DNA of 64,000 nucleotides, from the NCBI GenBank assembly GCA_019057375.1, contig DXJF01000011.1, positions 64,001-128,000 of the forward strand, read 5' to 3'. Under the pieces are notes generated by a model. The model was given only the letters and a program-made list of their open reading frames with translations. It ran no database searches and was not told the DNA's origin. This document shows positions 1 to 64,000 of this stretch, piece after piece. A program made the translations under genes and the position numbers. Origin of the DNA: Candidatus Heimdallarchaeota archaeon (lineage in GTDB: Archaea > Asgardarchaeota > Heimdallarchaeia > Heimdallarchaeales > Heimdallarchaeaceae). Positions within the stretch are counted from its first letter, which is position 1. Every line of letters starts with the position of its first letter.

Positions 1-260
1 AATCTTGAAACAGAAGAAGCTTTTCTTTTAGTTCATCTATTTGTTCTTCTGTTCTTCTTGATTCTGAGTCAACAATTTAATCAATTTTTTTTAGTAATTC
101 TCTAATTTCTTCCAACATTAATTCATGTGGAAATATTAGAAGTAAAAAACTTATTGACAAAGAATATCCTGTATTAAACTAGAATTATAGATGTATTATA
201 TTTGTAATATGTACCTTTACATTTCTTTCCTGAATGCATACTAAACTTTCCATAGTGACC

Positions 261-1196
261 TTAGAAGCATTTTACATTTTCACAGTAGTTTCTTATTGCA
301 ATAACATTATGAAGATACAATTTTTCTATAACAGGCCTTCCAGGATACTCATAATTTTCTAATCTCAATGATCTTAATTTGTCACAAAAGTAACAGTCAC
401 ATTTAGTTAAAGCATCATCACTAAATCTATGTTTAACAAGATTTTTATCTACAAAGTATAGTTCAGAAGTTAAAGCTCTCGCAATTGTACTATCAAATGA
501 ATCAATGTTAGCACATCTACCATAACATTTGATCTGATCAAGGTTCACTATTCCAAAAGCATGTAAGAAATTTTCCTTTGTAATTTGTCTAGAATATTTT
601 ATTGTTTCACAATACAGATTGTTTTTTCTTTTAATTGGTATGAGTCCTCCTCGAGCAAAAATGGTTATCCCATGATCTTTTTCAAAATCATATAAATTAT
701 CCATAGTTTTACTAGTTACTCCTTGGATTACTCCTATTACCTTGCTCTTTGGAAAGCGGTCTAGAGTTTTTATTACATTTTCTTTCATATTTTTTATTTT
801 CTTTTTTACTATAGTATCAGAATCCATGGGTAGAATAATTTCATCAGGGACTACTAGTAAATCAGGGTCCATTAATTCATATCCTTCAAGAACATCGTTA
901 ATTGGCAAAGTGATTTTGGAATAATCTTGATTAAATGATTTTCCCTTAAAAAATTTAAACCATTCCAGCATGAATATTCCTGTATCCGCAAAAATTTTTG
1001 TTTTTTTGGGGAAACCATTTTCTCTCATTAATTCTTTTAATGTCATAGATTTGCTATGTAGATCATATATAATACTATCATTTCTTAATAGGTCAAAAGC
1101 TGTTAATAATATTGATTCAGTGTAATCCCATTCTATGAAAATTGGATCCCAAAACACTGGATTTGATAAAAAGTAGTGCTTTGGGACATATTCCAT
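261..1196 (-). CDS. tRNA-guanine transglycosylase (TGT/DpdA-like) family protein
   Basis: Motifs FADTGIF (DSGGF-like), GVIQG, ARGGL, LHAFGI, IDSFDS and C-terminal CDCYFC...HN Zn site; substrate not determinable. Confidence 0.7.
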   Translation of the reverse strand: MEYVPKHYFLSNPVFWDPIFIEWDYTESILLTAFDLLRNDSIIYDLHSKSMTLKELMRENGFPKKTKIFADTGIFMLEWFKFFKGKSFNQDYSKITLPINDVLEGYELMDPDLLVVPDEIILPMDSDTIVKKKIKNMKENVIKTLDRFPKSKVIGVIQGVTSKTMDNLYDFEKDHGITIFARGGLIPIKRKNNLYCETIKYSRQITKENFLHAFGIVNLDQIKCYGRCANIDSFDSTIARALTSELYFVDKNLVKHRFSDDALTKCDCYFCDKLRSLRLENYEYPGRPVIEKLYLHNVIAIRNYCENVKCF

Positions 1197-1595
1197 AACA
1201 TCTCACACAGACAGTTAAACCTGTTTAATACAGATTTTGTATTGCATAATACTGCCTAATTGAATATTTAAAGTTGAGAAAATACCTCTTTCGCCTTCTT
1301 TTATCTAGATACTTACTTATGGTTTGTTTAACTGTTTTTTTCATCTTTCCTAAAATGATATTATTAAGCTGAAAATTTGTTGATAGAATATCACTTTGTA
1401 AAACTCCCGACAAAAAATTTATCTAACTTAGAATGTCGAAATTGAGCGATTACAGAATGAAATTTCACGTTTTTTGTCGGTGTAAAGCGTACTTTTCGAT
1501 AGTTCAGCTGTTTCAGCAGAAAATAATGGTTTAAAAGCTAATTTTTACCGCATCTAGAATAAAAAATACAATAAAAAAACTGTTGAAAAAGTACT

Positions 1596-1811
1596 CTATC
1601 TTCTAATCATTTTGTATATTGAATAAGCTATTCCAAAACTCAGTAAACCAATAGCTGAGTATACAATAGCTGAATAGTTTATTAGAAGTCCTTTGGCTAG
1701 AAGTAGAATCAGAAAGGCAATTGTAGGTATTCCAATAAAACAATTGAGAATAGCAAATTTACTGATTTTCTTTTTCTCCCTTTCATCTTCGTGATCATAG
1801 CTTGGAATCAA
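1596..1811 (-). CDS. small two-TM membrane protein, hypothetical
   Basis: 71 aa ORF with two hydrophobic stretches, co-oriented downstream of pckG. Confidence 0.45.
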   Translation of the reverse strand: MIPSYDHEDEREKKKISKFAILNCFIGIPTIAFLILLLAKGLLINYSAIVYSAIGLLSFGIAYSIYKMIRR

Positions 1812-1880
1812 TTATATCAGTATTGCATCTCTTTTATCTTATATATTCCCCACAATTGTTCATACTCTTTGCTTGCTTGA

Positions 1881-3791
1881 TCAACCTTGGAAAAGAAATG
1901 GAGATATAACTTCTGTTCCATACTTTTCCTTGGCTTCCAATAATCTTTGTCGTTGTTGTTCTAACTCATTAAAGAATTCTTCAGGAACATCCTTTTCATT
2001 TTTGAATATTGCATCTATTCTTTCAATTTTCTTTAAGAATTTCTGAATTCTGATAGAGAATTCTGCTACATACCTTTCCTTACCATAATCAAAATCAAAA
2101 GCTTCTTTGAATAAAGCTTTAATATCTTCATATTCTGGAATATGACCTATTGGCGTTTCTATTGCAGAATATTCGCCATGAACTCTCTTTTCTGCCCAAA
2201 GTAACCATATTTTTTTATCAAGAATTTCGTCATAGTATCGTCCCTTTTTATCCTTGAGGAAATAGTTTGTTGAGAATATTTTTGGAACCTTATTTTGTGC
2301 AATTCGTCTTCCAAAACCTAGATGTGCTTCAAGATACTCTCCTAGAGGAACTACTATGAAATCGAGATTAGCCATTGGTTGATGTTTTCTAACACCTGCT
2401 TCCCCTAAAGTTGCAGCTGTTGTTTCAGATTCTACAGAAGCACCAATATAAACACCATGCTCCCAACTGAAAGATTCATAAACTGGAACAGATGTATCGC
2501 TGTCTCTTCCTCCATAAATAATAGCTGAAACCTCTACTCCATTAGGATCATGTAATGCTTCATCAACATTTTCTAACTCCTCTAATCTTATTGTATAACG
2601 AGCATTTGGGTGTGAAAACTTGAATTCCTTTCCTTCCTCATTACAACAGAAACCTGCATGCCATTCACCAAGCTTAGACGAAGTCCAGTTCATTCCAGTA
2701 TCTGGAATAGTTACTTGTTTACCCATACCTAGCCAGTATGATTTTCCTTCTGAAACCAATATATTAGAAAAAATAGTTTCTCTTGGTGTCATTAAGCTGT
2801 TATAGATAACTGGATCATCTTTTGGACTAACATCCTTAATGATTCCAAAAATCCCTCTTTCAATATTGACAGCCCTAACCTCACCACTTTCATAGATTCT
2901 AAGATAAGCAATGTCATCTCCAATAATTGTGTTTCCTGGAACCATTGCTGTGCTTGTTTTTCCACATGCGCTTGGAAAAGCTCCAAGGAAGTAAGTTTTT
3001 CTACTTTTATCTAATGGCCAGATGGCGCTAATGAACATATGTTCAGTTAACCAGTCTTCATGAATTGCTTTGTTTATAGCTAAACGAAGTGCAAGTTTTT
3101 TCAAACCTAAACTGTTTCCAGCATATTGATTGTTAACTGATAGAACTCGATTTTCTTGTAGATCAATGTAAATGCGTCTATTATCAACATTTTTTGTTAC
3201 ATATTTATCTGTTAACTCTCCTGCTGAGTGAATGAAGTAGAAAAAGTCTTCAGAGTCTTCTAATCTTTTAAATTCTTCATAACCTTGTCTATATAGTAAA
3301 TCTTCAGAATGAGCTACGTAAGCTGAATCTGTAATTTGCAAAGCGCAAAGTGAAAATTTTGACTTAGTTGGACCTAGACTGAAGAATCTAATAATAGCAA
3401 TCTTTCCTTCCATTGCTCCGTCCATAATTTCTAAAACTTCTTTTAGTCCTTCGTCACGATCAACTGTATTGATATGTTGACCATATTTTTCCTTCTCTCC
3501 AGCAGGCACTAAAAGTCGTGTATTCTCTTTATCACGAGCTTGATCATAATAACCATCAAAATGTACTGTTTGTCCTTCTAGACCTAATTCTATTTCTTCT
3601 TTATTGTCAATCGCTAATTGACGTACAAAAGCAATATCCTCTAGTGAATCATCTATAACTTTAGCTTTGGTAGGTTTACAGAGAGTAAGATACTCTTCAA
3701 TAACTCTTTCAACTTCAGGGTTTTCTAAAGCTTTAAGCTTTTTCAAATCCTCTTTATCTATCCACTTTTCAAGACTCATTTTACAGTCCAT
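1881..3791 (-). CDS. pckG: GTP-dependent phosphoenolpyruvate carboxykinase
   Basis: FPSACGKTS P-loop, IGDDIAY, HPNARYT, GGRDSDT motifs; 636 aa. Confidence 0.95.
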   Translation of the reverse strand: MDCKMSLEKWIDKEDLKKLKALENPEVERVIEEYLTLCKPTKAKVIDDSLEDIAFVRQLAIDNKEEIELGLEGQTVHFDGYYDQARDKENTRLLVPAGEKEKYGQHINTVDRDEGLKEVLEIMDGAMEGKIAIIRFFSLGPTKSKFSLCALQITDSAYVAHSEDLLYRQGYEEFKRLEDSEDFFYFIHSAGELTDKYVTKNVDNRRIYIDLQENRVLSVNNQYAGNSLGLKKLALRLAINKAIHEDWLTEHMFISAIWPLDKSRKTYFLGAFPSACGKTSTAMVPGNTIIGDDIAYLRIYESGEVRAVNIERGIFGIIKDVSPKDDPVIYNSLMTPRETIFSNILVSEGKSYWLGMGKQVTIPDTGMNWTSSKLGEWHAGFCCNEEGKEFKFSHPNARYTIRLEELENVDEALHDPNGVEVSAIIYGGRDSDTSVPVYESFSWEHGVYIGASVESETTAATLGEAGVRKHQPMANLDFIVVPLGEYLEAHLGFGRRIAQNKVPKIFSTNYFLKDKKGRYYDEILDKKIWLLWAEKRVHGEYSAIETPIGHIPEYEDIKALFKEAFDFDYGKERYVAEFSIRIQKFLKKIERIDAIFKNEKDVPEEFFNELEQQRQRLLEAKEKYGTEVISPFLFQG

Positions 3792-3923
3792 CTCCTTTAA
3801 AACTATATAGTTTCCAAATTACCTTCAAATGAATTATGATTATAATTATTCCGCTATGACAACTAAAAAAGAAATTTAAAAAGATGCAATTCTAATTACA
3901 TTTCGAACTTAACTAAGGATTAC

Positions 3924-4469
3924 TTATTCATCCTCAAATAGTTCTTTGTATAATTTCATCGAATGGCTTATTGTCTTAAATGCTTCTTCTTTTGAATCCC
4001 ATCCAACAACTTCAACCTTTTTTCCATGTTCTAATCCTTTATAGGTTTTGAAGAATTCAGCAATTTCGTTCAGGGTGTGAGGGTATACATCATCTAAACA
4101 ATAGACTCCATGGAAGAAAGGATCCTTGGAAGCAACAGCTAAAATTTTGTCGTCGTGTCCTTTCTCATCTTTCATTCGTATAATACCTATAGGTCGAGAA
4201 GTTAGAACACATCCAGTAAATGTGGGTTCAGAGATTAGTACTAGAATATCTAAAGCATCTCCATCTTCAAAGTATGTTTGTGGTATTAATCCGTAATCAC
4301 CGGGAAAATGAACAGCTGAATGTAACACACGATCTAAATATAGAATACCATCTTTACCTAATTCGTACTTGTTTCTGTTATTCTTAGGATTTTCAATGAT
4401 AGCATATACTTCTTCAGGAGGATTAGGTCCTGTTTCAATTTTATGCCAGAGAGAATCATTCTTCATCAT
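3924..4469 (-). CDS. ppa: family I inorganic pyrophosphatase
   Basis: YGLIPQTYFEDGDALDILV and DDKILAV motifs. Confidence 0.95.
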   Translation of the reverse strand: MMKNDSLWHKIETGPNPPEEVYAIIENPKNNRNKYELGKDGILYLDRVLHSAVHFPGDYGLIPQTYFEDGDALDILVLISEPTFTGCVLTSRPIGIIRMKDEKGHDDKILAVASKDPFFHGVYCLDDVYPHTLNEIAEFFKTYKGLEHGKKVEVVGWDSKEEAFKTISHSMKLYKELFEDE

Positions 4470-4610
4470 ATCTTGTCATTTAACTTAAATTGATTTGAGA
4501 TAAAAATCTTGCCAATGATAAGCAATAATTCTTACTTTGGCACATTATTCCTTGGGGCGTTTTAATAGTTTCTTTTAACTATTAGAGTAACCTTTCCTAA
4601 GAGTCGATGT

Positions 4611-4685
4611 ATGATGTACAATGAAAAAAATGACCCGGATGAAGGAGACGGAGACATTCTCCCCCCAGCATGGTCTCCAGGTTAA
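4611..4685 (+). CDS. YDP/PPxWxP family peptide, copy A: MMYNEKNDPDEGDGDILPPAWSPG (24 aa)
   Basis: Translated by hand; paralogous to 7 other copies with synonymous changes; conserved upstream cassette. Confidence 0.8.
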   Translation: MMYNEKNDPDEGDGDILPPAWSPG

Positions 4686-4896
4686 TCCTCCTTCCTTTTT
4701 TGTTTTTACTCACTAAACTGCAATTAAACAACTTCTAAATTGTATTCAATCTTTGTAGATTAAATCAATCGAAGTAAGACTTTATGACTAAAATCTTTCA
4801 TTACTCACTTTATCATTCTTTTCTCTTGACATTTTTTCTTTGGGGTGTTTTAATAGTTTTGTTGAACTAGTAGAGTACCCTTTCCAAGAGTGAGAT

Positions 4897-4971
4897 ATGA
4901 TGTACGAACCAAAATATGATCCTGAAGGCGGAGACGAAGGTATTTTACCACCTATGTGGTTCCCAAACTGA
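4897..4971 (+). CDS. YDP/PPxWxP family peptide, copy B: MMYEPKYDPEGGDEGILPPMWFPN (24 aa)
   Basis: Translated by hand; SD-like GAGTGA and conserved upstream cassette. Confidence 0.85.
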   Translation: MMYEPKYDPEGGDEGILPPMWFPN

Positions 4972-4976
4972 AAAAA

Positions 4977-5074
4977 TTTTAGTTGATGAACCTCTTTCTA
5001 TAGCTAGCTTCAATATTTTTCTTAACAAGAATTTTTATTGTAAACTAAAATTAGCTGACAATAACTCTCCTAGA
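4977..5074. repeat. 98-bp direct-repeat copy of the 23S rRNA 3' trailer (matches 15211-15308)
   Basis: Direct comparison shows 2 mismatches; includes the processing-stem arm ttagctgacaataactctcctaga. Confidence 0.95.
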
Positions 5075-5151
5075 TAAGGTATTTATTTTTGAGATGATTA
5101 ACGGAAAAAGATAAATTTTGTCTTCTGTACTCTCAGTAACCATCTTAGTAT

Positions 5152-5763
5152 TTAATTCACTTGAGAGATTAATTCTTTTCTTTTAAATATTGAAGTATAT
5201 TTATTTTGAATTCGAGAAGTTGGTTTCCAATCTGAATTGTTATTATGTCCCTTAAAACTACGGTATACTATGCGTTTTCTGCCTTTACCATCAATGAAAT
5301 ATCCATTAAACAATACTTTTCCAAATTTCCAGTCAGTTGAATCTTTTGGGATTATAACTGAAACTATTTGAACATTTCCATTATCGGATTTTATCGGAAA
5401 TGCTTTCTCATCCTCATAATCTAGAGGAGGAGAACTCTCATAAGACGGATAGATTGCAATTTGTATCTGTAATTTAACTAAGATACTTATACTCCCAGGA
5501 TTTTTAAAACTAATACGAAGAAAATGTGTAACAATATCTTCAGAATAACGAGATTGTTTAAGCCCACTTTCTACAAGTTTTATCCAAAATATTGCTAATT
5601 TTGGTTCATTGAATCTAGTTTTTCTTCTTGTATAATATAAGCTAATGAATGATGCTACTAATGCACAAATAGATATAATGTCCAAGCTTTCCATTGTTTT
5701 GAGATCCCTATTTAAATTAATAGCATATATGAAATTTACAAATTGATTGAATGAAAGTAACAT
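5152..5763 (-). CDS. hypothetical protein with N-terminal TM helix
   Basis: ORF track; hydrophobic IISICALVASFISLYY; true start possibly later (MESL). Confidence 0.5.
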   Translation of the reverse strand: MLLSFNQFVNFIYAINLNRDLKTMESLDIISICALVASFISLYYTRRKTRFNEPKLAIFWIKLVESGLKQSRYSEDIVTHFLRISFKNPGSISILVKLQIQIAIYPSYESSPPLDYEDEKAFPIKSDNGNVQIVSVIIPKDSTDWKFGKVLFNGYFIDGKGRKRIVYRSFKGHNNNSDWKPTSRIQNKYTSIFKRKELISQVN

Positions 5764-5883
5764 GTTTCAGACAAACAATATATTACTCAAACGTATTTAA
5801 AACCCAAAAAAATTCTACTATAACTAGCTTCAAAATTCACTTAACAACTATTTTTAGTTCACAAAAAATAGTTGTATATTAAC

Positions 5884-7455
5884 TCAGTCATCTAGAGTTA
5901 TAAAATCCGTAAGAAGTTTCTGTTGAGTTGAAAATGTTCCATCTTTAAGTCTCTTAATATCATCTATTATTCTTGAAATTGTTTTTCTGTTTTGATTAGT
6001 AATTTTATGTTTTAATTGTTCAACAAGTTCGTCACTTGAAATTAAAACAAATTTCTTTTCAGAGTTATTCTTTGTTTGTGATTCTACGTACAAGCACCAG
6101 AATTTCACATTTTTGGCATATTGAGGATAAATAACTAAGTCTTTATGTGTTAATGCTAAGGGGGATTTTTTGACTTCTATAATTTCTAATGAACCATCAG
6201 GCTCTTCTATAAGTATTTCGGGTAATATCCAATTTCTTTCTTCAACCTCTGGCGTCTCAATCTTTGGTTGCCACTCCCATTTTTTTCCCTTAAATAGTTG
6301 TTGCGCAATTCTGTGACAAATCCTTTCCCATAGATATCCTATTATCTCTACACCACCCACTAGATTACAAGAAGGACACCCCGATTTGTTATGGACTCTA
6401 TTGTTGATTCTTGCTACCCACACATGTTTAGAATTTTTCGAACATTGCCACCACACTTCTCTGTGAGAACCTCCAATTACTTCTTCTGGTGTCAATCCTT
6501 CATTTTTTGTTGGATGCCACTCTTTTGCTATTTCTGGATAAAGAGTTTGTAGTGAATTAAATGGAGATAATCTTCTATGAGAACATATTGGACAACCTGT
6601 TTTATATGGCCCAGTTCTATGATATACTTTAGAATCCCACACATGTTTAGAATTTTTCGAACATTGCCACCACACTTCTTTATCAGATCCTGCTATTATT
6701 TTTTCAGCTGTAAGTTCTCCATTTAGTGTTGGATGTAGTTCTTTAGCTATTTCAGGAAATTTTGTAGCAAGAGAATTCGTAACTGAGACTTTTTTATTTG
6801 CACAACAAGGACATCCATAACCTCTTCTAGTTCTACTATCAATAACTGCTCTCCAAATATGATCTGGTCCTTTATCACAAATCCAATAAACTCTTCTTCC
6901 TGAACCAGGAGATACTTGATTTGGAAGAATCCCTCTATTCTTATCATAAAACCATTGAGCACCTATTTCTGGGAACAATGCTTCTAAAGATTCTTCTTCT
7001 AAAACTAGTTTTCCTGAACAATATGGACATCCTGATTTATTTATACCGCTTCTATCATTTATTTTAGCAGGCCAGTTATGTTTAGGGTTTTTCAAACATT
7101 GCCACCACACTTTTTCACTAGATTTCATAATTGCGTTTTCAGGAGTAAAATCTCCATTTTTTGTTGGATGCCATTCAGCTGCTACTTCTGGAAAGTTGAT
7201 TGCTAATGAATTTGTAACTGAAACTCTTTTACTAGCACAAAATGGGCATCCTGTAATTTTTTTTACTCCGGTTCTGTTGTTTGGACTAGTTGGCCATTCA
7301 TGGTCTGGTCCTTTCTCGCATTTCCACCAAATTGGTTGTTTGGAACCATAGGAAATATTTTCGGGTTTTAAGTTTCCATTTTTTGTTGGATGCCATTGTT
7401 TAACTAGTTCAGGAAAATCAGCAATAGTTTTAGTTTCAATTTTATTCTTTGACAT
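5884..7455 (-). CDS. tandem Zn-ribbon (treble-clef, DUF4379-like) repeat protein with C-terminal PD-(D/E)xK-like nuclease domain
   Basis: Five WxCxK..H.W......R....GCPxC units; C-terminal PDGSLEIIEVKK. Confidence 0.7.
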   Translation of the reverse strand: MSKNKIETKTIADFPELVKQWHPTKNGNLKPENISYGSKQPIWWKCEKGPDHEWPTSPNNRTGVKKITGCPFCASKRVSVTNSLAINFPEVAAEWHPTKNGDFTPENAIMKSSEKVWWQCLKNPKHNWPAKINDRSGINKSGCPYCSGKLVLEEESLEALFPEIGAQWFYDKNRGILPNQVSPGSGRRVYWICDKGPDHIWRAVIDSRTRRGYGCPCCANKKVSVTNSLATKFPEIAKELHPTLNGELTAEKIIAGSDKEVWWQCSKNSKHVWDSKVYHRTGPYKTGCPICSHRRLSPFNSLQTLYPEIAKEWHPTKNEGLTPEEVIGGSHREVWWQCSKNSKHVWVARINNRVHNKSGCPSCNLVGGVEIIGYLWERICHRIAQQLFKGKKWEWQPKIETPEVEERNWILPEILIEEPDGSLEIIEVKKSPLALTHKDLVIYPQYAKNVKFWCLYVESQTKNNSEKKFVLISSDELVEQLKHKITNQNRKTISRIIDDIKRLKDGTFSTQQKLLTDFITLDD

Positions 7456-7566
7456 CCAACCAGACCTTTCTTCTTCTTATTCCTGTATATCTAGAAGATT
7501 TTGCTTCTTAAAGTTAGTTTCTGATCGAACCAATTTCCATACACATACTATGAAGCTCATCCAAGT

Positions 7567-7635
7567 TTATTATAACTTGAATAGTCTTGACGAGTAGTTA
7601 TCTCGTTCCCCTCGTATGTGGAGAGGGGGAATTTG
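7567..7635 (-). mobile_element. putative IS200/IS605-like right end / omega-RNA 3' part followed by candidate guide
   Basis: Minus strand: hairpins cccctc..gagggg and acgag-ataacta-ctcgt, then TCAA (7590-7587), then gactattcaagttataataa; overlaps the end of the TnpB ORF. Confidence 0.5.
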
Positions 7636-9499
7636 ATTTTAACAATTGCTCACCCTTATCTTTTACATTTTTTGCTGCATTTATGTGAGTATTCACCATT
7701 TTACCACACTTTTTACATTTTGCGATGTCATAAGAACCAATTTTTCTTTCGACTTTTCCTCCACAACCATTATGTTTTGTACTTGTTCCTCTTGGATTAA
7801 CATAAACAAGTTTAACCTTATATCCAAGTATTGAAGACGCTAATAATACTGCTTTTTCAAATATTTCTTGATTATCAGGCATATTGTATATTGCTTTAGC
7901 TAAAGCTCCTCTTTTTCCTCTAGGATCTATTTGAAAGTCTTCGACACAAAGTAGATTACTCTTATTTTTTACAATTTCAGCAGCAATGAAATGAGTTGCA
8001 AAATTTTTAATTTCTTCAAGAATGTTTTTCCTTCTTCTGTAGACTCTGTACAATTCTCCCTTAGTCTTAACATACCCTCTAGTGTCTTTCTTCTTTCCCT
8101 TATTCGTTAAACTATAGCTCAACTGAGGGATAATAACATTTGATAGTTTATTGTATTTTCTAGCTAGAAGCAACAAATTCTTTGATAAGGGCTCTTTGTT
8201 AGAAAGCGCAATCATATGTTCACTAACTCGGTTAATATCTACTCCTATGGATTTTACTTTCTTTGTACTCCCTTTCTTTGACAATTGCTTGAGAAGTTTT
8301 GTACTAAGAAACTTACTGGGAGTTCCTTCTATAATAACAGAAACTCTAACCTTATAGCTAGGTGAACTGTTGCTGCGAATGAGCAATGATCTAATTCGAG
8401 CTCCTTTGTTAAGATATTCTAAGATTTTCTTTGAAAAGATAAGCTTACATGTAATTCTAGGGAATCCTCTAAGAACGAATCCCAACTCGAAATACCCATC
8501 TTTTCTTGCAAGTTCCGTCATAACTTTTGAACTACCAGGTCTGAGAACAACATGTTTTGGACACATAATTAGTTGGATAGGTAATCTTCCTTTCTTTTTC
8601 TTTCTAAATGGTGGATGAACAATTTTAGTTGGGTGAGTTTTCTGAATTATTTCTATAACAGTCTTCTCTAATGTAGAGTAGAGTGCGAAGATCACTATTG
8701 CTCTTAAAGCAGAAAATAGTCTTCTATTTTTCTCACCTATTGATTCAGCAATTCTTTTACTTAAAAATTTCAAGCTTTTCCAACGAGAAGGATGTACAGT
8801 ATTATTCCACGAAGTAAGAAGAGGTGCTACAATATCCGCCTTTAAAGCTAACAAACGTAAGTTTTCTAGAAACACATTTGTTTTTGAATTGATTGGTTTT
8901 GATGTTAGTTCTAGGCATTTGGACTTATTACACTTCTGTATCGCTCTTTCGAATTCTTTCTGTGCTAAAAGTGGAAGCATAGTGTTGAATTTTAATCGTT
9001 GATTGCAAAATTTGTCTATTTGCCTTCTTGTACTGGTTAGTACATTGATTACATATAATCTCTTTACCTTCCATCTGTAGATAAGAATACTTTCAATTCT
9101 AGGACTTCTTCCAAAAATATACCATTCAATTGCTTGCTCTTTCCAATTCGACATTAAATCGAAAAATACTTCAACTTTCCTCTCTAAGGTAACTGTGCCT
9201 TTGGCTGCTAAAAATAAGTAAGTATATGCACTATCAGCAATACTAGGACTCTTCTTTGTGATTCTTTTGATGTTAGTTAAACCCACCATATTCGGCATTT
9301 TGGGTTCATTTCTTGCAATTGATAATGCAGCGTTTATTGCCTTTTTATCATGAATTAAATCTTCTTGTCTGACTTGCAAACCTTTTACTCTTTGGTTAGC
9401 TTCTTTTTCTTGTATTCTACGTTTCTCTCTAGTACCCTCAAACCTAACACCCATTTGATAAGTGCGAGTGACTAATGTTTGCTTTGTTTGAGAGGACAT
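7598..9499 (-). CDS. tnpB: large (633 aa) TnpB/Cas12-like RuvC protein
   Basis: RuvC-I IGVDINR, RuvC-II LCVEDF, VNPRGTS, Zn finger HNGC..CKKC, RuvC-III NTHINAAKNV; N-terminal RTYQMGVRF strand. Confidence 0.85.
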   Translation of the reverse strand: MSSQTKQTLVTRTYQMGVRFEGTREKRRIQEKEANQRVKGLQVRQEDLIHDKKAINAALSIARNEPKMPNMVGLTNIKRITKKSPSIADSAYTYLFLAAKGTVTLERKVEVFFDLMSNWKEQAIEWYIFGRSPRIESILIYRWKVKRLYVINVLTSTRRQIDKFCNQRLKFNTMLPLLAQKEFERAIQKCNKSKCLELTSKPINSKTNVFLENLRLLALKADIVAPLLTSWNNTVHPSRWKSLKFLSKRIAESIGEKNRRLFSALRAIVIFALYSTLEKTVIEIIQKTHPTKIVHPPFRKKKKGRLPIQLIMCPKHVVLRPGSSKVMTELARKDGYFELGFVLRGFPRITCKLIFSKKILEYLNKGARIRSLLIRSNSSPSYKVRVSVIIEGTPSKFLSTKLLKQLSKKGSTKKVKSIGVDINRVSEHMIALSNKEPLSKNLLLLARKYNKLSNVIIPQLSYSLTNKGKKKDTRGYVKTKGELYRVYRRRKNILEEIKNFATHFIAAEIVKNKSNLLCVEDFQIDPRGKRGALAKAIYNMPDNQEIFEKAVLLASSILGYKVKLVYVNPRGTSTKHNGCGGKVERKIGSYDIAKCKKCGKMVNTHINAAKNVKDKGEQLLKSNSPSPHTRGTR

Positions 9500-9633
9500 A
9501 GTGTAACTGTTAATATTATATGTACTTTCATTTATAAACTGAGAAAAAAAGATGATTCTTCTTGAATTATTATTGTATTACTTCTGTACCATTTATTTTT
9601 GTTTTTTTACTCTTAATAAACAGTACATATGTT

Positions 9634-12093
9634 CTATGATAATTTTAACCAGAATTCAAAATCATCTAAAACTTTGATGTGTTTGTCTCCTACGATTACA
9701 TCTGCAAGAATTTCCAAAGGAATTTCCTCGTTATGTCCTTGGCTTTTAGCTTGAATTATATTCAGAGTGAAATCCCAATCATATGACCTTTTATTATCTA
9801 ATAACAGTTTCTTGATCTCCTTTAAACCTTTTATTCTAATCTCATCGTCATTTTCATGAGCATAAAGATAGAAGTAGTACTCTAATTCAATCGATTCTTT
9901 AAATCTTGATTTTTCTATGTACTTCATAGCTTTATCTAGGTATTCAAACCCTTCTTCCCTTCCTTGAGAAAGAAGTAAAGATGCATAATTAATCAAGTTA
10001 TTTGCATTTTCAGAATCTATCTCATTTGCTTTGTTAAAATACTTCTCAGACATTTCAAGATTCTTGAAATCATGATACATTAGCACTGCAAGTTGTCCCC
10101 AAATCTCTGCATTCTTAGGTTCAATTTTTATTGCTTTCTTCAAATGGGATTCAGCCTTTTTATAATCATTATAAATCTTAGACACGAAATATGAATAATT
10201 ATAATGACCAAATGCATTGTTTGAATCTAACTCAAGTGCCTTCTTATACATCTTTTCTGATTCTGAATAGCGTTTCACTCTTTTCTGCAGGAATATAGCA
10301 TAATAAACATAGTACGTAGAATTTTCTGGAGATTTCTCAATTGCCTCTTTTAGGTATCTCTCCGCTTTTTTATAATCTCCTAATTTCTCTGAATAAAAAT
10401 ATCCTATATCTAGAATATATTCAGCATTTTCAGGATTCAAAACTAGTGCTTGATTATAATATGAATTAGCTTTTTTGATATCCTCTCTTGAATAAGCTAG
10501 AAACCTTGCATAATTTAAAACTCCACGTGAATAATTAGGATTTGTATCAATTGTTTTTTCAAAATACTCCTCCGCTAGATTATAGTTTTTCCGAATTTTT
10601 TCTTGAAATAAAGCATAACCTTCTAAAATTGTTGGCATATTAGGAGATATTTCTAAGGCTCGTTTGTAATACTCTTCAGCCTTTTTATAGTTTTCATCAT
10701 CCTTGACAATTTCCCATAAAAAGCCTGCGTAATTACTTAGGTTTGCAGAACTGTGTGGGTTCAATTCCAATGCTAATTTGTAGAATTCTTCTGCTAATGT
10801 GTGATTCCCCACTATTCTATGCAGGAAACTTGCATAATTTACTACTAAAGCTGGAAATTTTGGGGCAACAGATAGTGCTCTTTTGTATATTTTCTTTGCC
10901 TTTTCGATGTTTAATGTAGACTGTAGGAAGAAAGCATAATTAGTTAAAAGATTGATATTATTTCCAAAGATTTTCAGACCACTTTCATAAATGTCAATGG
11001 CTTTATCAGGATTCTTCCATTTCCATTCGGCAGCCTTCAACTCAACGTATTTCCAAGCTAGTAATTCTTCGCTTAGTTCAGATAAAGCAAACGAAAAAGC
11101 TACTGAAAATTTCTTTTGTTCCTTCGGATTTTTTTGTTCAATATCTTTTGGTATCTCTCCTAATCGTTCATAAAATTGATTAATAAGTCCTTCAATTCTT
11201 TCTTTGTCTGGAAGTTTCAAAGAAAATTCCTTTAGAATCAATAGCATTAGTTCATCAAAATCTCTATGCTGTATCCATACACCATCCCTATCTTTAATCC
11301 AATTACCTAGTTTGGTGTTTGGAAACTCATTTCCTATCCAATAAACTCCCCATGGAAGAGCGCTTTCGGGGAGTTTTGAAAGAATTTCGGCTATGCTCCC
11401 GTCATTTCCACCATATCCCATGAATATAAGTCCTGTATCAGAAAGAACCTTTTGAATAGCTACTTTAGTGTTTTTTGCAAGAGTCTTAGTTTCAATTTCT
11501 GTATTTTTTGGCTCAAGTCTAGCATCACCATGAAGTTTAATGACTAAAGGTTTCACCCTCGAAGATCTTACAAAACCTGCTAAAGTGTCATGCACAATTA
11601 CAAGTGGTTTTTTATTTGTGTATAGATATAATGCATCTGCAATTAAATCATCAAAATTGACAGTCAAAGCTACATTACAATGCTTTCCATATTTTTCATC
11701 TGACATTAAACAAGAAAGGACACCATAACCAAATCCTGGATCTTTTTTATCAATTATGTTCTCAATTTCCTTTTGCCTTTCTTCAGGTTTATGAAATAAT
11801 AATTGAATTATTTTACCATAAAATAAAGCTGCTTGAGAGTCATCATAATTTGGGAGAATCTCTTTGATATTTTGAAGAGAATAATCTGCATCTTTTCCTT
11901 TTCTCTGCCTAATTAATCGAAAGAGCCATCTTTTTGCGAGTTCTCCTGCTGTTGGAATACCTGAAGAAACAGAACACCCCGCTCCAAGAAAGAACACATA
12001 TTTGCATTCTTCATAATTATCCATATTGTATTTGATTTTTCTTATGAATTCTTCAATATCCATCTTTTTTATTTCTATATTTGCTCCTTCCAT
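9634..12093 (-). CDS. SIR2-domain + TPR-repeat protein (probable defence NADase)
   Basis: FLGAGCSVSSGIPT, TVNFDDLI, KLHGD, FMGYGGND; about 10 TPR-like repeats (..YKKALELDSNNA..). Confidence 0.85.
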   Translation of the reverse strand: MEGANIEIKKMDIEEFIRKIKYNMDNYEECKYVFFLGAGCSVSSGIPTAGELAKRWLFRLIRQRKGKDADYSLQNIKEILPNYDDSQAALFYGKIIQLLFHKPEERQKEIENIIDKKDPGFGYGVLSCLMSDEKYGKHCNVALTVNFDDLIADALYLYTNKKPLVIVHDTLAGFVRSSRVKPLVIKLHGDARLEPKNTEIETKTLAKNTKVAIQKVLSDTGLIFMGYGGNDGSIAEILSKLPESALPWGVYWIGNEFPNTKLGNWIKDRDGVWIQHRDFDELMLLILKEFSLKLPDKERIEGLINQFYERLGEIPKDIEQKNPKEQKKFSVAFSFALSELSEELLAWKYVELKAAEWKWKNPDKAIDIYESGLKIFGNNINLLTNYAFFLQSTLNIEKAKKIYKRALSVAPKFPALVVNYASFLHRIVGNHTLAEEFYKLALELNPHSSANLSNYAGFLWEIVKDDENYKKAEEYYKRALEISPNMPTILEGYALFQEKIRKNYNLAEEYFEKTIDTNPNYSRGVLNYARFLAYSREDIKKANSYYNQALVLNPENAEYILDIGYFYSEKLGDYKKAERYLKEAIEKSPENSTYYVYYAIFLQKRVKRYSESEKMYKKALELDSNNAFGHYNYSYFVSKIYNDYKKAESHLKKAIKIEPKNAEIWGQLAVLMYHDFKNLEMSEKYFNKANEIDSENANNLINYASLLLSQGREEGFEYLDKAMKYIEKSRFKESIELEYYFYLYAHENDDEIRIKGLKEIKKLLLDNKRSYDWDFTLNIIQAKSQGHNEEIPLEILADVIVGDKHIKVLDDFEFWLKLS

Positions 12094-12140
12094 TAATAAC
12101 AGATATTAATTTTCAGCTATATAAATCTGTGATAATACTA

Positions 12141-14858
12141 TTAGAGATGTTTTATTGAATCTTCATTTATTTCTCTTTTACATTTGGGACAAATAGTTTT
12201 AACTTTCATCCATTCTTGAAGATGATTGTTATGAAACGTATGACCACAATCTATTATGTAGACTAAATTTTCTTCTGCTACCATGTAATTCAAACATATT
12301 TCACACTTTCTTGTTTTCTTTCCACAGTTTAAACAAATAAGTGGTCCTCCATCCTTTACTCTTTCAAGCAAAGCATCGCAGAAGTAACAGAATAACTTTT
12401 CATCTTGCTTCTTAATATTGCCAACAGTGCTTTTCTCTTCAGTGATTTTTACCTCTTTCTTAGGATTTTCTTGTAGTCTACTCTGTTTAATTTTTCTGAG
12501 TACTACTCCTTGATTTGTGAAAAACTCTGCAAGTGAAGGTTTGCTCTGTTCCTTTTTCTGCTTTCCAAATCTCATATATCCTATAAACAATATGAAAAAT
12601 AATCCAGAAACAATAACTGACCACGGAAATAGCTTTCCAGAATTATTCTTCTTCAGATAGCTGAATAACAACCATCCAGATATAAAGAAAACATATTTTG
12701 CATATCTGAAAAGGAACTTGTTTTTACTATGAAGATCTTTGTAGAAGGTATTTGTAGAAGAGTTGACTACTACTGAAAACCAAAAGAAAGTAGAAGCAAA
12801 TAGTATGGTTGTAAAAACATTGAACGAGATTTTACCCAAGATAACAAATTCAAACCCAGTATTATCACTGTTAGCTATTGAAACTAATCTCCCAAGAATC
12901 AGAAAGAATCCCACGTTCTTCAGGATTACAAAAACAGCTGCTAATCCCAGTAATACTTTTCTCATGTTACCTAAAATACTGAAATTGAAGAAACGCTCTG
13001 TTTTAATATATCCTCCATTGAATTGAAGTTCGTATTCTTCATCATCAAGTTTTACTTTAGCATTCCTGTTTGTTTCTTTGTTTTTCTTTTCTAAATGTCT
13101 TACTAAAACAATTAATGCTATTGCATCTAGAATGAGACTAATGCTCATTAGAGTTGGTAATGAAGGTTTGAAAGGTTTTGAGTCACTGCTTGGGTTAGGA
13201 AGTTCAAAGGGGTTCGTCGGTGTGACAACTTCTTCAGAAGTAGCTGCGAGTCTGTAGCTAAGCTCCCCTATTGTAACCGATAAACCTTCACCATAGATTG
13301 ATAATATTATTTCTATTTCTTGATAACCTTGGTTAATTTCTATGATTACTCTATCATTGATCGTTTGTTTATCATTGAATGATTGAAAGAAAACCTGATT
13401 ATCGTTTATCTTAATTCGCAGATTGAATTGATCAACAGAAGAGTAAAATTCGTTGTATAAATTCAAGGAGAAAGAAAGATTGAAGGTAGTTGAAGAAGAA
13501 TCAAAATAGAAAACATCTGTGAATTTAACTGTTAAAGGTCCTGTAATTGATGTTTCATAAGTTTTTGAGGAGACCATCGTTTTTTCTAGAGTGCTATTTT
13601 CATCAAGTATAGGAACGGGCTCTATTTCAATAGTACTGGTATTGAGTAGGTAAAAAATACCCTCTCCTGTTGCTATTCCATAAACCCGAAAAGCAATATT
13701 AGAGGAGTAATTTACAGTGTAGGTATCAATAATACTTTCAGGATAGCTGAAATGAATAGCCCCTGAATAGATGACATCGGAATCCGAAAGAATTTCATAA
13801 TTTAAAATAGGTAAGATTGCTGAACCTATATAATCATAATATAACGAAATGAACAAATTCTGTTCACTAATGCTAGAAAAAGGTTTTAGTGATGATAAAT
13901 CAAAGGAATGGTCTACTGAAGGGCCATCGCAGGAAAACCAATCAAAAGATTCTTCTGGAATTTCGTCTTCGAGAAGTTGGAGTTCTCCAAACAAAGCTAT
14001 ATTAGTAAACCATATCTCATCTACACCTAGGTTAACACAGAAATAGAAACGGATTATGTTCGTCCCCTGCTCTAACGGAATAGAAAAAGAGACAATAACA
14101 AAAGGAACTTTAGAAAAACTTGTAGTAGCGATGATTGTGTTATTTATTTCTACTTCTAAATATCGAGAAAGGGCACTAAAGGAATTTGTATTAAAAGAAA
14201 GAGTTACGTTTAAAGTGGTGGAACCATTGATTGAATAAACTGCTGTTTCAACATAATCACTTCTGACACCTGAAAGATCTCCATAATAGCCTATTTGACC
14301 AGGATTACAAGGAAGGGAGGTTAAATTCTTATCAAGAACAGGAATTGTAATTGGTTCTATTGTTGATGAACTTAATATTTGAATAGCGCCAGAATTAAGG
14401 ATATTCGAAGTTTTACCTTCACATGAAATAACAATAATCATTGAACCGATGAAGTTTTGAGGATAAGAAAATGATTTAGAAATAGAGTGTTCATTAGAAT
14501 CCTGATAAATACGGTTAATGTTAATTTCTACTTCAGTAGTGTCCAAATACAAAATAATCGTTAATCCATTTGAGTCAGTCCTATCACCAGAAAAGAGAAA
14601 AAATATAGTTAAACTATTATATTCTTGAAGTTCAAGATTGACTAGTTCAAAAGTAAAATTTTGTTTTACAGAAGTTGAGTCATAAGAATACAGTATATTT
14701 TCATCTATTATAGTAGAGCTATAAATAGAAGGGGGATTAGGAACGTTATTTTGATTTCTTGCAATAGCTAAAGAACTAGTAAAACAAAAGAGTGTTAACA
14801 CTAATAACATGTTTCTAGTTGTGTTTTTCATTATCAGTTTTATAATCCGAAAATTCAT
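12141..14858 (-). CDS. membrane protein: signal peptide, ~550 aa ectodomain, TM bundle, Zn ribbon and C-terminal RING-H2-like domain
   Basis: CEIC...CGHTFHNNH...W...CPKC at C-terminus; FCYFC..CLNC; hydrophobic segments. Confidence 0.8.
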   Translation of the reverse strand: MNFRIIKLIMKNTTRNMLLVLTLFCFTSSLAIARNQNNVPNPPSIYSSTIIDENILYSYDSTSVKQNFTFELVNLELQEYNSLTIFFLFSGDRTDSNGLTIILYLDTTEVEININRIYQDSNEHSISKSFSYPQNFIGSMIIVISCEGKTSNILNSGAIQILSSSTIEPITIPVLDKNLTSLPCNPGQIGYYGDLSGVRSDYVETAVYSINGSTTLNVTLSFNTNSFSALSRYLEVEINNTIIATTSFSKVPFVIVSFSIPLEQGTNIIRFYFCVNLGVDEIWFTNIALFGELQLLEDEIPEESFDWFSCDGPSVDHSFDLSSLKPFSSISEQNLFISLYYDYIGSAILPILNYEILSDSDVIYSGAIHFSYPESIIDTYTVNYSSNIAFRVYGIATGEGIFYLLNTSTIEIEPVPILDENSTLEKTMVSSKTYETSITGPLTVKFTDVFYFDSSSTTFNLSFSLNLYNEFYSSVDQFNLRIKINDNQVFFQSFNDKQTINDRVIIEINQGYQEIEIILSIYGEGLSVTIGELSYRLAATSEEVVTPTNPFELPNPSSDSKPFKPSLPTLMSISLILDAIALIVLVRHLEKKNKETNRNAKVKLDDEEYELQFNGGYIKTERFFNFSILGNMRKVLLGLAAVFVILKNVGFFLILGRLVSIANSDNTGFEFVILGKISFNVFTTILFASTFFWFSVVVNSSTNTFYKDLHSKNKFLFRYAKYVFFISGWLLFSYLKKNNSGKLFPWSVIVSGLFFILFIGYMRFGKQKKEQSKPSLAEFFTNQGVVLRKIKQSRLQENPKKEVKITEEKSTVGNIKKQDEKLFCYFCDALLERVKDGGPLICLNCGKKTRKCEICLNYMVAEENLVYIIDCGHTFHNNHLQEWMKVKTICPKCKREINEDSIKHL

Positions 14859-14941
14859 TTATAAACTGAGTAAAACCATATTTACTATATCTGAATCTTG
14901 TTGGGTTTAAATAGATATTTTGCATTTCATTATTGAGATAG

Positions 14942-15112
14942 ATGTTCGTAATTACATTCCTTAAGTCTTTAAGATCAAAGAAAAAAGGGGGACCTATTCT
15001 AGAAGAGATTCTACTTATTGGTATAGCAGTTCTTGTCTTTGCAATAATCTTTGCACTAATTTTTAGCTTAATAGATTGGTCTACATCTCCTTTTGAAGAA
15101 CTTTTCAAGTGA
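14942..15112 (+). CDS. short class III signal peptide (Flp/type IV pilin-like) protein, 56 aa, not in ORF track
   Basis: MFVITFLKSLRSKKKG|GPILEEILLIGIAVLVFAIIFALIFSLIDWSTSPFEELFK: basic leader, G cleavage site, E at +5, long hydrophobic helix. Confidence 0.75.
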   Translation: MFVITFLKSLRSKKKGGPILEEILLIGIAVLVFAIIFALIFSLIDWSTSPFEELFK

Positions 15113-15210
15113 AGAGTTTTTTCTTTCAATTTCAAGAAACTTAGACTTTTAGTGGGTTTATAAGGGGAATTACTATATTTTCTTTGAAGCTAGCAATACG
15201 CAAGATAACA

Positions 15211-15308
15211 TTTTAGTCGATGAACCTCTTTCTATAGCTAGCTTCAATATTTTTCTTAACAAGAATTTTTATTGTAAACCAAAATTAGCTGACAATAACT
15301 CTCCTAGA
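15211..15308. repeat. native 23S 3' trailer including processing-stem 3' arm (15285-15309); duplicated at 4977-5074
   Basis: 15285-15309 is a perfect 25-bp inverted repeat of 18935-18959. Confidence 0.9.
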
Positions 15309-15671
15309 ATCTGACGAACCAATTTCCATTTTTCCTAACTACGCTTGAGCAATTAGTGATTGTGGGCTAAACATCTCGCCGAAGCTCGACGCGTACACCC
15401 CAATTCTATCAACCGGATCTTCTTTCCGCGCTCTCATCTATATCGAAGGTTACTGTCACCAGTCCCCTTATAGTGATACAGAGTGGGTGACTCGTTTCGA
15501 GAGTAGCTTCGAGCGTTGATGCATTCCGCTCTTATCTACGAGGGCTTAGCTACCCGGCGATACCCTTTAGGATAACCGGTACACCAGAGGCCCCAGCCGC
15601 CTGTTCCTCTCGTACTGTGGAGACTTTACTCTCAATCACCCGCCAGCACCATCAGATAGAATCCAACCTGT

Positions 15672-15826
15672 TTTGCGTGAATTTAAGCCCGAGTATTGAT
15701 CTTCGATAGAAGGGATTTCCCGTAAGGGGGGTTTACAACTATCAAAGACTTTTACATACTTGGATGAAGTTCAATTGAAGTATTACTACTATACTTCTAC
15801 AGAACTCCACTATAGCTTAAATCCAT
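15672..15826 (-). other. 155-nt BHB-type intron in 23S, near E. coli position 2599/2600
   Basis: Interrupts GUGAG|ACAGG; terminal stem uggauuuaagcu/ggcuuaaauuca, bulges AGA and AAA around helix UGUG/CGCA; cleavage after the 2nd bulge nt restores the exon. Confidence 0.85.
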
Positions 15827-15975
15827 CTCACAACGGTCTAAACCCAGCTCACGTTCCCTTTTAATGGGCGAACAACCCCACTCTTGGCGGCTGAATCACC
15901 ACCAAGCTAGGAAGAGCCGACATCGAGGTAGCAAGCCGTGAGGTCGATGTGAACTCTTACCCACGACAACTCCGT

Positions 15976-16364
15976 TCAGGGCTGCGCTTGCGCTATGCGC
16001 ACATCGGCTTTAAGGATCAGTTGTCACCTGGTATAACGACATAGGCAGTTACATAATCCTTAACCTTATCTTCATGTCCTCACGCTTATTTTTGGCTCTC
16101 CATCTTTCGTGTTTATTTAGGGATTTATCTATTCTAAATGGATTTGTGACAGAAATTAGATTCACTCTGCTCAAGTTTTGTAGCCTTTTAATGGCGAAAA
16201 CTTTCGTTTCCTCACGTGGAAGAAAGACTGAAGCTATAATTAAATTCACTCAATTTTACTTTTCTGCCTCGGAAAAGATGGACTTTATCAATAAGCGTTA
16301 CAGACAGAGAGCACTCTTTGTGATAAACAATCACTTCTTCGTGATAAACACTCAGAAGCGCAGT
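15976..16364 (-). other. 389-nt BHB-type intron in 23S, near E. coli position 2450/2451
   Basis: Interrupts GGGGUA|ACGG; stem cugcgcuu/aagcgcag, bulge UAA, helix GGGG/CCCU, bulge GAA. Confidence 0.85.
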
Positions 16365-18934
16365 TACCCCTGGAGTAACTTTTCTGCCACCTCCGCCGCC
16401 TACTAATGGCACTGCGAAGGATCGCTAGGCCCTGCGTTAACATCTGCGAACTGTATTGGTGAGTTCACAGTCAACCGAGCTTTTGCCCTTGCACTCTTCA
16501 CCGGATTTCTGTCCCGGTTGAGCTCGGCTTTGGGCCCTCTTGATATCTTTTCAAGAGGCTACCGCCCCAGTGAAACTGCCAGGCAGGGGGTGTCCCCCTC
16601 GCAAGAGGTAAGTCGTACCAATGCGCAAGGTCAGTATTTCAAGTTCGACTCCCCTACATCCCGGAGAATGTAGGATCAGCATCTCCTGACTATGCTATGC
16701 ATGCACACCAATACAACAGCCCCTGACAGCAGTAAAGCTTCACAGGGTCTTCTCTTCCCGATGGTGCGCTCCAGACTGTTCGCTGGACTGTGGGTTCAGT
16801 AGGCTTCGGGTGGAGACAGTGGGCACCTCGTTGGTCCCTTCATGGACGTCTGTAATTAGCAGACAAGGCATTTGCCTACCTTAAGAAGCTCATAGTTAGC
16901 TCCGGCGTTTACTGGGTCTTAGCCTGGTTGAACCCAGGTTTCAATCACCAGCACCGGCCAGGATTCACTAACTGTACTAAGGCTTTCGCCCTTGCAGTTA
17001 GCTATGTTTTTATTAAACAGTCGGGTGCCCCTAGTCACTGCGACCTGGTAAGGCATACACCTTCCCAGGCATCCCTTATACCCAAGGTACGGGACTAATT
17101 TGCCGATTTCCTTCACCCGAGCTCCCCTAACACGCTTTAGCCTTCTAAGCTAGCCACACCTGTGTCGGTTCTGGGTACGGTCACGCGTAATCGTTCTCTT
17201 TGCTTTTTCATGGGCTGTTGGGGTTGATGGCAGCCAGCAACCTATGGCCGGCCTCTTCATCTATTCTTCTGGTTCTCACCTTAACGGTTCTTCCCAGAAT
17301 TCTATAATTTAACTAGGATATGCTCCTAGGCCACCTACCCACCAGCGTTAGCTCAGAGCTTGCGTCGCCGCGTCTATACGCGTGGTACAGGAATATGAAC
17401 CTGTTTCCCTTTCGAACGACTCGTTTTAAGATCGTCCTTAGGACCGACTAACCCTTGGCTGACGAACAGTGCCAAGGAACCCTTGGGCTTTCAGCGATGA
17501 GGATTCTCACCTCACTATGCTCCTACTACCACCGAGATCTGCAAATCTAATCGGTCCACTGGGAATCACTCCCCAGCTTCTGCCCAACCAGATCGCCCCC
17601 CTACCTGAGACTCTTGCGGAGTCCAAATGGGTATCGGGACCCGGTTTAGCCCCGTCCATTTTCTGAGCCCAACAACTCGATGAGTAAGCTGTTACGCTTT
17701 TTTTAACGGATAGCTGCCTCTAAGCTTACCGCCTCATTGTCTTAGTCGTTGGACGTCATTCTGTTTAACATTTAACCGGGATTTAGGGCCCTTAACCCAT
17801 TGTAGGGTTGTTCCCCTTTCGGCCATATCCCTTGCGGATACGCGCCCGTCTGTCGCCTTCTACAGCGCTTGCAAGTTCGGAGTTGGAAGGGAGGGTGAGG
17901 ATTTCACTCCCCAGAACCTCCCGTCCGTAGCTCTACCTCACAAGCCGCCTTCAGCGACGCTATCCTGTGGTGATACTTCGGGGGGAACCAGCTATCAGCA
18001 GTTTAGATTGGTCTTTTGCCACTATCCCCAACTCAGAGGAATGAATTGCATATCAATAACCCTTCAGGCCTCCACGCTCCTTTCGAAGCGCTTCACCTTG
18101 GTCAGGGATAGATCAACTGCTTTCGGGTCTTACACCTGTGACTTCACGCCCTTATCGGACGTCGCGCCTTGCCGAAGCTGCGCGCTGGTCGCTTTCGCTA
18201 CGCCACCGTATTAACTTAGGCTTGCCACAGACATAAACTCCTCGGCCCGTGTTTCAAGACGGAACGGATAACTCTGGTCCTCTCAGCTCGTACTACCACC
18301 TCACGATGGGTTCCTTCACCGAGACTCTACCCTTTCAAGCCATCCACGTCTGTTACCATGTAGTTTCAGGGACTTTTCACTCTCGTATTTCGAATACTTT
18401 TCAACTTTCACTCACGTTACTAGTGCGCTATCGGTCTAGGGGAGTATTTAGGCTTGGGAGTTAGTCCTCCCATATTTGCGCGACAAATCCAAGCCACGCT
18501 AGTCTTGATACTACTAAGCCGAGCGCTTACGTTTACGGGGTTATTACCCTCTATGACGCCCCTTTCCAGGGGCCTTCAACTTCACGCTTTCGGTCTATGT
18601 TGTAGTCAAAACACCACATCTACCTTAATTTTTCAAAAAAGGAATTCGGTTTGGCCTGTTCCGGTTTTACTCGCCGTTACTACCGGAATCACAATTGTTT
18701 TCTTTTCCTGCAGGTACTTGAATGTTTTGGTTCCCTGCGTTCCCCGCCATTACTGGCTGTTACAGTTTATTAGACTGTAACCGGAAATCCGATTCGGGAA
18801 TCTGTGGATCGTAGACTGTCTGCGTCTTCCCACAGCGTTTCGCCGCTTACCGCGCCCTTCATCGGCTCCCTAGCCGAGTCATCCACTACATGGCGTATGC
18901 ATAGTGTAGGTTACTCTAGAAATCAGTTTTCGCC

Positions 18935-18959
18935 TTCTAGGAGAGTTATTGTCAGCTAA
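18935..18959 (-). promoter_or_regulatory. 23S processing-stem 5' arm with BHB-like junction
   Basis: Perfect complement of 15285-15309, continuing inward as ggcg/cguc with bulges. Confidence 0.85.
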
Positions 18960-19226
18960 CTAAACGTAATCGTTTAGGGATTATCATAAATCCTGGAGGT
19001 GATAAACACGCAAACTATTGCGCGAGTAGGGTTTTTATTCCCTTTGTTTATAATTGTTCCGTTTTTGAACATAATCGCAATCTTTCTGATCGCGTTCCTA
19101 CCCGTTAAGGTAAGATACAACAGATAAGCAAACATCGATAGATATTCACATTATCAACAAAATGAGCTATAGATAAAAAGGTATTGTTTTAAGATAAAAT
19201 TTCCTTAAAGCTACGGAAGATTTTTA

Positions 19227-19670
19227 GTGCTTGAGAACGACTCTTATTTGAGTTACATGAACCTTGATGAACATCTCTCCGAACTTAAACAACGTGCTGA
19301 AGAATCAAGTGTCAATGCTTTTGCTCCTTACAGTGATTTTATTATTGGTGCAGCTTTGCTAATGAAGAGTGGTAACATCTATACTGGATGTAATGTTGAG
19401 TTCTCAGATTATCTTGCTCTTCATGCTGAAGTTAATGCTATAGGGACAGCTATCAACAGTGGTGAAAATGATATTCAAGCTGTAGTAGTTTTTTCAAAAA
19501 GTTCACCACCTGTTCTACCTTGTGGATCATGTAGACAAAAATTATCTGAGTTCGCTCAGTTGAATAACCACGATATACAAGTGATTGCTTTTAACGATAA
19601 ACAAGAGCAAATAGAGTTCTTACTAAGTGAACTTTTACCAGGAGCTAAGATACAAGTAAATAAAAAATAA
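19227..19670 (+). CDS. cdd: cytidine deaminase
   Basis: HAEVNAI and PCGSCRQ Zn motifs; YSDFIIGAALL. Confidence 0.9.
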   Translation: MLENDSYLSYMNLDEHLSELKQRAEESSVNAFAPYSDFIIGAALLMKSGNIYTGCNVEFSDYLALHAEVNAIGTAINSGENDIQAVVVFSKSSPPVLPCGSCRQKLSEFAQLNNHDIQVIAFNDKQEQIEFLLSELLPGAKIQVNKK

Positions 19671-19675
19671 CTTAC

Positions 19676-19858
19676 CTATTCAATTATTTCGTAGTACATA
19701 CAAGAGCCACATAACCAGAATTTCTTAATTTCAGTTAAATTATAATCATCAGGAAGATAGTTCTCTCTTTTGATCATTAATGCCCCACATTTTGGACATT
19801 CTTTTTGTTCATCACTCATAGACTTATCACATTCATCTAAACTTCTATACAAATGCAC
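19676..19858 (-). CDS. small Zn-ribbon protein
   Basis: CPKCG...CGSC; likely start at MSDEQ. Confidence 0.5.
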   Translation of the reverse strand: MHLYRSLDECDKSMSDEQKECPKCGALMIKRENYLPDDYNLTEIKKFWLCGSCMYYEIIE

Positions 19859-20093
19859 ATTAATATTTTACGAAAGTCCTAGCGGAATCATTTGATTTTT
19901 AGGCTAGTAAAAACCCATTCTAAGCCTAGGTTGAAGAATGAATATAATTGGATTTGAGATCTATATACTACGAGTGAAATAACCCTTTTCTTCCTTCCAT
20001 TTGGATTTTAAAAGGGGCAGTCAAACATTATTAGAGACATACAAACAAAACATGATTATTAACAGAAATATAGAAGAAATTCAGAAGAGGAAA

Positions 20094-20198
20094 TTAAAGG
20101 AAGGACCCTTTGTGTAAGATTAAAGCTGTCATTGCTTTAGTTTTTTCCCTTTTGATTTGTTTTGCGATTGTCTCAAGAGTTTTTGCGTTCTTTTCCAT
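20094..20198 (-). CDS. 34-aa small ORF MEKNAKTLETIAKQIKREKTKAMTALILHKGSFL
   Basis: Translated by hand; SD-like aggataggtg upstream. Confidence 0.4.
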   Translation of the reverse strand: MEKNAKTLETIAKQIKREKTKAMTALILHKGSFL

Positions 20199-20299
20199 TT
20201 TTTGCACCTATCCTAACATAAGCTCTCCTTTTAAAATAGGTTAACCACAAGTTATGGTCACAAGTTGTGTCATAATCGCGAAAAAAATGATTGTAAAAA

Positions 20300-20335
20300 A
20301 TCTTACCACACAATTATAATTTTCTGTGGTAAGAT
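20300..20335. promoter_or_regulatory. operator-like inverted repeat atcttaccaca-N14-tgtggtaagat
   Basis: Perfect 11-bp arms between divergent small ORF and cupin gene. Confidence 0.5.
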
Positions 20336-20432
20336 ACATCTAATGACTTTTGGGGGGGTTAAATTCTGATTAACAAAACCCTCCTTTTCATCAATCCTTA
20401 TAAATCGCTACTTCACACAACATGCGTTTATC

Positions 20433-20768
20433 ATGAAAGAAGTATTTCCGGAAGCAATAAGAAAACTACCTGAAGCAGATATTCCCATACAAGGACTTAC
20501 AGCCTTTTTATCCCAAGATAAGAATCATCAAATTGTCTTTATGCATTTCAATCAAGATGTAGAAGTTCCCGCACACTCACATGGAGCTCAATGGGGAATT
20601 GTGCTAGAAGGGGAAATAGTATTAACAATAGAGGACAATGAACAAAAATATACTAAAGGAGATCGTTTCTATATTTTGGAAGGAGAGACACATTCCGCAG
20701 AAATACATGCAGGATATGCTAGCATGGAATTTTTTGCAGATAACGATAGATACAAAGCTAAGGAATAG
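20433..20768 (+). CDS. cupin domain protein
   Basis: PAHSHGAQWGIVLEGEI..GD...HSA cupin motifs. Confidence 0.85.
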   Translation: MKEVFPEAIRKLPEADIPIQGLTAFLSQDKNHQIVFMHFNQDVEVPAHSHGAQWGIVLEGEIVLTIEDNEQKYTKGDRFYILEGETHSAEIHAGYASMEFFADNDRYKAKE

Positions 20769-20780
20769 AGATAAATTAAT

Positions 20781-20855
20781 TTAAGCTGGTGACCAAAATG
20801 GTGGAGTTATGCTTTCGTCGCCATCTTCAGGATCGTATTTCGGTTCATTCATCAT
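20781..20855 (-). CDS. YDP/PPxWxP family peptide, copy C: MMNEPKYDPEDGDESITPPFWSPA (24 aa)
   Basis: Translated by hand; upstream ggggtgctttaatag...taacctttcctgagatgaac cassette. Confidence 0.85.
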   Translation of the reverse strand: MMNEPKYDPEDGDESITPPFWSPA

Positions 20856-21035
20856 GTTCATCTCAGGAAAGGTTATCATTTTAGTTAGACAAAGCTATTA
20901 AAGCACCCCAAAGAAAAGACTGACAGTTACAGCTATTTCTGATTGGAAGAGTTGGCTAATAGATAATTGGCTTGATGAGTTTGAAAGATTAAAACCTTAT
21001 TTTCTTAATTCAGAGCAATTATGACAACTAAAAAA

Positions 21036-21093
21036 CTCCAAGGAATACAAGAACCCCGAGAGAAAGATTCTACAGAAGTAGAGAAATAAGGGG
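21036..21093. repeat. copy of 16S 3' trailer / processing-stem arm (distal copy)
   Basis: ctccaaggaatacaagaaccccgagagaaagattctacagaagtagagaaataagggg, similar to 24680-24736 and 30208-30267. Confidence 0.9.
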
Positions 21094-21185
21094 TGAAAGA
21101 ACGAGTTTTATTAAATAGAAATTGTAAAAGTTGTTTCAAATGTTGTGCTTAGAAACAATTTTGAAGATTATATAAAATATCAAGG

Positions 21186-24100
21186 TTAATTTATGTTTTC
21201 AACATATTTTATTATTTCATGACTTATCATGTAACTTATTCTTTTTCCAATACCATCAATTAAATTTGACATAAAAATATCTCCTGCGTATGTATCCTCC
21301 ATAATCTCAAGAATCAAAGATGGATTTATATGGTGGAAGATATCCAATAGAATTTTTGGATTGTAATTGCTTTCTACATGGGTTGCTGCATATGTTAACC
21401 AAAGAACATCCTCTTTATTTCTGATTAATTGCACTAAATTTGGTATTAATTTTATAGCTATATCTTCTTCTAAGCCTGCAATTTCTAGAAAAGGATAAAC
21501 TACCGTATCAAATGAATAATCATAATTTAGTATAATTGATTCAGAATTAATTTTATCTATTAAAAATACAGTTAGATCTTTGTTAAATACACATAATCCT
21601 TTGATAAAATGAAACAAATCAACAATATTCCATTTATCTTCTAGCTTATTTTTAATAAAATCAGAATCAAGTATAGAATTTATATCTAAAAGAAGATCGT
21701 TTTTTGCAATATATCTCAGAGAATACAAAGTAACACCAATGTCATGAAGATCTTTTTCCGTTTTTATTTTTTCATAAAGAACATCCTTATCTAGTAATAC
21801 AAGTATTCGAGAAATTAAATCCTCAGAAAAAAGTGATGCACTACTCAAAAGACATTTAACACCAATTAAATCTTCAGAACAATTAACTTTTTCAACTAAA
21901 TTCTTAATATTTTTCTTGTTCAATACAAGATTAATTGAGTCTGTTTCACCTAAAAAATCTAAAATTATCTCTATCTGAGACAAGTTTGTTTCAGAGTCAA
22001 TTCTTTTCGTAAAATAATCAAAAATTCTTGTTTTTTTGATATTAAACTGTTTGTTTTTTCCTAAGTTATAATAAAAAAGTTTATTCATGAAATTAATAAG
22101 ATGAATAAAATCTTCATGCTCTATTGTTTTACTCAAAATGATAGATTTTCCAATGATTCCAGAGGCTATCTTAGCTAGATTATAATTTTGGTTGATTATA
22201 GTACTAAGAAAAGAAAACGAACTATCAGGCAATATCCAGTTTATTCTCTTCAAAATTTTTCTGATTTTAATTTTCCTAAGAAATATTCTTATATTTTTAT
22301 TACTCATTTGCCAAAATAAAGATTCAATACTTTGTACAAACATCTTGCAATCTATAACATTTTTGAATTTCTTAATAAGAATATTCAGATATTCTTTTTG
22401 GTACTTCGAAATGATGAATCTTTCATAAAGCATTGTTATAAAGTATAAATCTTCTTCGTACTTCATGCTTTCTAATAAATATTTCATAATCTCTCCGTCG
22501 CTAAGAAGATAATCAACAATACCTTTGGTATTATCATTCATAAGAAATTTCAAAATTTTAATTTTATAATCCTCATTTGAGTGAAGTATGTACTCTTTGA
22601 AGAGATTAAAATCATCCTCGTATCTTTCACCAAGTAAAAGTCGCAAATTATAGGAAATGCAATTTGAGAATTTTATTGCAGAATAATAGAGCTGTGCAAC
22701 AGATTGATGTGACAGAATATAAGTAATCTGAAAATAAGCACTACCAATGTGATGAATGTTGTGTTTTTCGTATAAATTCCAAACGTTTGATATATGGACT
22801 ATTTCTACTGGATAGTATAGCAAATGTTCAATTATTTCATGCTTTTCTAACAAATATTCAAGGATATGATTATGAATTTTTAAATTCTGAATTAGATAAT
22901 TTTTCTCAACCCTAATATTATGTTTGGAGAATACAGATAAAATAAATACACAATCATAAAATTGATCAAGCTCTTTATGATTAAAAACTTCATCTAGACT
23001 TTCAAGTATATATTGATAGATTTCCTCTTCATGAACTTCACATTTTTCATGATCTATTGAGTTTAGAGCAAATTCTAACAACCACAAATCTTGCCAATAC
23101 TTACTCAATTGAATTTGAAGTTTAGAAAAGTTATTATGATTTCGCAAATTAGAATCATTCGGTATATGTTTTTTTACGATTTCTTCAGCAATTTCTTCAG
23201 CTGTAATTTTTAATATGGGATTTCTCTCAAATTCAGAATTTCCTCTTATTTTGAATTCAATAAGTCTTGTTCCTGCAAGTACCAAGCTTTTTGAAGACGC
23301 ATTATGTAATTTACATATGTTATTAAAAGAATTGAGATTTTCATGAATATCATCAAGAATTATTAATGGTTCTTTTCTATCATATAGAAGTATTTTGCAA
23401 AGTTCTTCTATTTTTTCACGATTTTCTTCCTTAAAACTCAGATAATATACTGGTCGTTTTTTTGCCAATATAAAACCCACGTGCTTCAAGAATACAGATT
23501 TTCCTGATGCTGAATCACCTAAAACTATAGTTCTTTTCTGTTTTTCCAATTCTTGAATGCATTCTTTAAGTACTCTTCTTTCAACTATTTTTCCTTCCTC
23601 AAAATTTGACCAAACAGGTATTTTTTGTTTACTTTCAAAAACCTGATCTTTCCTTAAAACATGCTCAATCGAGTTTTTTTCTATTTCCAAATATATGTAT
23701 GAACTAGATCCCTTCTCTCTCAAGTAATCATGTATAATATGTTTCTTAATTGTCGTTCCTTTACAATAATTTTTAGAATTAATGTGACCAAGAAAGTATC
23801 TTATATTGCTTTTGTTTGTTTGATATCCATATTGTTCAGCAATTTCTATTATATGATCTTCTAGTGAATCAAGTTGGATACATTTGAATTCTACTTTTTT
23901 AATGAAATCTGATAGAATATCAACTGTTATTTTACTACCAAACATTTCAGAATAATTTTCCGGAATAATTTTACATATATCCGATAGTTCTTCTTTTGGT
24001 ATTATAATTTTTGAATCTGAAAAAAACTCATCTTTGATAGGTATATTACTATAAAAAACGAAAGTCTCAACTCCTTTTGAACGAACCAATAATTGAAGCA

Positions 24101-24323
24101 AAGGACCTCTTTTTCCTGAATAGAAAAGTTGTTTTGGAGTCCAGCTACTGCTGCTTTGGATACTTTTAGCTTCCCCAATGCAGATTTTTCTTCCGTTAGT
24201 ATAAAAAGAACTGTCTTCATAGTTTTTTTCTATAGAAAATTCATCATATTTGTTTGATAGAATATGGTATAGTGCAGTTAAAATTTGGTAATTAAATTTA
24301 TGTCCAAGATGCTCATCTATCAT
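21186..24323 (-). CDS. STAND/Avs-like protein: N-terminal PD-(D/E)xK-like nuclease, P-loop NTPase, helical C-terminal repeats
   Basis: YEDSS...IGEAKS; Walker A GDSASGKS; Walker B LIILDD; 1045 aa. Confidence 0.65.
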   Translation of the reverse strand: MIDEHLGHKFNYQILTALYHILSNKYDEFSIEKNYEDSSFYTNGRKICIGEAKSIQSSSSWTPKQLFYSGKRGPLLQLLVRSKGVETFVFYSNIPIKDEFFSDSKIIIPKEELSDICKIIPENYSEMFGSKITVDILSDFIKKVEFKCIQLDSLEDHIIEIAEQYGYQTNKSNIRYFLGHINSKNYCKGTTIKKHIIHDYLREKGSSSYIYLEIEKNSIEHVLRKDQVFESKQKIPVWSNFEEGKIVERRVLKECIQELEKQKRTIVLGDSASGKSVFLKHVGFILAKKRPVYYLSFKEENREKIEELCKILLYDRKEPLIILDDIHENLNSFNNICKLHNASSKSLVLAGTRLIEFKIRGNSEFERNPILKITAEEIAEEIVKKHIPNDSNLRNHNNFSKLQIQLSKYWQDLWLLEFALNSIDHEKCEVHEEEIYQYILESLDEVFNHKELDQFYDCVFILSVFSKHNIRVEKNYLIQNLKIHNHILEYLLEKHEIIEHLLYYPVEIVHISNVWNLYEKHNIHHIGSAYFQITYILSHQSVAQLYYSAIKFSNCISYNLRLLLGERYEDDFNLFKEYILHSNEDYKIKILKFLMNDNTKGIVDYLLSDGEIMKYLLESMKYEEDLYFITMLYERFIISKYQKEYLNILIKKFKNVIDCKMFVQSIESLFWQMSNKNIRIFLRKIKIRKILKRINWILPDSSFSFLSTIINQNYNLAKIASGIIGKSIILSKTIEHEDFIHLINFMNKLFYYNLGKNKQFNIKKTRIFDYFTKRIDSETNLSQIEIILDFLGETDSINLVLNKKNIKNLVEKVNCSEDLIGVKCLLSSASLFSEDLISRILVLLDKDVLYEKIKTEKDLHDIGVTLYSLRYIAKNDLLLDINSILDSDFIKNKLEDKWNIVDLFHFIKGLCVFNKDLTVFLIDKINSESIILNYDYSFDTVVYPFLEIAGLEEDIAIKLIPNLVQLIRNKEDVLWLTYAATHVESNYNPKILLDIFHHINPSLILEIMEDTYAGDIFMSNLIDGIGKRISYMISHEIIKYVENIN

Positions 24324-24679
24324 ACAAATATCATCTTTTTTGTTTATTTCAATAAAGTTTGAAATTAAATATCGAATTCAACTTAATCTATATGTTATTT
24401 TTTACAAAGCTACTTAAATGCTTTTTTTTCTATTGGTAAAGATGAAAAATTAATATTTATAGATAAATGGAAACCTTTTGAAGATTTTGAGAGAAATATG
24501 AATAAGTTGTTAGAAACTCTAGAAGTATTAATTTAAGATATCATATTGAGAGAAATATAAGTAAAACCTGAATAAGTTAATTATATAGATATATGGATGA
24601 ATGCTAATTTGTTGGAAGAATTTACTTCAATTAAACATTATTTTTACTAAAATAAATTTCAAACTATGAAGAATAAATA

Positions 24680-24786
24680 CCCCCAAATAATACAAGAACC
24701 CCGAGAATAAGATTCTACAGAAGTAGAGAATAAAGGGTTGGGGTTGGGAAGTCTTGAAAACTTCCGAACGTAGGAGGTGATCCATC
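24680..24786. repeat. copy of the last ~15 nt of 16S plus 3' trailer (att-like)
   Basis: 24767-24786 aacgtaggaggtgatccatc is identical to 30348-30367; the stem arm is also present. Confidence 0.9.
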
Positions 24787-24832
24787 AGCTTTGAATTAAA
24801 AATTCCTTGGGGTTTAACAATGCAAGTTTATA

Positions 24833-25144
24833 TTAAATATCAATGTAACAGTTCCTGATAAGAAAATGCTTGGTAGTTGAGGTAATATGGATTCCAAAGG
24901 AAGTGCTAGACGTAATATTGTAGTTCTCAATCAAGTAAGGATCTTCATATGTACCTGAACCTGGAAAAGCTAAGAAATCTTCATCTGAAGTAATCTCTAT
25001 AGGGTCATGGTTTGTAAGATAATTAGTGTTATTAGATTGGTTAGCTTTAGTTTCTCCGTCAACAGTAATTGTTACAGAAACTAAAAAACAAAGTAGGATA
25101 AGTGTTCTTCTACATCTAGGGGACATAGTATTCTCTAGATTCAC
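24833..25144 (-). pseudogene. truncated N-terminus of a secreted right-handed beta-helix (NosD-like) surface protein
   Basis: Signal peptide + HDPIEITSDEDF..FPGSGT..DPYLIENYNI; stops 46 bp before the repeat at 24786. Confidence 0.6.
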
Positions 25145-25237
25145 TTAATTATTCTATATAAACCAGCAAGAAATTATTCAATACATTTTGGTTTTACCAC
25201 GTTTTTAAGTCATTTTAATTATAATAACTCAGAAACA

Positions 25238-28200
25238 ATGAGAAACAGAATTTGGCTTTGTAAAATCCTCTTATTGGCTAGCATACTTTGTGGAGGCTTT
25301 CTTCTAATTAACAGTGAGGTTGAAGCTGAACCAGGATTAAGAGATGTGACAACCAATGCTTTATTACCTTATGATATTAATTTTGAATTTAACTTCTCTG
25401 GCAGTGAAGAAGTTTATAATTTGCATTCAAATCAAATTGAATTAGGAGAACTAAATAAACTCACACTTTCTTTCCGAGTAAACGGTATGAGCGGTTCTCC
25501 AGGATTAAAAATAGTGTTCATTTTCATGACTATTAAAGTTGGATTTGTTGTTGACCGAATTTTTAATGATGATACTTTACACAATTTAACTGAGACTTTT
25601 CTTTTTCCTCACAACTATTCAGGTAGTATGGATATTACTGTCATTTGTAGTGGTAGTTCAACTTCTACAAGAAATGGATTTCTTACCATATTTAATAGCA
25701 CTAAAATAGAACAAATGAATATTCCCACAATATCAGAGGATTCTTTTTCTCTTCCAACTTCCCAGGATTGGGTGATGTTCAAAGGTAATATATATTCTTG
25801 GAATAGAGGAGGAATTACATCTGCTTTTTACAATTACGATGAAATGGCACTAGTAAGTCTTAACATATCCTTCTCTTCAAATTATTTTCAGTCAATAGAA
25901 AATGTAGTTGAAATTTCTTTAAATGGTAATTTTGTTGCAGAAGATTATTTCATTGAAGATTTAAGTAATAATATTGATATTCAATTTCAACCTGAAATAG
26001 GTTTGAATCTCTTATCATTGAATTTCTCTGTTTCTTATTCCTTTAATCCAATTTATATTTCAAATATCTCTCTTTTTGGCTCTCTTTTTAATTATGAATC
26101 TAGCAGTTCTACTTCAGATTCATTTAGTTGGGAAAGTGGTTTTTTTTCCTACTCTTTTGATTTATCTACGTTAAAACCCCCTGGGTACTATTCAGAACAA
26201 GTTCTTCACTTAACAATCAATTACCAATGTTTCGGAATGAAAATCTCTTCAGGAATAAACTATTTTCTAAAAATAGGGACATCTATTCTCGAGGAAGGAA
26301 CCATAAGCTATCTCGAGCAAATGTATGAGAATAATAGTTTAAAGATCGAGACCTTTACTACGGAATATCACAACCCTCTTACGTTTAAAATTTTCGGCAC
26401 TTCGAATGGGGTGGGAGGACTTACTATTTTAAATTCAAGTACGATTGAAATATCTCACATAGGTGAGCTAACAAAACAACCTTTGAGTAGAACCATAGCA
26501 GATGAAAGAAGTGTTAATGGTCCTTCTCTTGCTGTTTCGCTTAGTTTTTATGATGTCTTTCAAACTTATAGGATTGCAGCTCCTGTACAATTAGCTGTTA
26601 ATTTTAATACAGTTTCTACTTATGAACATCCCTTTGATTTACTTACAGTAACAGTCAAAATTGATGGTGTAAGAGTAATATCAAAAAATGTTCATATTCT
26701 CGGTTTTGCAAATTTTAGTAAAGAATTTTCCTTAGAACATGGGTATCACGAAGTTAGAATAAATTTCCAATTTTCTGGCATTAATACTCCTCTCACAGTA
26801 GAACAATTGAAGTACCAACTAGCTTTACAAATTGAAGAAGAAATTACTGTCTCAACAGCACTCTCTTATGCTCGTCAATCAACATTCTATCTTCTAGCCT
26901 TTTACGCCCTCCTCTATGTCCTTCTAGATGTTAAAGAAATAAATCGAGAGAGAATCAAGGAAAAAGAAAGTTCTATTCGTGAAGATTCTATCGAAGATGC
27001 AAATGATGACTCTAGGAATTTATTACGTACGGCTCTCATGGTTGTTGTAAATATATCTATTAATTTGACTCCTTCTGTTTTCTTCTTGTTGCATGGAATT
27101 AATTACTGGTTTATTTTACCCTTAAGCTTCTTTGTAGCTTTACATTTCAGTATCAAAATTCTCTTTTCGAATTTTTCGAAAGATGCAATAGTTGGGTTTT
27201 GGAACAAAACAAGAGACTTCTTTAGAGATATCTATTCCCTCTCAGGCTTTCTTAATAAAGTTACAAGATCATTCGGAAAACTCTCTTTTAGAAGCTTAAC
27301 TAGATTATTGGTCTTCGCTATAGCTTTTCTGAGCTTTGGCTTATTGTTTTTCTTGGCAGATAATATTCCTTCAAATGCTGTCAAGGAAGTCTGGATTGTC
27401 TATGCTCTTTTGCTAGTTTGTATTGTTATATCCTCTCTTACTTTATTCTACACCCTTCATTTAGTTAGAGACATGGCTTTTATAGAGGACAATCTGAAAA
27501 GAATAAAGAGGTTAGGTTATGCTTCCATCACACTTGTTGCTGGTTTTCTATTTGTTCTTATCAGCATGTTAGGCACTAAACTCAGTCTTTCAAGCATCTG
27601 GGGTTTCCTTTCTCCAATCCTCCTTTTTGGTATTTTTCGTACAACAACTAAACTAGGAAAGATTTCTGCCAAAGAAGAAAAGCTCTCCTTTGACGATTTT
27701 CTGGATAAAGGAATGTTCTTCACTGATAAGAAGGAGATGCGAAAAGCTGTCAGTTTTGGTATCAATACTCGCTCTACTTGGGAAAAGAAAGGGTATGAAC
27801 TCCAGAAACATCAGATAAAAGGTGTTATCGCTTACGATTACAACCCTGGAGATAAGATCAATCTCTATGAACTGGCTGAGAAGATTAAACTCCCCTTTAA
27901 GAAAACAGAGGAACTTGTTCAGGAGATAGAAAAAGAAGTTCCTAGATTAGGAAAATATGACCCTCAATCTAAAATCTATACCAAGAGCAAAGAGAATATT
28001 ATAGAAGCTCAGGAAATTCAGGAAAAAATTGTTCCAGATAAATATGAAAATGAAGAAAAGAATGTAGAGATGAGTAAAATACCAACAAAGAATATTTCTA
28101 CAAAAGAAAGATTTCAGAAGCTGCTTGAAGAGGTAGTAGGAGAGAGTGACGAGGAGAAGAGGAGAACTCTAGAATATGTGAATCATTTGACAGCTAAAGA

Positions 28201-30181
28201 AGCGGAAGTATATCAAAAATTCTTGAAAAAGGGATTGGGAGACCAAGATATAGTCATAACTAATTCTGACAGAGAATTTTTACAAAGAGCATGGAAGAAG
28301 ATACATGTTCAAGAAGATATTTTTCAAAGAAACAGTTCTAGCAATTTGCTGAGGGAATATTATGATAAGATATCAGATGCTCACAACGGTTTTGATGATG
28401 TTGTGTTTGAGATAAAAAAAGAATTATTCAAAATATCCTTTTTGGAGTATAAAGTAGGTGATCGTGCAACTTACTATCCTTGGGAGTATATTCCTAAATT
28501 TGGATATCATTTGCTACGTAGAGAATTAAATGAAAAACAACTTCTTAAGTACATAGAAAAAAACCCAATAGTTGAATCTCTTTTTTCATCTCAATCAAAT
28601 TTGGGGAAAAAGAAAGTTCCTTTAATCATTAGAAAGCTATACTACGACAGAAACAGGCAGTATCATATCATTGGAAATGATTGGTTAGTCAAATTCATGA
28701 ATGGAGACTTTCAGAATGCTCTTTCTCATTTAGTCACTAAAGGTCTACTAACAAACAAACAGAAAAAGAGAATTACTGTGGGATTATCGGAATTTAACCA
28801 ATTGGTAGGTTTAGCTCAGAATGGACACACTTTTCGAGTTTTCGATAATACGAAAAAAATACAATTAGAATCTTGTGCAGAAATAACATTAGGTGGAAAA
28901 CAAATTATCTTATACCACGATTTCTTTTTACCTAAGTTTGAGATTAATCAAGAAAAAATCAGCATAAGTCTTCAAGGTTTTAATAAGATAACAACTTCTA
29001 AACACAATCAATTGAACCTGCTAATTAAGAAAGAATACTTCCTCAGAGACGATCAAGAGGACAAGATTCTTGTTCTCTATGCTAAACTTAAAAGAGAATT
29101 TCTTTTAGATTTGATAAAATCTAAATTAATGGACCATTTACAGGTTTTATATGATAAAAGATATATTTCTGGACTTGATACAATTACATCATCAGATTTT
29201 ATTCCGTCTATTGATAAATTAAAAAAGCAACCCACAAGACAGAGGGGTATAGTTTGGTTTTATGATGATATTCAAGTTTCACCTATTGATTTTCTTACTA
29301 ACAAAAAATTCAAAGAAATTCTACAGGAAAAAGATGAAGAATTGCTATTTTCTAAATTAGCTTCATTACTAAGTGACACTGAAACTTTTTTTGAAGACGA
29401 AGGTAGAAAGCAATTTTCTATAGCTTATGAAGCCTATAAGAATGGACATTTCGATTTCTTTCTTTTTAATCAAAGTGTTAATGAGATCTATAAACCTCCT
29501 ACTTACTCTTTTAGGCAAGGTAATATTCCTAAAACTGGTGTTATATTAGTTGACCACAACAATAGAATAATCAACTTAATTTCCCCCTCAAAAGCTGTTA
29601 GTATTCTACTAGAAGAGGGTGATATATTGCTTAACTTTCCTTTTAGATGGGATTCACACTATGGTTATTTTGCATTCACCCAAAAAGGAAATAGAATGAG
29701 TAATGTTGCCAAGTCTTGGTATGATTGGTTGATTAAGGCAAATCTTCCCATTCCTTCAGGTTCCAGTGGTAGAATTCCTGATATATCAGTAATTGCAATG
29801 TTACTAGAGTGGTGGACAAGGCAAGAAAATTTTGTTATCAATAGGATTCTTTCAAACCAAGTTTTTATTGAGAGTTGTAGGAAACACAAAATTGTGGTTG
29901 ATAAAGATTCTACAATGGTTATTGATTCAAAAAAGAATTCTTACAAACTTGCACGAGTTTCTGTTACTCAAACAGGAAATATTAGACATAAAGAAAATTG
30001 GAAATATTACGCGTTTTATAATGACAAAATACGCACAGTTATTGATGTTCTTAAAGCTGCAATTTTTGATTTAGTTTTACAGAAAGGCAATATTTCTTCC
30101 GCTCAAATACCTGATTTGAGAAATTGGTTGAAGATAAATTGGTTGGAAGAATTTGAAAAACTGAAAGAATATTTCTTTTGA
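25238..30181 (+). CDS. 1647-aa membrane protein; ectodomain paralogous to 12141-14858, TM bundle, winged-helix-like segment, large unassigned cytoplasmic tail
   Basis: Aligned by eye: ELGELNKLTLSF..PHNYSGSMDITVICSG vs ELQEYNSLTIFF..PQNFIGSMIIVISCEG; FSYSFDLSTLKP vs VDHSFDLSSLKP. Confidence 0.75.
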   Translation: MRNRIWLCKILLLASILCGGFLLINSEVEAEPGLRDVTTNALLPYDINFEFNFSGSEEVYNLHSNQIELGELNKLTLSFRVNGMSGSPGLKIVFIFMTIKVGFVVDRIFNDDTLHNLTETFLFPHNYSGSMDITVICSGSSTSTRNGFLTIFNSTKIEQMNIPTISEDSFSLPTSQDWVMFKGNIYSWNRGGITSAFYNYDEMALVSLNISFSSNYFQSIENVVEISLNGNFVAEDYFIEDLSNNIDIQFQPEIGLNLLSLNFSVSYSFNPIYISNISLFGSLFNYESSSSTSDSFSWESGFFSYSFDLSTLKPPGYYSEQVLHLTINYQCFGMKISSGINYFLKIGTSILEEGTISYLEQMYENNSLKIETFTTEYHNPLTFKIFGTSNGVGGLTILNSSTIEISHIGELTKQPLSRTIADERSVNGPSLAVSLSFYDVFQTYRIAAPVQLAVNFNTVSTYEHPFDLLTVTVKIDGVRVISKNVHILGFANFSKEFSLEHGYHEVRINFQFSGINTPLTVEQLKYQLALQIEEEITVSTALSYARQSTFYLLAFYALLYVLLDVKEINRERIKEKESSIREDSIEDANDDSRNLLRTALMVVVNISINLTPSVFFLLHGINYWFILPLSFFVALHFSIKILFSNFSKDAIVGFWNKTRDFFRDIYSLSGFLNKVTRSFGKLSFRSLTRLLVFAIAFLSFGLLFFLADNIPSNAVKEVWIVYALLLVCIVISSLTLFYTLHLVRDMAFIEDNLKRIKRLGYASITLVAGFLFVLISMLGTKLSLSSIWGFLSPILLFGIFRTTTKLGKISAKEEKLSFDDFLDKGMFFTDKKEMRKAVSFGINTRSTWEKKGYELQKHQIKGVIAYDYNPGDKINLYELAEKIKLPFKKTEELVQEIEKEVPRLGKYDPQSKIYTKSKENIIEAQEIQEKIVPDKYENEEKNVEMSKIPTKNISTKERFQKLLEEVVGESDEEKRRTLEYVNHLTAKEAEVYQKFLKKGLGDQDIVITNSDREFLQRAWKKIHVQEDIFQRNSSSNLLREYYDKISDAHNGFDDVVFEIKKELFKISFLEYKVGDRATYYPWEYIPKFGYHLLRRELNEKQLLKYIEKNPIVESLFSSQSNLGKKKVPLIIRKLYYDRNRQYHIIGNDWLVKFMNGDFQNALSHLVTKGLLTNKQKKRITVGLSEFNQLVGLAQNGHTFRVFDNTKKIQLESCAEITLGGKQIILYHDFFLPKFEINQEKISISLQGFNKITTSKHNQLNLLIKKEYFLRDDQEDKILVLYAKLKREFLLDLIKSKLMDHLQVLYDKRYISGLDTITSSDFIPSIDKLKKQPTRQRGIVWFYDDIQVSPIDFLTNKKFKEILQEKDEELLFSKLASLLSDTETFFEDEGRKQFSIAYEAYKNGHFDFFLFNQSVNEIYKPPTYSFRQGNIPKTGVILVDHNNRIINLISPSKAVSILLEEGDILLNFPFRWDSHYGYFAFTQKGNRMSNVAKSWYDWLIKANLPIPSGSSGRIPDISVIAMLLEWWTRQENFVINRILSNQVFIESCRKHKIVVDKDSTMVIDSKKNSYKLARVSVTQTGNIRHKENWKYYAFYNDKIRTVIDVLKAAIFDLVLQKGNISSAQIPDLRNWLKINWLEEFEKLKEYFF

Positions 30182-30207
30182 TATTCAATTTGGGTGAAAT
30201 AAAAAAG

Positions 30208-30265
30208 CCCCCAAAGAATACAAGAACCCCGAGAGAATGACACTACAGAAATAGAGAATATAAGG
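30208..30265 (-). promoter_or_regulatory. 16S processing-stem 3' arm (proximal trailer)
   Basis: Imperfect inverted repeat of 31965-32026. Confidence 0.8.
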
Positions 30266-30352
30266 GGACTTCTTTCGAAGCCAGAGTTGGTCATAACAAG
30301 GCCTAAAAACAGGCCCTGCATGATCAAGGAATCCTTGAAGGATTCCAAACGT

Positions 30353-31863
<1,511 letters not shown>

Positions 31864-31964
31864 CCTGATTCGATTATGATACGATCTATTTGCTATCTTC
31901 CATGAATTGAACTATTTTAGCGCACATACACGTACTAGTGTTTTTGTACATACTAAATTTTGTT

Positions 31965-32026
31965 CCTTAAAATTCTCTAAATTTCTGTAGCATCAGAACA
32001 TCTCGGAGTTCTTGTTTTCCTTGGAG
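31965..32026 (-). promoter_or_regulatory. 16S processing-stem 5' arm
   Basis: Complementary to trailer copies at 30208, 24680 and 21036. Confidence 0.8.
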
Positions 32027-32669
32027 GTGAGTGTAAAATTCATACAGTACTTTTTTATGTTTTGCAAGGGTTTTTTAAGTTATCGTTCGACGGCTTATTG
32101 TAGTCAGCCTACAATAACTAATCTGCACTCTTACAATATGACTACTGTCTTTTCTCTTTTATTGGTTGCTATTTAAGAGTTTTTTGCCGCTATAAAAAAT
32201 CAAACGTAAATTCAGAAGAATCAGTAAACGTAAAGGAGCGGATTCTTTTAGCCGAACCCGCTCTAAAGACATGGCTTAACATCCACTCATCAGACGTGAG
32301 TCTGACTGTTCGTGGCAATATACTTAGAAGAAGTTCGATATATATACTTTGCTCTTTTTTCTGTTATACATCTTCCAGAGTATTCGTAGATTAGAGGCTT
32401 AAAGTCGGTAAAATAACTCTGAAAGTAATTGACACAATTTTTCTTTGGAAATTAATGATGATACTATAATATCAACTATGAGAAATAGAGGGTGGTGATA
32501 AGGAAAGGATAGTTTAGTTTTTTTTTAGCAAACGAGGAATCCCTATATTTCTTTTTTCCTCTGTTCTGATAGAAATTCTAGTTTAAGAGAAATTTAGCAC
32601 AAAATTTCTTGTGAGGATATACGATCTTGTAAAACATTAACTATAACCTAGCTTAAAGAGATGAACCTA

Positions 32670-32728
32670 ATGAGATATTATGACCAACAGATGATGACGA
32701 CTGGTTACCCTCAGAATGGTTTCCTTAA
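32670..32728 (+). pseudogene. YDP/PPxWxP family peptide, copy D, missing one C: would read MRYYDPTDDDDWLPSEWFP
   Basis: gaccaaca versus gacccaaca in copy E; otherwise colinear with E. Confidence 0.7.
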
Positions 32729-32866
32729 ACTATTCTAATCTTACTTTTTTTATTCAGATAACCAATTTTAAGCGAAGATGTTTTATACCTTTTTCTCTTA
32801 AATTGTACAGAGTAAAACTATCAATTGACATCAAACCTTTGAGGAAAGGTATTGTGGGGATAAAGT

Positions 32867-34543
32867 ATGCTAGATACTGAAGAGTTTCGAGAAAGAAAAG
32901 AAAGAATTTTTCAGAATATTGGAAGTCTTAATACTTTATCTGATCTTAGTGACCATGTCTTGGATTTAGAACTCGTTTGTGCAAACGAAAGATCTTTGGA
33001 ATTAGCGAACATTCTGAAGAAGACTATAATTGTAGCGAAAGAAATTGAGAATAATAACCTTTTGTATAAGTCATATAGACTGTATTTTCAGCAAATATTT
33101 TCATATGTTCAGAGATTGGATGAGGCTGAAGAAATAGTTAATTGCATGCAAACAATTGCAGAATCAAGTAATAACATAGAACATGAATCTCTTGTTTATT
33201 TTTCAAAAGCTCTTCTAATTAGAATTCATGGACTAATTGAAAAATCTGATGAACTTACAATTAAGGCAATGAGAAAAATAGAAAAAGGAAAGAAAATTTA
33301 TCCCGATACATATTACCGTATTCTTTTTACTTATAATATGTTTATGTGGTATCGTGATAATGATTTTCCAGATGTTTTTTCTAATGTAGAAAAATGTGTT
33401 TCCTATTGGAAAGATACGTATCACACTTTACCTATGATTACAGGGATATTCAGATTACTTAGATTGTACATATTTTCAGGTAATAGTGAAAAATTTAATA
33501 ATTTAATGCAATGGATATTTGAGAAGGAAAGAATACAAGATAATTTAATTGATTATCATTTCACATTACTATATTCCTTCATTGGTCGTATCCAAGCAAT
33601 TCGATTGAATATCGACAAGGCTATAGATTTTTTATCTGAAGCATATCATAGAGTAATTTCTTCAAAATCTGAAGATATAATGATGTACGAATATATTGAA
33701 ATTCAGAAGTTATTGTGTAGAAGCTATGCATTTAAAGGAGAATTTCAAAAATCTTATCAAATCCTTATTGAGTTTCTAAATTTCGTTGAAAGTGATTTTG
33801 TTAAGCAGAATTATCAAACTTCAATGGTAAAAAGACTGTATTTTGGTGTATATTATACCCTGTTGTTTATTTTTGCTCAACTTGATGTTAATATTGATAA
33901 TATAGCAGATACTCAGCTAAAGAGAATACACAATTATACAAAGAATCTTCTTGAAAAATCAAGAATTTCAGAGGATTTACTAATAAGCAATTCTTTAGAT
34001 GACAAACAATTGGATAAAATTAAAATAGAAAAAGATAAGAGACCTGTTGAGTTTGATTTATCTCTGTATCAACAGTTAAATTCTCTTAAGACACAAGCTG
34101 CTTCTGAAAATACAGTTAGTAACATAGAGTATCTGAGAGGTTATGTTTACAACCCCTTATATGCTGACATAATTTTGGGAAAGATTCATCTTTCCATTGG
34201 TAATTTTAGAGAATTTAAGAGTATAGTTAAACAAATGGAAAATAAGGAAAAAGAAGCTGATACTCCTGTTTTGATTCTTTGGATAAAACTATATAGGTTG
34301 CTGTTTGAATACTTAGAAGATCCTGGAAATAAAGTGATATTATCAGAGTTTAGAAAATTGGAATCTTACTGCAAGAAAAATAATTTCATCAAGATGTCAG
34401 AAGAAATTAACTTATACTTCAAACTAATAACTTCAACAAAAACAATCAATAACTTAACTCAAAAATTCCAACAAACAGCTTTTACTGATATTTATAATAA
34501 ACAGTCAAAAAGAATGGTTGTTGAATATCTTGATAGTAAATAA
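32867..34543 (+). CDS. 558-aa all-helical TPR-like protein flanked by peptide genes D and E
   Basis: Repeated amphipathic helical pairs (IDKAIDFLSEAY, FQKSYQILIEF); homologous to ORF at 63562. Confidence 0.7.
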   Translation: MLDTEEFRERKERIFQNIGSLNTLSDLSDHVLDLELVCANERSLELANILKKTIIVAKEIENNNLLYKSYRLYFQQIFSYVQRLDEAEEIVNCMQTIAESSNNIEHESLVYFSKALLIRIHGLIEKSDELTIKAMRKIEKGKKIYPDTYYRILFTYNMFMWYRDNDFPDVFSNVEKCVSYWKDTYHTLPMITGIFRLLRLYIFSGNSEKFNNLMQWIFEKERIQDNLIDYHFTLLYSFIGRIQAIRLNIDKAIDFLSEAYHRVISSKSEDIMMYEYIEIQKLLCRSYAFKGEFQKSYQILIEFLNFVESDFVKQNYQTSMVKRLYFGVYYTLLFIFAQLDVNIDNIADTQLKRIHNYTKNLLEKSRISEDLLISNSLDDKQLDKIKIEKDKRPVEFDLSLYQQLNSLKTQAASENTVSNIEYLRGYVYNPLYADIILGKIHLSIGNFREFKSIVKQMENKEKEADTPVLILWIKLYRLLFEYLEDPGNKVILSEFRKLESYCKKNNFIKMSEEINLYFKLITSTKTINNLTQKFQQTAFTDIYNKQSKRMVVEYLDSK

Positions 34544-34601
34544 AACTCTTTTATTGAAATAAAAAAAACAAAAGAAAAATTCCAAAATGGATTCTTTTTG
34601 C

Positions 34602-34664
34602 TTAAGGGTACCATTCTGGGGGGAGGAAATCATCGTCGTCTGTTGGGTCGTAATATCTCATCAT
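34602..34664 (-). CDS. YDP/PPxWxP family peptide, copy E: MMRYYDPTDDDDFLPPEWYP (20 aa)
   Basis: Translated by hand; SD-like gagatgaac upstream. Confidence 0.8.
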   Translation of the reverse strand: MMRYYDPTDDDDFLPPEWYP

Positions 34665-34849
34665 GTTCATCTCGGATAGTTTTACTGATATTTACCTCAA
34701 GAAAAGATAATAAACAAATCAGAAATTTCGTGTCAGAATCTTTTTGAAAAAGTATGATTTTTCACACTTTTTTTGGTATTTTTATATCCTAAGGTAGTAT
34801 CCCCCTTGATTATCTCTTGTACTTTGAGTATTCTTAGAGAGGAAATACT

Positions 34850-37678
34850 ATGACTAAAAAGAAGAAATCTCAGTTTCGTTATAGTTCCAATAAACAACAG
34901 CAAACTAGAACTAGAAGGATTATTAGAGCAATTCTTCCCTGGATCTGTGTAATTGTTCTTGGTTTTATTTCCTTTATATTTCTCTTTCCAGAGTTGGTGA
35001 AATTGTTTCCATCCGATTTTTTAATTTCTATAGCAGCATTCAGTGAAAATATAGCTCTTTTCTTGAAAGGTTTCTTTATTACTCTCTTTACTAATTTAGT
35101 TTTTATTTCCTCGATTTTAGCTCTTCTTATATTTTTCATTGCGGTTAAATTATTACCTTTCTACAACATTGATGATACAGAATTTTATACTCAGAAGAAA
35201 TTGTTTTTACCCTTTTTTAGAAAGATTGGCGTAGTAATGGTTTCTTCCTCAACAGGAAACGGCAACAGTAATTACAGCAACAGTAGCTATGCTAATAAAA
35301 TTCATGAATCTTTCATCAACTGTCTTTCATTGAGAACAAAAGATAGAATGTTAGCCATTTACAAACATACTACTGGAGTAAGCATATTTTTTCCAATTAT
35401 TTCTAAAGGGTGGATAAAGAACAGAACTAATCAACGTTTAAATCGAGATATTATTTTCATTTCTAATTCGATTGATAGTCATTATGATTGCAGAATCAAA
35501 ACTTTGAATGGTGACCAGACTAAAGATCTTGTTCAAGCTCTGAATCAAATGAAAGCTAAGAGTAAAATTGAATCCTCTTCTGAGTTGATTACTCAATTTA
35601 ATGTGACTGATCAAATGTATAACATCTTTGTTAAGAATGAAATAAAGGATACTTGTTTTATCATTAAAACAGATAAGAAAAGGAGAGAATCTAAGAAAAT
35701 TGTTTTTGATCTTCTTCTTTTATCTGAAGACAATGCTACAGAATCATTTATTTTCAATGCCTCTGGTTTGTCTAAGAAGAAAAGAAAAGTTATAACACCT
35801 AACAAGAACTTTCATAGTCTAGTTTTCTCCCCAATTCGTAAGAAAGAATCTGTATTGATTGACGATATCGCTTCTTTAGTTCATGTGCCTATGGCTTATA
35901 GAGGTGGTTCTTTACCAATTAGTGCTAAAAGAGATGGTCTAAGTTCTTCTATACTGAAGGATGAAGATAATGTTATTGTTGTAGGTAGAGCAATAGATGA
36001 AAATGATATGGGAAAGGAGATTTTTCTAAATGTGAAAGACCTCTTACTTAATGTTGAAATCCTAGGATCTATCGGCAGGGGGAAGACAAAACTAGTTTCA
36101 TCAATTGTCGGTCAGCTATTTGAGAAGAAAATAAGTACACTAGTTTTTGACATTAAAGGTGAGTATGCTAGAACATTCACAGAAGACCCAAGAATCGAAA
36201 TTTATACAATTGGAAAACCTCATCCTCTTTGCATAAATATTTTCGAAACAGTTGATGAAGATGATATCCATAATACTTTACTGATTATAGAGGAAATGTT
36301 ACTTTCTTCAAATCAAGAGTTTACACCTGCTATGAAGAATCTATTTGAAAGTGCTCTCTTACTTACTCATAAAGCACCCAAACGTAATTTACAAGTTTTT
36401 GTTGAAAACATTTTCAAGGTTTCAAGACAGCTGCAAGCTCATTCAAACATCACTTATTTACAACAAACTATTGATGCCGTTCTTAACAGATTAAATTTCA
36501 TATTTAATCCAATAAATTTTGAAATCTTAGGTGCTATGAGAACAACTTTAGATCTTTCCCTTCTAGAAGGGGGTAGAAGTATCATTTTGGATTTAAGCCA
36601 GTTCCAGAGAAGAGCGGCAAGACCTTCTGATATCTTTTTGGTATGCAATTTGGTACTTAAAATGCTCTATAGAAAAGCTTCTGCAAGAGAGATGACTAAC
36701 AAATTACGATATGTAGTTGTTCTTGAAGAAGCCATCAATATTATTCCTAATTTCTATCATTCCGAAAGCTCTGCATCTTTGATTACATCTGAAAACAATT
36801 TCTTACTTGGAAGATCTCTCGGAATCGGGCACATTACTATTACTCAGATGTGGCAAAGTGTTAGTAATATAGTTCATGGTAACTCTGCTACAAAATTTGT
36901 ATTCAGGTCAAGTGAAAAAACAGATCTCATAGTCAAAGCTTTAAATCTAGAAGAGGACGAGATCACTAAAATACAGAGTTTACCAACACAACATTGTTTC
37001 TTATTCTTTGAAGGTTCAGATTCAGCTATACAAATTCGAACACTAAACTTAGCGACAGATCCAATCAGCTTTACTGAATATCAAACGAAAATGTTGAAAA
37101 AATATGGTAGAAGCGTTTTTCCTCTGCTATTTAATAACTTCATAGATATGCGAACTTCTATCTATCAACAGAGTAACGCGAATATCGTTGGAAAAAACAA
37201 GAAATTTACTAGTAAAAGACAAGATTTAGCTCAAAACAAGTTAGATAATTTTCTGAAAGAAGAAGAATTGGAAATTGATTCTAATAAGAAAATGATTATT
37301 GAGAAGGACACTTTGGATTTCATTACTTCAGCAGGATTATTACCTGAAAACTTAATCTGCGAACAATTGTGTTTTCAGGAGGATAGCGAGAAAAACTGCT
37401 TGAAGTATAATATGGGAGCAAAAGTTGTGAAATCTACTATACTCAATGAATGTTCCACTGAAGAGATTTCTATTATGCTTACTGATGTGAGAGAACTTCA
37501 TTCCTTGGTTTCCGCAATATCTACAAAGAGAAACCTTGAGTTCGATGAAAATCTAGTCTTTTGTACAGTAAAAACTTTGGTTGTGGACTTTATTTCAGAG
37601 AATATCCTAACTCCAAACGAAGCTTATAGTATTCTTACAAGATTCTCTCTTAGGATTAAAGAGACAATAAATACTTAA
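34850..37678 (+). CDS. membrane-anchored HerA/VirB4-like ATPase
   Basis: N-terminal TM helices; GSIGRGKT, VFDIKGEY, VVLEEA, GRSLGIG..ITQ. Confidence 0.8.
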   Translation: MTKKKKSQFRYSSNKQQQTRTRRIIRAILPWICVIVLGFISFIFLFPELVKLFPSDFLISIAAFSENIALFLKGFFITLFTNLVFISSILALLIFFIAVKLLPFYNIDDTEFYTQKKLFLPFFRKIGVVMVSSSTGNGNSNYSNSSYANKIHESFINCLSLRTKDRMLAIYKHTTGVSIFFPIISKGWIKNRTNQRLNRDIIFISNSIDSHYDCRIKTLNGDQTKDLVQALNQMKAKSKIESSSELITQFNVTDQMYNIFVKNEIKDTCFIIKTDKKRRESKKIVFDLLLLSEDNATESFIFNASGLSKKKRKVITPNKNFHSLVFSPIRKKESVLIDDIASLVHVPMAYRGGSLPISAKRDGLSSSILKDEDNVIVVGRAIDENDMGKEIFLNVKDLLLNVEILGSIGRGKTKLVSSIVGQLFEKKISTLVFDIKGEYARTFTEDPRIEIYTIGKPHPLCINIFETVDEDDIHNTLLIIEEMLLSSNQEFTPAMKNLFESALLLTHKAPKRNLQVFVENIFKVSRQLQAHSNITYLQQTIDAVLNRLNFIFNPINFEILGAMRTTLDLSLLEGGRSIILDLSQFQRRAARPSDIFLVCNLVLKMLYRKASAREMTNKLRYVVVLEEAINIIPNFYHSESSASLITSENNFLLGRSLGIGHITITQMWQSVSNIVHGNSATKFVFRSSEKTDLIVKALNLEEDEITKIQSLPTQHCFLFFEGSDSAIQIRTLNLATDPISFTEYQTKMLKKYGRSVFPLLFNNFIDMRTSIYQQSNANIVGKNKKFTSKRQDLAQNKLDNFLKEEELEIDSNKKMIIEKDTLDFITSAGLLPENLICEQLCFQEDSEKNCLKYNMGAKVVKSTILNECSTEEISIMLTDVRELHSLVSAISTKRNLEFDENLVFCTVKTLVVDFISENILTPNEAYSILTRFSLRIKETINT

Positions 37679-37735
37679 TCATACTCTCGCATTTGATAAG
37701 ATTTAAAAGCAGACATTCTTTTCTTCTCCTAAGTT

Positions 37736-37779
37736 CTGACCACGCTGACCGTTGTCAATGGGCTTAACGGAAGTGGTAG
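37736..37779 (+). promoter_or_regulatory. hairpin with asymmetric internal loop next to the rpl1 SD; candidate L1 autoregulatory site
   Basis: accac-gcu-GA-ccguu...aacgg-AA-guggu, followed by gaggctga and ATG at 37792. Confidence 0.4.
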
Positions 37780-37791
37780 AGGCTGATACTT

Positions 37792-38433
37792 ATGGTAGAA
37801 CAAGAACTTAAAATTGCAATTGAAAAAATGAAAAAAGATTCACCTGCTCGTCAGTTCGTTGAATCAGTTGATATGGCAATCAATCTCAAAGATATCAATC
37901 TTCAAGATCCTTCAAAGAGGTTTCAGATGGATGTTAGACTCCCTCATCCTCTAGAGAAAGATATTAAGATTTGTGTGCTTGGAGAAGGGTCGCATCTAGT
38001 AGACGCTGAATCAGCAGGAGCAGCTAGAATCATCAATAAAGATGAATTGGACAACATTAGTAGAGAACCCAAGATAGCAAAGAAATTAGCCCAACAATAT
38101 GATTTCTTTATCGCAACAGCTTCATTGATGCCAACTATTGGTAGAAGTTTGGGAAAATTCCTTGGTCCTCGCGGTAAAATGCCTAGACCTTTACCCCCAA
38201 CTGCACCAATTGAACCACTCATCAATAGCTTTCAAACGACAATACAAGTCCGTTTGAGACAATCCCCTGTTATTCATGCTAGGATTGCTACTATAGCTAT
38301 GGAAAATGATTCTATAGTTGAGAATGCATTGACTGTAGTAAGAAACGTTGAAAACAGACTCGAAAAAGGGGAAAATAACATACGCACAATCTACATTAAA
38401 ACTACAATGGGTCCCGCAATAAAAGTCAAGTAG
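37792..38433 (+). CDS. rpl1: 50S ribosomal protein L1 (uL1)
   Basis: RQFVESVD, LGKFLGPRGKMP, IYIKTTMGP. Confidence 0.97.
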   Translation: MVEQELKIAIEKMKKDSPARQFVESVDMAINLKDINLQDPSKRFQMDVRLPHPLEKDIKICVLGEGSHLVDAESAGAARIINKDELDNISREPKIAKKLAQQYDFFIATASLMPTIGRSLGKFLGPRGKMPRPLPPTAPIEPLINSFQTTIQVRLRQSPVIHARIATIAMENDSIVENALTVVRNVENRLEKGENNIRTIYIKTTMGPAIKVK

Positions 38434-38441
38434 GTGACAAG

Positions 38442-39446
38442 ATGTCAACTGTAAAAGTTTCTGAAAAGAAAAAACAAATAGTTGAGAAACTGAAGAACGA
38501 TCTCATATCCTATCCCATTATTGGACTCGTTAGGATTGATAATATCAATGCAAGCATTGTTCAAAGAATGAGAAAAGATTTACGAAAGGATGCTAAAATT
38601 GTTATGGCTAGAAACAGCTTAATGAGAATCGCTATTTCTGATTTAAAGAAAAAGGTTCCAGGCATTGAAAAACTATTAGAATACATTGTTGGTTCCTGCG
38701 CATTCTTGCTAAGTGAAACAAATCCCTACAAATTAGCGACTTTCATGGATGAGAATAAAGTACCCGCACCAGCAAAAGCTGGACAATATGCACCTAATGA
38801 TGTCATAATTAGACCAATGAATACAGGAATCCCTCCTGGACCTGTCATTGCTGAATTACAGTCATTAGGACTCAAAACAAGGATTGAAGGAGGACAAATA
38901 CGTATCGCAGAGGAAGCGGTTGTAACTAAAGAAGGTGACCGTGTAAATAGAACCGTTGCTCTTCTTTTAAGAAGATTAGACATCAATCCCTTTCAAACTG
39001 GTTTGAGTTTTGTTGTTGCTTTTGAAGACGGGGAAATCCTTCCTGGCGACGCTTTATTACTCGATTATGAGCAATATAGAGCAAACGTTCAATGGGCTTA
39101 CAATTCTGCTTTGAATCTAGCGGTTAATGCTGGATTTGTAACAAAACAAAGCTTATTGTTGATACTTTCAAATGCTCATCAATTAGCTCTCAATCTTTCA
39201 GTTAATGCTGGATTTCTAACTAAGAAATCTCTGTCATTAATTCTCACAAAAGCAGTTCAAGGATCTCTTTCTGTCGCAACTTTTGTAGCAGAAAAAGATT
39301 CAAGAGCTTTGTCAAACAAAGCTCAGGCCAAACTTTCTGAAGCTCCAAAACTTCAACAGACTGAAACCATTGTAGCTGAAGAAAAAGAGGAAGAACCCGA
39401 GGAAGAACCCGAGGAAGATCTAGGGTTAGGATCGTTATTTGGATAG
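38442..39446 (+). CDS. rplP0: ribosomal stalk protein P0 (uL10)
   Basis: KVPAPAKAGQYAPNDV; acidic C-terminus EEDLGLGSLFG. Confidence 0.97.
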   Translation: MSTVKVSEKKKQIVEKLKNDLISYPIIGLVRIDNINASIVQRMRKDLRKDAKIVMARNSLMRIAISDLKKKVPGIEKLLEYIVGSCAFLLSETNPYKLATFMDENKVPAPAKAGQYAPNDVIIRPMNTGIPPGPVIAELQSLGLKTRIEGGQIRIAEEAVVTKEGDRVNRTVALLLRRLDINPFQTGLSFVVAFEDGEILPGDALLLDYEQYRANVQWAYNSALNLAVNAGFVTKQSLLLILSNAHQLALNLSVNAGFLTKKSLSLILTKAVQGSLSVATFVAEKDSRALSNKAQAKLSEAPKLQQTETIVAEEKEEEPEEEPEEDLGLGSLFG

Positions 39447-39456
39447 GTGAAAAAAT

Positions 39457-39762
39457 ATGGAATATGTATATGCAGCATTAATACTTCATGAATTAGGTGA
39501 AAATATTACTCAAACAAAGGTAAAAGGAATACTCGAAGCCGCTGGAGCAAAAATAGATGAATCTCGAATTAAAGCTTTAGTAGCAGCCTTAAAAGAAGTT
39601 AATATTGAAGAAGCTTTGAAAGCTACTGTTATGGCTGCTGCACCAGCTGCAGCATCTCCTGGAGCTGCAAGTGATAAAGCAGCGCCTGCAGAAGCTAAAG
39701 AAGAAAAAGAAGAAGAACCAGAAGAAGATGCCGATTTAGGTCTAAGTGCTCTATTCGGTTAG
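39457..39762 (+). CDS. rpl12: ribosomal stalk protein P1/L12
   Basis: MEYVYAALILH...LGLSALFG. Confidence 0.97.
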   Translation: MEYVYAALILHELGENITQTKVKGILEAAGAKIDESRIKALVAALKEVNIEEALKATVMAAAPAAASPGAASDKAAPAEAKEEKEEEPEEDADLGLSALFG

Positions 39763-39802
39763 AATTTTCTATTTCCTTCTTATTTTCTTTTTCAATATCT
39801 TT

Positions 39803-40120
39803 TTATTTATTTTTTAAAAAAACATTAAAGGCATCGATAATATTGTCACATTTTTCTAAAGCGTGGTAAATTTCTAGATCAGAAAATTCAGTTTCTTGAA
39901 CAGCACTGGAACTAAGTGATGCTATCCTTGATCTTCTAATTTCACCTCTACCGTCAATTGAAACGATTAATGTATGATCATCTGCGTGCATTAAAACAAA
40001 GTTAAACAACTGACTATCTCTTAAATTTTCCAATTGCTTTCTTTCAATTTTACATTCAAGCATTTTTCCACAATGATCACAACTGAATGTTTTGTGAATA
40101 AATTTGTCATTCTTTCTCAT
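39803..40120 (-). CDS. small Zn-binding hypothetical protein
   Basis: CDHC...HADDH; last gene of the GTPase operon. Confidence 0.55.
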   Translation of the reverse strand: MRKNDKFIHKTFSCDHCGKMLECKIERKQLENLRDSQLFNFVLMHADDHTLIVSIDGRGEIRRSRIASLSSSAVQETEFSDLEIYHALEKCDNIIDAFNVFLKNK

Positions 40121-40144
40121 CTGATTACCTATCTTTCTATTTGA

Positions 40145-40756
40145 CTAGAAGCTTTGATATTTTGATACTAGCTCATCAGCTAGACTTTGTTCTTTGTTTA
40201 TTATCTGGTCAACAATATACTCAAAGGGTTCTGAAACATTGCCTGATAAAAGACCGCTCACGAGAAAATGCTTTTTGATGTTATAACTCTTCATGAAATC
40301 GTGGATATCTTCTATGGATATTTCCGCATCTTCCAAGTCAAGCTTGTTTCCAACTAAAACTTCTGGAATTTTAGGATAGAAGTGGTTAGCTAAATAATTA
40401 CGAGTTAGATCAACAAATTCATTCAAATAGGCTAGGGTTTCTATATCAGTAATATCATAAACATACATTACACCTTTAACTCCACGTAGGAAAACATCAA
40501 TCATGAATCGGAATTGTTTTTGCCCTGCAAAATCCCAAATCTGTATAGTTACTGTACGACCTTGGTAAACTATTCTTTTCACTGTAATGTCTACACCTTT
40601 TGTCATTGAAATTTGGTTTGGATCATCAAGTTCTCCTGAATAGCTTTTAGATATAGTAGTTTTTCCCACTGAACCTAATCCCAATACGGCAACTTTCAAT
40701 ATATTGTCATGTTTTGAGTTTTGAGGGAGTACTGTATTCATCATAATCATATCCAA
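40145..40756 (-). CDS. Ras/Rab-like small GTPase
   Basis: G1 GLGSVGKT, G3 WDFAGQ, G4 NKLD; no C-terminal Cys. Confidence 0.92.
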   Translation of the reverse strand: MDMIMMNTVLPQNSKHDNILKVAVLGLGSVGKTTISKSYSGELDDPNQISMTKGVDITVKRIVYQGRTVTIQIWDFAGQKQFRFMIDVFLRGVKGVMYVYDITDIETLAYLNEFVDLTRNYLANHFYPKIPEVLVGNKLDLEDAEISIEDIHDFMKSYNIKKHFLVSGLLSGNVSEPFEYIVDQIINKEQSLADELVSKYQSF

Positions 40757-40764
40757 AAAAATAT

Positions 40765-42123
40765 TTAAAGCACCACATTTTTTTGTGGTGAACTGTTATA
40801 TCCTGCTACCAGCCCATGTACAGAAACCGAGGAGTAGATTGGCTTGTTTTTAATTATGGAAAATTCTCCTCCCGAATATAAGGTCATAAAAGGTACATCT
40901 GTTCCTATTGCTTCTTTGACCATCTTGTTTTCTTCTTCAATTTTATCACCAGCAATGAGCAATCTATTGCTACAGTTAATAAAAAGGCCAAAAATTGGAT
41001 GGTCAATTTCCTGTGCTGCTGTATTTGCACATTCATATGCAGATTTTTGCACTCCTAAACCAGATTGTGTAAAAAATTCCGCAATTTTTTCGCTCTCATC
41101 TAAAATTTCCTCTGGAATTGTTGAAATTACTCCTTTCAAAGTTGGATGACATACAGATACAAATGGTAGATTCCCTTGATTCTCTGATTTCAATGTAGAA
41201 AGATACAACAATGAAGCATAAGCCATATTTTTGAAAGCCTCTTCATAGAGATCTTTAGACATACCTAGTAATTCAAGAAATTCTTCCTGGGCGGGTCTTT
41301 CATTTATCTCATGGATATAACTGCTGCTTTTGAGTCCCTTTGATAGCTCAAAGTTTTTAGTCTTTTGTGATTTATCAAATGTCCAATTATGTTCAAAGTT
41401 CAAGGTATCAGAAGAAAAGACTGTTCCAACCATTGCATTTTGAAAAACATTTTTTCCTTGAAATTGATAACAAGAAAGCATGTCTAAATCAATAGTAGCT
41501 CCTCCTAGGGCATTCTCTACGTTATTTTCCAGTAATTTCATCAGCATCTTGTATGCAAACGATGTTACACCATAACCATTCTTCCCCATATTTCGATTAA
41601 TGAGTTTTCCAATCATATTGAACATTCTCCTAAATTTATGTGCGAAGATGGTATCCAATATTTTCATGTCCTCGAAAGCATCAGGTGGAAAGAACGGACC
41701 AGGTGTGAGGAAGAAACCTGTTTTGAATTTATTTTGATCATCTTTGAAGAGTTGAATTAGTTTATTTATTCCTTTATCGGGGTTTATTCTAATATTTGAA
41801 TAGGAAACTGAAGAATGAATATTCAATTCTGATGATTTGAAAGCCATTGCAGAACAACCTTGAGTAGTTGGTATATCATTCGATGTAGCAACAGCTGGAA
41901 ATGTTCCTCCGATTACATTCTGTGTTCCGCTTTCCTCACAAATTTTTGATATAGCTTGCTCATATTCTCTTTTTTCACGGTAATTTGGGGTATACGCAAT
42001 AAGGATAAAATCAGGTGTGCCGTTAATATCACCAATAACATCTTTGATGATATGTTTTGTAGTTGTATGGATAGATCTGTGGCTAGTTGTCCTTGTAGCT
42101 ATCTGCATAAAGAAATCCCTCAC
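40765..42123 (-). CDS. FIST N/C domain sensory protein
   Basis: VIGGT, ALGGA, YIHEINERPA, FINCSNR, MTLYSGGEF. Confidence 0.8.
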   Translation of the reverse strand: MRDFFMQIATRTTSHRSIHTTTKHIIKDVIGDINGTPDFILIAYTPNYREKREYEQAISKICEESGTQNVIGGTFPAVATSNDIPTTQGCSAMAFKSSELNIHSSVSYSNIRINPDKGINKLIQLFKDDQNKFKTGFFLTPGPFFPPDAFEDMKILDTIFAHKFRRMFNMIGKLINRNMGKNGYGVTSFAYKMLMKLLENNVENALGGATIDLDMLSCYQFQGKNVFQNAMVGTVFSSDTLNFEHNWTFDKSQKTKNFELSKGLKSSSYIHEINERPAQEEFLELLGMSKDLYEEAFKNMAYASLLYLSTLKSENQGNLPFVSVCHPTLKGVISTIPEEILDESEKIAEFFTQSGLGVQKSAYECANTAAQEIDHPIFGLFINCSNRLLIAGDKIEEENKMVKEAIGTDVPFMTLYSGGEFSIIKNKPIYSSVSVHGLVAGYNSSPQKNVVL

Positions 42124-42479
42124 AAATAATTAGATATTAAGAGAGCTTTTCTCTTAGATTCTATAGATAACAAACTAAGATTAGCATTTTTGCTTGCAAT
42201 AGTTGTTAGGATTGTTATGCTATTTACAACATAGAAGATTACACAGAATTCATTTAATTCGTAAGTTACTTTATTGAGGTTGTTGGATTTCATTTCTAAA
42301 GAAACTTTGTCAACATTTGCTTTACACCACTGAATTGTTCTTAATAAATTGTGAGAATATTCTTCCTTAAATGATGAATCAACAACATCCCCATCAATTC
42401 GGAAGAGTATCGCTGCTTCTACTTCATCTAAGTGATTCAAATCCATTAATTCAGAACCAATTCCTTGGCTAAAATTCAT
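42120..42479 (-). CDS. roadblock/LC7 domain protein
   Basis: 119 aa; AAILFRIDGDVV; ANLSLL C-terminal helix. Confidence 0.8.
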   Translation of the reverse strand: MNFSQGIGSELMDLNHLDEVEAAILFRIDGDVVDSSFKEEYSHNLLRTIQWCKANVDKVSLEMKSNNLNKVTYELNEFCVIFYVVNSITILTTIASKNANLSLLSIESKRKALLISNYL

Positions 42480-43408
42480 TTTCTTACCTCTTGTAATATC
42501 TGCTTATCTGTTAATGCTTCCACAAGTTCCATATTCTGAGAGCCATCCCTATTCTCTCTCTCGCCAAGAAGGTTCTTTGCAATTTGAGCGATTACTCTTT
42601 TCTTTGGATCTTTATCTTTGGAGAGTTCTTTCACTCTTTTCATTAATTCTTGGTATCTTATATCGTTAATAACTGGATTAGATGTAACATTCTGAATTGA
42701 GCTAGTATCTATTACTAGACCTGGTCCATTAACGAAATTAAGCGGATAGATTCCTTCGTGATGGGGTGTTTTTCTAGATTTAACAACCTTACAAGTTCTG
42801 TTGTATTTTCCCCCCAAACCTAGATTTTGTATGTGAATAACACTATCAGATAAGTAAATAGGTACTCTTGTTTCTTTGGCACCAATATCTGTTTGGCCAA
42901 AAGCATTAGGTTCTTCAACAGTTTGCAATACTGTACCTAGAGAGCTCAAATGGTGATAAATTTTAGTTAGAACCTTTCGTTGCTCTTTCTCTGAAGGAAA
43001 TTCCCACAATATTGGAGTAAGTGGATCTAAAATGATTCTTGTGTGTTTAACATTTCGATGTTTCAATTTTTGTGCTAAGGCTGGGAGTATATTTGTCATA
43101 AACTCTACAATCTTCTCACTTTCAACTAAATGAATTAGGTCTTCAGCATCATTTGTCATTTCATTAATGTTAATTCCCAAAGATTCGGCTTCCCCAATCA
43201 ATTTTGATGGGGTTTCTTCAAAGGACAAATAAAGGGTATGATCTTCTTCTAAAAGTCCTTGATATAAGTAAGCTAAGGCAACAGTAGTTTTTCCTGTTCC
43301 ACTACTACCTACTATGGAATTAATAGAATTCTTGATTATTCCACCATTCATTAGAACATCAAGACCTTCTATCCCCGAAGATATTCTTTCGTGGTTTATC
43401 ATAGACAT
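42476..43408 (-). CDS. KaiC/RAD55-like RecA-superfamily ATPase
   Basis: SSGIEGLD, GSSGTGKTT, SFEE, KSRKTPH. Confidence 0.85.
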   Translation of the reverse strand: MSMINHERISSGIEGLDVLMNGGIIKNSINSIVGSSGTGKTTVALAYLYQGLLEEDHTLYLSFEETPSKLIGEAESLGININEMTNDAEDLIHLVESEKIVEFMTNILPALAQKLKHRNVKHTRIILDPLTPILWEFPSEKEQRKVLTKIYHHLSSLGTVLQTVEEPNAFGQTDIGAKETRVPIYLSDSVIHIQNLGLGGKYNRTCKVVKSRKTPHHEGIYPLNFVNGPGLVIDTSSIQNVTSNPVINDIRYQELMKRVKELSKDKDPKKRVIAQIAKNLLGERENRDGSQNMELVEALTDKQILQEVRK

Positions 43409-43564
43409 CTATAGTTATACACTAACAACCTAAATAAACTCCACAATTTCTAATTGGGAGTAAATTATTATATCAATCGCTCTAAGCTTTAATTAGTTTA
43501 ATATGCGAATGAACACAAAGAGTAACATTTTAGAAAAGAAACAAAATTATCATTCTAGAGTATA

Positions 43565-44323
43565 ATGAGTTCATTTTTACAAAAGATAAAAGATCTATTT
43601 GCTTCTGAGGAAAAAAAATTCACCAAAACACTATTAGAAGAGTTAGAAACAACAAACTTCATCAATATAAGAAAGATTCAATCAAACCTTTCTTTGGAAA
43701 AACGCTATGTAGCGATTAGTAACTTACTTTCAAACAGAAAAATGGCAGGTATTTTTCTTCCGGAGAAATTTCACTTCTTTTCCATTTCAGATGAGGAATT
43801 ATCGGAAATCAGGAATTCACTTAAAAAACAAGGGGTTGTAGAAATGTCCTTAATCAAGAATCGCTGGACTGTAACAGAAAAAACCTTACTTCCACTGTTG
43901 AATCATCTAGAAAAAGGAATTATTGGTGATAAGAAATATTTCACAATTACTTATCTTCAAAATGCTATAAGTTCCTCCTTAACAAATGTCCCAGAATATG
44001 AGATTCAGAAGTTTGAGAAAAAATTTGGGATAGAAGTGGACACTTTTGCTCAGATTATTATTAGTATGATTAAAGATGAAATACTTAAAGGTGTATTAAG
44101 AAATAATTTGGTATTTTTAAGTTCAGAAACCTTTGAAAATATTGTTACTGAGTTTCTAGAGGATAAATTGGATAGTGAAAAAGAACTATCTTTTGATGAA
44201 ATCTCCTCTGAACTAGAAGTACCTTCAACGAATATTGAACCTTTTCTTGTAAGTTATGTTAATAAAAATCCAGCTAGTTTAGTTATTTATCCGTTGGAGA
44301 AAAAGATAATCTTCAAGGGATAA
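43565..44323 (+). CDS. tandem winged-helix protein, UFL1 N-terminal-like
   Basis: KKYFTITYL..I...EIQKFEKKFGIE pattern resembles UFL1 wHTH repeats; weak recognition. Confidence 0.45.
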   Translation: MSSFLQKIKDLFASEEKKFTKTLLEELETTNFINIRKIQSNLSLEKRYVAISNLLSNRKMAGIFLPEKFHFFSISDEELSEIRNSLKKQGVVEMSLIKNRWTVTEKTLLPLLNHLEKGIIGDKKYFTITYLQNAISSSLTNVPEYEIQKFEKKFGIEVDTFAQIIISMIKDEILKGVLRNNLVFLSSETFENIVTEFLEDKLDSEKELSFDEISSELEVPSTNIEPFLVSYVNKNPASLVIYPLEKKIIFKG

Positions 44324-44414
44324 TTAATACAATTAAAGAAACTTAAGGAATTTCTTTACTCTTATATGTCGAAATCTTTAAAATAGTATGTTGTAACCCG
44401 AACTTTAGATAAGA

Positions 44415-44840
44415 ATGGCTAGAAGATTACCGTGGTTACTACCTGGAATTCGCAGACCTAATTTCAATCTACATCAAATATCAATTCGTATGCCAAAACG
44501 AATTCCCAGAAGTTTAATTTACGTTCTCATATATGGGATTGTATTCTATATCTTTGGTGGTGGAGCATATATGGTTGTAAATCAGGATGTTCTGATAAGT
44601 ATAGGTCAATTTGGTAATAGCCCTCTTTTCATCGCACGTTCATTACATACACAATATCTAATTGAAGGATTGGTTATAGGATTTATATTGGTTTTCGGAG
44701 CAGTAAGTCTATATTTGCTTGATTATGCAACAAAATTTGCTTTTGATGTTGGAACTGCTCAAAAAGTTGAGCTGATTGGAACAGTCTTAGTAATTGTATG
44801 GTACATTGCTGTGTTATTGATTTTTAGAGCTAAATTATAA
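44415..44840 (+). CDS. OST3/OST6-like oligosaccharyltransferase subunit (TM part)
   Basis: 3 TM helices; FIARSLHTQYLIEG motif. Confidence 0.65.
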   Translation: MARRLPWLLPGIRRPNFNLHQISIRMPKRIPRSLIYVLIYGIVFYIFGGGAYMVVNQDVLISIGQFGNSPLFIARSLHTQYLIEGLVIGFILVFGAVSLYLLDYATKFAFDVGTAQKVELIGTVLVIVWYIAVLLIFRAKL

Positions 44841-44845
44841 GTAGA

Positions 44846-45484
44846 TTAATACCTACTTTTGATTGTTTCAATACCATTATTAGTTATTTTATAAAAAATT
44901 TCCTCTTTTTCTTGCTGTGCTTTCCACAGTGTTTTATTAACATGTCTTAGATTAATTATTCTGTCTGAATAATTCATTATAGCTGAATTTGCTACAGGTC
45001 TAATAATTCTCTTATCCTTTTCTCTGAAAGCTGTGACTTGATTTGTTATTAAAACAGGAACCTGGTATTCTTTGCTAATCATGTTTAGGTATGCCATTTG
45101 CAATGTTAGTAGTTTATATAAACTCATTTCATTGATATCTGAGCTTCTAAATCTAAAATGATCCGTTATCCCATTAATGGCCATGAATGCGTAATCTGTG
45201 TTTGAAATAAAATTATGAACTTTCATCAATGTTTTAATTTGTTGACTCTTGTTAAATAAGCTAATAACGGTGATATTTTTTAGTTCCACCTTGTAATTCA
45301 GATTAACTTCCATTAATCTCTGTGCACTAAAATTTATCTCACAATCAAAAAATAGAGCTTTCTTCCCTTTTAGACCTCTACATGTATGATAAATTAATGT
45401 TGTTTTTCCTGAATTTGGAGGACCCGCTATATGAGTTATACCTTGAGGAATTGTTCCGTATTCCAGTAAATCTCGAAACGCCAA
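44846..45484 (-). CDS. radB: RadB-like RecA/Rad51 paralog
   Basis: ITHIAGPPNSGKTT, VLITNQV; lacks the RadA N-terminal domain. Confidence 0.7.
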   Translation of the reverse strand: MAFRDLLEYGTIPQGITHIAGPPNSGKTTLIYHTCRGLKGKKALFFDCEINFSAQRLMEVNLNYKVELKNITVISLFNKSQQIKTLMKVHNFISNTDYAFMAINGITDHFRFRSSDINEMSLYKLLTLQMAYLNMISKEYQVPVLITNQVTAFREKDKRIIRPVANSAIMNYSDRIINLRHVNKTLWKAQQEKEEIFYKITNNGIETIKSRY

Positions 45485-45567
45485 ATCTAATCACTGATAT
45501 TAGAGAATATCAATTTACTTTAATTTCATTATATATTAAAGCTTTGAAAAAAAGATAATTTTCTTAT

Positions 45568-45792
45568 CTAAATCAGTAATAGGTAAATTATCAAGGAGAA
45601 AATAATAATTCCGATACCTTTTCCAATTTTGTTTAAGTTATAACCTAGATTCCTTTGAATTAATCCCTTACTTGTTTTTTCAGTTGTAATCATTAAACCG
45701 ATCCAAATTCCTGTTTTAGAGGCATAAAGAAGAATCAATAGAACCACATCGAGAATATATTGAAGGGTTACTTCTCCAATTTCTGCTGCCAT
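45568..45792 (-). CDS. small membrane protein, hypothetical
   Basis: 74 aa, two hydrophobic segments. Confidence 0.5.
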   Translation of the reverse strand: MAAEIGEVTLQYILDVVLLILLYASKTGIWIGLMITTEKTSKGLIQRNLGYNLNKIGKGIGIIIFSLIIYLLLI

Positions 45793-45863
45793 TTCTTCTC
45801 AAATATTAAAACATAGTTTAAGTTAAATACTCCACGAAAATCAAGGAAAGATTTTTTCTGTTA

Positions 45864-46646
45864 CTACCTTTGAATCTTTAGCATTTCAGGCATCATACTT
45901 TTGTGTTTATTATTTTTTATTAATCTCTTTATTCTATCTACTTGATTTTTCTTTAATCCAATTGTTTTAATTAACTCCTTTTCACTCAATCCATTTTCTA
46001 AACCAAGGAGTAATAGATCTAGCTTTTTATAAGAAATCCCTATTTCTTCCTCATCGGTTTGCTTAACCCAAAGCCCTGCAGTTGGAGGTTTTGTTATGAT
46101 TTTTGGATTCACATTAAGTTTTTCAGCTATTCTATACAATTCTGTTTTGTAAATGTCTCCTACAGGCCATATATCTGCAGCTAAATCGCCGAATTTAGTT
46201 CCATAGCCTATTAAAATCTCGGATTTATTTGACGTTCCTATTACTAATTTGTTTTCAAGATTAGATATTGTGTAAAGGTTAACTCCTCTTAATCGAGCTT
46301 TCAAATTTCCTTTGGCTAACCGATTCTCTTTCAATTCTGAATGTACTGTTATCATTTCCTTTACCAAAGATGAAATATCAATGATTTGGAGAGGAATGTC
46401 TAATTGTTTAGCTGTTAATTGAGCATCTTGAGTATGAATTGGATCGAGTTCTTTTTCAGGTAAATGAATAAGTGATATCTTTTCTTTACCAATAGTAAGG
46501 GCTGTTAAGTGTGCAATAACTGCAGAATCAATTCCACCACTGAGACCAATTACTGCCCCTTTTGTTTTTGAAATTTCAATTTTTTGCCTTATAAACTTTT
46601 TAATTTCTTCAATTATGACGTTTTCATCTTTAAGGAAACCTTTCAT
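45864..46646 (-). CDS. nadE: NH3-dependent NAD+ synthetase
   Basis: GLSGGIDS, NLKARLR, GTSNKSE, KPPTAGLW. Confidence 0.95.
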   Translation of the reverse strand: MKGFLKDENVIIEEIKKFIRQKIEISKTKGAVIGLSGGIDSAVIAHLTALTIGKEKISLIHLPEKELDPIHTQDAQLTAKQLDIPLQIIDISSLVKEMITVHSELKENRLAKGNLKARLRGVNLYTISNLENKLVIGTSNKSEILIGYGTKFGDLAADIWPVGDIYKTELYRIAEKLNVNPKIITKPPTAGLWVKQTDEEEIGISYKKLDLLLLGLENGLSEKELIKTIGLKKNQVDRIKRLIKNNKHKSMMPEMLKIQR

Positions 46647-46718
46647 TTAACTCATAATATCTAAATAATTGAGCTTAATAATTCTTTCAATACGAATATA
46701 TGAATACAAAACAGTCTA

Positions 46719-46794
46719 TGGAGCCCCGAAGGGGGTTTGAACCCCTGACCTTTACCTTACCAAGGTAACGCTCTACCAGCTGAGCTATCGAGGC
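46719..46794 (-). tRNA. tRNA-Thr(GGT), CCA encoded
   Basis: Cloverleaf GCCTCGA...TTACC-TTGGTAA-GGTAA...TTCAAAC...TCGGGGC-T-CCA. Confidence 0.95.
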
Positions 46795-46992
46795 AAATTC
46801 AATAAAATCCTTTTTATATAATTTTTAAAGATTCTGATTCAATGTTATAATTATAAGAAAAAACCCTATAAATTTTCCATACTCTTTCAACAAATCCTCT
46901 ATTTTCGAAATTAGAAATAAAAATCCACAAAGGGCGAAAAGTCTAAATATACTTTCTTTAATTTCCTAACAAATTACTTAATAAGGGATAAT

Positions 46993-48090
46993 ATGAAAAA
47001 TCGCACTTTAGCATTCTTATTGCTCTGCTTGGTAACAGTAACGAATGTACCCTACGTATATGATATTTCTGGTCAACAGGCACTGAATTATGTAATTCTT
47101 TTTGATGAATCACATGGACAAGTTTTCAATAGGACTTTTATGGACACTGCTTTAAGCTCCCTTACTAATATTACAATTGAAGATCCTGACACTGAGCTTG
47201 TAATTAAACTTTTATTCCAGACTGAATCAAGATTTAATTCTACAAACCTTCAAGGTGTAAATCTGCTCATTTTTACAAACCCTGGACTTGGAGACGATGA
47301 TGGCTTAGACCAAACAGAGAAAGATGCAATCCTTGATTACGTAGAACTTGGTGGATCTTTATTTCTACTTTGCAATCCATTGACTCAACAGGATAATATA
47401 ACAGGTCATCCTACCACAATGAATGAATTACTAAATGAGAGAGACAATTGGTTAACATCTGCAAGATTCATGTTTGGAGCAAACCAGTCACTTTCTAGAG
47501 TAATTGTAGATGATTTCAATAGTACATATGGAAATACAACTCATGTAACATTTAATGAGTATAATTCAACAAGGACAATTTTCAATGAAAACATAGATTT
47601 TTTCTGGCAGGAAACAAAAATTGACAATGTTACAATTTACTCAGACTCTATTTCATTAGGAAATGAAAGACTGGAGGACGAGTCATTGGAAAAAATAGTT
47701 CAAGTTGGAAGAACACCCATTACATCATACGCAATTAATGAAGAATATGATATATTTAGAGATCCAACCAAGGGTTTCCTTACTTGGCTTTTTGCAAAAA
47801 AAACCAGAAGCACCAGATTAGTCATGTCAGGTTCAACAATAATGTTCAGTGACTTAGAGATTGCAGAAAATTCAACTTGGATTGAACAGAATCAGAATCT
47901 CGAACTATGGAACAATCTCATTCTCTGGCTCCTGAAATATACCCCTCATCCAGAAAGAGATCCTCCTGCAATATGGGTTTTCGAGAATTATGCTTTGCTT
48001 GTTTTTGCTCTTTCTGCTGTAATTTTTGGCATTTCAATTTTTGTTTTCAAATATAGAAATAAAAGAAGAACCACTGTTAAAATCAAGTGA
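46993..48090 (+). CDS. secreted DUF4350/GIFT-like domain protein with C-terminal TM anchor
   Basis: Signal peptide; ILFDESHGQ; YVELGGSLFL; C-terminal TM plus basic tail. Confidence 0.6.
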   Translation: MKNRTLAFLLLCLVTVTNVPYVYDISGQQALNYVILFDESHGQVFNRTFMDTALSSLTNITIEDPDTELVIKLLFQTESRFNSTNLQGVNLLIFTNPGLGDDDGLDQTEKDAILDYVELGGSLFLLCNPLTQQDNITGHPTTMNELLNERDNWLTSARFMFGANQSLSRVIVDDFNSTYGNTTHVTFNEYNSTRTIFNENIDFFWQETKIDNVTIYSDSISLGNERLEDESLEKIVQVGRTPITSYAINEEYDIFRDPTKGFLTWLFAKKTRSTRLVMSGSTIMFSDLEIAENSTWIEQNQNLELWNNLILWLLKYTPHPERDPPAIWVFENYALLVFALSAVIFGISIFVFKYRNKRRTTVKIK

Positions 48091-48169
48091 TTACAAAGTT
48101 CTCTTCATATTTTTTGTTTTTTCTCTTTTACAAAAAGTGGTGTATAAATATTCAAATTTCTTTATTTTT

Positions 48170-49435
48170 ATGATGAATGTTCAGAGAACGCATGATGCTA
48201 GTACGGAAGTTCTTAGGTTGCTAAAATCATTATTTAATGGTGAAATAGATATAGTTGACTTTAGATTTGAAATTAGTGAATATTCCCAAACTATGGCTAA
48301 GAATCTTTTCAGAGACAGCTTCCCTAGATTTAATCAGAATTTGAGAGATAAGCTTACTAATATTTTCCTAAGATATTGTTATAATGAAAAAAATGTTCAA
48401 ATGAATGAATTTTGGAAGTTTACTAGTTATAAAGATTTTTGGATTGAAATAAAGAACTTTCATGATTGTATATATTCAAGAAGAATGAATTTAAGTGAGG
48501 TCGTTCAATTTTTTGAGATAAATCTATTAACAAATAAGAGAAAAGTAAAACTAGACTTTGTGGAAAGAAAAGTAATAGAAAAACTTGATAAAAACCCCAA
48601 TATTCTCAATAAGGATTTGGCAAACGAGCTGAATATTTCAGAGAAAAGAATAAGTAATGTAATTAATTCCCTGAAATCAAGAGGAGTTTTTCTTGGTTGT
48701 TTTGCCGATTATTCTCAAATAGATGCTTATGAATTCTTTGGTTTCACTGAAATTGAGAATTCTAGTAATGAGCTTAAATTCTTAGATAAAATAATTTTGT
48801 TTCCAGATTTCAAACTCTTTCATGGTTTATCTTTTCAAGAAATTAAACAGCCTTACATCTATCAAGTTGTAAATAAAAAAATAGTTTGTAACACAGAAGT
48901 GTTGAACCGTGGTCTTTCGTTTCAGGATTGGATTTCTATAAATAGCTCTAAGAAAACTTCGAAAAGCTTGGATCAAGAGAAAGATTCCGATGATTTTTAT
49001 GTTCCTACATCAAGTAAAAATCACGTGCTACAACTCATGAAGAACTGTGAAACAGATTTTAGAAGACCAAATATTAAAAAAATAGCAGAAGAAAACAATG
49101 TTTCCATTAGAACATTATTTAGAATTAAATCTAAACTTAAAGATAGAGGATTAATCCAACCCCAAATCATTGTGGAAAATGATGAATTGATGACTTTAGT
49201 AATTATCTCCTCAAAAGAACTTCTTGAGTTTTACAACAAAGTACCATTTGTTAAATCATATGAAGTCCAAAACATGGAAACCAATAGTAAATGGTTTTCT
49301 TTCATATCTATTTTTGCTAGTGATTTTACCCTTATTTATTCAAAACTTAAGAATCACTCAGAGATTTTCCTAGTTGTAGGAAAAAAAGCAGTAAATTTAA
49401 TATCACAATCCAATCAAAAGATTTATACAAATTAA
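48170..49435 (+). CDS. protein with two Lrp/AsnC-like HTH domains (probable regulator); start uncertain
   Basis: ILNKDLANELNISEKRISNVINSLKSRG and NIKKIAEENNVSIRTLFRIKSKLKDRG. Confidence 0.6.
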   Translation: MMNVQRTHDASTEVLRLLKSLFNGEIDIVDFRFEISEYSQTMAKNLFRDSFPRFNQNLRDKLTNIFLRYCYNEKNVQMNEFWKFTSYKDFWIEIKNFHDCIYSRRMNLSEVVQFFEINLLTNKRKVKLDFVERKVIEKLDKNPNILNKDLANELNISEKRISNVINSLKSRGVFLGCFADYSQIDAYEFFGFTEIENSSNELKFLDKIILFPDFKLFHGLSFQEIKQPYIYQVVNKKIVCNTEVLNRGLSFQDWISINSSKKTSKSLDQEKDSDDFYVPTSSKNHVLQLMKNCETDFRRPNIKKIAEENNVSIRTLFRIKSKLKDRGLIQPQIIVENDELMTLVIISSKELLEFYNKVPFVKSYEVQNMETNSKWFSFISIFASDFTLIYSKLKNHSEIFLVVGKKAVNLISQSNQKIYTN

Positions 49436-49452
49436 ATAAGGAAGTTTGTTGC

Positions 49453-51573
49453 ATGTCAAGTCAACGCTCATTAAAGGAAATAGTTGATATAATTTCAACT
49501 GAAACAGGTATGGGAAAAGAAGAGATTCATCAACTTATCAATGATAAGATGGAAGAACTAGGGGAGTTTGTGACACAGCTTGGGGCTGTTCATATTGTAG
49601 CAAGGGAAATGGGTGTTGACCTATCTTCAGAACCCCCAATTCAAGTACAAACCACTTTAAGTATCAATCAATTAGTTCCAGAAATAACCAATGTCAATCT
49701 ATTAGGTCGTATTTATAGAATTTACAACCAACATAATTTCAAGAAAAAAGATGGTTCCGATGGAGTTTTGCAATCGGTTCTCATTGAGGATAAAACTGGT
49801 AAAATTCGTGTTGTGTTTTGGGATCAGAAAGTAGTTGAGTTACAAGACACTAACTGCAAAGTAGGAGATCCAATAAGAATTTTAAATAGCTATACAAGAG
49901 CAGGGCGAGATGAATCTGTAGAGGTACACTTAGGAATAAGGAGCCAAATTCAAATTAGACCCTCAGGTATTGATGATTCTGAATTACCTGTATTTGAATC
50001 TGTATTTTCCAAAATTAAGAATATTAGAGGAAATGAGATTGATCTTTCCTTAATTGGTAAGATAACTCAAAAAGATGATATCCTTGAATTTGAAAGGTCT
50101 GATGGTTCAAAAGGTAATAAACAAGGTTTAGTCCTTGGTGATGAAACCGGAGAGATTTATGTTAATTTTTGGAATGAAAAAGCTGATGATGTTCAAGATA
50201 TCGGTTTAGGAGATATTATTGAAGTTGTGGGGTTAGCTGCAAAAGTAGGACTAAAGGGACATCTAGAATTACATTCAAGCAAATACACAAATATTGTTAA
50301 GAGGGACAATTTGGCTGACATAATTGTGAAAAAAGGTTTTGTTGGCTCAGGAACAGATATTGGTGCTCAATTATTACTGATAGATCAGATTACTGAGTTA
50401 AATTCTCTTATATCAACAAAAGGTTTGATAATTAATGTAAATCCCTTACATGAATTTTCTAGAGAAAATGGATCCCAAGGTAAAGTAAGAGACGTTACAA
50501 TTTCTGATAGTACAGGGATTATTCGTGTTGTTTTATGGGATGATAAAACTCAATTAGTAAATGAAAATGACATAAACAAAATTATTCCTATAATTAATGG
50601 TTTTACAAGAAAAGGAAAATATTCAGACATTGAGATTCATTGTGGAAATCAAACACGAGTAGATGTTGAGAGCATAGATCCTAATTCAATTAGCCAATAC
50701 CAGTTAGATTTTACAAACATTAAAGATGTCACTGACGAAATGAAGGAAGCACACATACAAGGTATTGTAAGTGATTTAAGTCCAATTCAAGATATAAAAA
50801 CCAAAGAAGATGAAATCATTCAACTAAGAAACTTAAGAGTTGAAGATCAATCAGGTACCATTCGCATTACTTGTTGGCGTGAAAATGTAATTAAGATCTC
50901 TGAAGTAAGTATTGGTGATAGTATTGAAATTTATAATGCGGGTGTTAAAGAAGACGCTGGTTATGGCACTGAATTATTAATTAATAAAAATTCAATTGTA
51001 AGAAAATCATTAAATAATTCTTCTGATCCTCAAGGTTTTGTATCTAGCTTAAAGGTTTCTCCACTTAAAATTGACTTGGAAAAAATTAAAGATATAGAGG
51101 ATATTGAAGAAGGAGATGAAGTTTCTATTCAAGCAACTGTAGTGAAACTCATAGAGAAACAATTTGTTTATCCATTATGTCCTGAATGTAAAAAGAAGAT
51201 GAAAAAGGAAAATGGCAATTACAATTGTGCAGTGCATGGAGATACTGATAAGCCATTAAATCGTATTCTTTTTACTTTCGTTGCTAATGATGGAACAGGA
51301 AACATCAATGTACTATGCGCAGGTAAATTGGCTGAAATTGTCTTAGAAATGTCTGCTGACTCTGCAGCAAGAATGGTGGAGGAAAATGAATCAGAAAAAG
51401 CTCCTTATTCCTTTTTAAAAGCTAAGAGTTTTGTTAATTCAGAATTGATAATAAGTGGCAAAGTAAATCAAAATCTTTATCTCAAAAGCTTAGAATTAAT
51501 TGCAAACTCAATAGAGAAGGTTAGATATGCTGAAACAACCAAAAACATGGTAAAGCAGATTTATACTGAATAA
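49453..51573 (+). CDS. rpa: replication protein A, multi-OB-fold with C-terminal Zn finger
   Basis: Repeated D.TG.IRVV.W OB motifs; YPLCPECKKK...CAVHG. Confidence 0.88.
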   Translation: MSSQRSLKEIVDIISTETGMGKEEIHQLINDKMEELGEFVTQLGAVHIVAREMGVDLSSEPPIQVQTTLSINQLVPEITNVNLLGRIYRIYNQHNFKKKDGSDGVLQSVLIEDKTGKIRVVFWDQKVVELQDTNCKVGDPIRILNSYTRAGRDESVEVHLGIRSQIQIRPSGIDDSELPVFESVFSKIKNIRGNEIDLSLIGKITQKDDILEFERSDGSKGNKQGLVLGDETGEIYVNFWNEKADDVQDIGLGDIIEVVGLAAKVGLKGHLELHSSKYTNIVKRDNLADIIVKKGFVGSGTDIGAQLLLIDQITELNSLISTKGLIINVNPLHEFSRENGSQGKVRDVTISDSTGIIRVVLWDDKTQLVNENDINKIIPIINGFTRKGKYSDIEIHCGNQTRVDVESIDPNSISQYQLDFTNIKDVTDEMKEAHIQGIVSDLSPIQDIKTKEDEIIQLRNLRVEDQSGTIRITCWRENVIKISEVSIGDSIEIYNAGVKEDAGYGTELLINKNSIVRKSLNNSSDPQGFVSSLKVSPLKIDLEKIKDIEDIEEGDEVSIQATVVKLIEKQFVYPLCPECKKKMKKENGNYNCAVHGDTDKPLNRILFTFVANDGTGNINVLCAGKLAEIVLEMSADSAARMVEENESEKAPYSFLKAKSFVNSELIISGKVNQNLYLKSLELIANSIEKVRYAETTKNMVKQIYTE

Positions 51574-51758
51574 AGATACTTATTTTTTTTGCAATTGGTC
51601 GAAAAGCTTATTAATAAACAAAATGCAGCTTCAACCGGTTAGTATGGATTTCACTATAATAAAAACCGTGATAATTATTGTAATTATATTTGCCGTCATT
51701 TTTGCACTGTTTTACCATGCATTTAGTGTAGGAAAAGAGGAAGAAACAATTTAGATGC

Positions 51759-54647
51759 TTAAATTTCGAGAACCATTCCTTTTTTCTTCTTGTAGACTTT
51801 AATTATAGCAGTCATTGCACCAAGTAGCACCCCTGAACTTGATACTAATGGTACTACTACGTTTGTTATAGACCTTGTATTTGAAGCCTTGGTCCCCACC
51901 AAATCAAGCATTAATACACTTCCCTTTGTAATTTGCAGATTTGTTACATAAATGTAAAGATCGTTTACTTGTAATTCATAAAAACTAGTTACATCATCCT
52001 GACCATTTGATAAAAGCTTCCACTCATATTTCGAAGTAGAATAACTTTCATTCAAATAATATAACATGGAAACATTAGAATAGCTTCTAACCTCAGAATT
52101 AATAATAAAGTGTATTGAAATCATATCATCATTCTCTTCTATCGTAGCTAATAAACTAGGACCAACTGTAGTTATTTTTAATTTGTGGCCATCTACACTG
52201 GAATCTGCTTGAATATGCCAAAAGAGTGCATCTGAATCCATATGAACAGGAATTTGTAAGGTATTTGTTTCAACATAAGCATCTAAAAGAGGCATCATAT
52301 CATCATTAATGTAATATACCCACCTATCGTGTGTAGACGGATAAGTAATATTATATGTAAGTGTAATATTCTCTGCAATTATTACATCTTCATTTCCTTT
52401 TTCAGCCGTTATAAGTAAATTCTCTAACATAATCTGAAATGTCTTTGTTACAATTGGTGTATAAGCTTTGAAAATTGAGCTGTTAATGTTGACAGTCAGG
52501 AGATCTTGAGGTAAAGAAATTACATATGTATAAAGTCCATATTCGTCTGTAACTCCTGTGTGAGCTCCATATTCATTGATTTCAATTGTGATTGGTACTA
52601 GACCAACCGGTGAATTATTGGAGGTTACATTAAAGTGTAAAAGAAAATCTGATGAAATCTCTGCATTTTCATACTCGAAATCTATATTTATTTCACTGTC
52701 ATATATCAAAATGTTAACGGTTTTTCGAATTGTTGCATGAGAAGAAGACTCAGCTTGAATCTCCAATGTATAGTTATTTTCTGTCAGATAGAAAGAAGAA
52801 ATTCTAAAAATATACTGATTCTCTATTATGAAACTAGGAAGAACTTCATTGTCTAAAATCCCATATATGATAGCATTTTCAATTTCCACTAAATGATTAA
52901 GGCTGAGGTAAGACACACTTATTTCTTTCAACGCATATTTTGGAATATTAATTTCTTGTTCAACAATTAATTCCGAAGCCTCTCTCGTTAGAGTTACAGT
53001 GGTATTTTCAAACCCTATTAGATTGTTTTCGATTATAAGAAATGTTATTTCAACACTTCCACTTGTAATCCTAGGTGGAAAGGTAAATTCTAATTCATCA
53101 TTTACTAACTCACCCATTGCACTTCCATTTTCAGCACCAATCCAGAACAATTCAATTAAATTGTTTTGAAGTGTTTCTCGAAAAATAAATGTAACATTTA
53201 GAGTTTCAAAAATAGTTAAACTTTCAATACTTGTAGCCATTATTTGGTTCGGAAGAGTGAACTGAAAATTAATATCATAGATTCCAGCTTTTCTTGCTAA
53301 TGAGAGATTCCGATATCCTCCCCCTATATCAATATCACTCAAAATATCTGCACCTTGTAGGCTTCCTGTCATTAACCAATTATTGGAATACGAAAAATTG
53401 ACTGGGTTTACAAGTAGTGAAAGATTACTGATTGAAATAGAAAGTAGAATAGATGTTTCATTCTGAAAAGAGATTTGTTTTTCATATGGTATGGATACTA
53501 CACCTGATGCCCTTACTGTGAAATTAGCACTTATACTATGATTTGAATTGTGATACCAACCTATATTATATTCATAGGGTGCTATTCCCTCAAATAAGAT
53601 GTCTGCATTAAAATTCCCTTCTCCCATGTTAGCAGAACTTATCTGTATGTCATTTAATCTTAGATTAATATCTGAGGGCGTTAATGAGGTTTCGAGTTTT
53701 AAATCATCAAATAGAATTGTACAATCGGAAACCTCAGGAGATATTACATAAATTCCAAATGATTTTAGCATTGTGGGTATCAAAGGATCCTCTTCAGAAA
53801 AGAGATCACTTATATAAAGCGTATTATCGTTCCACTGATTGTCCCAACTACTGTTTTGTAATAGCCTATATACTATGAAAGGAGATGTTGTATTATCTCC
53901 AATTGATGGTGGTTCTACATTTGTGTAGTGCCAATGAATCACCATAATACGACAAGTATCAAAAACAAAATCAAAAATTAAAGATGAATTCAACACATAC
54001 TGTAAGCTTGAGTTTGATGCTAAAAGATAATTATAAGATATCTTTGTATCCGTATTGTATAAGCTTATGTCTTTTTGATAAAGTGCATACATTATGGACT
54101 CTGAATTGTAAGAATAGAATTTCCACACATACTCCCCATCCCAGCTTCCGGAATAATGCAATCTTTCAACTTCTACTCCGGCTTTAATAGTGCCTTCTGA
54201 ATAGAATTCTTGACTATCCTCCGCCCCTGGATTATTAATGTATTGAGATTGTAAATCAGTAACATTTCCTTCTAGTGAATACTGTCCGTTGCTAGGTAAG
54301 AAAATGCTTGAGTTTTCATCTTCAAGATTCCCTTCTAAAGATTCCCCCACATAATTTCCCGTCGAGCTCATATTTGGAGTGAAACCATTTAACGCCTCCT
54401 CTATTAAATTTTCCTCACCGTTTACTGATATTTCCTCCTCTAACTCAGCTTGACTATTTTTTAGAAGTCCAGAACTATCAGTGGGTTCAATTCCTTTCTT
54501 TTCCTCTTCTTCATTTAGATTTTTCATGATTTCATTGCCATTAATATCAACAATAGATGTGGAATCATTAATATTAACTAAAGGAGATTTAAGAGATATT
54601 ATCAGATAGAATAGAAATATTACTGGAATTATTTTTTTGTGTCTCAT
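51759..54647 (-). CDS. large cell-surface (S-layer-like) protein
   Basis: Signal peptide, N/S/T-rich beta-type body, C-terminal TM plus KKKK. Confidence 0.6.
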   Translation of the reverse strand: MRHKKIIPVIFLFYLIISLKSPLVNINDSTSIVDINGNEIMKNLNEEEEKKGIEPTDSSGLLKNSQAELEEEISVNGEENLIEEALNGFTPNMSSTGNYVGESLEGNLEDENSSIFLPSNGQYSLEGNVTDLQSQYINNPGAEDSQEFYSEGTIKAGVEVERLHYSGSWDGEYVWKFYSYNSESIMYALYQKDISLYNTDTKISYNYLLASNSSLQYVLNSSLIFDFVFDTCRIMVIHWHYTNVEPPSIGDNTTSPFIVYRLLQNSSWDNQWNDNTLYISDLFSEEDPLIPTMLKSFGIYVISPEVSDCTILFDDLKLETSLTPSDINLRLNDIQISSANMGEGNFNADILFEGIAPYEYNIGWYHNSNHSISANFTVRASGVVSIPYEKQISFQNETSILLSISISNLSLLVNPVNFSYSNNWLMTGSLQGADILSDIDIGGGYRNLSLARKAGIYDINFQFTLPNQIMATSIESLTIFETLNVTFIFRETLQNNLIELFWIGAENGSAMGELVNDELEFTFPPRITSGSVEITFLIIENNLIGFENTTVTLTREASELIVEQEINIPKYALKEISVSYLSLNHLVEIENAIIYGILDNEVLPSFIIENQYIFRISSFYLTENNYTLEIQAESSSHATIRKTVNILIYDSEINIDFEYENAEISSDFLLHFNVTSNNSPVGLVPITIEINEYGAHTGVTDEYGLYTYVISLPQDLLTVNINSSIFKAYTPIVTKTFQIMLENLLITAEKGNEDVIIAENITLTYNITYPSTHDRWVYYINDDMMPLLDAYVETNTLQIPVHMDSDALFWHIQADSSVDGHKLKITTVGPSLLATIEENDDMISIHFIINSEVRSYSNVSMLYYLNESYSTSKYEWKLLSNGQDDVTSFYELQVNDLYIYVTNLQITKGSVLMLDLVGTKASNTRSITNVVVPLVSSSGVLLGAMTAIIKVYKKKKGMVLEI

Positions 54648-54962
54648 TCTATTCTTATATACTAACTATATTTTAAAAACAGCACAATTTTCAATAGGTT
54701 TGAGTAGCCTAAAACATACTCTTTTTTGTATTTGTAGATTTTATAATTCTTATATTAGTTTCATTCTAGTAAAAAAGCGTTTAAACACACAAGAACGATT
54801 TTTTACTGTGGACTGAATACTTTCAACCCTCTGCCTCTTCTTTCTTTTAAAGTCAAACAAAAATACCAAACATAGTACTGAATCGTACATGAAATAGTTC
54901 ATAGCTTTGTTTTAATCTTAACAATTTTCAATAGTTTCGGGAAGGTTATTTTTCTGAGTAAA

Positions 54963-55994
54963 ATGGAAAGCTGCTTATGTGATGAATGCGGTTCTAGAAT
55001 TATTCAAGAAAATGGTCTAAACGTGTGCCAAAAATGTGGTCTTGTACATGATTCCGTTCTTGAATCATCGTCTTTTCAACTGGGTACAATGTCCCGGGAT
55101 GGAACTCGAAGAAATCAACAATACACATCAATTAATAATAATCTAGCCGTTGTAAGTTCTTTGGGTTCTTCGATTGGTTCAGTTGAGGAATACATGTTTA
55201 GAGATGCTAATGGGTCTCTATTGGATGAAACAAATCAATATAAATTTCGAAAATTCAAAAATTATTATCATATTCCAGGAGCTATAAAAGGAAAAGAAAC
55301 GGATTTTAGAACTATTAAAATTTTAAATGAAGTGTTTTCACGACTTCAAGTTCCCACTAAGATAAGAGATCGAACACTCTTTCTTTATCATAAGTATAAA
55401 TCTGAACATAAGAAGAAAATAACAAACCATGTTCTTTTATCTGCAATGGCTTTACTTCTAAGTGTTCGTGAATGTGGTCATAATTGTCCCCTTACCTTAA
55501 AAGAGATTGTTGGAACTTATAGAGAACTAGGACATAGAGTTCTTGGTAAAAACTTACTAAGTCTCATGCAAGATTTGAATATTAAGCCCTCTATAAGTGG
55601 GATTAGGAGAAGTGAAGACTATGTTTTTAGAATTTGTTCTCTAATCTGTCGTTCTGAAGCAATAAAAGAAAGAATAGAGAAAAAATATTCAATAGATGTT
55701 TATGTTTATGAAAAAATACTTCAACTTCTTTGCTTAAAAATACTTGAAAGAATTCCTTATCCTGATCGTGGAGGAAGAAGACCTTATCCCCTTTCTGCTG
55801 CCTCAGCTTATGTGGCTGATAAACTTCTATCACGAAAGATAAAACATTCCTCTGCTTTAACCCAGAAGTTGGTTGCACAGTCTGCGAATGTTGCTGAATT
55901 CACAATTCGGGATCATGCGGAGTTCATGTTTTCCTACGATTATGAGGAGATAATTACAGAAATCAGCGAAAGATTATCATCTAGCTTCGAATAA
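54963..55994 (+). CDS. divergent TFB/TFIIB-like protein
   Basis: CDEC..CQKCG Zn ribbon; cyclin repeats (AMALLLSVRE, GRRPYPLSAASAY, QKLVAQSANVAEFTIR). Confidence 0.8.
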   Translation: MESCLCDECGSRIIQENGLNVCQKCGLVHDSVLESSSFQLGTMSRDGTRRNQQYTSINNNLAVVSSLGSSIGSVEEYMFRDANGSLLDETNQYKFRKFKNYYHIPGAIKGKETDFRTIKILNEVFSRLQVPTKIRDRTLFLYHKYKSEHKKKITNHVLLSAMALLLSVRECGHNCPLTLKEIVGTYRELGHRVLGKNLLSLMQDLNIKPSISGIRRSEDYVFRICSLICRSEAIKERIEKKYSIDVYVYEKILQLLCLKILERIPYPDRGGRRPYPLSAASAYVADKLLSRKIKHSSALTQKLVAQSANVAEFTIRDHAEFMFSYDYEEIITEISERLSSSFE

Positions 55995-56041
55995 TTTCAA
56001 AAAATATCTACAGAAATAACTAGGATATTGAAGTTTTTTTT

Positions 56042-56671
56042 CTAAATAGGGATAAGATTTAGTATGAAAAATCTGACACCCACAACTATTGCTGAATGTA
56101 ACAAAATCACAGGAATAAGCCTGAGCTTTATTCCTTCTTCATTACCCATTTTAAGTAAGTAATAATTATTTAGTAAATTTATAATAAGAAATGATACAGA
56201 TAGTATTGACCAAACAGAAAAAGAACTGGTAAATTCCCCTGTACTAATAAAACTATACAGATTTGAGAATATAGGAGAAAAACCTGCAATCATCGCAATA
56301 GTAAACATAGTTACATAACGTATAATTTTTAGTCTCCTTCTATGAATTTTCAAAGATGATTCCTTTTCTTTAAGAACCTCTTCACGCATTCTAATTAATT
56401 TGGATGTAATTTTTACTCGTTCAAGAATTTCCGTTTCATCAGCGTAGTCAACAGAGGAAAAAAGATTTCTTAAAGCAGGATAACTGAAATCAATAGAAGA
56501 AATTGTTTCTAGTAAATTTTCTCCTAATTGCAATCTAGTAAGAATTTCTTCTGGTACATTTTCAGATAGAAAGAAAGATCTTTCCAGATTTTCACCATTT
56601 TCAAGTTTCAAAGCAATATTGTTAAGAAAGTTAAAGTCTGTGCAATTTAATCTTATCATATTATTCACCAA
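56042..56671 (-). CDS. TadC/T2SSF-like membrane platform protein
   Basis: ALKLENGENLE; TM helices; in operon with ATPase. Confidence 0.55.
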   Translation of the reverse strand: MVNNMIRLNCTDFNFLNNIALKLENGENLERSFFLSENVPEEILTRLQLGENLLETISSIDFSYPALRNLFSSVDYADETEILERVKITSKLIRMREEVLKEKESSLKIHRRRLKIIRYVTMFTIAMIAGFSPIFSNLYSFISTGEFTSSFSVWSILSVSFLIINLLNNYYLLKMGNEEGIKLRLIPVILLHSAIVVGVRFFILNLIPI

Positions 56672-57464
56672 TATTCTTATTGTTCATGAAACGAAGAATT
56701 AGAGTTCCAAAGACTGCATAAAGAAGAGGGAAAATGAATATTGTAGGAGAGTTTGATGGTAACAGGAATGATAGAACCATACTTAGTACTAGTGGTAATA
56801 GACAAGAAACTGCGATAAAAATTACTATATTATCTTCTATTAGTTTGATTCCTTTTCTTACATACAATATAAATTCTGGATCAGATTCAATGAATGCATT
56901 TTCGTTTTTTATATTTTGGAATGATGTTTCATACTGTTTATTTAAGAAAATTTTTCCGCTATTATTGATTATCTCATCTTCATTTTCCCCTAGATTCAAA
57001 CTGTAAAGCATATCTTGAAAATATTTAGTATAATATTTGTCTTTGATTCCTTTAGTCAACAGAAGCTCAACAGAATGTGGAAAGGATTGAGTTGCAACCA
57101 TATTGATTGATAACGAATTAATTATTAGAAAAGCTGTTTCCTCAAATTTTTGATGACGGTTTAGTATTTTGGTGCGAATATAATCACTTAACACAAAAAG
57201 AAATGATATACTTGCTATTGAACTGATAAGTAAAGCAATTGGAACATTAATTAGAGTAACACAGTGAAAAAGCACAAACGAAATTACAAAAAACAGCAAA
57301 GATGAATTTCCAATTAACCTTATGTTCCTATAATCCTTTTCAGAAATAAAGAATTTGGAATGTTTCTCAATTTTTCCTAGTGCCAATCTATATAATATTA
57401 CCTTTGGAAAGATACTGAATTGAGTAACTTTGGAATTGGATTTAACATAATTTATTGTTTTCAT
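56661..57464 (-). CDS. TadB/T2SSF-like membrane platform protein
   Basis: TM-soluble-TM layout; SLNLGENEDE; overlaps ATPase stop. Confidence 0.6.
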   Translation of the reverse strand: MKTINYVKSNSKVTQFSIFPKVILYRLALGKIEKHSKFFISEKDYRNIRLIGNSSLLFFVISFVLFHCVTLINVPIALLISSIASISFLFVLSDYIRTKILNRHQKFEETAFLIINSLSINMVATQSFPHSVELLLTKGIKDKYYTKYFQDMLYSLNLGENEDEIINNSGKIFLNKQYETSFQNIKNENAFIESDPEFILYVRKGIKLIEDNIVIFIAVSCLLPLVLSMVLSFLLPSNSPTIFIFPLLYAVFGTLILRFMNNKNIGE

Positions 57465-58924
57465 AAATAATCTTTCTCACTTTTATTTGAGATATTATTC
57501 TCAAGCTTTAATCCCCATTTCTCTGCTTGCATACTTCTGAAAAAATGATTTCTCTCTAGAATTGAATTAATTTTACTACTTAGCCTTGATTTGTTTTTTA
57601 TTATTTGAAACATTTGATTTTCATTCATTTCTTCATCATATATCTTAGTTAAGAAACCATAATCATTTTCTTTACTAACGTTGTTAGGATTTACTTCATA
57701 GACATCAACTATCTTTCGAATGAAAGTGCTTTCTGTTATTTCCCTCCTCATTATTATGATAATATCTAAAGAAAGAAAATCTGAACGAGCAATTTTATGA
57801 AGATTCTCCCACCTTCTAAGGATTTTTTCAACTGAATCTGCATGGGCTGTCTGTATTCCTTTCAAACCAGCATTAAGAGCTTCAAACATTGCTTGAGTGT
57901 GTTCCCTAGATTGAATTTCCCCCAAATATATCCAATCTGGAGATCTGTGTAACAGTTTTAAGATTTCAGATGTTTTGGTATGGTTACTTTTGTTTGATTC
58001 AAAAGAATCTACTTGAATAGATAGATGCTTAAAACCCATTGCTGCTTGGTTGGTTGATTCTATTGCATCCTCAATTGCTATTTTTCTCCAGTGCTTAGGA
58101 GTGTATAAATCAATAGCATTTGCCAAGGTTGTTTTTCCCGCATTAGGTTCTCCTATAATAGTGATATTTTGTCTGTTGATTACAGCCTCTACTAAGTAAG
58201 ATCCTAAGGATGTAGGTAAAGTATTAAGATTGATTAAGTCTAATAATTCGAGTGGTTTTCTTTTTAGTTTTCTAATATTAAAAGTAGGTCCATTTGGTGA
58301 AAGAGGAGGAAAGTCCATTGAAATACGTGAATGAAATCTTTGTGTTTGAAATTCAATTTTCAATGATGGTTTCTTAGCTGAAATAGTAATTGGGTGTTCA
58401 AGCTTGATTCTAGTAATCAGTGCTTCTAACTCCTCCTCATCAAGGATTACTTTAGTATTACACCTTCCAAAGGTCTGATGATCTAAATACAAGGCAGATC
58501 CTTTTTGATCCATATAAATTTCATTTACATAATGATCTAATAAAGCAGGAATTAATCTGTCTAATTTAATTAATCTGTAAATAAAAAGTTCTGTAAATAC
58601 TTCTGGATCTATTTCAAGCCCATCTATTTCTAAAACCTTCCACATACACACTGATTTAATTGTATCAACTAGATCGTCGAATCTTAGAATCTCTTTTCCA
58701 AGTCTATCCTTATTCTTATTGACTAAAGCAAACAGTTCAGCAAATAATAATGGATCCGTTTGAAAGGCAAACAATGGTTTTGCTGTATAGTAGACTGTTC
58801 TGTCTTCCTCGTGAATAATAATTTTGAATCCTTGTATGGTATATTCACTGATAACCTTTTTTTCAGCGTGTTTTCCTTGTTGTACACTATTACAACTAGT
58901 CATCTCTATCAGCTTTTTTTTCAA
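57461..58924 (-). CDS. TadA/CpaF/VirB11-family pilus assembly ATPase
   Basis: GPTFNIRK, GEPNAGKTT, IEDAIE, LHRSPDWIYLGEI, TAHA. Confidence 0.9.
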   Translation of the reverse strand: MKKKLIEMTSCNSVQQGKHAEKKVISEYTIQGFKIIIHEEDRTVYYTAKPLFAFQTDPLLFAELFALVNKNKDRLGKEILRFDDLVDTIKSVCMWKVLEIDGLEIDPEVFTELFIYRLIKLDRLIPALLDHYVNEIYMDQKGSALYLDHQTFGRCNTKVILDEEELEALITRIKLEHPITISAKKPSLKIEFQTQRFHSRISMDFPPLSPNGPTFNIRKLKRKPLELLDLINLNTLPTSLGSYLVEAVINRQNITIIGEPNAGKTTLANAIDLYTPKHWRKIAIEDAIESTNQAAMGFKHLSIQVDSFESNKSNHTKTSEILKLLHRSPDWIYLGEIQSREHTQAMFEALNAGLKGIQTAHADSVEKILRRWENLHKIARSDFLSLDIIIIMRREITESTFIRKIVDVYEVNPNNVSKENDYGFLTKIYDEEMNENQMFQIIKNKSRLSSKINSILERNHFFRSMQAEKWGLKLENNISNKSEKDYL

Positions 58925-59061
58925 TGGCTATTCTAGTATTTAGTATATCAACACCACTTTTTTTCTTGATACTTCAAATCTGATTCTTAGAAATAACATT
59001 TTTACCAAACTTCTGGTAATAGATTTAAATAGAAAAAACCTTTACTTGATAGTGTGGAAAA

Positions 59062-60039
59062 ATGGTAAATAATTATGATATAATGTGGACTGAAAAATAT
59101 AGACCAAAAAATCTAAATGAACTCAAAGGTCATGAGGATATTGTTTTGCGGTTAAAAGGCTTTGTTGAAAGGGGAAATCTTCCACATCTTCTTTTTGCTG
59201 GTCCTCCTGGTACAGGTAAAACAACAGCTTTACTTGCTTTAGCTAATGATTTATTTGGGTTCAGTAATGTTTCTAGAAACCTTTTAGAGTTAAATGCATC
59301 AGATGATCGTGGAATTGATGCAATTCGTAATAAGGTCAAAGAATTTGCTAGGACTGCATCATATGGTGGTGTTCCATTCAAAATTGTTTGTTTAGATGAA
59401 GCTGACAGCCTAACATCAGCTGCACAGCATGCTTTGAGACGTACTATGGAAAGATATGTAAAAACTAGCAGATTTGCTTTAATCTGTAACTATTCAAGCA
59501 AGTTAATTGAACCTATCCAATCTAGATGTGCGATTTTTCGTTTTAGACCACTAGATGAAGCAAGCATGAAGGATTTTTTGACTCAAATATGTGATAAAGA
59601 GGGTTTAGTTTATGATGACGAGGGAATTGAAACTGTGCTCTATATTTCAGAAGGTGATTTGAGGAAAGCTATTAACATTTTACAATCAACCGTTGCTTCA
59701 GGTAAATCCGTCGAAAGAATAACCGTTCTTCAAACAGTAGGCCATGCAGACCCTGAAAAAATTCGTGAAATGCTTAAATTTGCTCTCAAAGGAGATTTTC
59801 ATAAAGCAAGAGATACTCTTCAACATTTGATTCTTGAATATGGTCTCTCTGGAACTGATGTAACTTATCAGATTTACAGAGAAATTCCATCATTAACTTT
59901 GCCAGACCTACAAAAACTAGAGTTAAATGAATACTTGGCAGAGGTTGATTTTCGAATATCAGAAGGTGCTTCAAGTAACATTCAGCTTAGTGCATTTTTA
60001 GCAAAACTAGTCAAAGAAAGTGGTTCGAAGGATTCTTAA
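59062..60039 (+). CDS. rfcS: replication factor C small subunit
   Basis: WTEKYRP, GPPGTGKTT, LELNASDDRGID, LDEADSLT, IQSRC. Confidence 0.97.
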   Translation: MVNNYDIMWTEKYRPKNLNELKGHEDIVLRLKGFVERGNLPHLLFAGPPGTGKTTALLALANDLFGFSNVSRNLLELNASDDRGIDAIRNKVKEFARTASYGGVPFKIVCLDEADSLTSAAQHALRRTMERYVKTSRFALICNYSSKLIEPIQSRCAIFRFRPLDEASMKDFLTQICDKEGLVYDDEGIETVLYISEGDLRKAINILQSTVASGKSVERITVLQTVGHADPEKIREMLKFALKGDFHKARDTLQHLILEYGLSGTDVTYQIYREIPSLTLPDLQKLELNEYLAEVDFRISEGASSNIQLSAFLAKLVKESGSKDS

Positions 60040-60060
60040 ATTCTTTCTACTTTCTCTTAC

Positions 60061-60900
60061 CTATCCCAAATCAAGAAAGAACTTGTGAGCTGAGGTAACT
60101 AGGTTTTCTCTTTGCTTCAGTTTTAGTATCTCTGTTTCAAATTTCTTTAAAATTAATTCTTTTGTTCTTTTACTAGTTAACCATTTGAGATTCTCATAAA
60201 AATGTTCAACCAATACTAACTGCTTCGGGTTAGCTGGCTCTAAATTTAATGCATTAACACTCGTTTGTGCTTGAAGAAGTTTTTCTGTATTTTGCAGTTC
60301 TTTTGATAAGGTATCAAAATTTAGGATGTAACTTGTGATTCTTCTTACTTGTTCCCATAAGAAGGAATTCGCTAAAAATTCAAGGATAATTCTATTTTCT
60401 TGCTCAATTACTGTTAACTTATCAAGTTTCCTAGTCGTTTTTCTATGATCCTTCTTGCAAAATAAACTAAAATCATGCTCTCCTCTAAACAAAGAACTAA
60501 CAGTTTTGATTTTATCAACTGTCATGGAAGAGTTCGTTTCTAAAAACTCTTTAGAGATGATATACCAGTATTTTTTCCACATACTGTATTTTGGAGAAAA
60601 ATCCATTTCAACTTCAGAATACCCCCAGCAAGCAATTGTTTTATCCTTTGGTAAAGCAGAATTTAATTCTTCTAAAATTATGTTTTTTTCACTATTAAAT
60701 GAAAAAACATTACCTATAGCATTAACATATTTGTCTGTCCTACTTGCACTTCTAAAATTGTTTTCTTCTGGTGAATCAATGTATTTTATTTCTTCTAATG
60801 CTCGGATAATAGTTCCTTCTATAGTCCTTTTTTCAAGTTGTCTCTGATAACCATAATATCCTTTACCTTCGTAGAATACACGTACAGCATATCTTTTCAT
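60061..60900 (-). CDS. truA: tRNA pseudouridine(38-40) synthase
   Basis: YYGYQRQ..TIEG; ASRTD catalytic motif; HDFSLF. Confidence 0.9.
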   Translation of the reverse strand: MKRYAVRVFYEGKGYYGYQRQLEKRTIEGTIIRALEEIKYIDSPEENNFRSASRTDKYVNAIGNVFSFNSEKNIILEELNSALPKDKTIACWGYSEVEMDFSPKYSMWKKYWYIISKEFLETNSSMTVDKIKTVSSLFRGEHDFSLFCKKDHRKTTRKLDKLTVIEQENRIILEFLANSFLWEQVRRITSYILNFDTLSKELQNTEKLLQAQTSVNALNLEPANPKQLVLVEHFYENLKWLTSKRTKELILKKFETEILKLKQRENLVTSAHKFFLDLG

Positions 60901-60988
60901 TTCTCATGAAGCTTTAATTAGTTACAATTAAAAATCTACTGTATTAAGAAGAAAAATTAAAAAGCGTAGTGATTTTCAGTATATTACG

Positions 60989-61066
60989 GCCTCGATGGTG
61001 TAGCTTGGCCAATCATTGCGGACTCTCACTCCGCAGACCCGGGTTCAAATCCCGGTCGAGGCACCA
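60989..61066 (+). tRNA. tRNA-Glu(CTC), CCA encoded
   Basis: GCCTCGA...GCGGA-CTCTCAC-TCCGC...TTCAAAT...TCGAGGC-A-CCA. Confidence 0.92.
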
Positions 61067-61074
61067 ATAATTTT

Positions 61075-61398
61075 TTAGTTCTCTCCCCATATTTTGAATA
61101 ATTGTTTCAAAGAATGAGCAAGGATGTTATTATCTTTGAATTGATATATTAAGATTCTACCAAATCTCTTTTCCTTTATCAACCCTACATCTGTTAGATA
61201 TTTTAGATGCCCTTTTACTGCAGAATGATTGAGATTTATACTTCGTGATATTGCAGAAATGTTTAATTCCCCTAATTCAGCTAATAACTTTAGAATTCTT
61301 ACCCTTCCTCTTGAGGAGAAAACATCTTCTAATGGTATTTTAAGCTGTATCTCTCTATCGTTTTCCTTTGTCATTGTTTTTCCCCTATTTTTCAGCAT
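61075..61398 (-). CDS. ArsR-like winged-helix regulator downstream of cdc6
   Basis: VFSSRGRVRILKLL..ELNISAISRSINLNHSAVKGHL. Confidence 0.8.
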   Translation of the reverse strand: MLKNRGKTMTKENDREIQLKIPLEDVFSSRGRVRILKLLAELGELNISAISRSINLNHSAVKGHLKYLTDVGLIKEKRFGRILIYQFKDNNILAHSLKQLFKIWGEN

Positions 61399-62608
61399 AT
61401 TCTACTGTTTTCTTTTGATTTTCGATTGACTTCATCAGAAAGAGTTCTATGGTTTCTACTGATATGTCTGGTATACTAATTAGTGTAGTTTTACCACGCA
61501 TTCCTTCCCCTGAGATTTTTGTACTGATTACATCTTGTTTTGATAATTCTTTCAGATATGACCAGATTTGGGTATGCCGTCTAGGTTCCTCTTCATATTC
61601 CTCACAAACTAATCTATAAGAGCTAATTGCATCATTTGTTGAAATATATGCGTTTTTTGTGTGTTTTAGTTTTCTTATAATCGCAAGCAGTATTAATTTC
61701 TGATGCAGGGTTAATGTTAAAATTACTTCTCTTCTTATTTCTGGGTGAATCAAAGCTTTTGCTTTTCTTACATGATCAGGATAAACTATAGGAGAACTCT
61801 CATCGTCAGCGCATTGGCCTGCCCCCCAAAGTATTTCTATTGCATATCTTGCATCTCCTGATTTACTTGATATATCCGCAATAAGTTCAACGGAGTCTTC
61901 GGTTATGGTACTATCATAAAAGGCTAATTCTGATCGGGATTTAATAATGTCTTTTAAATCAGTTTCAGAGTATCGATCCAAGGAAATGTGATTAGATTGA
62001 AAACTGCTTTGAGTACTCGCATCCAGTTGATGGATAAAATTCAGGTTTTTTGCTATAAAAATGTATGAAATCCATTGTTTAGCAGTCATTTCACTAATTC
62101 TAAGTAATGTGTAAAGGAAATCTGTACCTACTCTAGATATAAGATAATCAATCTCATCTAAAACTAACAAAACCTTTGGGGAATAAAAATCAAGCAATCT
62201 AATGAGAAGTGATTGTAATTCTTCAAAGGAGTAACCTCTTGGAGGAATTGCCTTATTTAGTTTTCTTGCAAGAGTGCTAATAATTAGATAAGGGCTTTTG
62301 TAAATTCTACAATTAATGTAGACAAGCAAAAAATTCTTGTTTTTATCTATATTTTCCAAAAGCTGACCAAACCGTTTTGCGAGAGTTGTTTTTCCAGATC
62401 CTGTTGGTCCAGTTATACAAATTTTTCTCAATGGTTCATCTTGTTCTTCGAAAATTGTTTTGAAGTATTTAGCTAAAGTCCTGAGTTCTTCCTCCCTGTG
62501 TGGAAGATATGGAGGGGTATATGTAACAGACAAACAACCAATGTTTTTGAATACAGTTGGTTTTTTGATTAGCGAATTAAAATATTCTTCATCTGATGAG
62601 TGCATCAT
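61385..62608 (-). CDS. cdc6: Orc1/Cdc6 replication initiator
   Basis: LPHREEEL, GPTGSGKT, YINC, VLDEID, GDARYA, winged-helix C-terminus. Confidence 0.96.
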   Translation of the reverse strand: MMHSSDEEYFNSLIKKPTVFKNIGCLSVTYTPPYLPHREEELRTLAKYFKTIFEEQDEPLRKICITGPTGSGKTTLAKRFGQLLENIDKNKNFLLVYINCRIYKSPYLIISTLARKLNKAIPPRGYSFEELQSLLIRLLDFYSPKVLLVLDEIDYLISRVGTDFLYTLLRISEMTAKQWISYIFIAKNLNFIHQLDASTQSSFQSNHISLDRYSETDLKDIIKSRSELAFYDSTITEDSVELIADISSKSGDARYAIEILWGAGQCADDESSPIVYPDHVRKAKALIHPEIRREVILTLTLHQKLILLAIIRKLKHTKNAYISTNDAISSYRLVCEEYEEEPRRHTQIWSYLKELSKQDVISTKISGEGMRGKTTLISIPDISVETIELFLMKSIENQKKTVEYAEK

Positions 62609-62880
62609 ATCGTCTCTAAGATAGTCAAGGGAATTTACTATTTATACTTAATAGAGAGACATCTCTGAAAGTGAACTCTTGTTGAAAAACGTTCTTTTTC
62701 CTATACGGGGTTTTGTTTGGTTTAAAATACAGTTTTAGAAACAAAGCCAAAATCAGAAATATCTGTAAGTGTTGAATGTAAAAAACAAACCATTCTTCGT
62801 TTCTTACTTGTCAGTCTTTTCTTTAGGGTATTTCAATAGCTTCATTCTACTATTAGAGTAACCTTTCCAAGAGTTGAAAC

Positions 62881-62952
62881 ATGATGTACGAACTAAAATA
62901 CGACCCTGATGAGGGAGATGGAGATATTATGCCTCCTGTATGGCTTCCTTAG
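62881..62952 (+). CDS. YDP/PPxWxP family peptide, copy F: MMYELKYDPDEGDGDIMPPVWLP (23 aa)
   Basis: Translated by hand; full upstream cassette. Confidence 0.85.
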   Translation: MMYELKYDPDEGDGDIMPPVWLP

Positions 62953-63178
62953 TTTAAGAAAGCTATTTTTTCTCATTTTTTACATAAAAATCAATGAGTA
63001 TTTTCCTAGTTTATCTTCATAAAATACACTATAGAGTTGTGGCTTGAAAGAAGAGATGTTGGAGTAATAGAAATCCTTGGGAGCGGTTTGGCTTTAAAGA
63101 GAGATTGGAACTCTTTTCTTCTTGGGTTTATGTATGTTCTTTCCTGTAATATTACAGTGCCTTCCAAAGAGCTGAAAT

Positions 63179-63250
63179 TTGATGTATGAACAAAAATATG
63201 ACCCTGACGAAGGAGACGATGGAATTTTACCACCTGCTTGGTTGCCATAA
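63179..63250 (+). CDS. YDP/PPxWxP family peptide, copy G: (TTG)MYEQKYDPDEGDDGILPPAWLP
   Basis: Translated by hand; TTG-ATG in place of ATG-ATG; partly degenerate upstream cassette. Confidence 0.8.
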   Translation: MMYEQKYDPDEGDDGILPPAWLP

Positions 63251-63353
63251 CTGTTAGGTTTCCTCTTTCTTTCTCTTTTTTTGTCACATTTTTCTTTTGG
63301 GTGTTTTAATAGCTTCGTTCTACTTTTAGAGTAACCTTTCCAAGAGTTGAAAC

Positions 63354-63422
63354 ATGATGTATAAACTAAAATATGATCCAGGCAATGATGATGATTTACC
63401 CCCTGGTTGGTTCCCAAACTAA
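63354..63422 (+). CDS. YDP/PPxWxP family peptide, copy H: MMYKLKYDPGNDDDLPPGWFPN (22 aa)
   Basis: Translated by hand; full upstream cassette. Confidence 0.85.
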   Translation: MMYKLKYDPGNDDDLPPGWFPN

Positions 63423-63561
63423 TTAAATCATCCTTTTTCTCCTTTTTTTATCATCTTATCAACAAATCCCAGTATTTCTTAAGTATATATATGAATTTGA
63501 TTATAAGTATGCGAAACCTAACTATGTTTCCCTATACAGCAATTTAGGTGTGTGTTGAAAA

Positions 63562-64000
63562 ATGGATCTAACAAGTATTAGAAGCACCATTATCTCATTA
63601 AGAACAGCGATTGAATTACAAGAAATACTGAATTCTTTAAGGGTATTTGCCGCAAATGAAAAATCTGAAGAAATACTAGAAACTATCAACATAGCTCTGC
63701 AAAAAAGTTTTGATATTGAAGATAAAAAATCAACTGTCAATATCCTGGAGTTAAAAATAAAACAGCTTTTTGGCTCTAAAAAAAACATGAAACAGATTGA
63801 AGAACACCTTTTTTTGATGAAACAAATTGCAAGTAATTTGGATTATCAGGAAGGATTGATTTTAGCCTTTTCTATAGAATGGGGTATTGAAAGATTTAAA
63901 GGCAATGAGGAAAAAAGCTTAGAAGCATTACAAAAATCTATGGATCTCTTAGAAGCATGTAGCAACTGTAGCTGTTATACTTATAATATAACTCGTTACA
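63562..64000 (+). CDS. partial TPR-like helical protein homologous to 32867-34543 (runs off window)
   Basis: MDLTSIRSTIISLRT...AANEKSEE..MKQIA...EKSLE...KSM..TY aligns with SLNT...CANERSLE..MQTIA...EKSDE...KAM..TY; SD aggtg upstream. Confidence 0.8.
   Translation, partial: MDLTSIRSTIISLRTAIELQEILNSLRVFAANEKSEEILETINIALQKSFDIEDKKSTVNILELKIKQLFGSKKNMKQIEEHLFLMKQIASNLDYQEGLILAFSIEWGIERFKGNEEKSLEALQKSMDLLEACSNCSCYTYNITRY

Follow-up and report, generated by a model that had tools for sequence, protein, structure and literature searches.

A family of acidic micropeptide genes associated with TPR-solenoid genes in Heimdallarchaeia

Background

Eight very short open reading frames (ORFs) whose products end in PPxWxP are found in a genomic region of a Candidatus Heimdallarchaeota archaeon. 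Are they genes, and what would their products act upon? A preliminary description of the window (the whole stretch of 64,000 nucleotides analysed here) had proposed that they form a dispersed family under selection at the peptide level. It did not recognise the family and offered three roles: intracellular ligand or inhibitor, RiPP precursor or stalling peptide.

Results

Peptide genes in the window and in the genome

All eight ORFs were found where they had been reported, seven of them intact (20-24 codons) and one, c4, frameshifted:

c1, 4611-4685, + strand: peptide gene of 24 codons, MMYNEKNDPDEGDGDILPPAWSPG; orphan with no adjoining TPR gene; Asn replaces the usual Tyr of YDP
c2, 4897-4971, + strand: peptide gene of 24 codons; orphan
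c3, 20781-20855, - strand: peptide gene of 24 codons; orphan between the 23S and 16S rRNA genes
c4, 32670-32728, + strand: peptide pseudogene of the short subtype; 1-nt deletion in the Pro codon of YDP; PP changed to PS
c5, 34602-34664, - strand: peptide gene, MMRYYDPTDDDDFLPPEWYP; convergent with a TPR gene, divergent from a membrane ATPase gene
c6, 62881-62952, + strand: peptide gene of 23 codons; first of three tandem copies, next to orc1/cdc6
c7, 63179-63250, + strand: peptide gene with TTG as first codon and a weak promoter element
c8, 63354-63422, + strand: peptide gene of 22 codons, 140 nt 5' of a TPR gene

Since c7 opens with TTG, the second ATG, at 63182, is probably its true start. 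The c4 and c5 copies are the two arms of an inverted pair. At the site of c2, beside pyrophosphatase/PEPCK genes, relatives carry two peptide genes and a TPR gene, intact or broken.

The genome-wide regular-expression check suggested with the preliminary description was run in six frames on the whole 3.47-Mb assembly and returned these eight ORFs and one unrelated match. The eight-member family is far beyond chance expectation, and profile searches gave E-values per genome down to 1e-13. No further copy was found outside a 59-kb stretch of the assembly, whose completeness of 89% leaves room for a missed copy. All copies lying within 59 kb, the family is clustered, and the term "dispersed" holds inside the window and not genome-wide. 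The exact peptide sequences were absent from a collection of 15 billion proteins, the peptide-gene sequences had no match in Rfam and literature searches found no published description of the peptide family or of the system, in keeping with the initial failure to recognise it.

Coding evidence and peptide sequence

In 76 distinct copies, drawn from about 20 related genomes, the entropies of codon positions 1, 2 and 3 were 0.59, 0.58 and 1.44 bits, respectively. In the codons of the invariant prolines, positions 1 and 2 never vary and position 3 is near saturation. The open frame measures 21-27 codons, almost without exception, across about 190 matches, and the start codon, the SD-like site and the promoter are all conserved across copies. 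Synonymous differences were as first described, as was the occurrence of all three stop codons, and the selection on the peptide that had been proposed is borne out, over this larger alignment, by the codon-position entropies and the conserved frame. The eight ORFs are real, unannotated micropeptide genes with coding character. Judging from their sequence, they are probably translated into acidic peptides of about 22 residues.

The invariant core reads YDP-x-x-GD-x-x-I-(L/T)-PP-x-W-x-P; up to two further residues separate it from the stop codon. Predicted peptides are 17-24 residues long with a net charge of about -4 (range -2 to -6) and contain neither a signal peptide, as had been noted before, nor any hydrophobic stretch. 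Conservation covers the entire ~22 residues, with two or three isolated hypervariable positions, including one on each side of the Trp. The PP, the W and a Pro that occupies the last codon or one close to it never vary, and the C-terminus falls at a fixed position; 27 of 66 peptides have an exact PxLxxP (P-P-L-W-x-P) as their ending.

Promoters, SD-like sites and terminators

About 75 nt are conserved 5' of the ORFs. Each copy has its own promoter, with a TATA-like box about 50 nt upstream of the ORF, its own SD-like site and its own oligo-T tract. The SD-like GAG(T/C)TGA (GAGTGA/GAGTTGA) matches the tail of the 16S rRNA encoded in the window itself, GGATCACCTCCT, so that the fit reported earlier stands. 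The promoter element was found nowhere else in the genome. A run of five or more T lies within 45 nt past the stop in 50 of 66 copies (76%), against a background of 16%; each peptide ORF would form its own small transcription unit ending in an oligo-T terminator. The conserved promoters and leaders in the window are:

4525-4603, + strand: promoter and leader of c1
4813-4896, + strand: promoter and leader of c2
20855-20941, - strand: promoter and leader of c3
62801-62882, + strand: promoter and leader of c6, TTGTCA..TTTCTTT.GGG..TTT(T/C)AATAG (TATA-like), then TAGAGTAACC, then the SD-like GAGTTGA
63273-63355, + strand: promoter and leader of c8

TPR and ATPase genes adjoining the peptide genes

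Directly downstream of one to three peptide genes lies a gene for a protein of ~525 aa without a Pfam family. The preliminary description, which had seen the peptides, missed both this downstream, candidate cognate TPR gene and a membrane ATPase gene:

32867-34543, + strand: TPR-solenoid partner of 558 aa, divergent subfamily B, between c4 and c5
34850-37678, + strand: HerA/FtsK-type ATPase of 942 aa, membrane-anchored; two hydrophobic stretches (residues 22-54 and 67-108) precede DUF87/HerA and TrwB-like P-loop domains
63562-64000, + strand: 5' part of a main-type TPR gene that continues beyond the window to position 129130 of contig C12 (about 523 aa in total)

Among 52 TPR genes collected by protein homology alone, 48 are preceded on the same strand, at a distance of at most 1 kb, by at least one intact peptide ORF. 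The other four are explained by the edges of loci, by a start-codon call and by the pseudogene c4.

The AlphaFold2 model of the TPR protein is an all-alpha solenoid of about 29 helices (mean pLDDT of 76.6), in which the repeat helices start at residue 4. Its Foldseek matches (E about 1e-4) are peptide- or tail-binding TPR solenoids: LGN, the C-degron receptor APPBP2, APC/C subunits, the quorum sensor NprR (5dbk) and IFIT. At the sequence level the TPR signal consists of sub-threshold TPR_MalT matches only (E 0.005-0.01). No HTH and no Rap family were detected in searches up to E-values of 5 for Pfam and 1 for NCBIfam, which leave room for a cryptic helical DNA-binding element, and no recognisable output domain (HTH or enzyme; nuclease, NADase or pore) was found. 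The C-terminal block of ~65 residues is about 95-100% conserved in protein sequence while its synonymous sites are saturated, which argues for purifying selection and not gene conversion. On the strength of the model, the partner is best described as a lineage-specific cytoplasmic TPR solenoid.

The ATPase is a conserved neighbour of one peptide-TPR module per genome. Of 22 orthologous loci, 17 have a peptide gene on the opposite strand about 130-250 nt from the ATPase start, whatever the direction of the TPR gene; in the window, the starts of c5 and of the ATPase are 185 nt apart. Two genomes of the genus in which peptide genes were not found, G014 and G007, also encode the ATPase.

Co-diversification and phyletic distribution

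Four peptide types could be distinguished (DEGD..ILPPAW, EPGDDDIGPPLW, EDGDES.TPPLW and the short subtype), and the type of the peptide nearest to a TPR gene follows the TPR clade. This co-diversification could be mere co-inheritance of adjacent genes. Several peptides with differing variable residues may also precede one TPR gene, which argues against a simple one-to-one specificity.

Peptides were detected in 22 of the 24 genomes of the genus and in both genomes of the sister genus, in none of 4 genomes from the other genera of the family and in none of 52 genomes from other families of the class. Main-type TPR genes are distributed likewise, G014 lacking both. Among the genomes searched, the peptides and the main TPR types came from two genera only, both of one Heimdallarchaeia family. 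A single genome may have as many as about 20 peptide genes and some 12 TPR genes. The modules are scattered, multi-copy and arranged in tandem arrays, with a rapid turnover that leaves pseudogenes behind; some also occupy conserved sites among housekeeping genes. One to three peptide genes followed by a TPR gene constitute a module whose parts are duplicated, diversify and decay together.

Prediction of peptide-TPR complexes

Complex prediction for a peptide and its TPR protein yielded a median score of 0.53, compared with 0.03 for the best control, a result classed as weak support for binding. Of 80 solved complexes, 58 pass the score mark, as do 2 of 110 mismatched pairs; these counts hold only roughly here since a custom alignment was used. 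Passing scores of 0.60 or less were obtained for 7 of the 80 solved complexes and for both mismatched pairs that passed. The runs share at least 55% of contacts, with a partner pLDDT of at least 42. The peptide was modelled as a 38-residue open frame that includes about 13 non-native N-terminal residues.

Discussion

A proposed ligand role for the peptides

Of the three roles first offered, that of ligand is the one we favour. Gene linkage, fold and complex score together suggest, at somewhat better than even chances, that the TPR proteins have the peptides as their cognate ligands within a TPR-groove recognition module. Coding character, module structure, fold, co-diversification, phyletic co-occurrence and ATPase linkage were shown by the analysis; binding, the direction of signalling and any export are what we infer. 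The extended peptide would be accommodated in the groove on the concave side of its cognate TPR protein and anchored by the PP-x-W-x-P end and the free C-terminus. The hypervariable residues flanking the Trp and the DE/ED/EP pattern may choose the TPR paralogue, and the near-invariant C-terminal ~65 residues of the TPR protein may provide an output common to all paralogues. The ATPase facing one module might be either the exporter of the peptides or the target on which the system acts, which is the least supported step. The orphans c1, c2 and c3, intact without an adjoining TPR gene, point to an action in trans or to some other target.

Alternative explanations

The same binding might serve a different purpose, the peptides being secretion substrates of the neighbouring ATPase and the TPR proteins their cytoplasmic chaperones or adaptors, as for the TPR class II chaperones that serve type III secretion or the C-terminal tail recognition of T7SS EssC and type IV coupling proteins. 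The peptide-ATPase adjacency independent of TPR gene orientation, the two N-terminal hydrophobic stretches and TrwB-like and HerA P-loop domain of the ATPase, the fixed C-terminus and the PxLxxP endings, a motif bound by TPR chaperones (PMC4068993), all agree with such a role. However, each genome has a single ATPase but up to about 12 modules scattered elsewhere, the ATPase occurs in G014 and G007, no channel or further secretion component was identified and the adjacency could be synteny inherited from an ancestral module; we regard secretion as unlikely. A toxin-antitoxin-like, immunity or defence function, with the TPR protein as sensor or effector and the peptide as inhibitor or trigger in the arms race of a variable island, seems less probable still. 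It would suit the multi-copy modules, tandem arrays, quick turnover and pseudogenes, the SIR2-TPR, STAND NTPase and TnpB-like proteins also encoded in the window region and the IFIT proteins among the structural matches. Yet three TPR representatives match no PADLOC family, effector domains (nuclease, NADase, pore or other) are lacking from the TPR protein and modules also sit between housekeeping genes at conserved sites.

A cis-acting arrest or leader peptide, for which the preliminary description had allowed, fits poorly and appears about as improbable as a defence function. PP-x-W-x-P-stop would stall the ribosome (polyproline, Pro-stop) in a TnaC-like manner and tune the TPR gene, with no function in trans; a length of 17-24 codons suits the ribosomal exit tunnel, PP, W and the final Pro are invariant and most copies lie directly 5' of a TPR gene on the same strand. 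Against this, c1-c3 are intact with no TPR gene downstream, some copies are convergent and follow the TPR gene (c5), as many as three copies follow one another in tandem, each under its own promoter, oligo-T separates peptide and TPR genes in 76% of copies and the peptide subtypes diversify with the TPR clades while the ribosome is constant. RiPP precursors matured by an enzyme encoded elsewhere are very improbable. Several short similar genes arranged in tandem, in whose products Trp and Pro are conserved and a hypervariable position flanks the Trp on each side, are reminiscent of such precursors, but Pfam scans of the neighbours in the window and of conserved neighbours in 21 related loci found no linked rSAM, P450, ATP-grasp, YcaO, lanthionine synthetase or peptidase-ABC gene. 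The sole constant partner is the TPR solenoid, the whole peptide is conserved with no leader/core split and an ABC ATPase with FtsX permease and an M42 aminopeptidase, encoded nearby in some genomes, look like plain synteny. Finally, the probability is negligible that the sequences are IS or MITE ends, or else a non-coding repeat or a promoter element. The inverted subfamily B copies do flank a 1.7-kb TPR gene, with arms of 114 nt that are 100% identical in one relative, and the 75 nt 5' of the ORFs are conserved. Nevertheless, this possibility is effectively refuted by the three-base periodicity and conserved frame length, by an inverted repeat limited to the peptide gene itself, by an enclosed gene for a TPR protein and not a transposase and by the lack of further genome copies, whether of the family or of the promoter element, and of an Rfam match. 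Neither a maturase nor a transposase nor a known defence family was found for the system.

Comparison with known systems

The RRNPP systems of Firmicutes and their phages (Rap-Phr, NprR-NprX, PlcR-PapR, PrgX, Rgg-SHP and AimR-AimP) also combine a small peptide gene with an adjoining gene for a TPR-type receptor, in many paralogous cassettes per genome whose peptide and receptor co-diversify. Their gene adjacency is matched here at 48 of the 52 TPR genes, and their TPR-type peptide-binding domain by the solenoid model, with NprR among its structural matches. However, the host is an archaeon and there is no sequence homology. The peptides described here are acidic, conserved along their entire 17-24 residues and devoid of signal or pro-sequence, whereas RRNPP peptides carry a secretion signal and are processed to 5-10 residues. 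In most RRNPP systems the peptide gene lies downstream of the receptor gene or overlaps it, while the peptide genes here lie upstream, often in two or three copies. Neither an HTH nor a Rap-type effector domain was detected, and no link to an Opp-type importer came to light.

Eukaryotic TPR readers include kinesin light chain for W-acidic motifs, Hop and CHIP for EEVD-COOH and PEX5 for PTS1. As in these readers and in the recognition of C-degrons by APPBP2, the TPR solenoid would here read an acidic stretch and a Trp at a fixed distance from a free C-terminus. The eukaryotic motif is part of a large protein, however, whereas here the motif is itself the product of a separate gene, under a promoter of its own, and there is no evident homology. 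Arrest peptides of the TnaC type have about 24 codons, an essential Trp and a Pro beside the stop, and precede another gene; in contrast, copies of the present family may be in tandem, orphan or convergent, each with a promoter and terminator of its own, and the family's diversification goes with that of the partner protein. The type III secretion chaperones of TPR class II (LcrH/SycD, PcrH and IpgC) hold a short proline-framed motif, PxLxxP, in the TPR groove (PMC4068993), which recalls the PxLxxP endings and the nearby secretion-type ATPase gene. These chaperones measure about 160 aa and have large translocator partners, whereas here the TPR protein has about 525 aa and its partner would be a free 22-mer. 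Type III secretion is not known from archaea. The likeness is one of motif and fold only.

Implications

Genes of 20-24 codons are probably below the length cut-offs of standard gene callers. With genes likely too short to be called and peptides absent from the 15-billion-protein collection, the system would have been invisible so far, and yet the peptide-TPR module is among the most expanded paralogous modules of these genomes. If the peptides are TPR ligands, they would represent a gene-encoded peptide/receptor repertoire in Asgard archaea, a group without described peptide signalling, and recognition would follow the logic by which eukaryotes read short linear motifs. A bolder and doubtful possibility is that of a first peptide communication or secretion system in archaea, in which pherotype-like acidic 22-mers would be exported by a dedicated membrane ATPase of the HerA/FtsK type and read by diversified cytoplasmic TPR receptors. 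If true, such a system would exist in Heimdallarchaeia, the archaeal group closest to eukaryotes, and a TPR groove reading a Trp-acidic or proline-framed C-terminal motif would be a recognition mode typical of eukaryotic short linear motifs. Other TPR "hypothetical proteins" of Asgard genomes may likewise have overlooked small cognate partners.

Identification of the peptide genes

All eight micropeptide ORFs listed in the preliminary description (c1 to c8, coding for acidic peptides of about 22 residues ending in PPxWxP) were recovered where it had placed them, seven of them intact with 20 to 24 codons. Synonymous differences between copies, all three stop codons in use and an SD-like GAG(T/C)TGA were likewise seen as described, the window's own 16S rRNA ending in GGATCACCTCCT. 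As c7 opens with TTG, translation in the family probably starts at the second Met. The family had been called dispersed. In the source genome assembly (3.47 Mb, 33% GC, 159 contigs), a six-frame regular expression search returned c1 to c8 and one unrelated match, and two profile searches gave no further copies; the family is thus restricted to a 59-kb stretch.

Features of the window, other than the intact peptide genes
32670-32728: c4, peptide pseudogene; the Pro codon of YDP has lost 1 nt, and PP is replaced by PS
32867-34543: gene for a 558-aa helical-repeat (TPR) protein from a divergent subfamily, with c4 and c5 on its two sides
63562, continuing beyond the window end: second TPR gene, after c6 to c8
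34850-37678 (+): gene for a 942-aa ATPase with two N-terminal hydrophobic stretches, then HerA/DUF87 and TrwB-like P-loop domains

Evidence for coding

A profile built from the seven intact peptides detected about 190 copies in 22 of the 24 other genomes of the same genus, with per-genome E-values down to 4e-14 and open frames nearly always of 21 to 27 codons. Across 76 distinct copies compared in register, entropy averaged 0.59 bits at codon position 1, 0.58 at position 2 and 1.44 at position 3. In the invariant Pro codons of these 76 copies, positions 1 and 2 were constant and position 3 reached 1.55 to 1.86 bits. Copies picked by a peptide profile are biased towards conserved residues, and an independent route was therefore taken, in which the partner genes described below were found by protein homology and their upstream regions were then inspected. 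At least one intact peptide ORF was present within 1 kb upstream of 48 of the 52 partner genes. The four exceptions correspond to locus edges, a start-codon call overlapping the peptide and the pseudogene c4. The peptide ORFs are coding, and the proposed selection on the peptide is borne out by both the codon-position entropies and the upstream ORFs. A promoter-anchored count of intact ORFs (69 of 70) was set aside as largely circular, the promoter model having been trained on peptide-bearing copies. Ends of IS or MITE elements were excluded by the codon periodicity, by inverted arms confined to the peptide gene and by the lack of other copies.

None of the exact peptide sequences occurs among the 15 billion predicted proteins of a large collection. 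A literature search covering archaeal RRNPP-like systems, Asgard micropeptides and this peptide family found no description, in agreement with the initial failure to recognise the family.

Organisation of a peptide gene

Alignment of upstream regions from many genomes yielded the pattern TTGTCA - n - TTTCTTTCTTG - n5 - TTTTA(A/G)TA, followed after about 16 nt by TAAG.ATAAC, about 7 nt, GAGTGATG, about 5 nt and ATG. We read it as a putative conserved upstream element followed by a TATA-like box, then a short leader and an SD. A run of at least 5 T occurs within 45 nt past the stop in 50 of 66 copies, compared with 16% of random windows; archaeal transcription terminates at oligo-T, which these runs fit. 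With a promoter-like pattern on one side and an oligo-T tract on the other, every peptide gene appears to form a small, separate transcription unit. In the source genome the promoter element marks only the six copies of subfamily A, and a wider regulon was accordingly rejected. No Rfam match was obtained at any peptide locus, and a scan for bacterial promoters and terminators returned nothing, as expected for an archaeon.

The TPR partner: gene arrangement

Clustering of all ORFs across 21 loci from relatives revealed one family present in all 21, a protein of about 525 aa whose gene follows directly 3' of one to three co-oriented peptide genes. Modules made up of peptide genes and a TPR gene occur in tandem, up to five to an array, and occupy varied intergenic positions in a conserved block comprising a pyrophosphatase, PEPCK, an ABC ATPase and FtsX permease, orc1/cdc6 and the rpl1 operon. 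In the window, c1 and c2 persist at the pyrophosphatase site but the TPR gene has been lost, whereas relatives carry it there in intact or broken form; tblastn found no TPR gene remnants beside c1, c2 or c3. An island (5152-14858) replaces the TPR gene after c1 and c2. It encodes a 203-aa ORF without a family, a protein of 523 aa carrying five treble-clef zinc fingers of the DUF4379 type, a TnpB/Cas12f-like protein of 633 aa, a 905-aa protein with a RING finger at its end, and an 819-aa SIR2-TPR protein matching pAgo-associated SIR2 models in PADLOC. About 11.4 kb separate the 23S (15333-18910, -) and 16S (30353-31863, -) rRNA genes, a stretch that contains c3 and the genes for a STAND-type NTPase of 1045 aa (21186-24323) and for a protein of 1647 aa without a Pfam family (25238-30181).

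Members of the divergent subfamily and of the EPGDDDIG clade have a peptide gene on either side of the TPR gene, the two forming an inverted pair. The arms are 114 nt long and 100% identical in one relative (genome G001, L033:12374-12487 and 14304-14417) and 76-89% identical in the window (32658-32728 and 34602-34673), which suggests recent gene conversion or an invertible segment. The c6-c8 array (62809-63422) occupies the gap beside orc1/cdc6 (61385-62608, -), as in two relatives (L041 and L047), and would share the region of a replication origin if one adjoins orc1/cdc6. An origin role was dropped, most modules being elsewhere and the repeats being coding.

Modules stand beside or inside a conserved ABC-ATPase and FtsX-type permease pair in seven relatives, and next to an M42 aminopeptidase in three; the pair and the peptidase may serve to export and process the peptides, or the arrangement may be no more than synteny. 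Some peptide copies lack a stop and read through 10-25 further codons (e.g. ...PPLWRPIRVFLLL...), others are truncated, and internal stops, from 1 to 14 per copy, interrupt many of the TPR genes in relatives. Both the peptide and its partner undergo fast birth-and-death turnover.

Example loci in relatives
L038:3297-4148 and 1463-3274: ABC-ATPase/FtsX/M42 neighbourhood
L043:7310-9142: ABC-ATPase/FtsX/M42 neighbourhood
L040:7741-8874: ABC-ATPase/FtsX/M42 neighbourhood
L039:4192-4356: stop-less or truncated peptide copy
L031:5420-5572: stop-less or truncated peptide copy
L031:16085-16180: stop-less or truncated peptide copy

The TPR partner: fold and conservation

Searches of Pfam (E up to 5), NCBIfam and PADLOC gave no usable family for the TPR protein, the only sequence-level signal being a sub-threshold TPR_MalT. 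Its AlphaFold2 model (mean pLDDT 76.6, pTM 0.70) comprises about 29 helices in pairs. Compared with the PDB using Foldseek, it matched TPR solenoids (E about 1e-4), namely CTR9, SKI3, LGN, IFIT1/5, APPBP2 (a C-degron receptor), APC/C subunits and the quorum sensor NprR, many of which bind an extended peptide or tail in their groove. An ESM Atlas feature search returned unrelated hypothetical clusters only, with a recognition value under the useful range. The family is small: about 87 members, counting fragments, rank ahead of generic TPR proteins in a library of 1.84 billion representatives. Its public records are hypothetical proteins of Heimdallarchaeota MAGs, AB_125 among them; the lineage is probably the one named Ca. 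Kariarchaeaceae.

The N-terminal 420 residues or so are variable, and paralogues are about 40% identical. The last 65 or so (IEVLE.R.FMEAFIQVGAYKNGDPLGPALQYMAIKKCR.YGFSRLENKLL) hardly vary, despite saturation at their synonymous sites, which means purifying selection on a function common to all paralogues and not gene conversion.

Association of peptides with their partners

Peptides were found in 22 of 24 genomes of the genus and in both genomes of a second genus, but in none of the 4 genomes of the family's other three genera and none of the 52 genomes of the class's other families. Main-type TPR genes have the same phyletic range. One genome of the genus (G014, 82% complete) has neither, and only distant TPR members occur where peptides were not found. 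Two distant TPR relatives beside ParA-like genes (L081 and L082) show no recognisable upstream peptide ORF, and their membership of the system is doubtful. Beside another distant relative (profile E 2e-14) lies a divergently oriented 17-codon ORF ending in EVPTPLWIPG (L080:2837-2887, -); as it hints, peptides too diverged for the profile may exist beyond the two genera.

Among 33 full-length TPR proteins placed in a tree, clade membership is matched by the type of the peptide encoded nearest the TPR gene. The types are DEGD..ILPPAW, EPGDDDIGPPLW, EDGDES.TPPLW and a short subtype paired with the 558-565-aa subfamily. Co-inheritance alone could explain this match.

Complex prediction for one cognate pair from a relative, with the peptide modelled as a 38-residue open frame including about 13 non-native N-terminal residues, gave a median score of 0.53 against 0.03 for the best control, a verdict of weak support. 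Contact agreement between runs was at least 55% and partner pLDDT at least 42. Of 80 solved complexes, 58 passed the mark used, as did 2 of 110 mismatched pairs, only 7 of the 80 and both passing mismatches doing so at 0.60 or under; these counts hold only roughly, since our own alignment was used. Given the strong prior from gene linkage, the predicted complex is mildly supportive of binding. The median pI of the TPR proteins (8.2) and the peptide net charge (about -4) are compatible with binding, too weakly to count.

A neighbouring membrane ATPase

Close orthologues of the membrane-anchored ATPase (at least 45% identity) were found in the two peptide-bearing genera only. At 17 of the 22 orthologous loci, only 130-250 nt separate the ATPase start from a peptide gene on the other strand, and the TPR gene lies past that peptide gene; the adjacency is independent of TPR gene orientation. 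No comparable linkage was seen at ATPase paralogues (about 40% identity) or in other genera. In two genomes of the genus the ATPase is present and peptides were not detected. The adjacency may reflect peptide export, or inherited synteny. The source genome encodes three further HerA/FtsK-type paralogues, 40-49% identical, one with an internal stop, all without peptide or TPR genes nearby.

ATPase paralogues in the source genome
C72:12237-14903
C80:4104-6764
C65:72904-74499

Possible function of the peptide-TPR system

The peptides are most likely cognate ligands of the TPR proteins, the favoured one of the three roles proposed at the outset. The invariant YDP..GD..I.PP.W.P core and fixed C-terminus would serve as an anchor, the hypervariable residues flanking the Trp as specificity determinants, and the invariant TPR C-terminus as a common output. 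Such a system could act in cell-to-cell signalling, in intracellular regulation or in loading peptides onto the ATPase. A second proposed role, that of RiPP precursor, is disfavoured, no linked enzyme having been found in the window or in 21 related loci. The third, cis-acting translational arrest, fits in part: gene position and the PP/W/P-stop pattern agree with it, but it is at odds with the orphan, convergent and tandem copies that have a promoter and terminator of their own. A defence or toxin-antitoxin module would similarly account for the copy-number dynamics and the neighbourhood, yet neither an effector domain nor a catalogued family was found. The preliminary description was right as to selection and the lack of a described family; the TPR partner and the ATPase context were missing from it.

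Eukaryotic TPR readers recognise Trp-acidic or C-terminal motifs, a mode resembling the one proposed here. In gene logic the nearest analogue is the RRNPP cassette of Firmicutes and their phages, which differs in signal peptide, HTH or Rap domain, homology and taxon. Class II TPR chaperones, which bind PxLxxP (PMC4068993), offer a similar recognition mode; 27 of 66 peptides end in P-P-L-W-x-P. A peptide paired with a TPR binding protein is a known kind of system, here apparently built from two new families in an unexpected lineage, and its putative function is directly testable.

Follow-up and report, generated by a model that had tools for sequence, protein, structure and literature searches.

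Genomic islands are normally located at tRNA genes, a preference that is explained by integrases. Type V-K CRISPR-associated transposons also home to tRNA genes, for which they use a dedicated guide. Asgard archaea are the closest archaeal relatives of eukaryotes. In Candidatus Heimdallarchaeum, the mobile DNAs HeimM2 and HeimV2 have the 16S gene on one side and tRNA-Arg on the other, and their proposed means of integration is a homing-endonuclease homologue (Wu et al. 2022, PMC8813620).

Here, we analysed a window of 64,000 nucleotides from a Candidatus Heimdallarchaeota archaeon, in which a stretch of ~10 kb with accessory genes directly follows the single 23S rRNA gene. Judged by comparison with related genomes, this stretch is almost certainly a real insertion. 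As with HeimM2 and HeimV2, mobile DNA of the Heimdall group is found exactly beside the sole rRNA gene of its kind, but the site used here is the 23S trailer, one arm of the processing stem is duplicated and TnpB is involved. The locus shares with the tRNA-3'-targeting tyrosine-integrase elements (pNOB8/SSV types, bacterial islands) repeats drawn from the 3' part or flank of a stable RNA, the rebuilding of a functional RNA element, empty sites in relatives and tandem accretion. Unlike these elements, it carries no integrase of its own, and its target is the 3' strand of an rRNA processing stem. In common with type V-K CRISPR-associated transposons, it has a TnpB-derived protein and a fixed guide matching the stable-RNA gene by the cargo element, while the Tn7-like transposition genes TnsB, TnsC and TniQ and a CRISPR array are all absent. 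Insertion would need host recombination.

The 23S rRNA gene (15333-18910, minus strand), the only copy found, matches the full Rfam model LSU_rRNA_archaea with 2462 bits and is ~590 nt longer than this model. The leader, or 5', strand of its processing stem (18935-18959, minus strand) was located by complementarity and cofolding; it is complementary to 15285-15309 at 25/25 positions and to 5051-5074 in the left repeat copy at 24/24. Cofolding of leader and trailer yields a 25-bp outer helix, beyond which 3 nt of the trailer strand (15310-15312) bulge out; after a further helix of 5 bp, the leader strand has a bulge of 2 nt. The same cofold delimits the 23S-proximal trailer (F_R, 15310-15332, minus strand), which runs from the mature 3' end to the outer stem. 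A canonical BHB consists of two 3-nt bulges on opposite strands with a 4-bp helix between them; the predicted motif is close to this geometry, not identical to it, and is called BHB-like here. The end of the 23S gene together with the start of the proximal trailer shows an A-rich match of 11/12 nt to the distal trailer end.

The right, 23S-adjacent copy of the direct repeat (T_R, 15204-15308, minus strand) begins 25 nt downstream of the 23S 3' end. It is made up of the 3' strand of the stem and ~30 nt more, followed by ~42-50 nt (15204-15253) that also form the tip of the hairpin end of a mobile block. The left, distal copy (T_L, 4970-5074, minus strand) abuts the stop codon of a mini-peptide gene. 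The initial annotation had described 4977-5074 as equal to 15211-15308 with two mismatches, and realignment reproduces this: 2 of 98 positions differ (4984/15218 and 5046/15280, both T versus C), and the gapped alignment of 4970-5074 with 15204-15308 has 96% identity over 105 nt. In blastn against the whole 3.47-Mb genome, the sequence occurs at these two places only. The C at the polymorphic site in the hairpin tip is tied to the block in every context, and T is seen only in solo copies, namely the left copy of this genome (G000) and that of sister genome G013. Mapping a crossover from both polymorphisms was given up, as the hairpin-tip site alone is informative and the variant at the other site is confined to the right copy.

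A third, degenerate trailer copy (T_M, 5818-5896, minus strand) has ~76% identity to 15232-15308 and includes the start of the hairpin end. All three copies share the same start nucleotide beside the bulge, the junctions 7519/7520, 5896/5897 and 5074/5075 fall on one nucleotide of the trailer, and a near-palindromic hexamer opens each copy. The initial annotation placed the end of homology within a few nt of a BHB-like bulge, and the cofold narrows this distance to 1-2 nt from the predicted 3-nt bulge. The coincidence of breakpoint and bulge could have another cause.

A further trailer piece (F_L, 7520-7540, minus strand) is a copy of the 23S-proximal trailer at 15310-15329 in which 20 of 21 positions match, the difference being an insertion of 1 nt; its end coincides with the edge of the BHB bulge. 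F_L contains an exact 15-mer that occurs only at 7526-7540 and 15315-15329, where 0.01 occurrences would be expected. Because this piece accounts for 21 nt of the proximal trailer, the original duplication measures ~126 nt; judging from the sequence, it is a duplication of the whole proximal trailer that was later split by two gene cassettes, both of which adjoin a trailer copy at one and the same nucleotide. The degenerate copy and the separated 21-nt piece together indicate that the island comprises at least three nested pieces, in contrast to the single unit seen by the initial annotation. The island is thus composite, with a core block of 7.7 kb (window 7542-15253) in which a hairpin end, a pilin-like gene, a RING protein gene, a SIR2-TPR gene and a TnpB-family gene with its scaffold follow one another.

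The hairpin end (15186-15245) has 9-nt inverted arms (15186-15194 and 15237-15245). In an alignment of six genomic contexts, similarity ends just beyond the outer arm, and the DNA 5' of the hairpin end is A-rich with no single motif in common. Next to it lies an ORF for a small membrane protein of 56 aa (14942-15112, plus strand), which is conserved in G024 and weakly resembles the N-terminus of archaeal type IV pilins (Pilin_N E 0.003, below the cut-off). The pilin of the initial annotation therefore stands as a weak match, but the gene is this plus-strand ORF; a 106-aa minus-strand ORF at the same place was dropped in its favour and is probably spurious. The 905-aa RING membrane protein (12141-14858, minus strand) shows a signal-like N-terminus, a single hydrophobic segment near residue 570 and a C-terminal RING-H2 domain (Pfam zf-RING_2, hydropathy). 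It is followed by an 819-aa SIR2-TPR protein (9634-12093, minus strand) recognised by Pfam (SIR2_2, TPR) and by PADLOC (Aga_SIR2, E 2e-35), whose SIR2 domain resembles the defence-type domains paired with short prokaryotic Argonautes. The SIR2-TPR and RING assignments of the initial annotation are upheld.

Of the two cassettes, one (5897-7519, minus strand) consists of a promoter region and an ORF (5884-7455) for a protein of 523 aa with five DUF4379 treble-clef zinc fingers (Pfam). This is the gene first described as a Zn-ribbon nuclease; the zinc finger is upheld, whereas no nuclease domain was found. In G001, a homologue has ordinary surroundings, with neither a trailer nor a tRNA. The other cassette (5075-5817, minus strand) carries the gene for a 203-aa protein (p203; ORF 5152-5763) that has no Pfam, NCBIfam or PADLOC match and only distant paralogues as relatives within the genus. 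The left chromosomal flank holds the 24-aa mini-peptide gene (4897-4971, plus strand), which is common to the empty sites, and beyond it, at 1881-4469 on the minus strand, the genes for PEPCK (1881-3791) and inorganic pyrophosphatase (3924-4469), assigned by Pfam and synteny. As the initial annotation had noted of integrases, no recombinase domain is present in any island protein according to Pfam, NCBIfam and PADLOC.

The TnpB-family protein (7598-9499, minus strand, 633 aa) was identified by NCBIfam guided_TnpB, by its motifs and by its structure model. The NCBIfam alignment covers residues 136-614 at a score below the cut-off, Pfam gives a Cas12f1-like_TNB match (E 9e-8), and the AF2 model (mean pLDDT 84) has Cas12f, ISFba1 TnpB and ISDra2 TnpB as best Foldseek matches, with E down to 8e-9. 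The TnpB-like assignment made at first is therefore sound. In the family alignment, RuvC-I Asp421 and RuvC-II Glu520 are invariant, as are His576, Cys579, Cys595 and Cys598 of a zinc finger between RuvC-II and RuvC-III. The position of the RuvC-III Asp is occupied by His605 in 24/24 copies, which departs from the standard Asp-Glu-Asp triad. Conserved RuvC-III Asp-to-His changes have been reported in some TnpB branches judged likely active, and some RuvC-III-rearranged branches are nearly exclusive to archaea (Altae-Tran et al. 2023, PMC10691335). Like these, the present family combines a conserved His at RuvC-III with the remaining catalytic residues, but the largest rearranged branch was reported without a zinc finger (PMC10691335), which the Heimdall family keeps. 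Ten TnpB genes occur in G000, and the 72-84% identity among these paralogues gives no sign of recent transposition. A search for related loci seeded with the 633-aa protein returned no matches.

An alignment of 14 family members predicts an omega-RNA-like scaffold that overlaps the end of the TnpB ORF (7542-7630, minus strand). It consists of two hairpins and a conserved 14-nt block (7542-7555), after which the sequence becomes variable, and double, compensatory changes occur in 7 of the 11 predicted pairs. The piece of proximal trailer described above starts 1 nt past the conserved scaffold end, in the guide slot, which in TnpB systems takes a variable guide of ~16-20 nt. In relatives, the sequence at this position is similar to the D-arm half of the tRNA alongside. 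The similarity reaches significance in G011, G016 and G006, and G004 is a borderline case (15/500 shuffles); for the majority of tRNA-linked copies, the match between the guide-like segment and the tRNA beside it is only weak. No TAM-like motif is common to the DNA that lies 5' of the 23S trailer, tRNA-Cys and the other tRNAs regarded as putative targets.

This arrangement agrees with the TnpB-omega-RNA elements of the IS200/IS605 and IS607 types (ISDra2, ISFba1) in the TnpB fold and motifs, in a structured RNA over the 3' end of the gene with a conserved final block, in ~20 nt past the scaffold that equal the DNA beside the insertion site, and in having the TnpB gene at one end and a hairpin at the other. 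In contrast to IS200/IS605 and IS607, the unit is 7.7 kb long, carries three or four passenger genes and lacks TnpA of either type, including the MerR-domain serine-recombinase TnpA that stands beside tnpB in IS607. It is flanked by repeats of 105-126 nt (~30 nt at tRNA-Cys), whereas IS200/IS605 elements insert beside a short conserved motif and do not duplicate their target. Compared with TnpB of the ISDra2 and ISFba1 elements, the protein has a His at RuvC-III and is ~200 aa longer.

The comparison with close relatives that the initial annotation had proposed confirms that the enclosed DNA is an insertion, with empty sites in sister genomes. In G013, the mini-peptide gene is followed by one 105-nt trailer and then by the 23S gene; in G018 and G011 the order is the same, and the hairpin tip is missing from the trailer. 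Synteny places the pyrophosphatase and PEPCK genes downstream of the 23S gene in at least 11 genomes of the genus. The right junction with trailer, hairpin and pilin-like gene is found again in G024 at 89-98% identity, and across the genus the trailer site holds nothing, a 530-aa gene or an island. The trailer, regarded from the start as an integration site, is therefore a recurrent place of insertion. Several sister assemblies have contig breaks inside the 23S gene, and the 16S gene of our archaeon is followed by a similar triplication. A start of these 16S duplications at a BHB was considered and found no support, as they begin 9 nt from the putative BHB intron site.

The core block is also present at tRNA-Cys in sister species. 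A block in G010 (contig C45) has 73% identity to window 7653-15254, G018 carries tandem copies, and in G011 (contig C4) a complete tRNA-Cys on one side and a 3' piece of ~30 nt on the other enclose the hairpin tip and the genes for TnpB, the RING protein and the pilin-like protein. The tRNA-Cys locus of G000 itself is empty, with flanks colinear with those of G011 at 92-93% identity and 5.3 kb absent, and the G013 site is likewise empty. The presence of one block at the tRNA-Cys 3' end in sister species implies at least one move between two RNA-gene flanks; on this comparison, the block very probably moved between tRNA-Cys and the 23S trailer. The TnpB gene had been taken for mere cargo, but it ends this 7.7-kb block and its guide slot holds 23S trailer sequence. 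Identity to the sister-species blocks is 55-60% for TnpB (protein) and 84-94% for the RING part (DNA), which marks the block as a mosaic that perhaps does not move as a whole. Identity among the six closest species is ~95%, and as their single-gene tree does not resolve, the order of gain and loss is not fixed by it.

Searches for enzymes and mobile forms gave the following picture. The Y1 transposase (PF01797) was found neither in G000 nor in any of the 25 genomes of the genus, while control genomes responded. No Phage_integrase match was obtained in G000 or in G011, G013 and G009, three of its five closest sister genomes, and tyrosine recombinases occur in 13 of the 25. G000 encodes four small stand-alone serine recombinases on contigs other than those of all ten TnpB genes; these match the IS607 transposase model weakly, and its N-terminal part is absent. 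Metagenome contigs were scanned for a scaffold end joined to the 23S trailer, which gave no match, and for the hairpin end, which gave five contigs, among them one with a G010-like block and one in which the 23S end is followed by a trailer that stops at the contig end. No excised circle was among these five.

We tentatively favour, at a little under an even chance, a composite island in a hot spot whose block entered through recombination between trailer copies, with TnpB possibly the trigger. Incoming DNA would bring a trailer copy, and homologous recombination with the resident trailer would insert the block, either by Campbell-type integration of a circle or by unequal crossing-over between two block copies at two nearby sites. 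By both routes, the intact processing stem would stay by the 23S gene and the old trailer copy would be displaced by 10 kb. Homologous recombination is the probable source of the repeats. A crossover between them would remove the island, and the one trailer left behind would retain the hairpin tip, which is the state of one sister species. With less confidence, TnpB and its guide may recognise or cut the trailer at the distal limit of the guide match, which is the edge of the BHB bulge. A cut by TnpB as the trigger of insertion is a doubtful but serious possibility; a putative cut at this edge would place the three junctions on one nucleotide and let the DUF4379 and p203 cassettes land there. 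Of the mechanisms named at first, homologous recombination is viable, whereas a trans-acting tyrosine integrase finds no candidate in G000, in which serine recombinases are present.

Much of this evidence could also be accommodated by homologous recombination only, anchored in the conserved 23S gene and trailer, with DNA taken up from related species or unequal exchange displacing the old trailer downstream, TnpB as a resident or fixed gene and the guide-like segment as a piece of flank carried along. The trailer copies are of different ages (98% and 76% identity), the block is mosaic in make-up, genomes of the genus differ in what the site contains, the closest species are near enough for recombination, the 16S gene shows its similar triplication, the TnpB paralogues are old, and no transposase or integrase was found. 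We nevertheless consider this passive hot spot somewhat unlikely. Illegitimate distal joins would be expected at random places, but three junctions share one nucleotide; the trailer piece lies exactly in the guide slot, 1 nt past the conserved scaffold end, and in tRNA-linked copies this slot is filled by tRNA-like sequence; and the move between tRNA-Cys and the 23S trailer, two loci without shared homology, is left unexplained. A recombinase encoded elsewhere, for which the trailer would serve as attB and the shared breakpoint as the crossover site, would fit the sharp, repeated breakpoint at the near-palindromic hexamer, and the tRNA-Cys element between a full tRNA and a displaced 3' fragment gives the classic picture. 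The four serine recombinases of G000 and the tyrosine recombinases elsewhere in the genus would be the candidates. However, none lies in or near the island or the TnpB copies, tyrosine recombinases went unmatched in G000 and the three close sisters, the repeats of 105-126 nt are far longer than a recombinase core, and two metagenome scans gave no attP-bearing circle, which makes this explanation improbable.

The closeness of the three junctions to the 3-nt bulge, at 1-2 nt, would also be understandable if the splicing endonuclease had cut the pre-rRNA at the BHB and the product had been ligated to other BHB-cut RNAs and reverse transcribed. Such an origin at the RNA level is scarcely credible, as the island has no reverse transcriptase, promoters and an opposite-strand gene are present in the cassettes, the junctions miss the expected cut by 1-2 nt, and the 16S duplications in the same window start at a distance from the putative BHB intron. 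It is also very improbable that the 105-nt repeat let the assembler thread a separate element, such as a circle with one trailer, into the chromosome. The genome is a MAG of 159 contigs, the junction 5074/5075 is seen in this assembly only, and contigs of several sister assemblies break within the 23S gene. Against this, the two copies differ at two positions, each linked to its own flanks, and independent assemblies show the right junction (G024) and the junction of trailer and mini-peptide gene (G013). A mis-join, moreover, would not create the evolutionary history recorded by the degenerate third copy together with the detached 21-nt piece.

Extending the favoured reading, in which trailer-copy recombination brings in the block, an Asgard TnpB with a guide taken from a stable-RNA gene could direct the transposase-free insertion and retention of defence-type cargo, a reading that we regard as unlikely. 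The guide would come from the BHB arm of the 23S processing stem here and from tRNA-Cys elsewhere; the flank would be cut, host homologous recombination would copy the element in, and the RNA-processing element would be rebuilt each time. The rRNA trailer would then act as an RNA-guided safe harbour, in which repeated cuts would have left the cassettes at one nucleotide as their scars.

Taken together, an island in an rRNA 3' trailer duplicates one strand of the processing stem without an integrase or transposase, and the guide slot of its TnpB corresponds to that same trailer. Should TnpB prove active, the locus would be an example from nature of cargo insertion that is guided by RNA, depends on recombination and takes place at a safe harbour, and it would show that a TnpB block can be re-addressed from a tRNA gene to the flank of an rRNA gene. 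Also under the passive reading, the finding shows that gene flux in Heimdall-group archaea has hot spots at the flanks of rRNA genes, which helps explain why their 16S and 23S genes are unlinked and lie amid accessory genes.

The 23S and 16S genes (15333–18910 and 30353–31863, both on the minus strand; one of each was found with Rfam) are separated by 11.4 kb. Apart from the rRNA genes, the sequence has a GC content of about 31%, and the borders of the ~10 kb island behind the 23S gene show no GC step. At these borders, the trailer sequences 4970–5074 and 15204–15308 align with 96% identity, and no further copy was found in the genome (G000; other G numbers denote further genomes of the genus). 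The initial annotation had described a direct repeat starting beside a bulge-helix-bulge (BHB)-like motif, which is borne out: 4977–5074 and 15211–15308 differ at two positions, and at the end facing the 23S gene both copies supply the 3′ strand of a perfectly paired 24–25-bp helix with the 23S leader (18935–18959). Cofolding of leader and trailer gives a 3-nt bulge at 15310–15312, next a 5-bp helix and then a 2-nt bulge on the leader strand, a predicted BHB-like arrangement in the 23S processing stem, and the repeat starts 1–2 nt away from the predicted bulge. The 23S gene itself measures 3578 nt against 2987 model positions; the extra ~590 nt are expansion segments or an intron, and a 110-aa ORF lies at 16074–16406 on the opposite strand. 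Furthermore, a 12-nt stretch running from the 23S 3′ end into the proximal trailer has an 11-of-12 match at the distal trailer end, just before the hairpin end (15296–15345 vs 15240–15270), by chance or as a shared target motif.

Comparison with close relatives, which the initial annotation had proposed, revealed the mini-peptide gene, the trailer and the 23S gene joined without the 10 kb in G013, G018 and G011. The trailer of G013 is a single 105-nt copy, while those of G018 and G011 lack the distal ~42 nt. In G024 the trailer is followed by a homologue of 15203–14890 and mini-peptide genes, and in other species of the genus a 530-aa gene occupies the site. The 23S-trailer site is therefore variable, and the full 10 kb was seen in G000 only among the genus genomes compared. 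In at least 11 of these genomes, pyrophosphatase and PEPCK genes follow 60 nt to 2 kb from the 23S 3′ end, with a TGT-like gene matched beyond them in six; the five species closest to G000, to which the states of G013, G018, G011 and G024 belong, share about 95% identity in PEPCK. Judged by these comparisons, the 10-kb stretch is an insertion. The mini-peptides belong to a family of 24-aa acidic ORFs with a shared upstream block (4611–4685 and 4897–4971; also near 20866–20917, 62796–62943 and 63274–63379), which is multi-copy across the genus and often near rRNA genes.

The core of the island (7542–15253, hereafter the block) was also found at a second location. In a DNA search with the island, contig 45 of G010 matches 7653–15254 at 73% identity, and the part from the RING gene to the hairpin end has 84–94% matches in contig 4 of G011 and three contigs of G018. 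In none of these three genomes does the block lie at the 23S gene. In G010, G011 and G021, 75–90 nt separate the TnpB stop codon from a tRNA-Cys(GCA) gene beyond it, and alignment of the 3′ flanks showed the same arrangement in G014, G004 and G005. At the other block end, G011 and G018 carry the hairpin plus 24 nt, then a ~30-nt fragment of the tRNA-Cys 3′ end and the chromosomal flank. At this site the block measures 5.3 kb in G011 and 7.8 kb in G010, and G018 has a tandem array. Both sides of the tRNA-Cys locus of G000 (18731–18804 in the numbering of the whole contig that contains the window) are colinear with G011 at 92–93% without the 5.3 kb, and the site of G013 is also empty. Since the block lies at tRNA-Cys in sister genomes and this site is empty in G000, close relatives differ in which of two stable-RNA flanks it occupies, and the tRNA-Cys position is the more widespread. 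Other inserts of ~1 kb are present at this site in G009 and G006, making the tRNA-Cys(GCA) 3′ end a second insertion hot spot.

In every context, similarity stops immediately outside an inverted repeat of 9 nt (in G000, arms at 15186–15194 and 15237–15245). This hairpin end has as its tip the distal 42–50 nt of the trailer repeat (15204–15253); the left repeat copy and the single G013 trailer carry the tip only, and both have T where all block-linked copies have C. The G013 state is the product that would be expected from recombination between the two repeats of G000. The trailers of G018 and G011, which lack the tip, have the look of sites where the block was never present or the tip has been lost.

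The cargo looks defence- or signalling-related. The SIR2 domain is of the type paired with short Argonautes (PADLOC, E 2e-35), and the RING protein is a predicted single-pass membrane protein. The gene annotated initially as a Zn-ribbon nuclease encodes a DUF4379 protein of zinc-finger repeats, in which Pfam detected no nuclease domain. The 633-aa TnpB matches the NCBIfam model guided_TnpB over residues 136–614, under the model cut-off, and its predicted structure (pLDDT 84) finds Cas12f and TnpB structures as first matches. Asp421, Glu520 and a His-Cys3 zinc finger are invariant among 17 aligned family members. The RuvC-III Asp is replaced by His in all 24 copies inspected, a change described in TnpB branches that a published census considers probably active (PMC10691335). 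The family has ~10 copies per genome in the genus; G000 carries ten full-length genes, seven of which form a 2.09-kb unit (72–84% identity). The ORF end and the next ~60 nt form two predicted hairpins, in which 7 of 11 pairs show compensatory changes, followed by a block conserved in 14/14 aligned copies, beyond which the sequences diverge.

In one TnpB subfamily, many copies contain exactly one in-frame TAG (some TGA or TAA) inside the part that aligns with the C-terminal 250 aa (e.g., in G000, C21:9169–9915, C92:2212–2958 and C65:39854–40600; many in other genomes), with the open frame still ~650 aa. Such a codon could be the true stop, beyond which similarity extends into the scaffold RNA, or could be read through. 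A TnpB gene in the same orientation directly follows a homologue of the small pilin-like gene in several genomes (G005:C49:61823–63108, G002:C82:980–3316, G008:C95:33627–35882, G012:C110 and G022:C229), which recalls published flagellin-linked TnpB derivatives.

The guide slot, the segment right after the TnpB scaffold, contains target-derived sequence. In G000, the 21 nt past the scaffold (7540–7520) equal 15329–15310, which separates the 23S 3′ end from the outer stem, with one additional base inserted. Their first 15 nt match exactly and are found elsewhere in the window only in the trailer (0.01 expected by chance). In tRNA-linked copies the slot resembles the D-arm half of tRNA-Cys, and in G016 that of another tRNA. 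Compared with the adjacent 300 nt, this likeness reaches significance in G011, G016 and G006 and is borderline in G004; the G005 slot agrees by eye with the G000-type tRNA-Cys at 19 of 20 positions. Within the 2.09-kb subfamily, the DNA just past the conserved 3′ block is antisense to a tRNA 5′ part in two copies (G000:C145 ~90650–92750; C65 ~40600–40700). An entire tRNA gene stands immediately past the opposite end of one of these two copies, and further family members may therefore be addressed to tRNA genes too.

In trailer coordinates, the final nucleotide of the guide-slot piece (7520) corresponds to the last bulge base, and the left repeat begins at the base after it. Joined, these two would make a second copy, 126 nt long, of the entire proximal trailer, with which the alignment agrees. 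Between them lie, in order, the DUF4379 cassette, a third, degenerate trailer copy (5818–5896) and a cassette encoding a 203-aa protein (p203). The third copy keeps the first ~20 nt of the hairpin end and starts at the same base as the repeats; thus, three junctions fall on one nucleotide. Separately, the 16S 3′ end with its trailer is present three times (20939–21095, 24587–24789 and 30111–30370; 71–84% identity), enclosing an nSTAND NTPase gene (21186–24323) and a 1647-aa ORF (25238–30181). The second copy contains the last ~20 nt of mature 16S, and similar 70-nt elements form up to five repeats on contigs of G004 and G001.

The sequences establish, as the basis for a mechanism, that the block is present or absent at two loci, that the repeats derive from the target, that target-derived sequence follows a TnpB-type scaffold and that breakpoints are shared. 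The simplest source of the repeats would be homologous exchange of the resident trailer with a copy on incoming DNA, because 105–126 nt far exceeds any recombinase core. Either a circle or a homologous chromosome with the block at a neighbouring position could have brought in this DNA, and the exchange would keep the complete processing stem beside the 23S gene. TnpB and Cas12f, as exemplified by ISDra2 TnpB, cut at the guide-distal end. TnpB cutting could have triggered entry of the block, which would fit the presence of trailer sequence at the guide position and of all later junctions at the guide-distal end. Recombination alone, with the slot sequence as flank carried along passively, explains most of the data; however, it accounts neither for the shared nucleotide nor for relocation of the block between two loci that lack homology.

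A serine recombinase acting in trans is less likely: G000 has four small ones, all on contigs without TnpB, and the two scanned gave weak matches to IS607 or XisF models. PF00589 (Phage_integrase), the tyrosine recombinase family that would cover a Xer-type enzyme, had zero matches in G000 (89% complete) and 11 other genus genomes, while 14/14 control genomes gave matches; its matches are scattered over 13 of the 25 genus genomes, with none in G000, G011, G013 or G009. No Y1 transposase was found in any of the 25, and G000 has one Cas1. An RNA-level route through the BHB-like motif beside which the repeats start is also less likely than homologous exchange, as is mis-assembly of this MAG (3.47 Mb, 159 contigs).

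Mobile DNA beside the 16S gene has been published for Ca. Heimdallarchaeum (PMC8813620). A limited literature search found no published description of an island in the 23S trailer that duplicates a processing arm, or of a TnpB with rRNA-trailer sequence in its guide slot. The G000 island joins two known kinds of element, a TnpB element and a stable-RNA-targeted island.

Follow-up and report, generated by a model that had tools for sequence, protein, structure and literature searches.

The 16S and 23S rRNA genes of a Candidatus Heimdallarchaeota archaeon (assembly GCA_019057375.1) are separated by several kilobases of accessory DNA, which raises the question of what divides this interval and how its contents arrived there. 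In this study, we examined a stretch of 64,000 nucleotides from this genome (positions 64,001 to 128,000 of contig DXJF01000011.1; here called the window). The original prediction placed 11 kb and three copies of the 16S trailer between the two genes, and Rfam and repeat searches bear this out. Both genes lie on the minus strand with a gap of 11.4 kb, which is split into cassettes by three diverged direct copies (A, native; B; C) of the 16S 3' flank, here named T. Genomes compared carry G numbers (the window's genome is G000).

The 16S-23S interval and its trailer copies

The 16S gene (30353-31863, minus strand; Rfam RF01959, archaeal SSU) contains a 31-nt mini-insert at about 30380-30410, with joints 30377/30379 to 30411, that is absent from relatives. 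The 23S gene (15333-18910, minus strand; RF02540, archaeal LSU, 2462 bits, model positions 1-2987) exceeds the Rfam model by about 590 nt. Its processing stem has a 5' arm at 18935-18959 (minus strand) that pairs with 15285-15309 as a 25-nt inverted repeat of 100% complementarity. For 16S, the leader arm lies at 31960-32032 (minus strand), with the complement of the trailer core at 32006-32026. Leader and native trailer form a predicted duplex of about 65 bp (-75.3 kcal/mol; shuffled sequences, about -23 to -25), i.e., the long helix around mature 16S that is expected of an archaeal pre-16S processing stem. An internal loop is present at the expected bulge-helix-bulge place, its geometry, judged by eye, being non-canonical relative to the 3-4-3 EndA motif.

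On the 23S side, the interval ends in a cytidine deaminase gene (cdd; 19227-19670, plus strand; PF00383, E 5e-13), which also adjoins the 23S leader in G001, G009, G010, and G032, and a cupin gene (20433-20768, plus strand; PF07883), which forms the conserved distal array end in eight genomes. The complete terminus cupin-cdd-23S is common to G000, G001, G009, G010, and G032. The same repeat pattern had been claimed for the 23S end, and it was found there: the native 23S trailer (15204-15308) has a distal duplicate at 4970-5074 (minus strand; 105 nt, 96% identical), and the pair brackets a 10.2-kb accessory block.

A direct-repeat search returned the three T copies at 21017-21095, 24662-24740, and 30190-30268 (82% and 71% identical to the reference), with a second repeat block just upstream (20953-21002, 24594-24643, and 30125-30174) and a further repeat between 24747-24789 and 30328-30370 (84%). 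The predicted 20-bp exact match of copy B across the 16S 3' end was recovered as the 20-mer aacgtaggaggtgatccatc, common to 24767-24786 and 30348-30367. Searched against the whole 3.47-Mb assembly, the 16S flank matched at these three places only (E 4e-17, 9e-13, and 5e-6) and is therefore no dispersed repeat.

Copy A (30190-30352, minus strand) comprises a T-run, the stem arm with its core at 30209-30229, a 55-nt insert at about 30269-30327, and a hairpin at 30328-30346. Copy B (24594-24789, minus strand) retains the last ~20 nt of 16S (24770-24789), a hairpin with compensatory changes (24747-24765), the core (24681-24701), and a relic of the receptor C terminus (24594-24643). Copy C (20953-21095, minus strand) likewise holds a receptor relic (20953-21002), a T-run, and the stem arm with its core at 21036-21056; the arm is well kept and 92% complementary to the 16S leader arm at 32001-32026, and the 16S fragment and hairpin are decayed or absent. 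A full T consists of the last 12 to 25 nt of 16S, a short hairpin, the ~65-nt 3' stem arm, and a T-run. Also part of the repeat unit are remains of the final ~17 codons of the receptor gene; in relatives, a promoter and a micropeptide gene belong to it as well.

Copy C had been taken for the older trailer on the grounds that its outer part fits the leader better than the proximal copy does. This holds for the outermost ~9 nt only; across the full ~65 nt of the stem, pairing is strongest for the native copy (A, -75.3; C, -68.6; B, -63.4 kcal/mol; shuffled, about -23), and the proposed age order fails on duplex energy. The window copies are only 71 to 84% alike; the nearest relatives of all three lie in other genomes, and each internal copy resembles the trailer native to some relative.

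Cassette cargo in the window and among relatives

The cassette next to 16S was predicted to hold a 1647-aa receptor and a truncated beta-helix gene, and this description is accurate. The receptor-like or secreted protein (25238-30181, plus strand) is encoded convergently with 16S and falls into no Pfam family. Its orthologues in G005, G013, G016, G017, G032, and G033 have the same C terminus, and it is from this natural terminus (NWLEEF..LK.YF) that the relics within copies B and C derive. The NosD/beta-helix gene (24833-25144, minus strand; 103 aa), identified by tblastn to the G017 orthologue, which carries the Pfam match, is truncated at its 3' end and covers only residues 15-100 of the 385 to 394 aa of its orthologues. 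Receptor and beta-helix gene are syntenic in six relatives and, being common to them, form an old cassette. The proposed serial capture stands in one part, namely that displaced 16S 3' ends with trailers bound defence-like and surface or secreted cassettes, and not in another: cassette 1 is no recent capture.

The cargo of cassette 2 is a 1045-aa STAND NTPase (21186-24323, minus strand; PF25199 nSTAND_NTPase5, E 4.8e-10, 39.9 bits at a cut-off of 34). It had been called STAND/Avs-like; the STAND domain is confirmed and the Avs-like label is not, as the protein matches no PADLOC family at E ≤ 0.001 and hence no described defence-system model. The gene has a GC content of 24 to 28% and, at E ≤ 1e-10, matches nothing in the genus's remaining 24 genomes. 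Beyond copy C lies an orphan gene for an acidic micropeptide of 26 aa (M..KYDPEDGDESITPPFWSPA; 20781-20861, minus strand), which aligns to the peptide genes of relatives with synonymous differences and has a TATA-like module at about 20862-20925. Together with copy C, it appears to be left over from a peptide-TPR cassette that has lost its TPR gene.

Of the 25 genomes of the genus, 21 contain the 21-nt core (reversed-pattern control, near zero). A genome may have as many as 8 copies, on a single contig or spread over several, and in several genomes they form tandem arrays, with up to five copies per contig. It also occurs on 21 metagenome contigs, several with two or three copies. Four sister-genus genomes (G041, G042, G037, and G038) have duplicates of their own 16S end and trailer at 95 to 97% identity, as does G029 from another family (76 to 85%); G041 and G042 are closed long-read genomes with the same architecture as the window. 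At least eight relatives share with copy B a 16S 3'-end direct repeat at the distal boundary, and the order 16S-T-receptor-beta-helix-T was seen in six metagenome-assembled genomes (MAGs) and four metagenome contigs. Most genomes compared are MAGs, whose assembly may have merged repeats or divided them, and in relatives the contigs frequently end at T or 16S.

Identical cassette content in all relatives would have spoken against capture, and cargo was found to differ even between close relatives. In the closest one, G009 (23S 5' end 99.5% identical), peptide-TPR cassettes take the place of the window's receptor and STAND genes, showing the cassette turnover that had been anticipated. Across genomes, the cargo, in either orientation, includes peptide plus TPR, receptor plus NosD, STAND, HEPN, AbiV, Schlafen, S8 and S9 peptidases, and beta-lactamase-like, hydrolase, HEAT, and LRR proteins. 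In the genus, peptide-TPR paralogues with a ~2-kb period make up most cassettes, and the distance from cargo stop codon to the next T is a stereotyped 10 to 18 nt or ~85 nt. The 16S and 23S genes are co-oriented and 3.7 to >16 kb apart across the family, and in sister genera the interval partly holds housekeeping genes (PEPCK, pyrophosphatase, cdd). These comparisons point to the region 3' of 16S as a family-wide hotspot of accessory-gene cassettes, each headed by T.

Proposed recombination between trailer repeats and competing explanations

The left boundaries of T copies lie at -146 (inside 16S), at -29, from -21 to -13, mid-hairpin, at the stem start, or at the core edge; this scatter leaves no fixed att crossover. 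Where a tRNA-type island would show one crossover core at all junctions, the halves of copies are mosaic: the upstream half of G001_T1 is nearest to T3 (0.91) and its downstream half to T2 (0.98), and the downstream half of window copy C matches G009_T2 at 0.95 with differing upstream halves. The junction type after TPR genes (13, 17-18, or 85-88 nt) tracks the genome, not the TPR clade. Furthermore, the dead 16S fragment of homologous cassettes contains the site-3 mini-intron in G016 and lacks it in metagenome contig L066, a difference that requires exchange with the native 16S end. L066 closes on itself as a single cassette, with a 123-nt terminal overlap inside an ORF. It is a candidate for the proposed circular intermediate with a trailer, and could equally be a tandem duplication.

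The integrase chemistry of tRNA-targeted islands was not recovered. No tyrosine integrase (PF00589) was detected anywhere in G000, G041, or G037, at the locus or elsewhere, and no recombinase family among roughly 50 cargo proteins scanned, so that the recombinase beside an att end that marks such islands was not found within this search. In G041 and G016, a T copy is followed immediately by a LAGLIDADG homing-endonuclease gene (orthologous, 56% identical), and G036 has a third such gene at the start of a contig; these genes are sporadic (3 of 47 genomes of the order), and the G041 protein has no match in the window's genome.

We consider it about an even chance that homologous recombination between trailer repeats accounts for the gain and loss of cassettes, with some events regenerating the 16S end. 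The T copies themselves would most likely be the substrate, and unequal crossing-over, gene conversion, and excision or re-integration of circles with one T plus cargo could add, delete, shuffle, and exchange cassettes. A crossover inside the native 16S end would restore a functional 16S terminus and displace the previous trailer to a more distal position. In the window, the receptor-beta-helix cassette was probably inherited next to 16S; a deletion or insertion may then have cut the beta-helix gene and fused the remainder to copy B, the STAND gene that follows this copy may be a lineage-specific gain, and copy C with the orphan peptide gene would be a peptide-TPR stump beside the conserved cupin-cdd-23S end. 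Internal T copies are probably just poly-T terminators or insulators and recombination homology, and 16S processing need involve copy A only. Recombination is deduced here from comparing sequences, and several observations count against it: the LAGLIDADG genes behind T in G041 and G016, with the G036 copy; the homology upstream of the stem arm, which at ~20 to 60 nt is short for classical homologous recombination; and a hint of a preferred site, in that several recent copies have a near-identical 16S start (-21 in G041, L066, and G016; about -20 in window copy B).

The same LAGLIDADG genes and boundary cluster favour site-specific integration, as do the restriction of the STAND cassette to the window's genome and the published HeimM2 and HeimV2 insertions beside 16S (Wu et al. 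2022, PMC8813620), of which G041 shows exactly the layout. Cassettes would then be mobile elements or their remnants, placed at the 16S 3' end or trailer by an enzyme in trans, which could be a free-standing LAGLIDADG homing endonuclease or a recombinase of unrecognised type, and repeated insertion would lead to tandem accretion, by analogy with integrase-less, cis-mobilisable elements at tRNA genes. We regard this as possible, though doubtful: beyond the empty searches for LAGLIDADG and tyrosine integrase in the window's genome and for recombinases in cargo, the boundaries spread from -146 to the core edge, a 16S fragment is missing altogether from many copies, the repeats are long (100 to 350 nt) and diverged instead of a short identical core, junction types are genome-specific, and no viral contig carrying T was found. 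Improbable in our view is plain tandem duplication and divergence of an ancestral unit of 16S end, trailer, peptide, and TPR gene, with no mobility, the repeats being conserved terminator-promoter intergenic regions and other genes having later replaced some TPR genes. The prevalence and ~2-kb period of peptide-TPR paralogues, the stereotyped stop-to-T spacing, and a T-run followed by a TATA-like module fit such a history; T copies flanking single genes that are functionally unrelated and point either way, duplicates in other genera and another family that are independent and have trailers of unrelated sequence, the opposite order of B-like and C-like copies in G009 and the window, adjacent TPR genes without intervening T in G002, and the mini-intron difference do not fit readily.

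Copies B and C still form a ~60-bp predicted duplex with the leader (-63 and -69 versus -23 kcal/mol shuffled), and copy C has kept its stem arm while its hairpin and 16S part became unrecognisable. Internal trailers might thus be functional RNA elements, acting as cassette 3' UTRs or as alternative trailers on read-through pre-rRNA and coupling the splicing endonuclease to the expression of cassettes or the maturation of rRNA. We hold this very improbable, given that many copies are a 21- to 26-nt core without a bulge-helix-bulge half, mismatches in internal copies show no clear difference by hand count (about 8% in dead 16S, about 3% in the core), and gene conversion accounts for the conservation equally well. 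An assembly artefact, with repeats producing a chimeric or mis-joined contig, is hardly credible. The source is indeed a MAG of 159 contigs, and the breakage of relatives' contigs at T or 16S would suit it, but copies 71 to 84% alike are too diverged to mislead an assembler, the receptor-beta-helix order and the cupin-cdd-23S end recur as described above, and two closed long-read genomes share the architecture.

Comparison with known systems

Elements inserted beside 16S in Heimdallarchaeum are already published. Both HeimM2 and HeimV2 sit between the single 16S gene and tRNA-Arg(TCT) in Candidatus Heimdallarchaeum; HeimM2 consists of an LRR protein and a homing-endonuclease homologue and carries a CRISPR-targeted protospacer, and CRISPR spacers against HeimV2 were likewise reported (Wu et al. 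2022, Nat Microbiol, PMC8813620). The window locus resembles them as accessory or mobile DNA immediately 3' of a single 16S gene in the same family, and G041 reproduces the HeimM2 layout of 16S, LRR protein, homing-endonuclease homologue, and a tRNA with anticodon region tcta. In contrast, the passages of Wu et al. on these elements make no mention of duplicated 16S ends or trailers or of arrays. The insertions in G041 and G042 are bounded by trailer repeats, too, and the window's genus differs from HeimM2 as there described in having arrays (up to five copies per contig, up to 8 per MAG) without an endonuclease gene.

When an island restores the 3' end of a structural RNA gene, the textbook target is a tRNA gene and not an rRNA gene. 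The arrays share with tRNA/tmRNA islands and ICE/CIME-type arrays the regenerated RNA gene end, displaced 3' fragments as direct repeats, serial accretion of blocks, and integrase-less blocks flanked by repeat sites; they differ in their target (16S end plus processing-stem arm), in the length, divergence, and variable boundaries of the repeats, and in that neither the locus nor, by PF00589 search, the genome yielded an integrase. With integrons they have in common a one-sided array of mostly single-gene cassettes, a repeated separator, content varying between relatives, and, in L066, a candidate circular single-cassette form. Unlike integrons, they lack an IntI with adjacent attI and Pc promoter (no tyrosine recombinase was found in the window's genome), their repeat is an rRNA flank copy, the 3' arm of the 16S stem with the single 16S leader as partner, instead of an attC hairpin with its own inverted repeats, cassettes occur in both orientations, many with their own promoter, and the cassette-repeat junction tracks the genome. 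LAGLIDADG genes at rRNA loci offer a parallel in the sporadic gene that occupies a constant position next to the 16S trailer of G041 and G016, but the gene is absent from the window and most arrays, and classical homing leaves flanks unduplicated.

Unlinked 16S and 23S genes are known from Asgard archaea (Juttner and Ferreira-Cerca 2022, PMC8997704). As there, each gene here has its own processing stem instead of belonging to one operon; unlike there, the genes are co-oriented, 3.7 to >16 kb apart, with an interval made partly of T-bounded cassettes. The arrays are family-wide, including two closed Heimdallarchaeum genomes, and concentrate defence-like, surface, and peptide-TPR genes. Trailer repeats as boundaries give a precise structural reading of the published HeimM2 and HeimV2 insertions. 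Because the repeated unit includes an arm of the pre-16S processing stem, every event must respect ribosome biogenesis. The arrays also help account for the kilobase-scale distance, or full unlinking, of 16S and 23S in these Asgard lineages, and they make testable how rRNA operons come apart.

A further reading, which we think rather unlikely, takes the T repeats as attachment sites of an undescribed cassette-exchange system in the archaeal family closest to eukaryotes: an unrecognised enzyme would cut out single-gene circles with one T and insert them again at the rRNA gene, and candidates for it would be the trailer-associated LAGLIDADG protein and a host activity linked to RNA processing. 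If true, this would be an integron-like platform anchored on an rRNA gene that also drives 16S-23S separation.

Duplicated 3' flanks of the 16S rRNA gene

The window comes from an archaeal metagenome-assembled genome (MAG) of 3.47 Mb in 159 contigs. Rfam places the 23S (15333-18910) and 16S (30353-31863) rRNA genes on the minus strand, 11.4 kb apart. The 16S 3' flank had been predicted to occur three times; repeat search with alignment confirmed these copies as direct repeats, locating the native copy A at 30125-30370, copy B at 24594-24789, and copy C at 20953-21095. The exact 20-nt match of copy B spanning the 16S terminus was likewise recovered. Throughout the assembly, flank matches were restricted to these three sites (E values of 4e-17 to 5e-6).

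Along the rRNA strand, a complete copy of the repeat (here named T) opens with the final 12 to 25 nt of 16S, followed by ACGTT and a hairpin of 6 to 9 bp, whose stem shows compensatory changes between copies. An optional 55-nt insert, an arm of ~65 nt, and a T-run follow. The arm, with a 21-nt core (GGGTTCTTGTATTCTTTGGAG), pairs with the 16S leader at 31960-32032. The capacity for this pairing is retained by all three window copies, the native copy A being predicted to form the strongest duplex (-75.3 kcal/mol), followed by C (-68.6 kcal/mol) and B (-63.4 kcal/mol), compared with about -23 kcal/mol for shuffled sequences. Internal copies may act as terminators. We make no claim of selection on the internal cores, as mismatches in a hand count without statistical test (~8% in dead 16S fragments, ~3% in cores) are not clearly different.

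Behind the T-run lies a relic of the final ~17 codons of the convergent gene for a 1,647-aa receptor-like protein; NWLEEF..LK.YF is the natural C terminus of this protein in six orthologues. Past the relic, relatives and copy C carry a TATA-like module and then a gene for an acidic peptide of 22 to 26 aa, which in relatives precedes a gene of a ~527-aa TPR-like family and in copy C is an orphan. Elsewhere in the window (4545-4990, 32670-34543, and 62800-64000), further micropeptide genes with the same upstream module were observed, along with TPR-like paralogues outside the 16S-23S interval; one of these paralogues, of 558 aa (32867-34543), is oriented divergently to the promoter side of 16S. 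Upstream of the cupin gene, at 20297-20340, stands a palindromic motif, TCTTACCACA...TGTGGTAAGA, which is found again behind two trailer copies in the relative G010 (locus L008, ~6400-6480 and ~7540-7620) and looks like an operator site.

The 23S trailer is also duplicated, as predicted (4970-5074 versus 15204-15308, 96% identity). The 10.2-kb block behind 23S that these copies frame (4970-15308) encodes a 905-aa paralogue of the receptor and a 633-aa open reading frame (ORF) clustering with a TnpB-like protein of the relative G005. The 23S gene itself exceeds the Rfam model by ~590 nt and has a GC dip at 16000-16500; an intron or an expansion could account for this. In the last ~60 nt of 16S (30353-30440 in the window; loci L005, L006, L008, L022, and L023 in relatives), three distinct sites of ~30-nt mini-inserts were seen, one behind AAGTCGTAA, one behind CCGTA, and one between GCGGA and TGGATC; all three are occupied in some species and empty in others. 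On contigs from other metagenomes, the insert at 30377/30379-30411 is absent and a 30-nt insert at 30366 is present.

Family-wide arrays and their cargo

The 21-nt core occurs in 21 of the 25 genomes of the genus, with up to eight per genome and up to five in a row on a single contig, and additionally in 21 metagenome contigs; a reversed-pattern control gave counts near zero. Where contigs permit, the arrays run from 16S at the start to cupin, cdd, and 23S at the end. Sister genera of the family carry their own recent duplicates of the 16S end and trailer (95 to 97% identity): the closed genome G041 has one, 6.6 kb downstream and beginning at 16S position -21, and its locus reproduces the published Heimdallarchaeum 16S locus; the closed genome G042 has two, 38 and 41 kb downstream; G038 has one; and G037 has two, one with 146 nt of 16S. 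An independent duplicate in G029, from another family, begins at -29 and has an unrelated trailer sequence. Contigs from four metagenomes revealed intron polymorphisms among relatives, as well as a hybrid A/B trailer and a native trailer resembling copy C; these contigs break at T, and their sparse coverage of window positions 21.5 to 24.5 kb carries no weight.

The cargo between copies comprises peptide-TPR pairs, receptor plus NosD/beta-helix genes, STAND, HEPN, AbiV-like, and Schlafen genes, and genes for S8 and S9 peptidases, a beta-lactamase-like protein, a hydrolase, and HEAT and LRR proteins, with cassette genes found in both orientations. PADLOC gave no match for the STAND, receptor, Schlafen, HEPN, and AbiV-like proteins. 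For the ~527-aa family, Pfam, PDB profile search, and ESM Atlas yielded weak TPR-type leads only and no recombinase-like signal.

The cross-strain comparison suggested with the original prediction bears out cassette turnover. The closest relative, G009, whose 23S 5' end is 99.5% identical to that of the window, has no cassette in common with it and reads 16S-T-peptide-TPR-T-peptide-TPR-T-peptide-cdd-23S in 5.9 kb. Cassette 1 of the window (receptor plus beta-helix gene, the latter truncated after residue ~100) is inherited, since it is syntenic in six relatives (G005, G013, G016, G017, G032, and G033). The STAND gene of cassette 2 has a low GC content and no homologue in the 24 other genus genomes at an E value of ≤1e-10. 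We infer the order of events within the window's array.

Possible routes of cassette exchange

The predicted integrase route was not supported: PF00589 had no match in the window's genome, no tyrosine integrase was found near any 16S locus in five genomes searched, and no recognizable integrase or transposase was found inside the arrays. No attP-bearing virus was found either, as an IMG/VR scan for the T core returned nine hits, each of them a fortuitous match in an unrelated GC-rich setting. TnpB was rejected as a component of the 16S array; a TnpB-like gene is confined to the window's 23S-side block and, in G005, to the far edge, outside the 16S-23S array.

Five observations point to recombination, both between T copies and between these and the native 16S end. 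The left ends of the copies fall at widely differing positions, mosaic copies have upstream and downstream halves that differ in nearest relatives, and the junction type behind TPR genes tracks the genome and not the TPR clade (clades from a quick IQ-TREE tree). In homologous cassettes of G016 and the metagenome contig L066, the dead 16S fragment is with and without the site-3 mini-intron, respectively, which requires exchange with a native 16S end. Moreover, L066 (Ga0114922_10125192, 2,191 nt) closes on itself as a 2.07-kb cycle of a single cassette, with a 16S fragment from -21, a trailer, and a 621-aa ORF that contains the 123-nt terminal overlap; the contig is a candidate for either a circular cassette or a tandem duplicate. 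A site-specific or homing-endonuclease route is kept alive by copy boundaries, several of which cluster near -21, and by a sporadic LAGLIDADG homing-endonuclease gene directly behind T in G041 (locus L040, 7198-7818) and G016 (L028, contig G016:C171, 275-889). A third such gene, in G036 (L049, contig G036:C359, 17-454), begins at the contig end. These free-standing genes are orthologous (51 to 56% identity) and occur in 3 of the 47 genomes of the order; Wu et al. (PMC8813620) proposed a LAGLIDADG route for HeimM2, an element beside the 16S gene. Homologous recombination fits best, and we infer it as the route.

Separation of the 16S and 23S rRNA genes

Unlinked rRNA genes are already known in Asgard archaea (PMC8997704), and HeimM2 and HeimV2 have been reported as inserts next to the 16S gene (PMC8813620). 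In the consulted portions of both papers and the other literature searched, no description was found of trailer repeats as boundaries, of arrays, or of peptide-TPR cassettes. Stepwise unlinking by cassettes alone was rejected, given that PEPCK, pyrophosphatase, and cdd genes lie between 16S and 23S in sister genera. There, the interval spans 3.7 to 5.5 kb (locus L044 of G040 and L045 of G039) and holds these housekeeping genes with a single trailer only; the rRNA genes were therefore apart before the cassettes built up.

Follow-up and report, generated by a model that had tools for sequence, protein, structure and literature searches.

Linked genes for acidic micropeptides and TPR proteins in Heimdallarchaeaceae: what looks like a peptide-receptor code in Asgard archaea

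Here we describe a family of genes for very short, acidic peptides that are paired, far beyond chance, with genes for large helical TPR proteins in Heimdallarchaeaceae, and that have diversified together with them. We think it probable that these genes encode matched micropeptide-receptor pairs in which the peptide is bound in the groove of the TPR protein, specificity is set by variable residues, and binding likely acts as an intracellular switch on a shared function. To our knowledge, TPR receptors with a genetically linked peptide are known from Bacillota and their phages alone, and our literature searches found no published description of such a pair in archaea. The analysis centres on one window, by which we mean the whole stretch of 64,000 nucleotides that was analysed. 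A preliminary description of this DNA had proposed a cognate peptide-TPR system, a reading which our results partly support. The relevant features of the window are as follows.

4611-4685, + strand: orphan peptide gene A, beside a pyrophosphatase gene
4897-4971, + strand: orphan peptide gene B, recognised by the peptide motif pattern and the module HMM
20781-20861, - strand: orphan peptide gene C, 13 bp from the stop of a cupin gene
32661-32728, + strand: peptide copy D, an apparently decaying, frameshifted duplicate of E located 5' of the TPR gene (1-nt deletion and P-S)
32867-34543, + strand: type-1 TPR receptor-like protein P0001, 558 aa (AF2 model, orthologs, TPR matches of the family in Pfam)
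34602-34670, - strand: peptide gene E, 22 aa, intact, cognate of the type-1 TPR protein, convergent with it and 58 bp beyond its stop
34671-34750, - strand: promoter and Shine-Dalgarno region of E (type-1 upstream module), an upstream block common to D and the L006 and L050 orthologs
34850-37678, + strand: membrane-anchored HerA/FtsK-type ATPase (Pfam DUF87 and TrwB_AAD_bind), context gene only
62881-62952, + strand: peptide gene F, 23 aa, DEGD/ILPP subtype, orphan in this genome, with an identical peptide in genome G013
63182-63250, + strand: peptide gene G, 22 aa, DEGD/ILPP subtype by subtype comparison, orphan in this genome
63354-63422, + strand: peptide gene H, 22 aa, ending in PPGWFPN, cognate of the 524-aa type-2 TPR protein by clade match
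63562-64000, + strand: 5' part of the type-2 TPR gene P0002, 524 aa, which runs past the window as L001:1562-3136

The peptide genes form a conserved family that has been overlooked by standard gene calling. Their reading frames comprise 18-26 residues, are strongly acidic (net charge about -5) and share [YFH]DP, an acidic block and PPxWxP, after which the stop follows directly or after N, G, A, Y, H, V or IIP, i.e. after 0-3 residues. The whole frame is conserved from its first residues to its last, and the amino-acid motif is kept despite many synonymous changes. Inspection of the sequences themselves revealed no hydrophobic leader, hydrophobic stretch, pro-region or cleavage site, in agreement with the earlier statement that the peptides carry no export signal. 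Upstream of the peptide genes lies a conserved module of ~75 nt holding a GAGTGATG box, which is placed 5-8 nt before the ATG and pairs with the 16S 3' end. Nearly every copy is followed by a T-rich tail, copies arranged in tandem each carry a promoter module of their own, and the family is probably highly expressed. An HMM of the module, built from relatives, matches only the six type-2-style peptide genes in this genome. The idea that the peptides are decoys mimicking a motif of a larger host protein was rejected, as no larger reading frame of this genome carries the full motif.

A strict degenerate DNA pattern gave 117 matches in 20 of the 25 genomes of the genus and none in reversed controls. 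When loci were chosen by their peptide gene, a TPR gene of the family was present within 1.5 kb in 26/30 cases; when chosen by their TPR gene, a peptide gene was present within 700 bp in 25/29. Hence the linkage is far above chance level, and the genetic coupling of peptide genes to this TPR family extends over about 25 genomes. Diverged peptide-TPR pairs also occur in a sister genus and in more distant members, and a single genome can hold up to 12 paralogous pairs. We found the TPR family in 27 of 30 genomes of the window's own taxonomic family and in none of 52 genomes searched from other families of the class, so that the scope suggested before, across Heimdallarchaeia, was too wide. A third, divergent TPR subfamily had no peptide detectable nearby, and relaxed patterns found no adjoining peptides for the most divergent TPR members (L059, L060, L086-L088). 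In L088, and with the same sequence in L059, only a short ORF starting with MFDP stands before the TPR gene, possibly a remnant. The clades of the TPR tree match the peptide subtypes, and the observed parsimony was reached by only 0-1 of 300 label shuffles; the proposal that peptide subtype tracks receptor paralog was thus correct.

At the first locus the 558-aa protein is, as previously proposed, helical: its AF2 model (pLDDT 87.4) is an all-helical solenoid with helical repeats spanning residues 4-528. Orthologs share 37-59% identity, and a convergent peptide gene occupies the place of E in all orthologous loci (L003-L007, L038, L041, L049, L050). E is followed by a T-rich tail at ~34560-34601, with T runs past the stop. 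The preliminary description had the protein bracketed by peptides D and E. This holds for the intact and convergent E, but D contains no ORF for the peptide assigned to it. Compared with E, one base is missing in D (GAC-CCA to GA-CCA), which puts a TGA stop immediately upstream in the frame of the motif; furthermore D reads P-S, a Pro-to-Ser change, where every intact copy has the invariant P-P. Judged from its sequence, D is a pseudogene, a decaying duplicate of E, whose equivalent upstream copy is intact in genome G001 (L049:10835-10891). The HerA/FtsK-type ATPase adjoins a cassette in six genomes, with homologs beside cassettes in L003, L006, L041, L043 and L049. Beside some cassettes in several genomes we also noted an ABC ATPase and an FtsX-type permease.

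Binding of peptide E by the 558-aa protein is supported by complex prediction, where ESMFold2 gave a score of 0.85 for the pair versus 0.01 for the best control. The runs agreed in at least 51% of contacts, with a partner pLDDT of at least 58. Of 80 solved complexes 58 attained the mark set for this score, as did 2 of 110 mismatched pairs, counts that hold only roughly here since the calibration contained no protein below 30 residues and used other alignments; the score of a 22-residue partner may also pass through likeness to solved TPR-peptide complexes. In the model, peptide residues 9-22 are buried in the TPR groove. PPxWxP, which had been put forward as a docking motif ending in the free carboxylate (PPxWxP-COOH), does lie within the buried stretch but is only a part of it, and the tail past the last proline varies by 0-3 residues, which makes a fixed C-terminal carboxylate clamp unlikely.

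An independent line of evidence comes from co-variation in 32 type-2 pairs over 475 columns, where the predicted contacts rank at the top; the sequences are related, and ranking among columns controls for kinship only partly. Numbered through a type-2 to type-1 alignment of 17-24% identity, peptide residue 21 co-varies with TPR residues 75, 116, 78 and 151 (ranks 2, 3, 8-9 and 13-21), residue 19 with TPR residue 192 (rank 2-4), residue 16 with TPR residues 275 and 274 (ranks 3-5) and residue 15 with TPR residue 158 (rank 4-6). Cross-assignments rank 66-463, save for overlaps among the neighbouring residues 15, 16 and 19, and a slid control has its maximum at shift 0 and side peaks at -3/-4. 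Scores were entropy-corrected, and the residue-specific contact sets had been fixed beforehand from the complex prediction. The contact signal appears only in this setting: a pooled test of all 35 groove contacts with raw mutual information, a measure that favours high-entropy columns, showed no enrichment. Taken together, the controlled complex prediction and the co-variation at the predicted contacts argue for binding of the peptide by its TPR protein.

How might such a pair work? The genes, their linkage and co-diversification and the co-variation at predicted contacts are shown by sequence and computation; physical binding, action in the cytoplasm, the switch and its output are inferences. 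Each micro-gene, with its own promoter block, Shine-Dalgarno-like box and T-rich terminator, would give rise to an unprocessed and leaderless acidic peptide. From the acidic block through [L/T/G]-PP-x-W-x-P, which together make up its C-terminal two thirds, the peptide would lie extended in the groove of the TPR protein encoded next to it, that is on the concave face of the first ~8 TPR repeats (residues ~40-330). There the invariant Trp and the two prolines would rest on groove residues that are themselves conserved. The variable sites of the peptide, namely the residue preceding PP and the x in PPxW and in WxP, would face variable groove residues, and these variable contacts would set which peptide suits which paralog. 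A candidate specificity code would consist of peptide residues 16, 19 and 21 versus TPR residues 274/275, 188/192 and 75/112-116/148-152. In type-2 paralogs the C-terminal 100 residues are far more conserved than the ligand-binding half (0.86-0.92 vs 0.38-0.6). Within-genome pairs differ synonymously in 23-46% of the codons for identical amino acids in this module, hence its conservation reflects selection and not recent gene conversion. Folded alone, the module is TPR-like with a best Z of 11, within the range common for helical repeats, and its matches include KLC2 with a tryptophan-acidic peptide. Probably it meets a common partner, so that a peptide in the groove would switch or tune a common downstream function, most probably within the cell. 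The missing leader is the one feature that points to intracellular action; leaderless export occurs in other peptide systems.

The TPR-like nature of the proteins and the lack of an evident DNA-binding domain, both noted before, were confirmed by domain searches. A Pfam scan of 52 family members found TPR_12 in 21 and TPR_MalT in 14; on the 558-aa protein alone Pfam gave no match, and the TPR signal emerged only on scanning all 52. Pfam, NCBIfam and PADLOC revealed no DNA-binding, HTH, enzyme, toxin or other non-TPR domain, and the latter two returned no match at all for the 558-aa and 524-aa proteins. In structural comparison the 558-aa protein comes closest to peptide-bound phage Rap (Z 19.2, rmsd 3.7 A over 285 aligned residues), and NprR-NprX reaches Z 16.7. 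Similar values are reached by unrelated TPR proteins (APC6/Cut9 17-18, APPBP2 16.6, LGN 16.5), so the fold is no proof of common descent. Further matches are the Tom71-Hsp70 tail complex (Z 15.8) and KLC1 with C-terminal peptides (Z 15.2), and PlcR/Rgg are also among the best. Foldseek on the PDB gave generic TPR matches with low TM-scores of 0.28-0.46. In a profile search of all PDB sequences the sole matches, to IFIT1 and designed TPR proteins, covered one repeat at E 3e-4 or weaker, and Rap, NprR, PlcR and AimR were not among them. An ESM Atlas feature search with the 524-aa protein returned only unnamed or generic TPR clusters, with recognition under the useful mark.

The pairs nevertheless resemble the RRNPP systems (Rap, NprR-NprX, PlcR-PapR, Rgg-SHP, AimR-AimP): a receptor built of TPR-type helical repeats, as seen here in the Pfam matches, the AF2 solenoid and the predicted complex, is encoded beside its own short peptide gene, as in the linkage counts given above; a genome holds numerous paralogous pairs that have diverged and whose specificities are matched; and the peptide, here by prediction, lies extended in the concave TPR groove. 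The differences are considerable. RRNPP systems belong to Bacillota and their phages, whereas the host here is an archaeon, and no sequence relationship is detectable beyond generic TPR repeats. RRNPP peptides are processed from exported pro-peptides to 5-10 residues, while the archaeal peptides look finished as they are translated. Relative to the receptor gene, the archaeal peptide gene is placed upstream or convergently instead of downstream or overlapping, and the receptor is larger (about 525-565 aa) and lacks an HTH or three-helix phosphatase-type output domain.

It might be possible that the archaeal peptides are secreted quorum or kin pheromones of the RRNPP kind, which leave the cell through a dedicated ABC-type exporter, build up outside, are re-imported and are read by the TPR protein in the cytoplasm. 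The cassette logic is indeed Rap-Phr-like, with numerous paralogous pairs and pherotype-like subtypes; the best structural matches include Rap, NprR and PlcR/Rgg; the ABC ATPase and FtsX-type permease could provide transport; and orphan peptide genes, which we describe below, occur among Phr systems too. However, we consider this unlikely. The peptides have neither signal peptide nor hydrophobic segment at a charge of about -5, and conservation of the entire ORF including the first residues leaves no pro-region or cleavage site. The ABC genes represent conserved synteny among close relatives only, no exporter or importer is consistently linked to the cassettes, and an output domain of the HTH or phosphatase type is absent.

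The second locus shows how receptor and peptide genes come apart. The 524-aa protein, formerly called a clear homolog of the 558-aa protein, belongs to the same family by profile but is a distant member, whose N-terminal 263 residues are 24% identical (pairwise E 1e-8). In the TPR tree it belongs to a clade supported at 100%, and each of the four peptides proximal to this clade ends in PPGWFPN. Three intact peptide genes do precede it, as the preliminary description stated, but only H is its cognate, and F and G are orphans of another subtype. In G013 the twin of F stands before a TPR gene of the DEGD clade that is absent from this genome. F and G differ by many synonymous changes and therefore the peptide is under selection. 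In genome G004 a type-1 TPR cassette adjoins the pyrophosphatase gene, as A does here, and a near-twin of C stands before a TPR gene next to the cupin gene, a TPR gene not present in this genome. Loss of their TPR genes has left A, B, C, F and G as orphans, and the window retains only two complete pairs, namely the 558-aa protein with E and the 524-aa protein with H. Five intact orphans mean that the peptide can persist without an adjacent receptor.

One could read these data as an antidote-like arrangement, in which the free TPR protein is harmful or hyperactive and the abundant acidic peptide is its neutralising inhibitor; TPR genes could then be lost alone and peptide genes could not. This would match the asymmetry between the five orphan peptide genes and the absence of any type-1 or type-2 TPR gene without a peptide in this genome, the presence of a peptide at each of the 25 type-1 and type-2 loci that were chosen by TPR gene and could be assessed, the frequent TPR pseudogenes with internal stops, and the 2-3 peptide copies that often accompany one TPR gene. 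But small genes escape deletion more easily, and tandem arrays yield orphans by recombination. Neither a toxin nor an enzyme domain is present in the TPR protein, PADLOC gave no match, and type 1 is a stable single-copy ortholog throughout the genus, unlike addiction modules. We regard an antidote function as quite improbable.

The arrangement of the genes also bears on the idea that PPxWxP-stop stalls the ribosome and governs read-through into a downstream TPR gene. Arrest peptides such as TnaC typically have Pro-Pro, Trp and Pro just before the stop, and leader peptides of the TnaC and SecM type likewise are ORFs of ~20 residues with conserved Trp, Asp and Pro, with Pro at or near the stop and often upstream of a longer gene. 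Of the 81 peptide genes in our set, 56 have a same-strand TPR gene of the family no more than 700 bp downstream, separated from them by a T-rich tract. Yet 11 are convergent, the type-1 peptides are so in every ortholog, intact orphans exist, and each copy, tandem copies included, has its own promoter and terminator, where an arrest leader should share one transcript with the gene it controls. The motif-to-stop distance is not fixed, and the peptide co-varies with specific residues of the neighbouring protein, which is not predicted for a cis-acting leader. A role in ribosome arrest is thus very improbable. That the peptide is a RiPP precursor and the helical protein a modifying enzyme or scaffold, acting for example on the invariant Trp, is hardly credible, since the protein, a plain TPR solenoid, gives no signal of a catalytic family, tailoring enzymes, proteases and exporters are not consistently linked, and the peptide has no leader/core organisation, even though short precursor genes adjoin a large conserved protein, Trp and Pro are invariant, and all-helical peptide-modifying enzymes are known.

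Matched micropeptide-TPR pairs with a groove-bound ligand also recall eukaryote-type TPR receptors, such as kinesin light chain (Trp-acidic motifs), APPBP2 of CRL2 (RxxGP C-degron) and Hop/CHIP/Tom70 (EEVD), whose groove reads a short, extended acidic and/or Trp motif near the C-terminus; APPBP2, KLC1, the Tom71-Hsp70 tail complex and KLC2 are among the structural matches. The likeness is one of fold and motif reading, and we make no claim of homology. Here the ligand is a free-standing gene product and not a motif inside a larger protein, the motif differs, and the varying tail does not offer a carboxylate at a fixed distance as read by the clamps of Hop/CHIP (EEVD) and PEX5 (PTS1).

In conclusion, we have characterised what looks like an undescribed peptide-receptor code in Asgard archaea of the Heimdall group, close relatives of eukaryotes. 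The pairs occur in an archaeal family that includes cultivable-scale Heimdallarchaeum genomes and stands close to the origin of eukaryotes, in whose cells the reading of short acidic or Trp motifs by TPR domains is a major wiring principle. With a 22-residue ligand and a soluble receptor the system is compact, and nature has diversified it into many matched pairs; together with the residue-level binding model this makes binding, specificity swaps and the hunt for partners directly accessible to experiment. A bolder and rather speculative reading is that the Heimdallarchaeaceae possess a multi-channel peptide signalling code of their own, with up to a dozen orthogonal pairs per cell and a two- or three-site specificity code, which would switch a shared partner or even serve leaderless-exported kin or quorum signals. 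If this were true, it would give archaea their first peptide-based system of communication or recognition, and the eukaryote-style recognition of short linear motifs by TPR domains a prokaryotic forerunner.

The micropeptide genes (A to H) and TPR genes of the window, by position and strand where it applies:
4611-4685, peptide gene A, intact
4897-4971, peptide gene B, intact
20781-20861, minus strand, peptide gene C, intact
32661-32728, D, a look-alike of E, not intact, upstream of the 558-aa ORF
32867-34543, plus strand, type-1 TPR ORF of 558 aa, ATG start
34602-34670, minus strand, peptide gene E, 22 codons, intact, 58 bp past the stop of the 558-aa ORF
62881-62952, peptide gene F, intact, 22-23 codons, preceding the 524-aa ORF
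63182-63250, peptide gene G, intact, 22-23 codons, preceding the 524-aa ORF
63354-63422, peptide gene H, intact, 22-23 codons, preceding the 524-aa ORF
from 63562, plus strand, type-2 TPR ORF of 524 aa, running on past the window end

The peptides follow a common plan: [Y/F/H]-D-P, an acidic block, [L/T/G]-P-P-x-W-x-P, then 0-3 residues and the stop. A search of the genus with a strict degenerate DNA pattern turned up 117 peptide matches, spread over 20 of its 25 genomes; reversed-pattern controls gave nothing, and neither did 16 genomes from other families of the order. Copies within the window and among these matches in relatives show many synonymous differences while the residues are kept. 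Almost every copy carries a T-rich tail 3' of the gene and a common upstream module of ∼75 nt, made of a TGTCA...TTTCTTTCTTG block, a TTTTA[G/A]TA box and, 5-8 nt ahead of the ATG, a GAGTGATG box. The GAGTGATG box complements the 3'-terminal sequence of the 16S rRNA whose gene lies in the window, and an HMM of the module, trained on relatives alone, matched six sites in this genome, those preceding A, B, C, F, G and H. A type-1 upstream block common to E and D differs from the module of the other copies. Because of the synonymous change, the module, the 16S complementarity and the HMM matches, the peptide units are self-contained promoter-SD-ORF-terminator genes that gene callers have missed.

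The proposal that peptide genes adjoin this TPR family beyond chance was borne out from both directions. A family TPR gene lay within 1.5 kb at 26 of 30 loci picked by peptide match, and a peptide gene within 700 bp at 25 of 29 loci picked by TPR match; the four misses were one contig end and three loci of a third divergent subfamily. Of 81 non-redundant peptide genes in 20 arrays, 56 preceded a same-strand family TPR gene by at most 700 bp, and a further 11 were convergent with one, just beyond its stop. By these counts the pairing is far above chance. Diverged pairs occur in a sister genus (where the peptide is an FDP variant) and beside two far more distant TPR-family members. The third subfamily mostly lacks a peptide gene and adjoins ParA-like ATPase and geranylgeranyl-reductase-like genes; short ORFs starting with MFDP just before or behind its gene (L059:3765-3800, L088:1425-1472 and L061:5739-5816) may be peptide gene remnants.

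What had been called a clear homolog at 63562 does belong to the same family as the 558-aa protein in a 52-member alignment, but it is distant, with only 24% identity over the N-terminal 263 residues (pairwise E 1e-8). The 558-aa protein scanned alone for domains gave no match. Among all 52 members, TPR_12 was found in 21 and TPR_MalT in 14, which together with a solenoid AlphaFold2 model of the 558-aa protein (pLDDT 87.4, pTM 0.84; helical hairpins spanning residues 4-528) upholds the TPR-like nature first assigned to the proteins. Foldseek matches were generic TPR proteins. When the candidates supplied by Foldseek were re-aligned and ranked by Z, the best was a phage Rap with bound peptide (Z 19.2, rmsd 3.7 A, 285 residues), followed by APC6/Cut9, proteasome lid, TSK, NprR-NprX (16.7), APPBP2 (16.6), LGN, more Rap, KLC1 and MalT domain III. 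Since these scores bunch closely, the modelled likeness reflects a common architecture and is no proof of descent. Neither PADLOC nor NCBIfam has a fitting family for either protein. In an exhaustive profile search over 1.84 billion representatives, only 83 passed E < 1e-10 ahead of generic TPR noise; among whole genomes, the family is present in 27 of 30 from the taxonomic family of the window and in none of the 52 genomes searched from other families of the class.

Two architectures recur. Type-1 proteins (about 560 aa) occur once per genome, and a convergent peptide gene always follows directly past the stop (L003-L007, L038, L041, L049, L050), sometimes with an extra upstream copy; in the relative G001 the two copies are identical and both intact. 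Type-2 proteins, of about 525-535 aa, are many per genome, with one to three peptide genes upstream. The bracketing of the 558-aa gene by D and E, noted in the preliminary description, is therefore a recurring layout, but D itself seems to be a pseudogene here: aligned with E it has one base missing within the Asp-Pro codons, a TGA stop just upstream in the motif frame, and Pro-Ser where all intact copies have Pro-Pro. For these reasons D is best read as a decaying duplicate, leaving no second working peptide gene.

In a maximum-likelihood tree of 40 cassette proteins (encoded beside peptide genes), TPR clades match the subtype of the proximal peptide, and five peptide features require far fewer changes on the tree than when shuffled, with 0-1 of 300 label shuffles reaching the observed value. 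Because relatives share labels, what this shows is that a cassette is passed down and diversifies as a whole. The idea that peptide subtype tracks receptor paralog thus holds, at a finer grain than proposed. It does not hold that F, G and H all serve the 524-aa receptor. That protein falls in a clade with 100% support, and because the four peptides of this clade all end PPGWFPN, H is its likely cognate, and the sole one at the second locus. F and G belong to another subtype, DEGD/ILPP; at the equivalent place in the relative G013 the order is Orc1/Cdc6, F-like, G-like, DEGD-clade TPR gene, H-like, and this genome lacks the TPR gene belonging to F and G.

A six-frame regular-expression scan of the 3.47-Mb assembly confined the peptide family to this 60-kb stretch of the contig, and tblastn with all 52 members as queries found only two TPR-family genes. 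Together with the subtype assignments this genome therefore holds two complete pairs, one dead copy (D) and five intact orphan peptide genes. The match of orphan C is the peptide of a cassette next to a cupin gene in the relative G004, and this genome lacks the TPR gene of that cassette; orphans A and B adjoin a pyrophosphatase gene, and the same site in G004 is a cassette cluster. TPR-family copies range from 0 to 12 per genome, with this genome at the low end (two TPR genes versus eight peptide genes), and many copies across the genus have internal stops or are truncated. The family turns over fast.

Several other features of the window were noted. Near A and B, a 523-aa protein (5884-7455, minus strand) has five DUF4379 treble-clef zinc-finger repeats (E 3e-92). 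The 23S (15333-18910, minus strand) and 16S (30353-31863, minus strand) rRNA genes are unlinked, 11.4 kb apart, with the cupin gene, C, a STAND NTPase gene and the gene of a 1647-aa protein between them; because the 23S match spans 3578 nt on a 2987-position model, it holds about 590 nt of insertions. The STAND NTPase is of the novel-STAND kind (1045 aa, 21186-24323, minus strand; nSTAND5/nSTAND3 matches), lies just upstream of C on the same strand, occupies the site of the cupin-adjacent cassette in a relative, and has no relation to the TPR family by BLAST. The 1647-aa protein (25238-30181, plus strand) is paralogous to a 905-aa protein (12141-14858, minus strand), with 25% identity over 550 residues and no Pfam, NCBIfam or PADLOC family for either.

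That the peptides dock in the TPR groove was predicted and then compared with natural variation. In a single prediction with unpaired type-1 protein and peptide alignments, the complex of the 558-aa protein scored 0.85 (three runs 0.84-0.89) versus 0.01 for the best control. Of 80 solved complexes, 58 attained the score mark, as did 2 of 110 mismatched pairs, in a calibration that used other alignments and partners of at least 30 residues, and likeness to solved TPR-peptide complexes can give a pass. At least 51% of contacts agreed between runs, with partner pLDDT of at least 58. Peptide residues 9-22 were modelled in a groove formed by TPR residues 42-330, with the Trp against residues 116, 119, 155 and 158. 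The predicted contacts were fixed beforehand and then ranked on independent data, by entropy-corrected mutual information over 475 alignment columns in 32 natural type-2 protein/proximal-peptide pairs.

Co-variation ranks of predicted contacts
Peptide residue 21 (x of WxP): TPR residues 75, 116, 78 and 151, ranks 2, 3, 8-9 and 13-21 of 475
Peptide residue 19 (x of PPxW): TPR residue 192, rank 2-4 of 475
Peptide residue 16 (before PP): TPR residues 275 and 274, ranks 3-5 of 475
Peptide residue 15: TPR residue 158, rank 4-6 of 475

Swapping contact sets among residues 16, 19 and 21 gave ranks 66-463; residue 15 has top-ranked columns in common with its neighbours 16 and 19. When protein positions were slid, the signal peaked with no shift, where 7 of 11 pairs ranked among the top 13; there was nothing at +/-2, and side peaks stood at -3/-4, as expected of one helix face. 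Columns tracking residue 21 (71-79, 112-116, 148-152) recur at successive-repeat spacing. Shared ancestry inflates such scores but cannot put them on predicted contacts. The agreement supports both the binding first proposed and the predicted register, with the peptide C-terminus toward the N-terminal repeats.

How such binding might be used can be weighed against known systems. An antidote-like relation of peptide to TPR protein would account for orphan peptides being common when orphan type-1/2 receptors are not, although the TPR protein has no toxin-like domain. Rap-Phr/RRNPP is the closest known system in logic, and eukaryote-type TPR readers of acidic/Trp motifs are closest in ligand chemistry. 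RRNPP-like secretion of the peptides keeps some plausibility, but they have no leader or pro-region, and no transporter is linked beyond conserved synteny. Of the defining RRNPP features, an export pro-peptide, an output domain and a sequence relationship were looked for and are absent here. Beside EPGD/IGPP cassettes (L040:4262-7070, L044, L045, L047) lie genes for an ABC ATPase and an FtsX-type permease, together with two small unknown genes. This arrangement is repeated in several genomes of the genus, and the pair is either a candidate exporter or just conserved synteny. A ribosome-arrest leader peptide conflicts with the convergent layout of type 1, with each peptide copy having its own promoter, with the varying motif-to-stop distance and with the co-variation with the TPR protein. 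For a RiPP there is no enzyme.

Beside the type-1 locus, a 942-aa protein (34850-37678, plus strand) combines membrane segments at its N-terminus with an ATPase core of HerA/FtsK type (DUF87, TrwB-like, weak CedD match). In six genomes a homolog directly adjoins a peptide-TPR cassette, once divergently, which may reflect a functional link or mere synteny next to the L1-L10-P1 ribosomal genes. In type-2 paralogs the last ∼100 residues are conserved at 0.86-0.92, versus 0.38-0.6 in the ligand-binding half. Within a genome this C-terminal part has 70-91% amino-acid identity, and because 23-46% of its identical-residue codons differ synonymously, the conservation reflects purifying selection and not recent gene conversion. 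Folded alone, the module was again TPR-like, with no discriminating match.

In conclusion, full-text literature searches found no description of a peptide-TPR system of this kind. Added here are the probable pseudogene status of D, the assignment of H as the likely only cognate at the second locus, the documented losses of TPR genes from this genome, a complex prediction that passes with controls, and the residue-by-residue agreement of predicted contacts with natural co-variation. A variable sensor half joined to a constant half is compatible with parallel inputs, in which several variable peptide-sensing halves would feed one common, putative partner.
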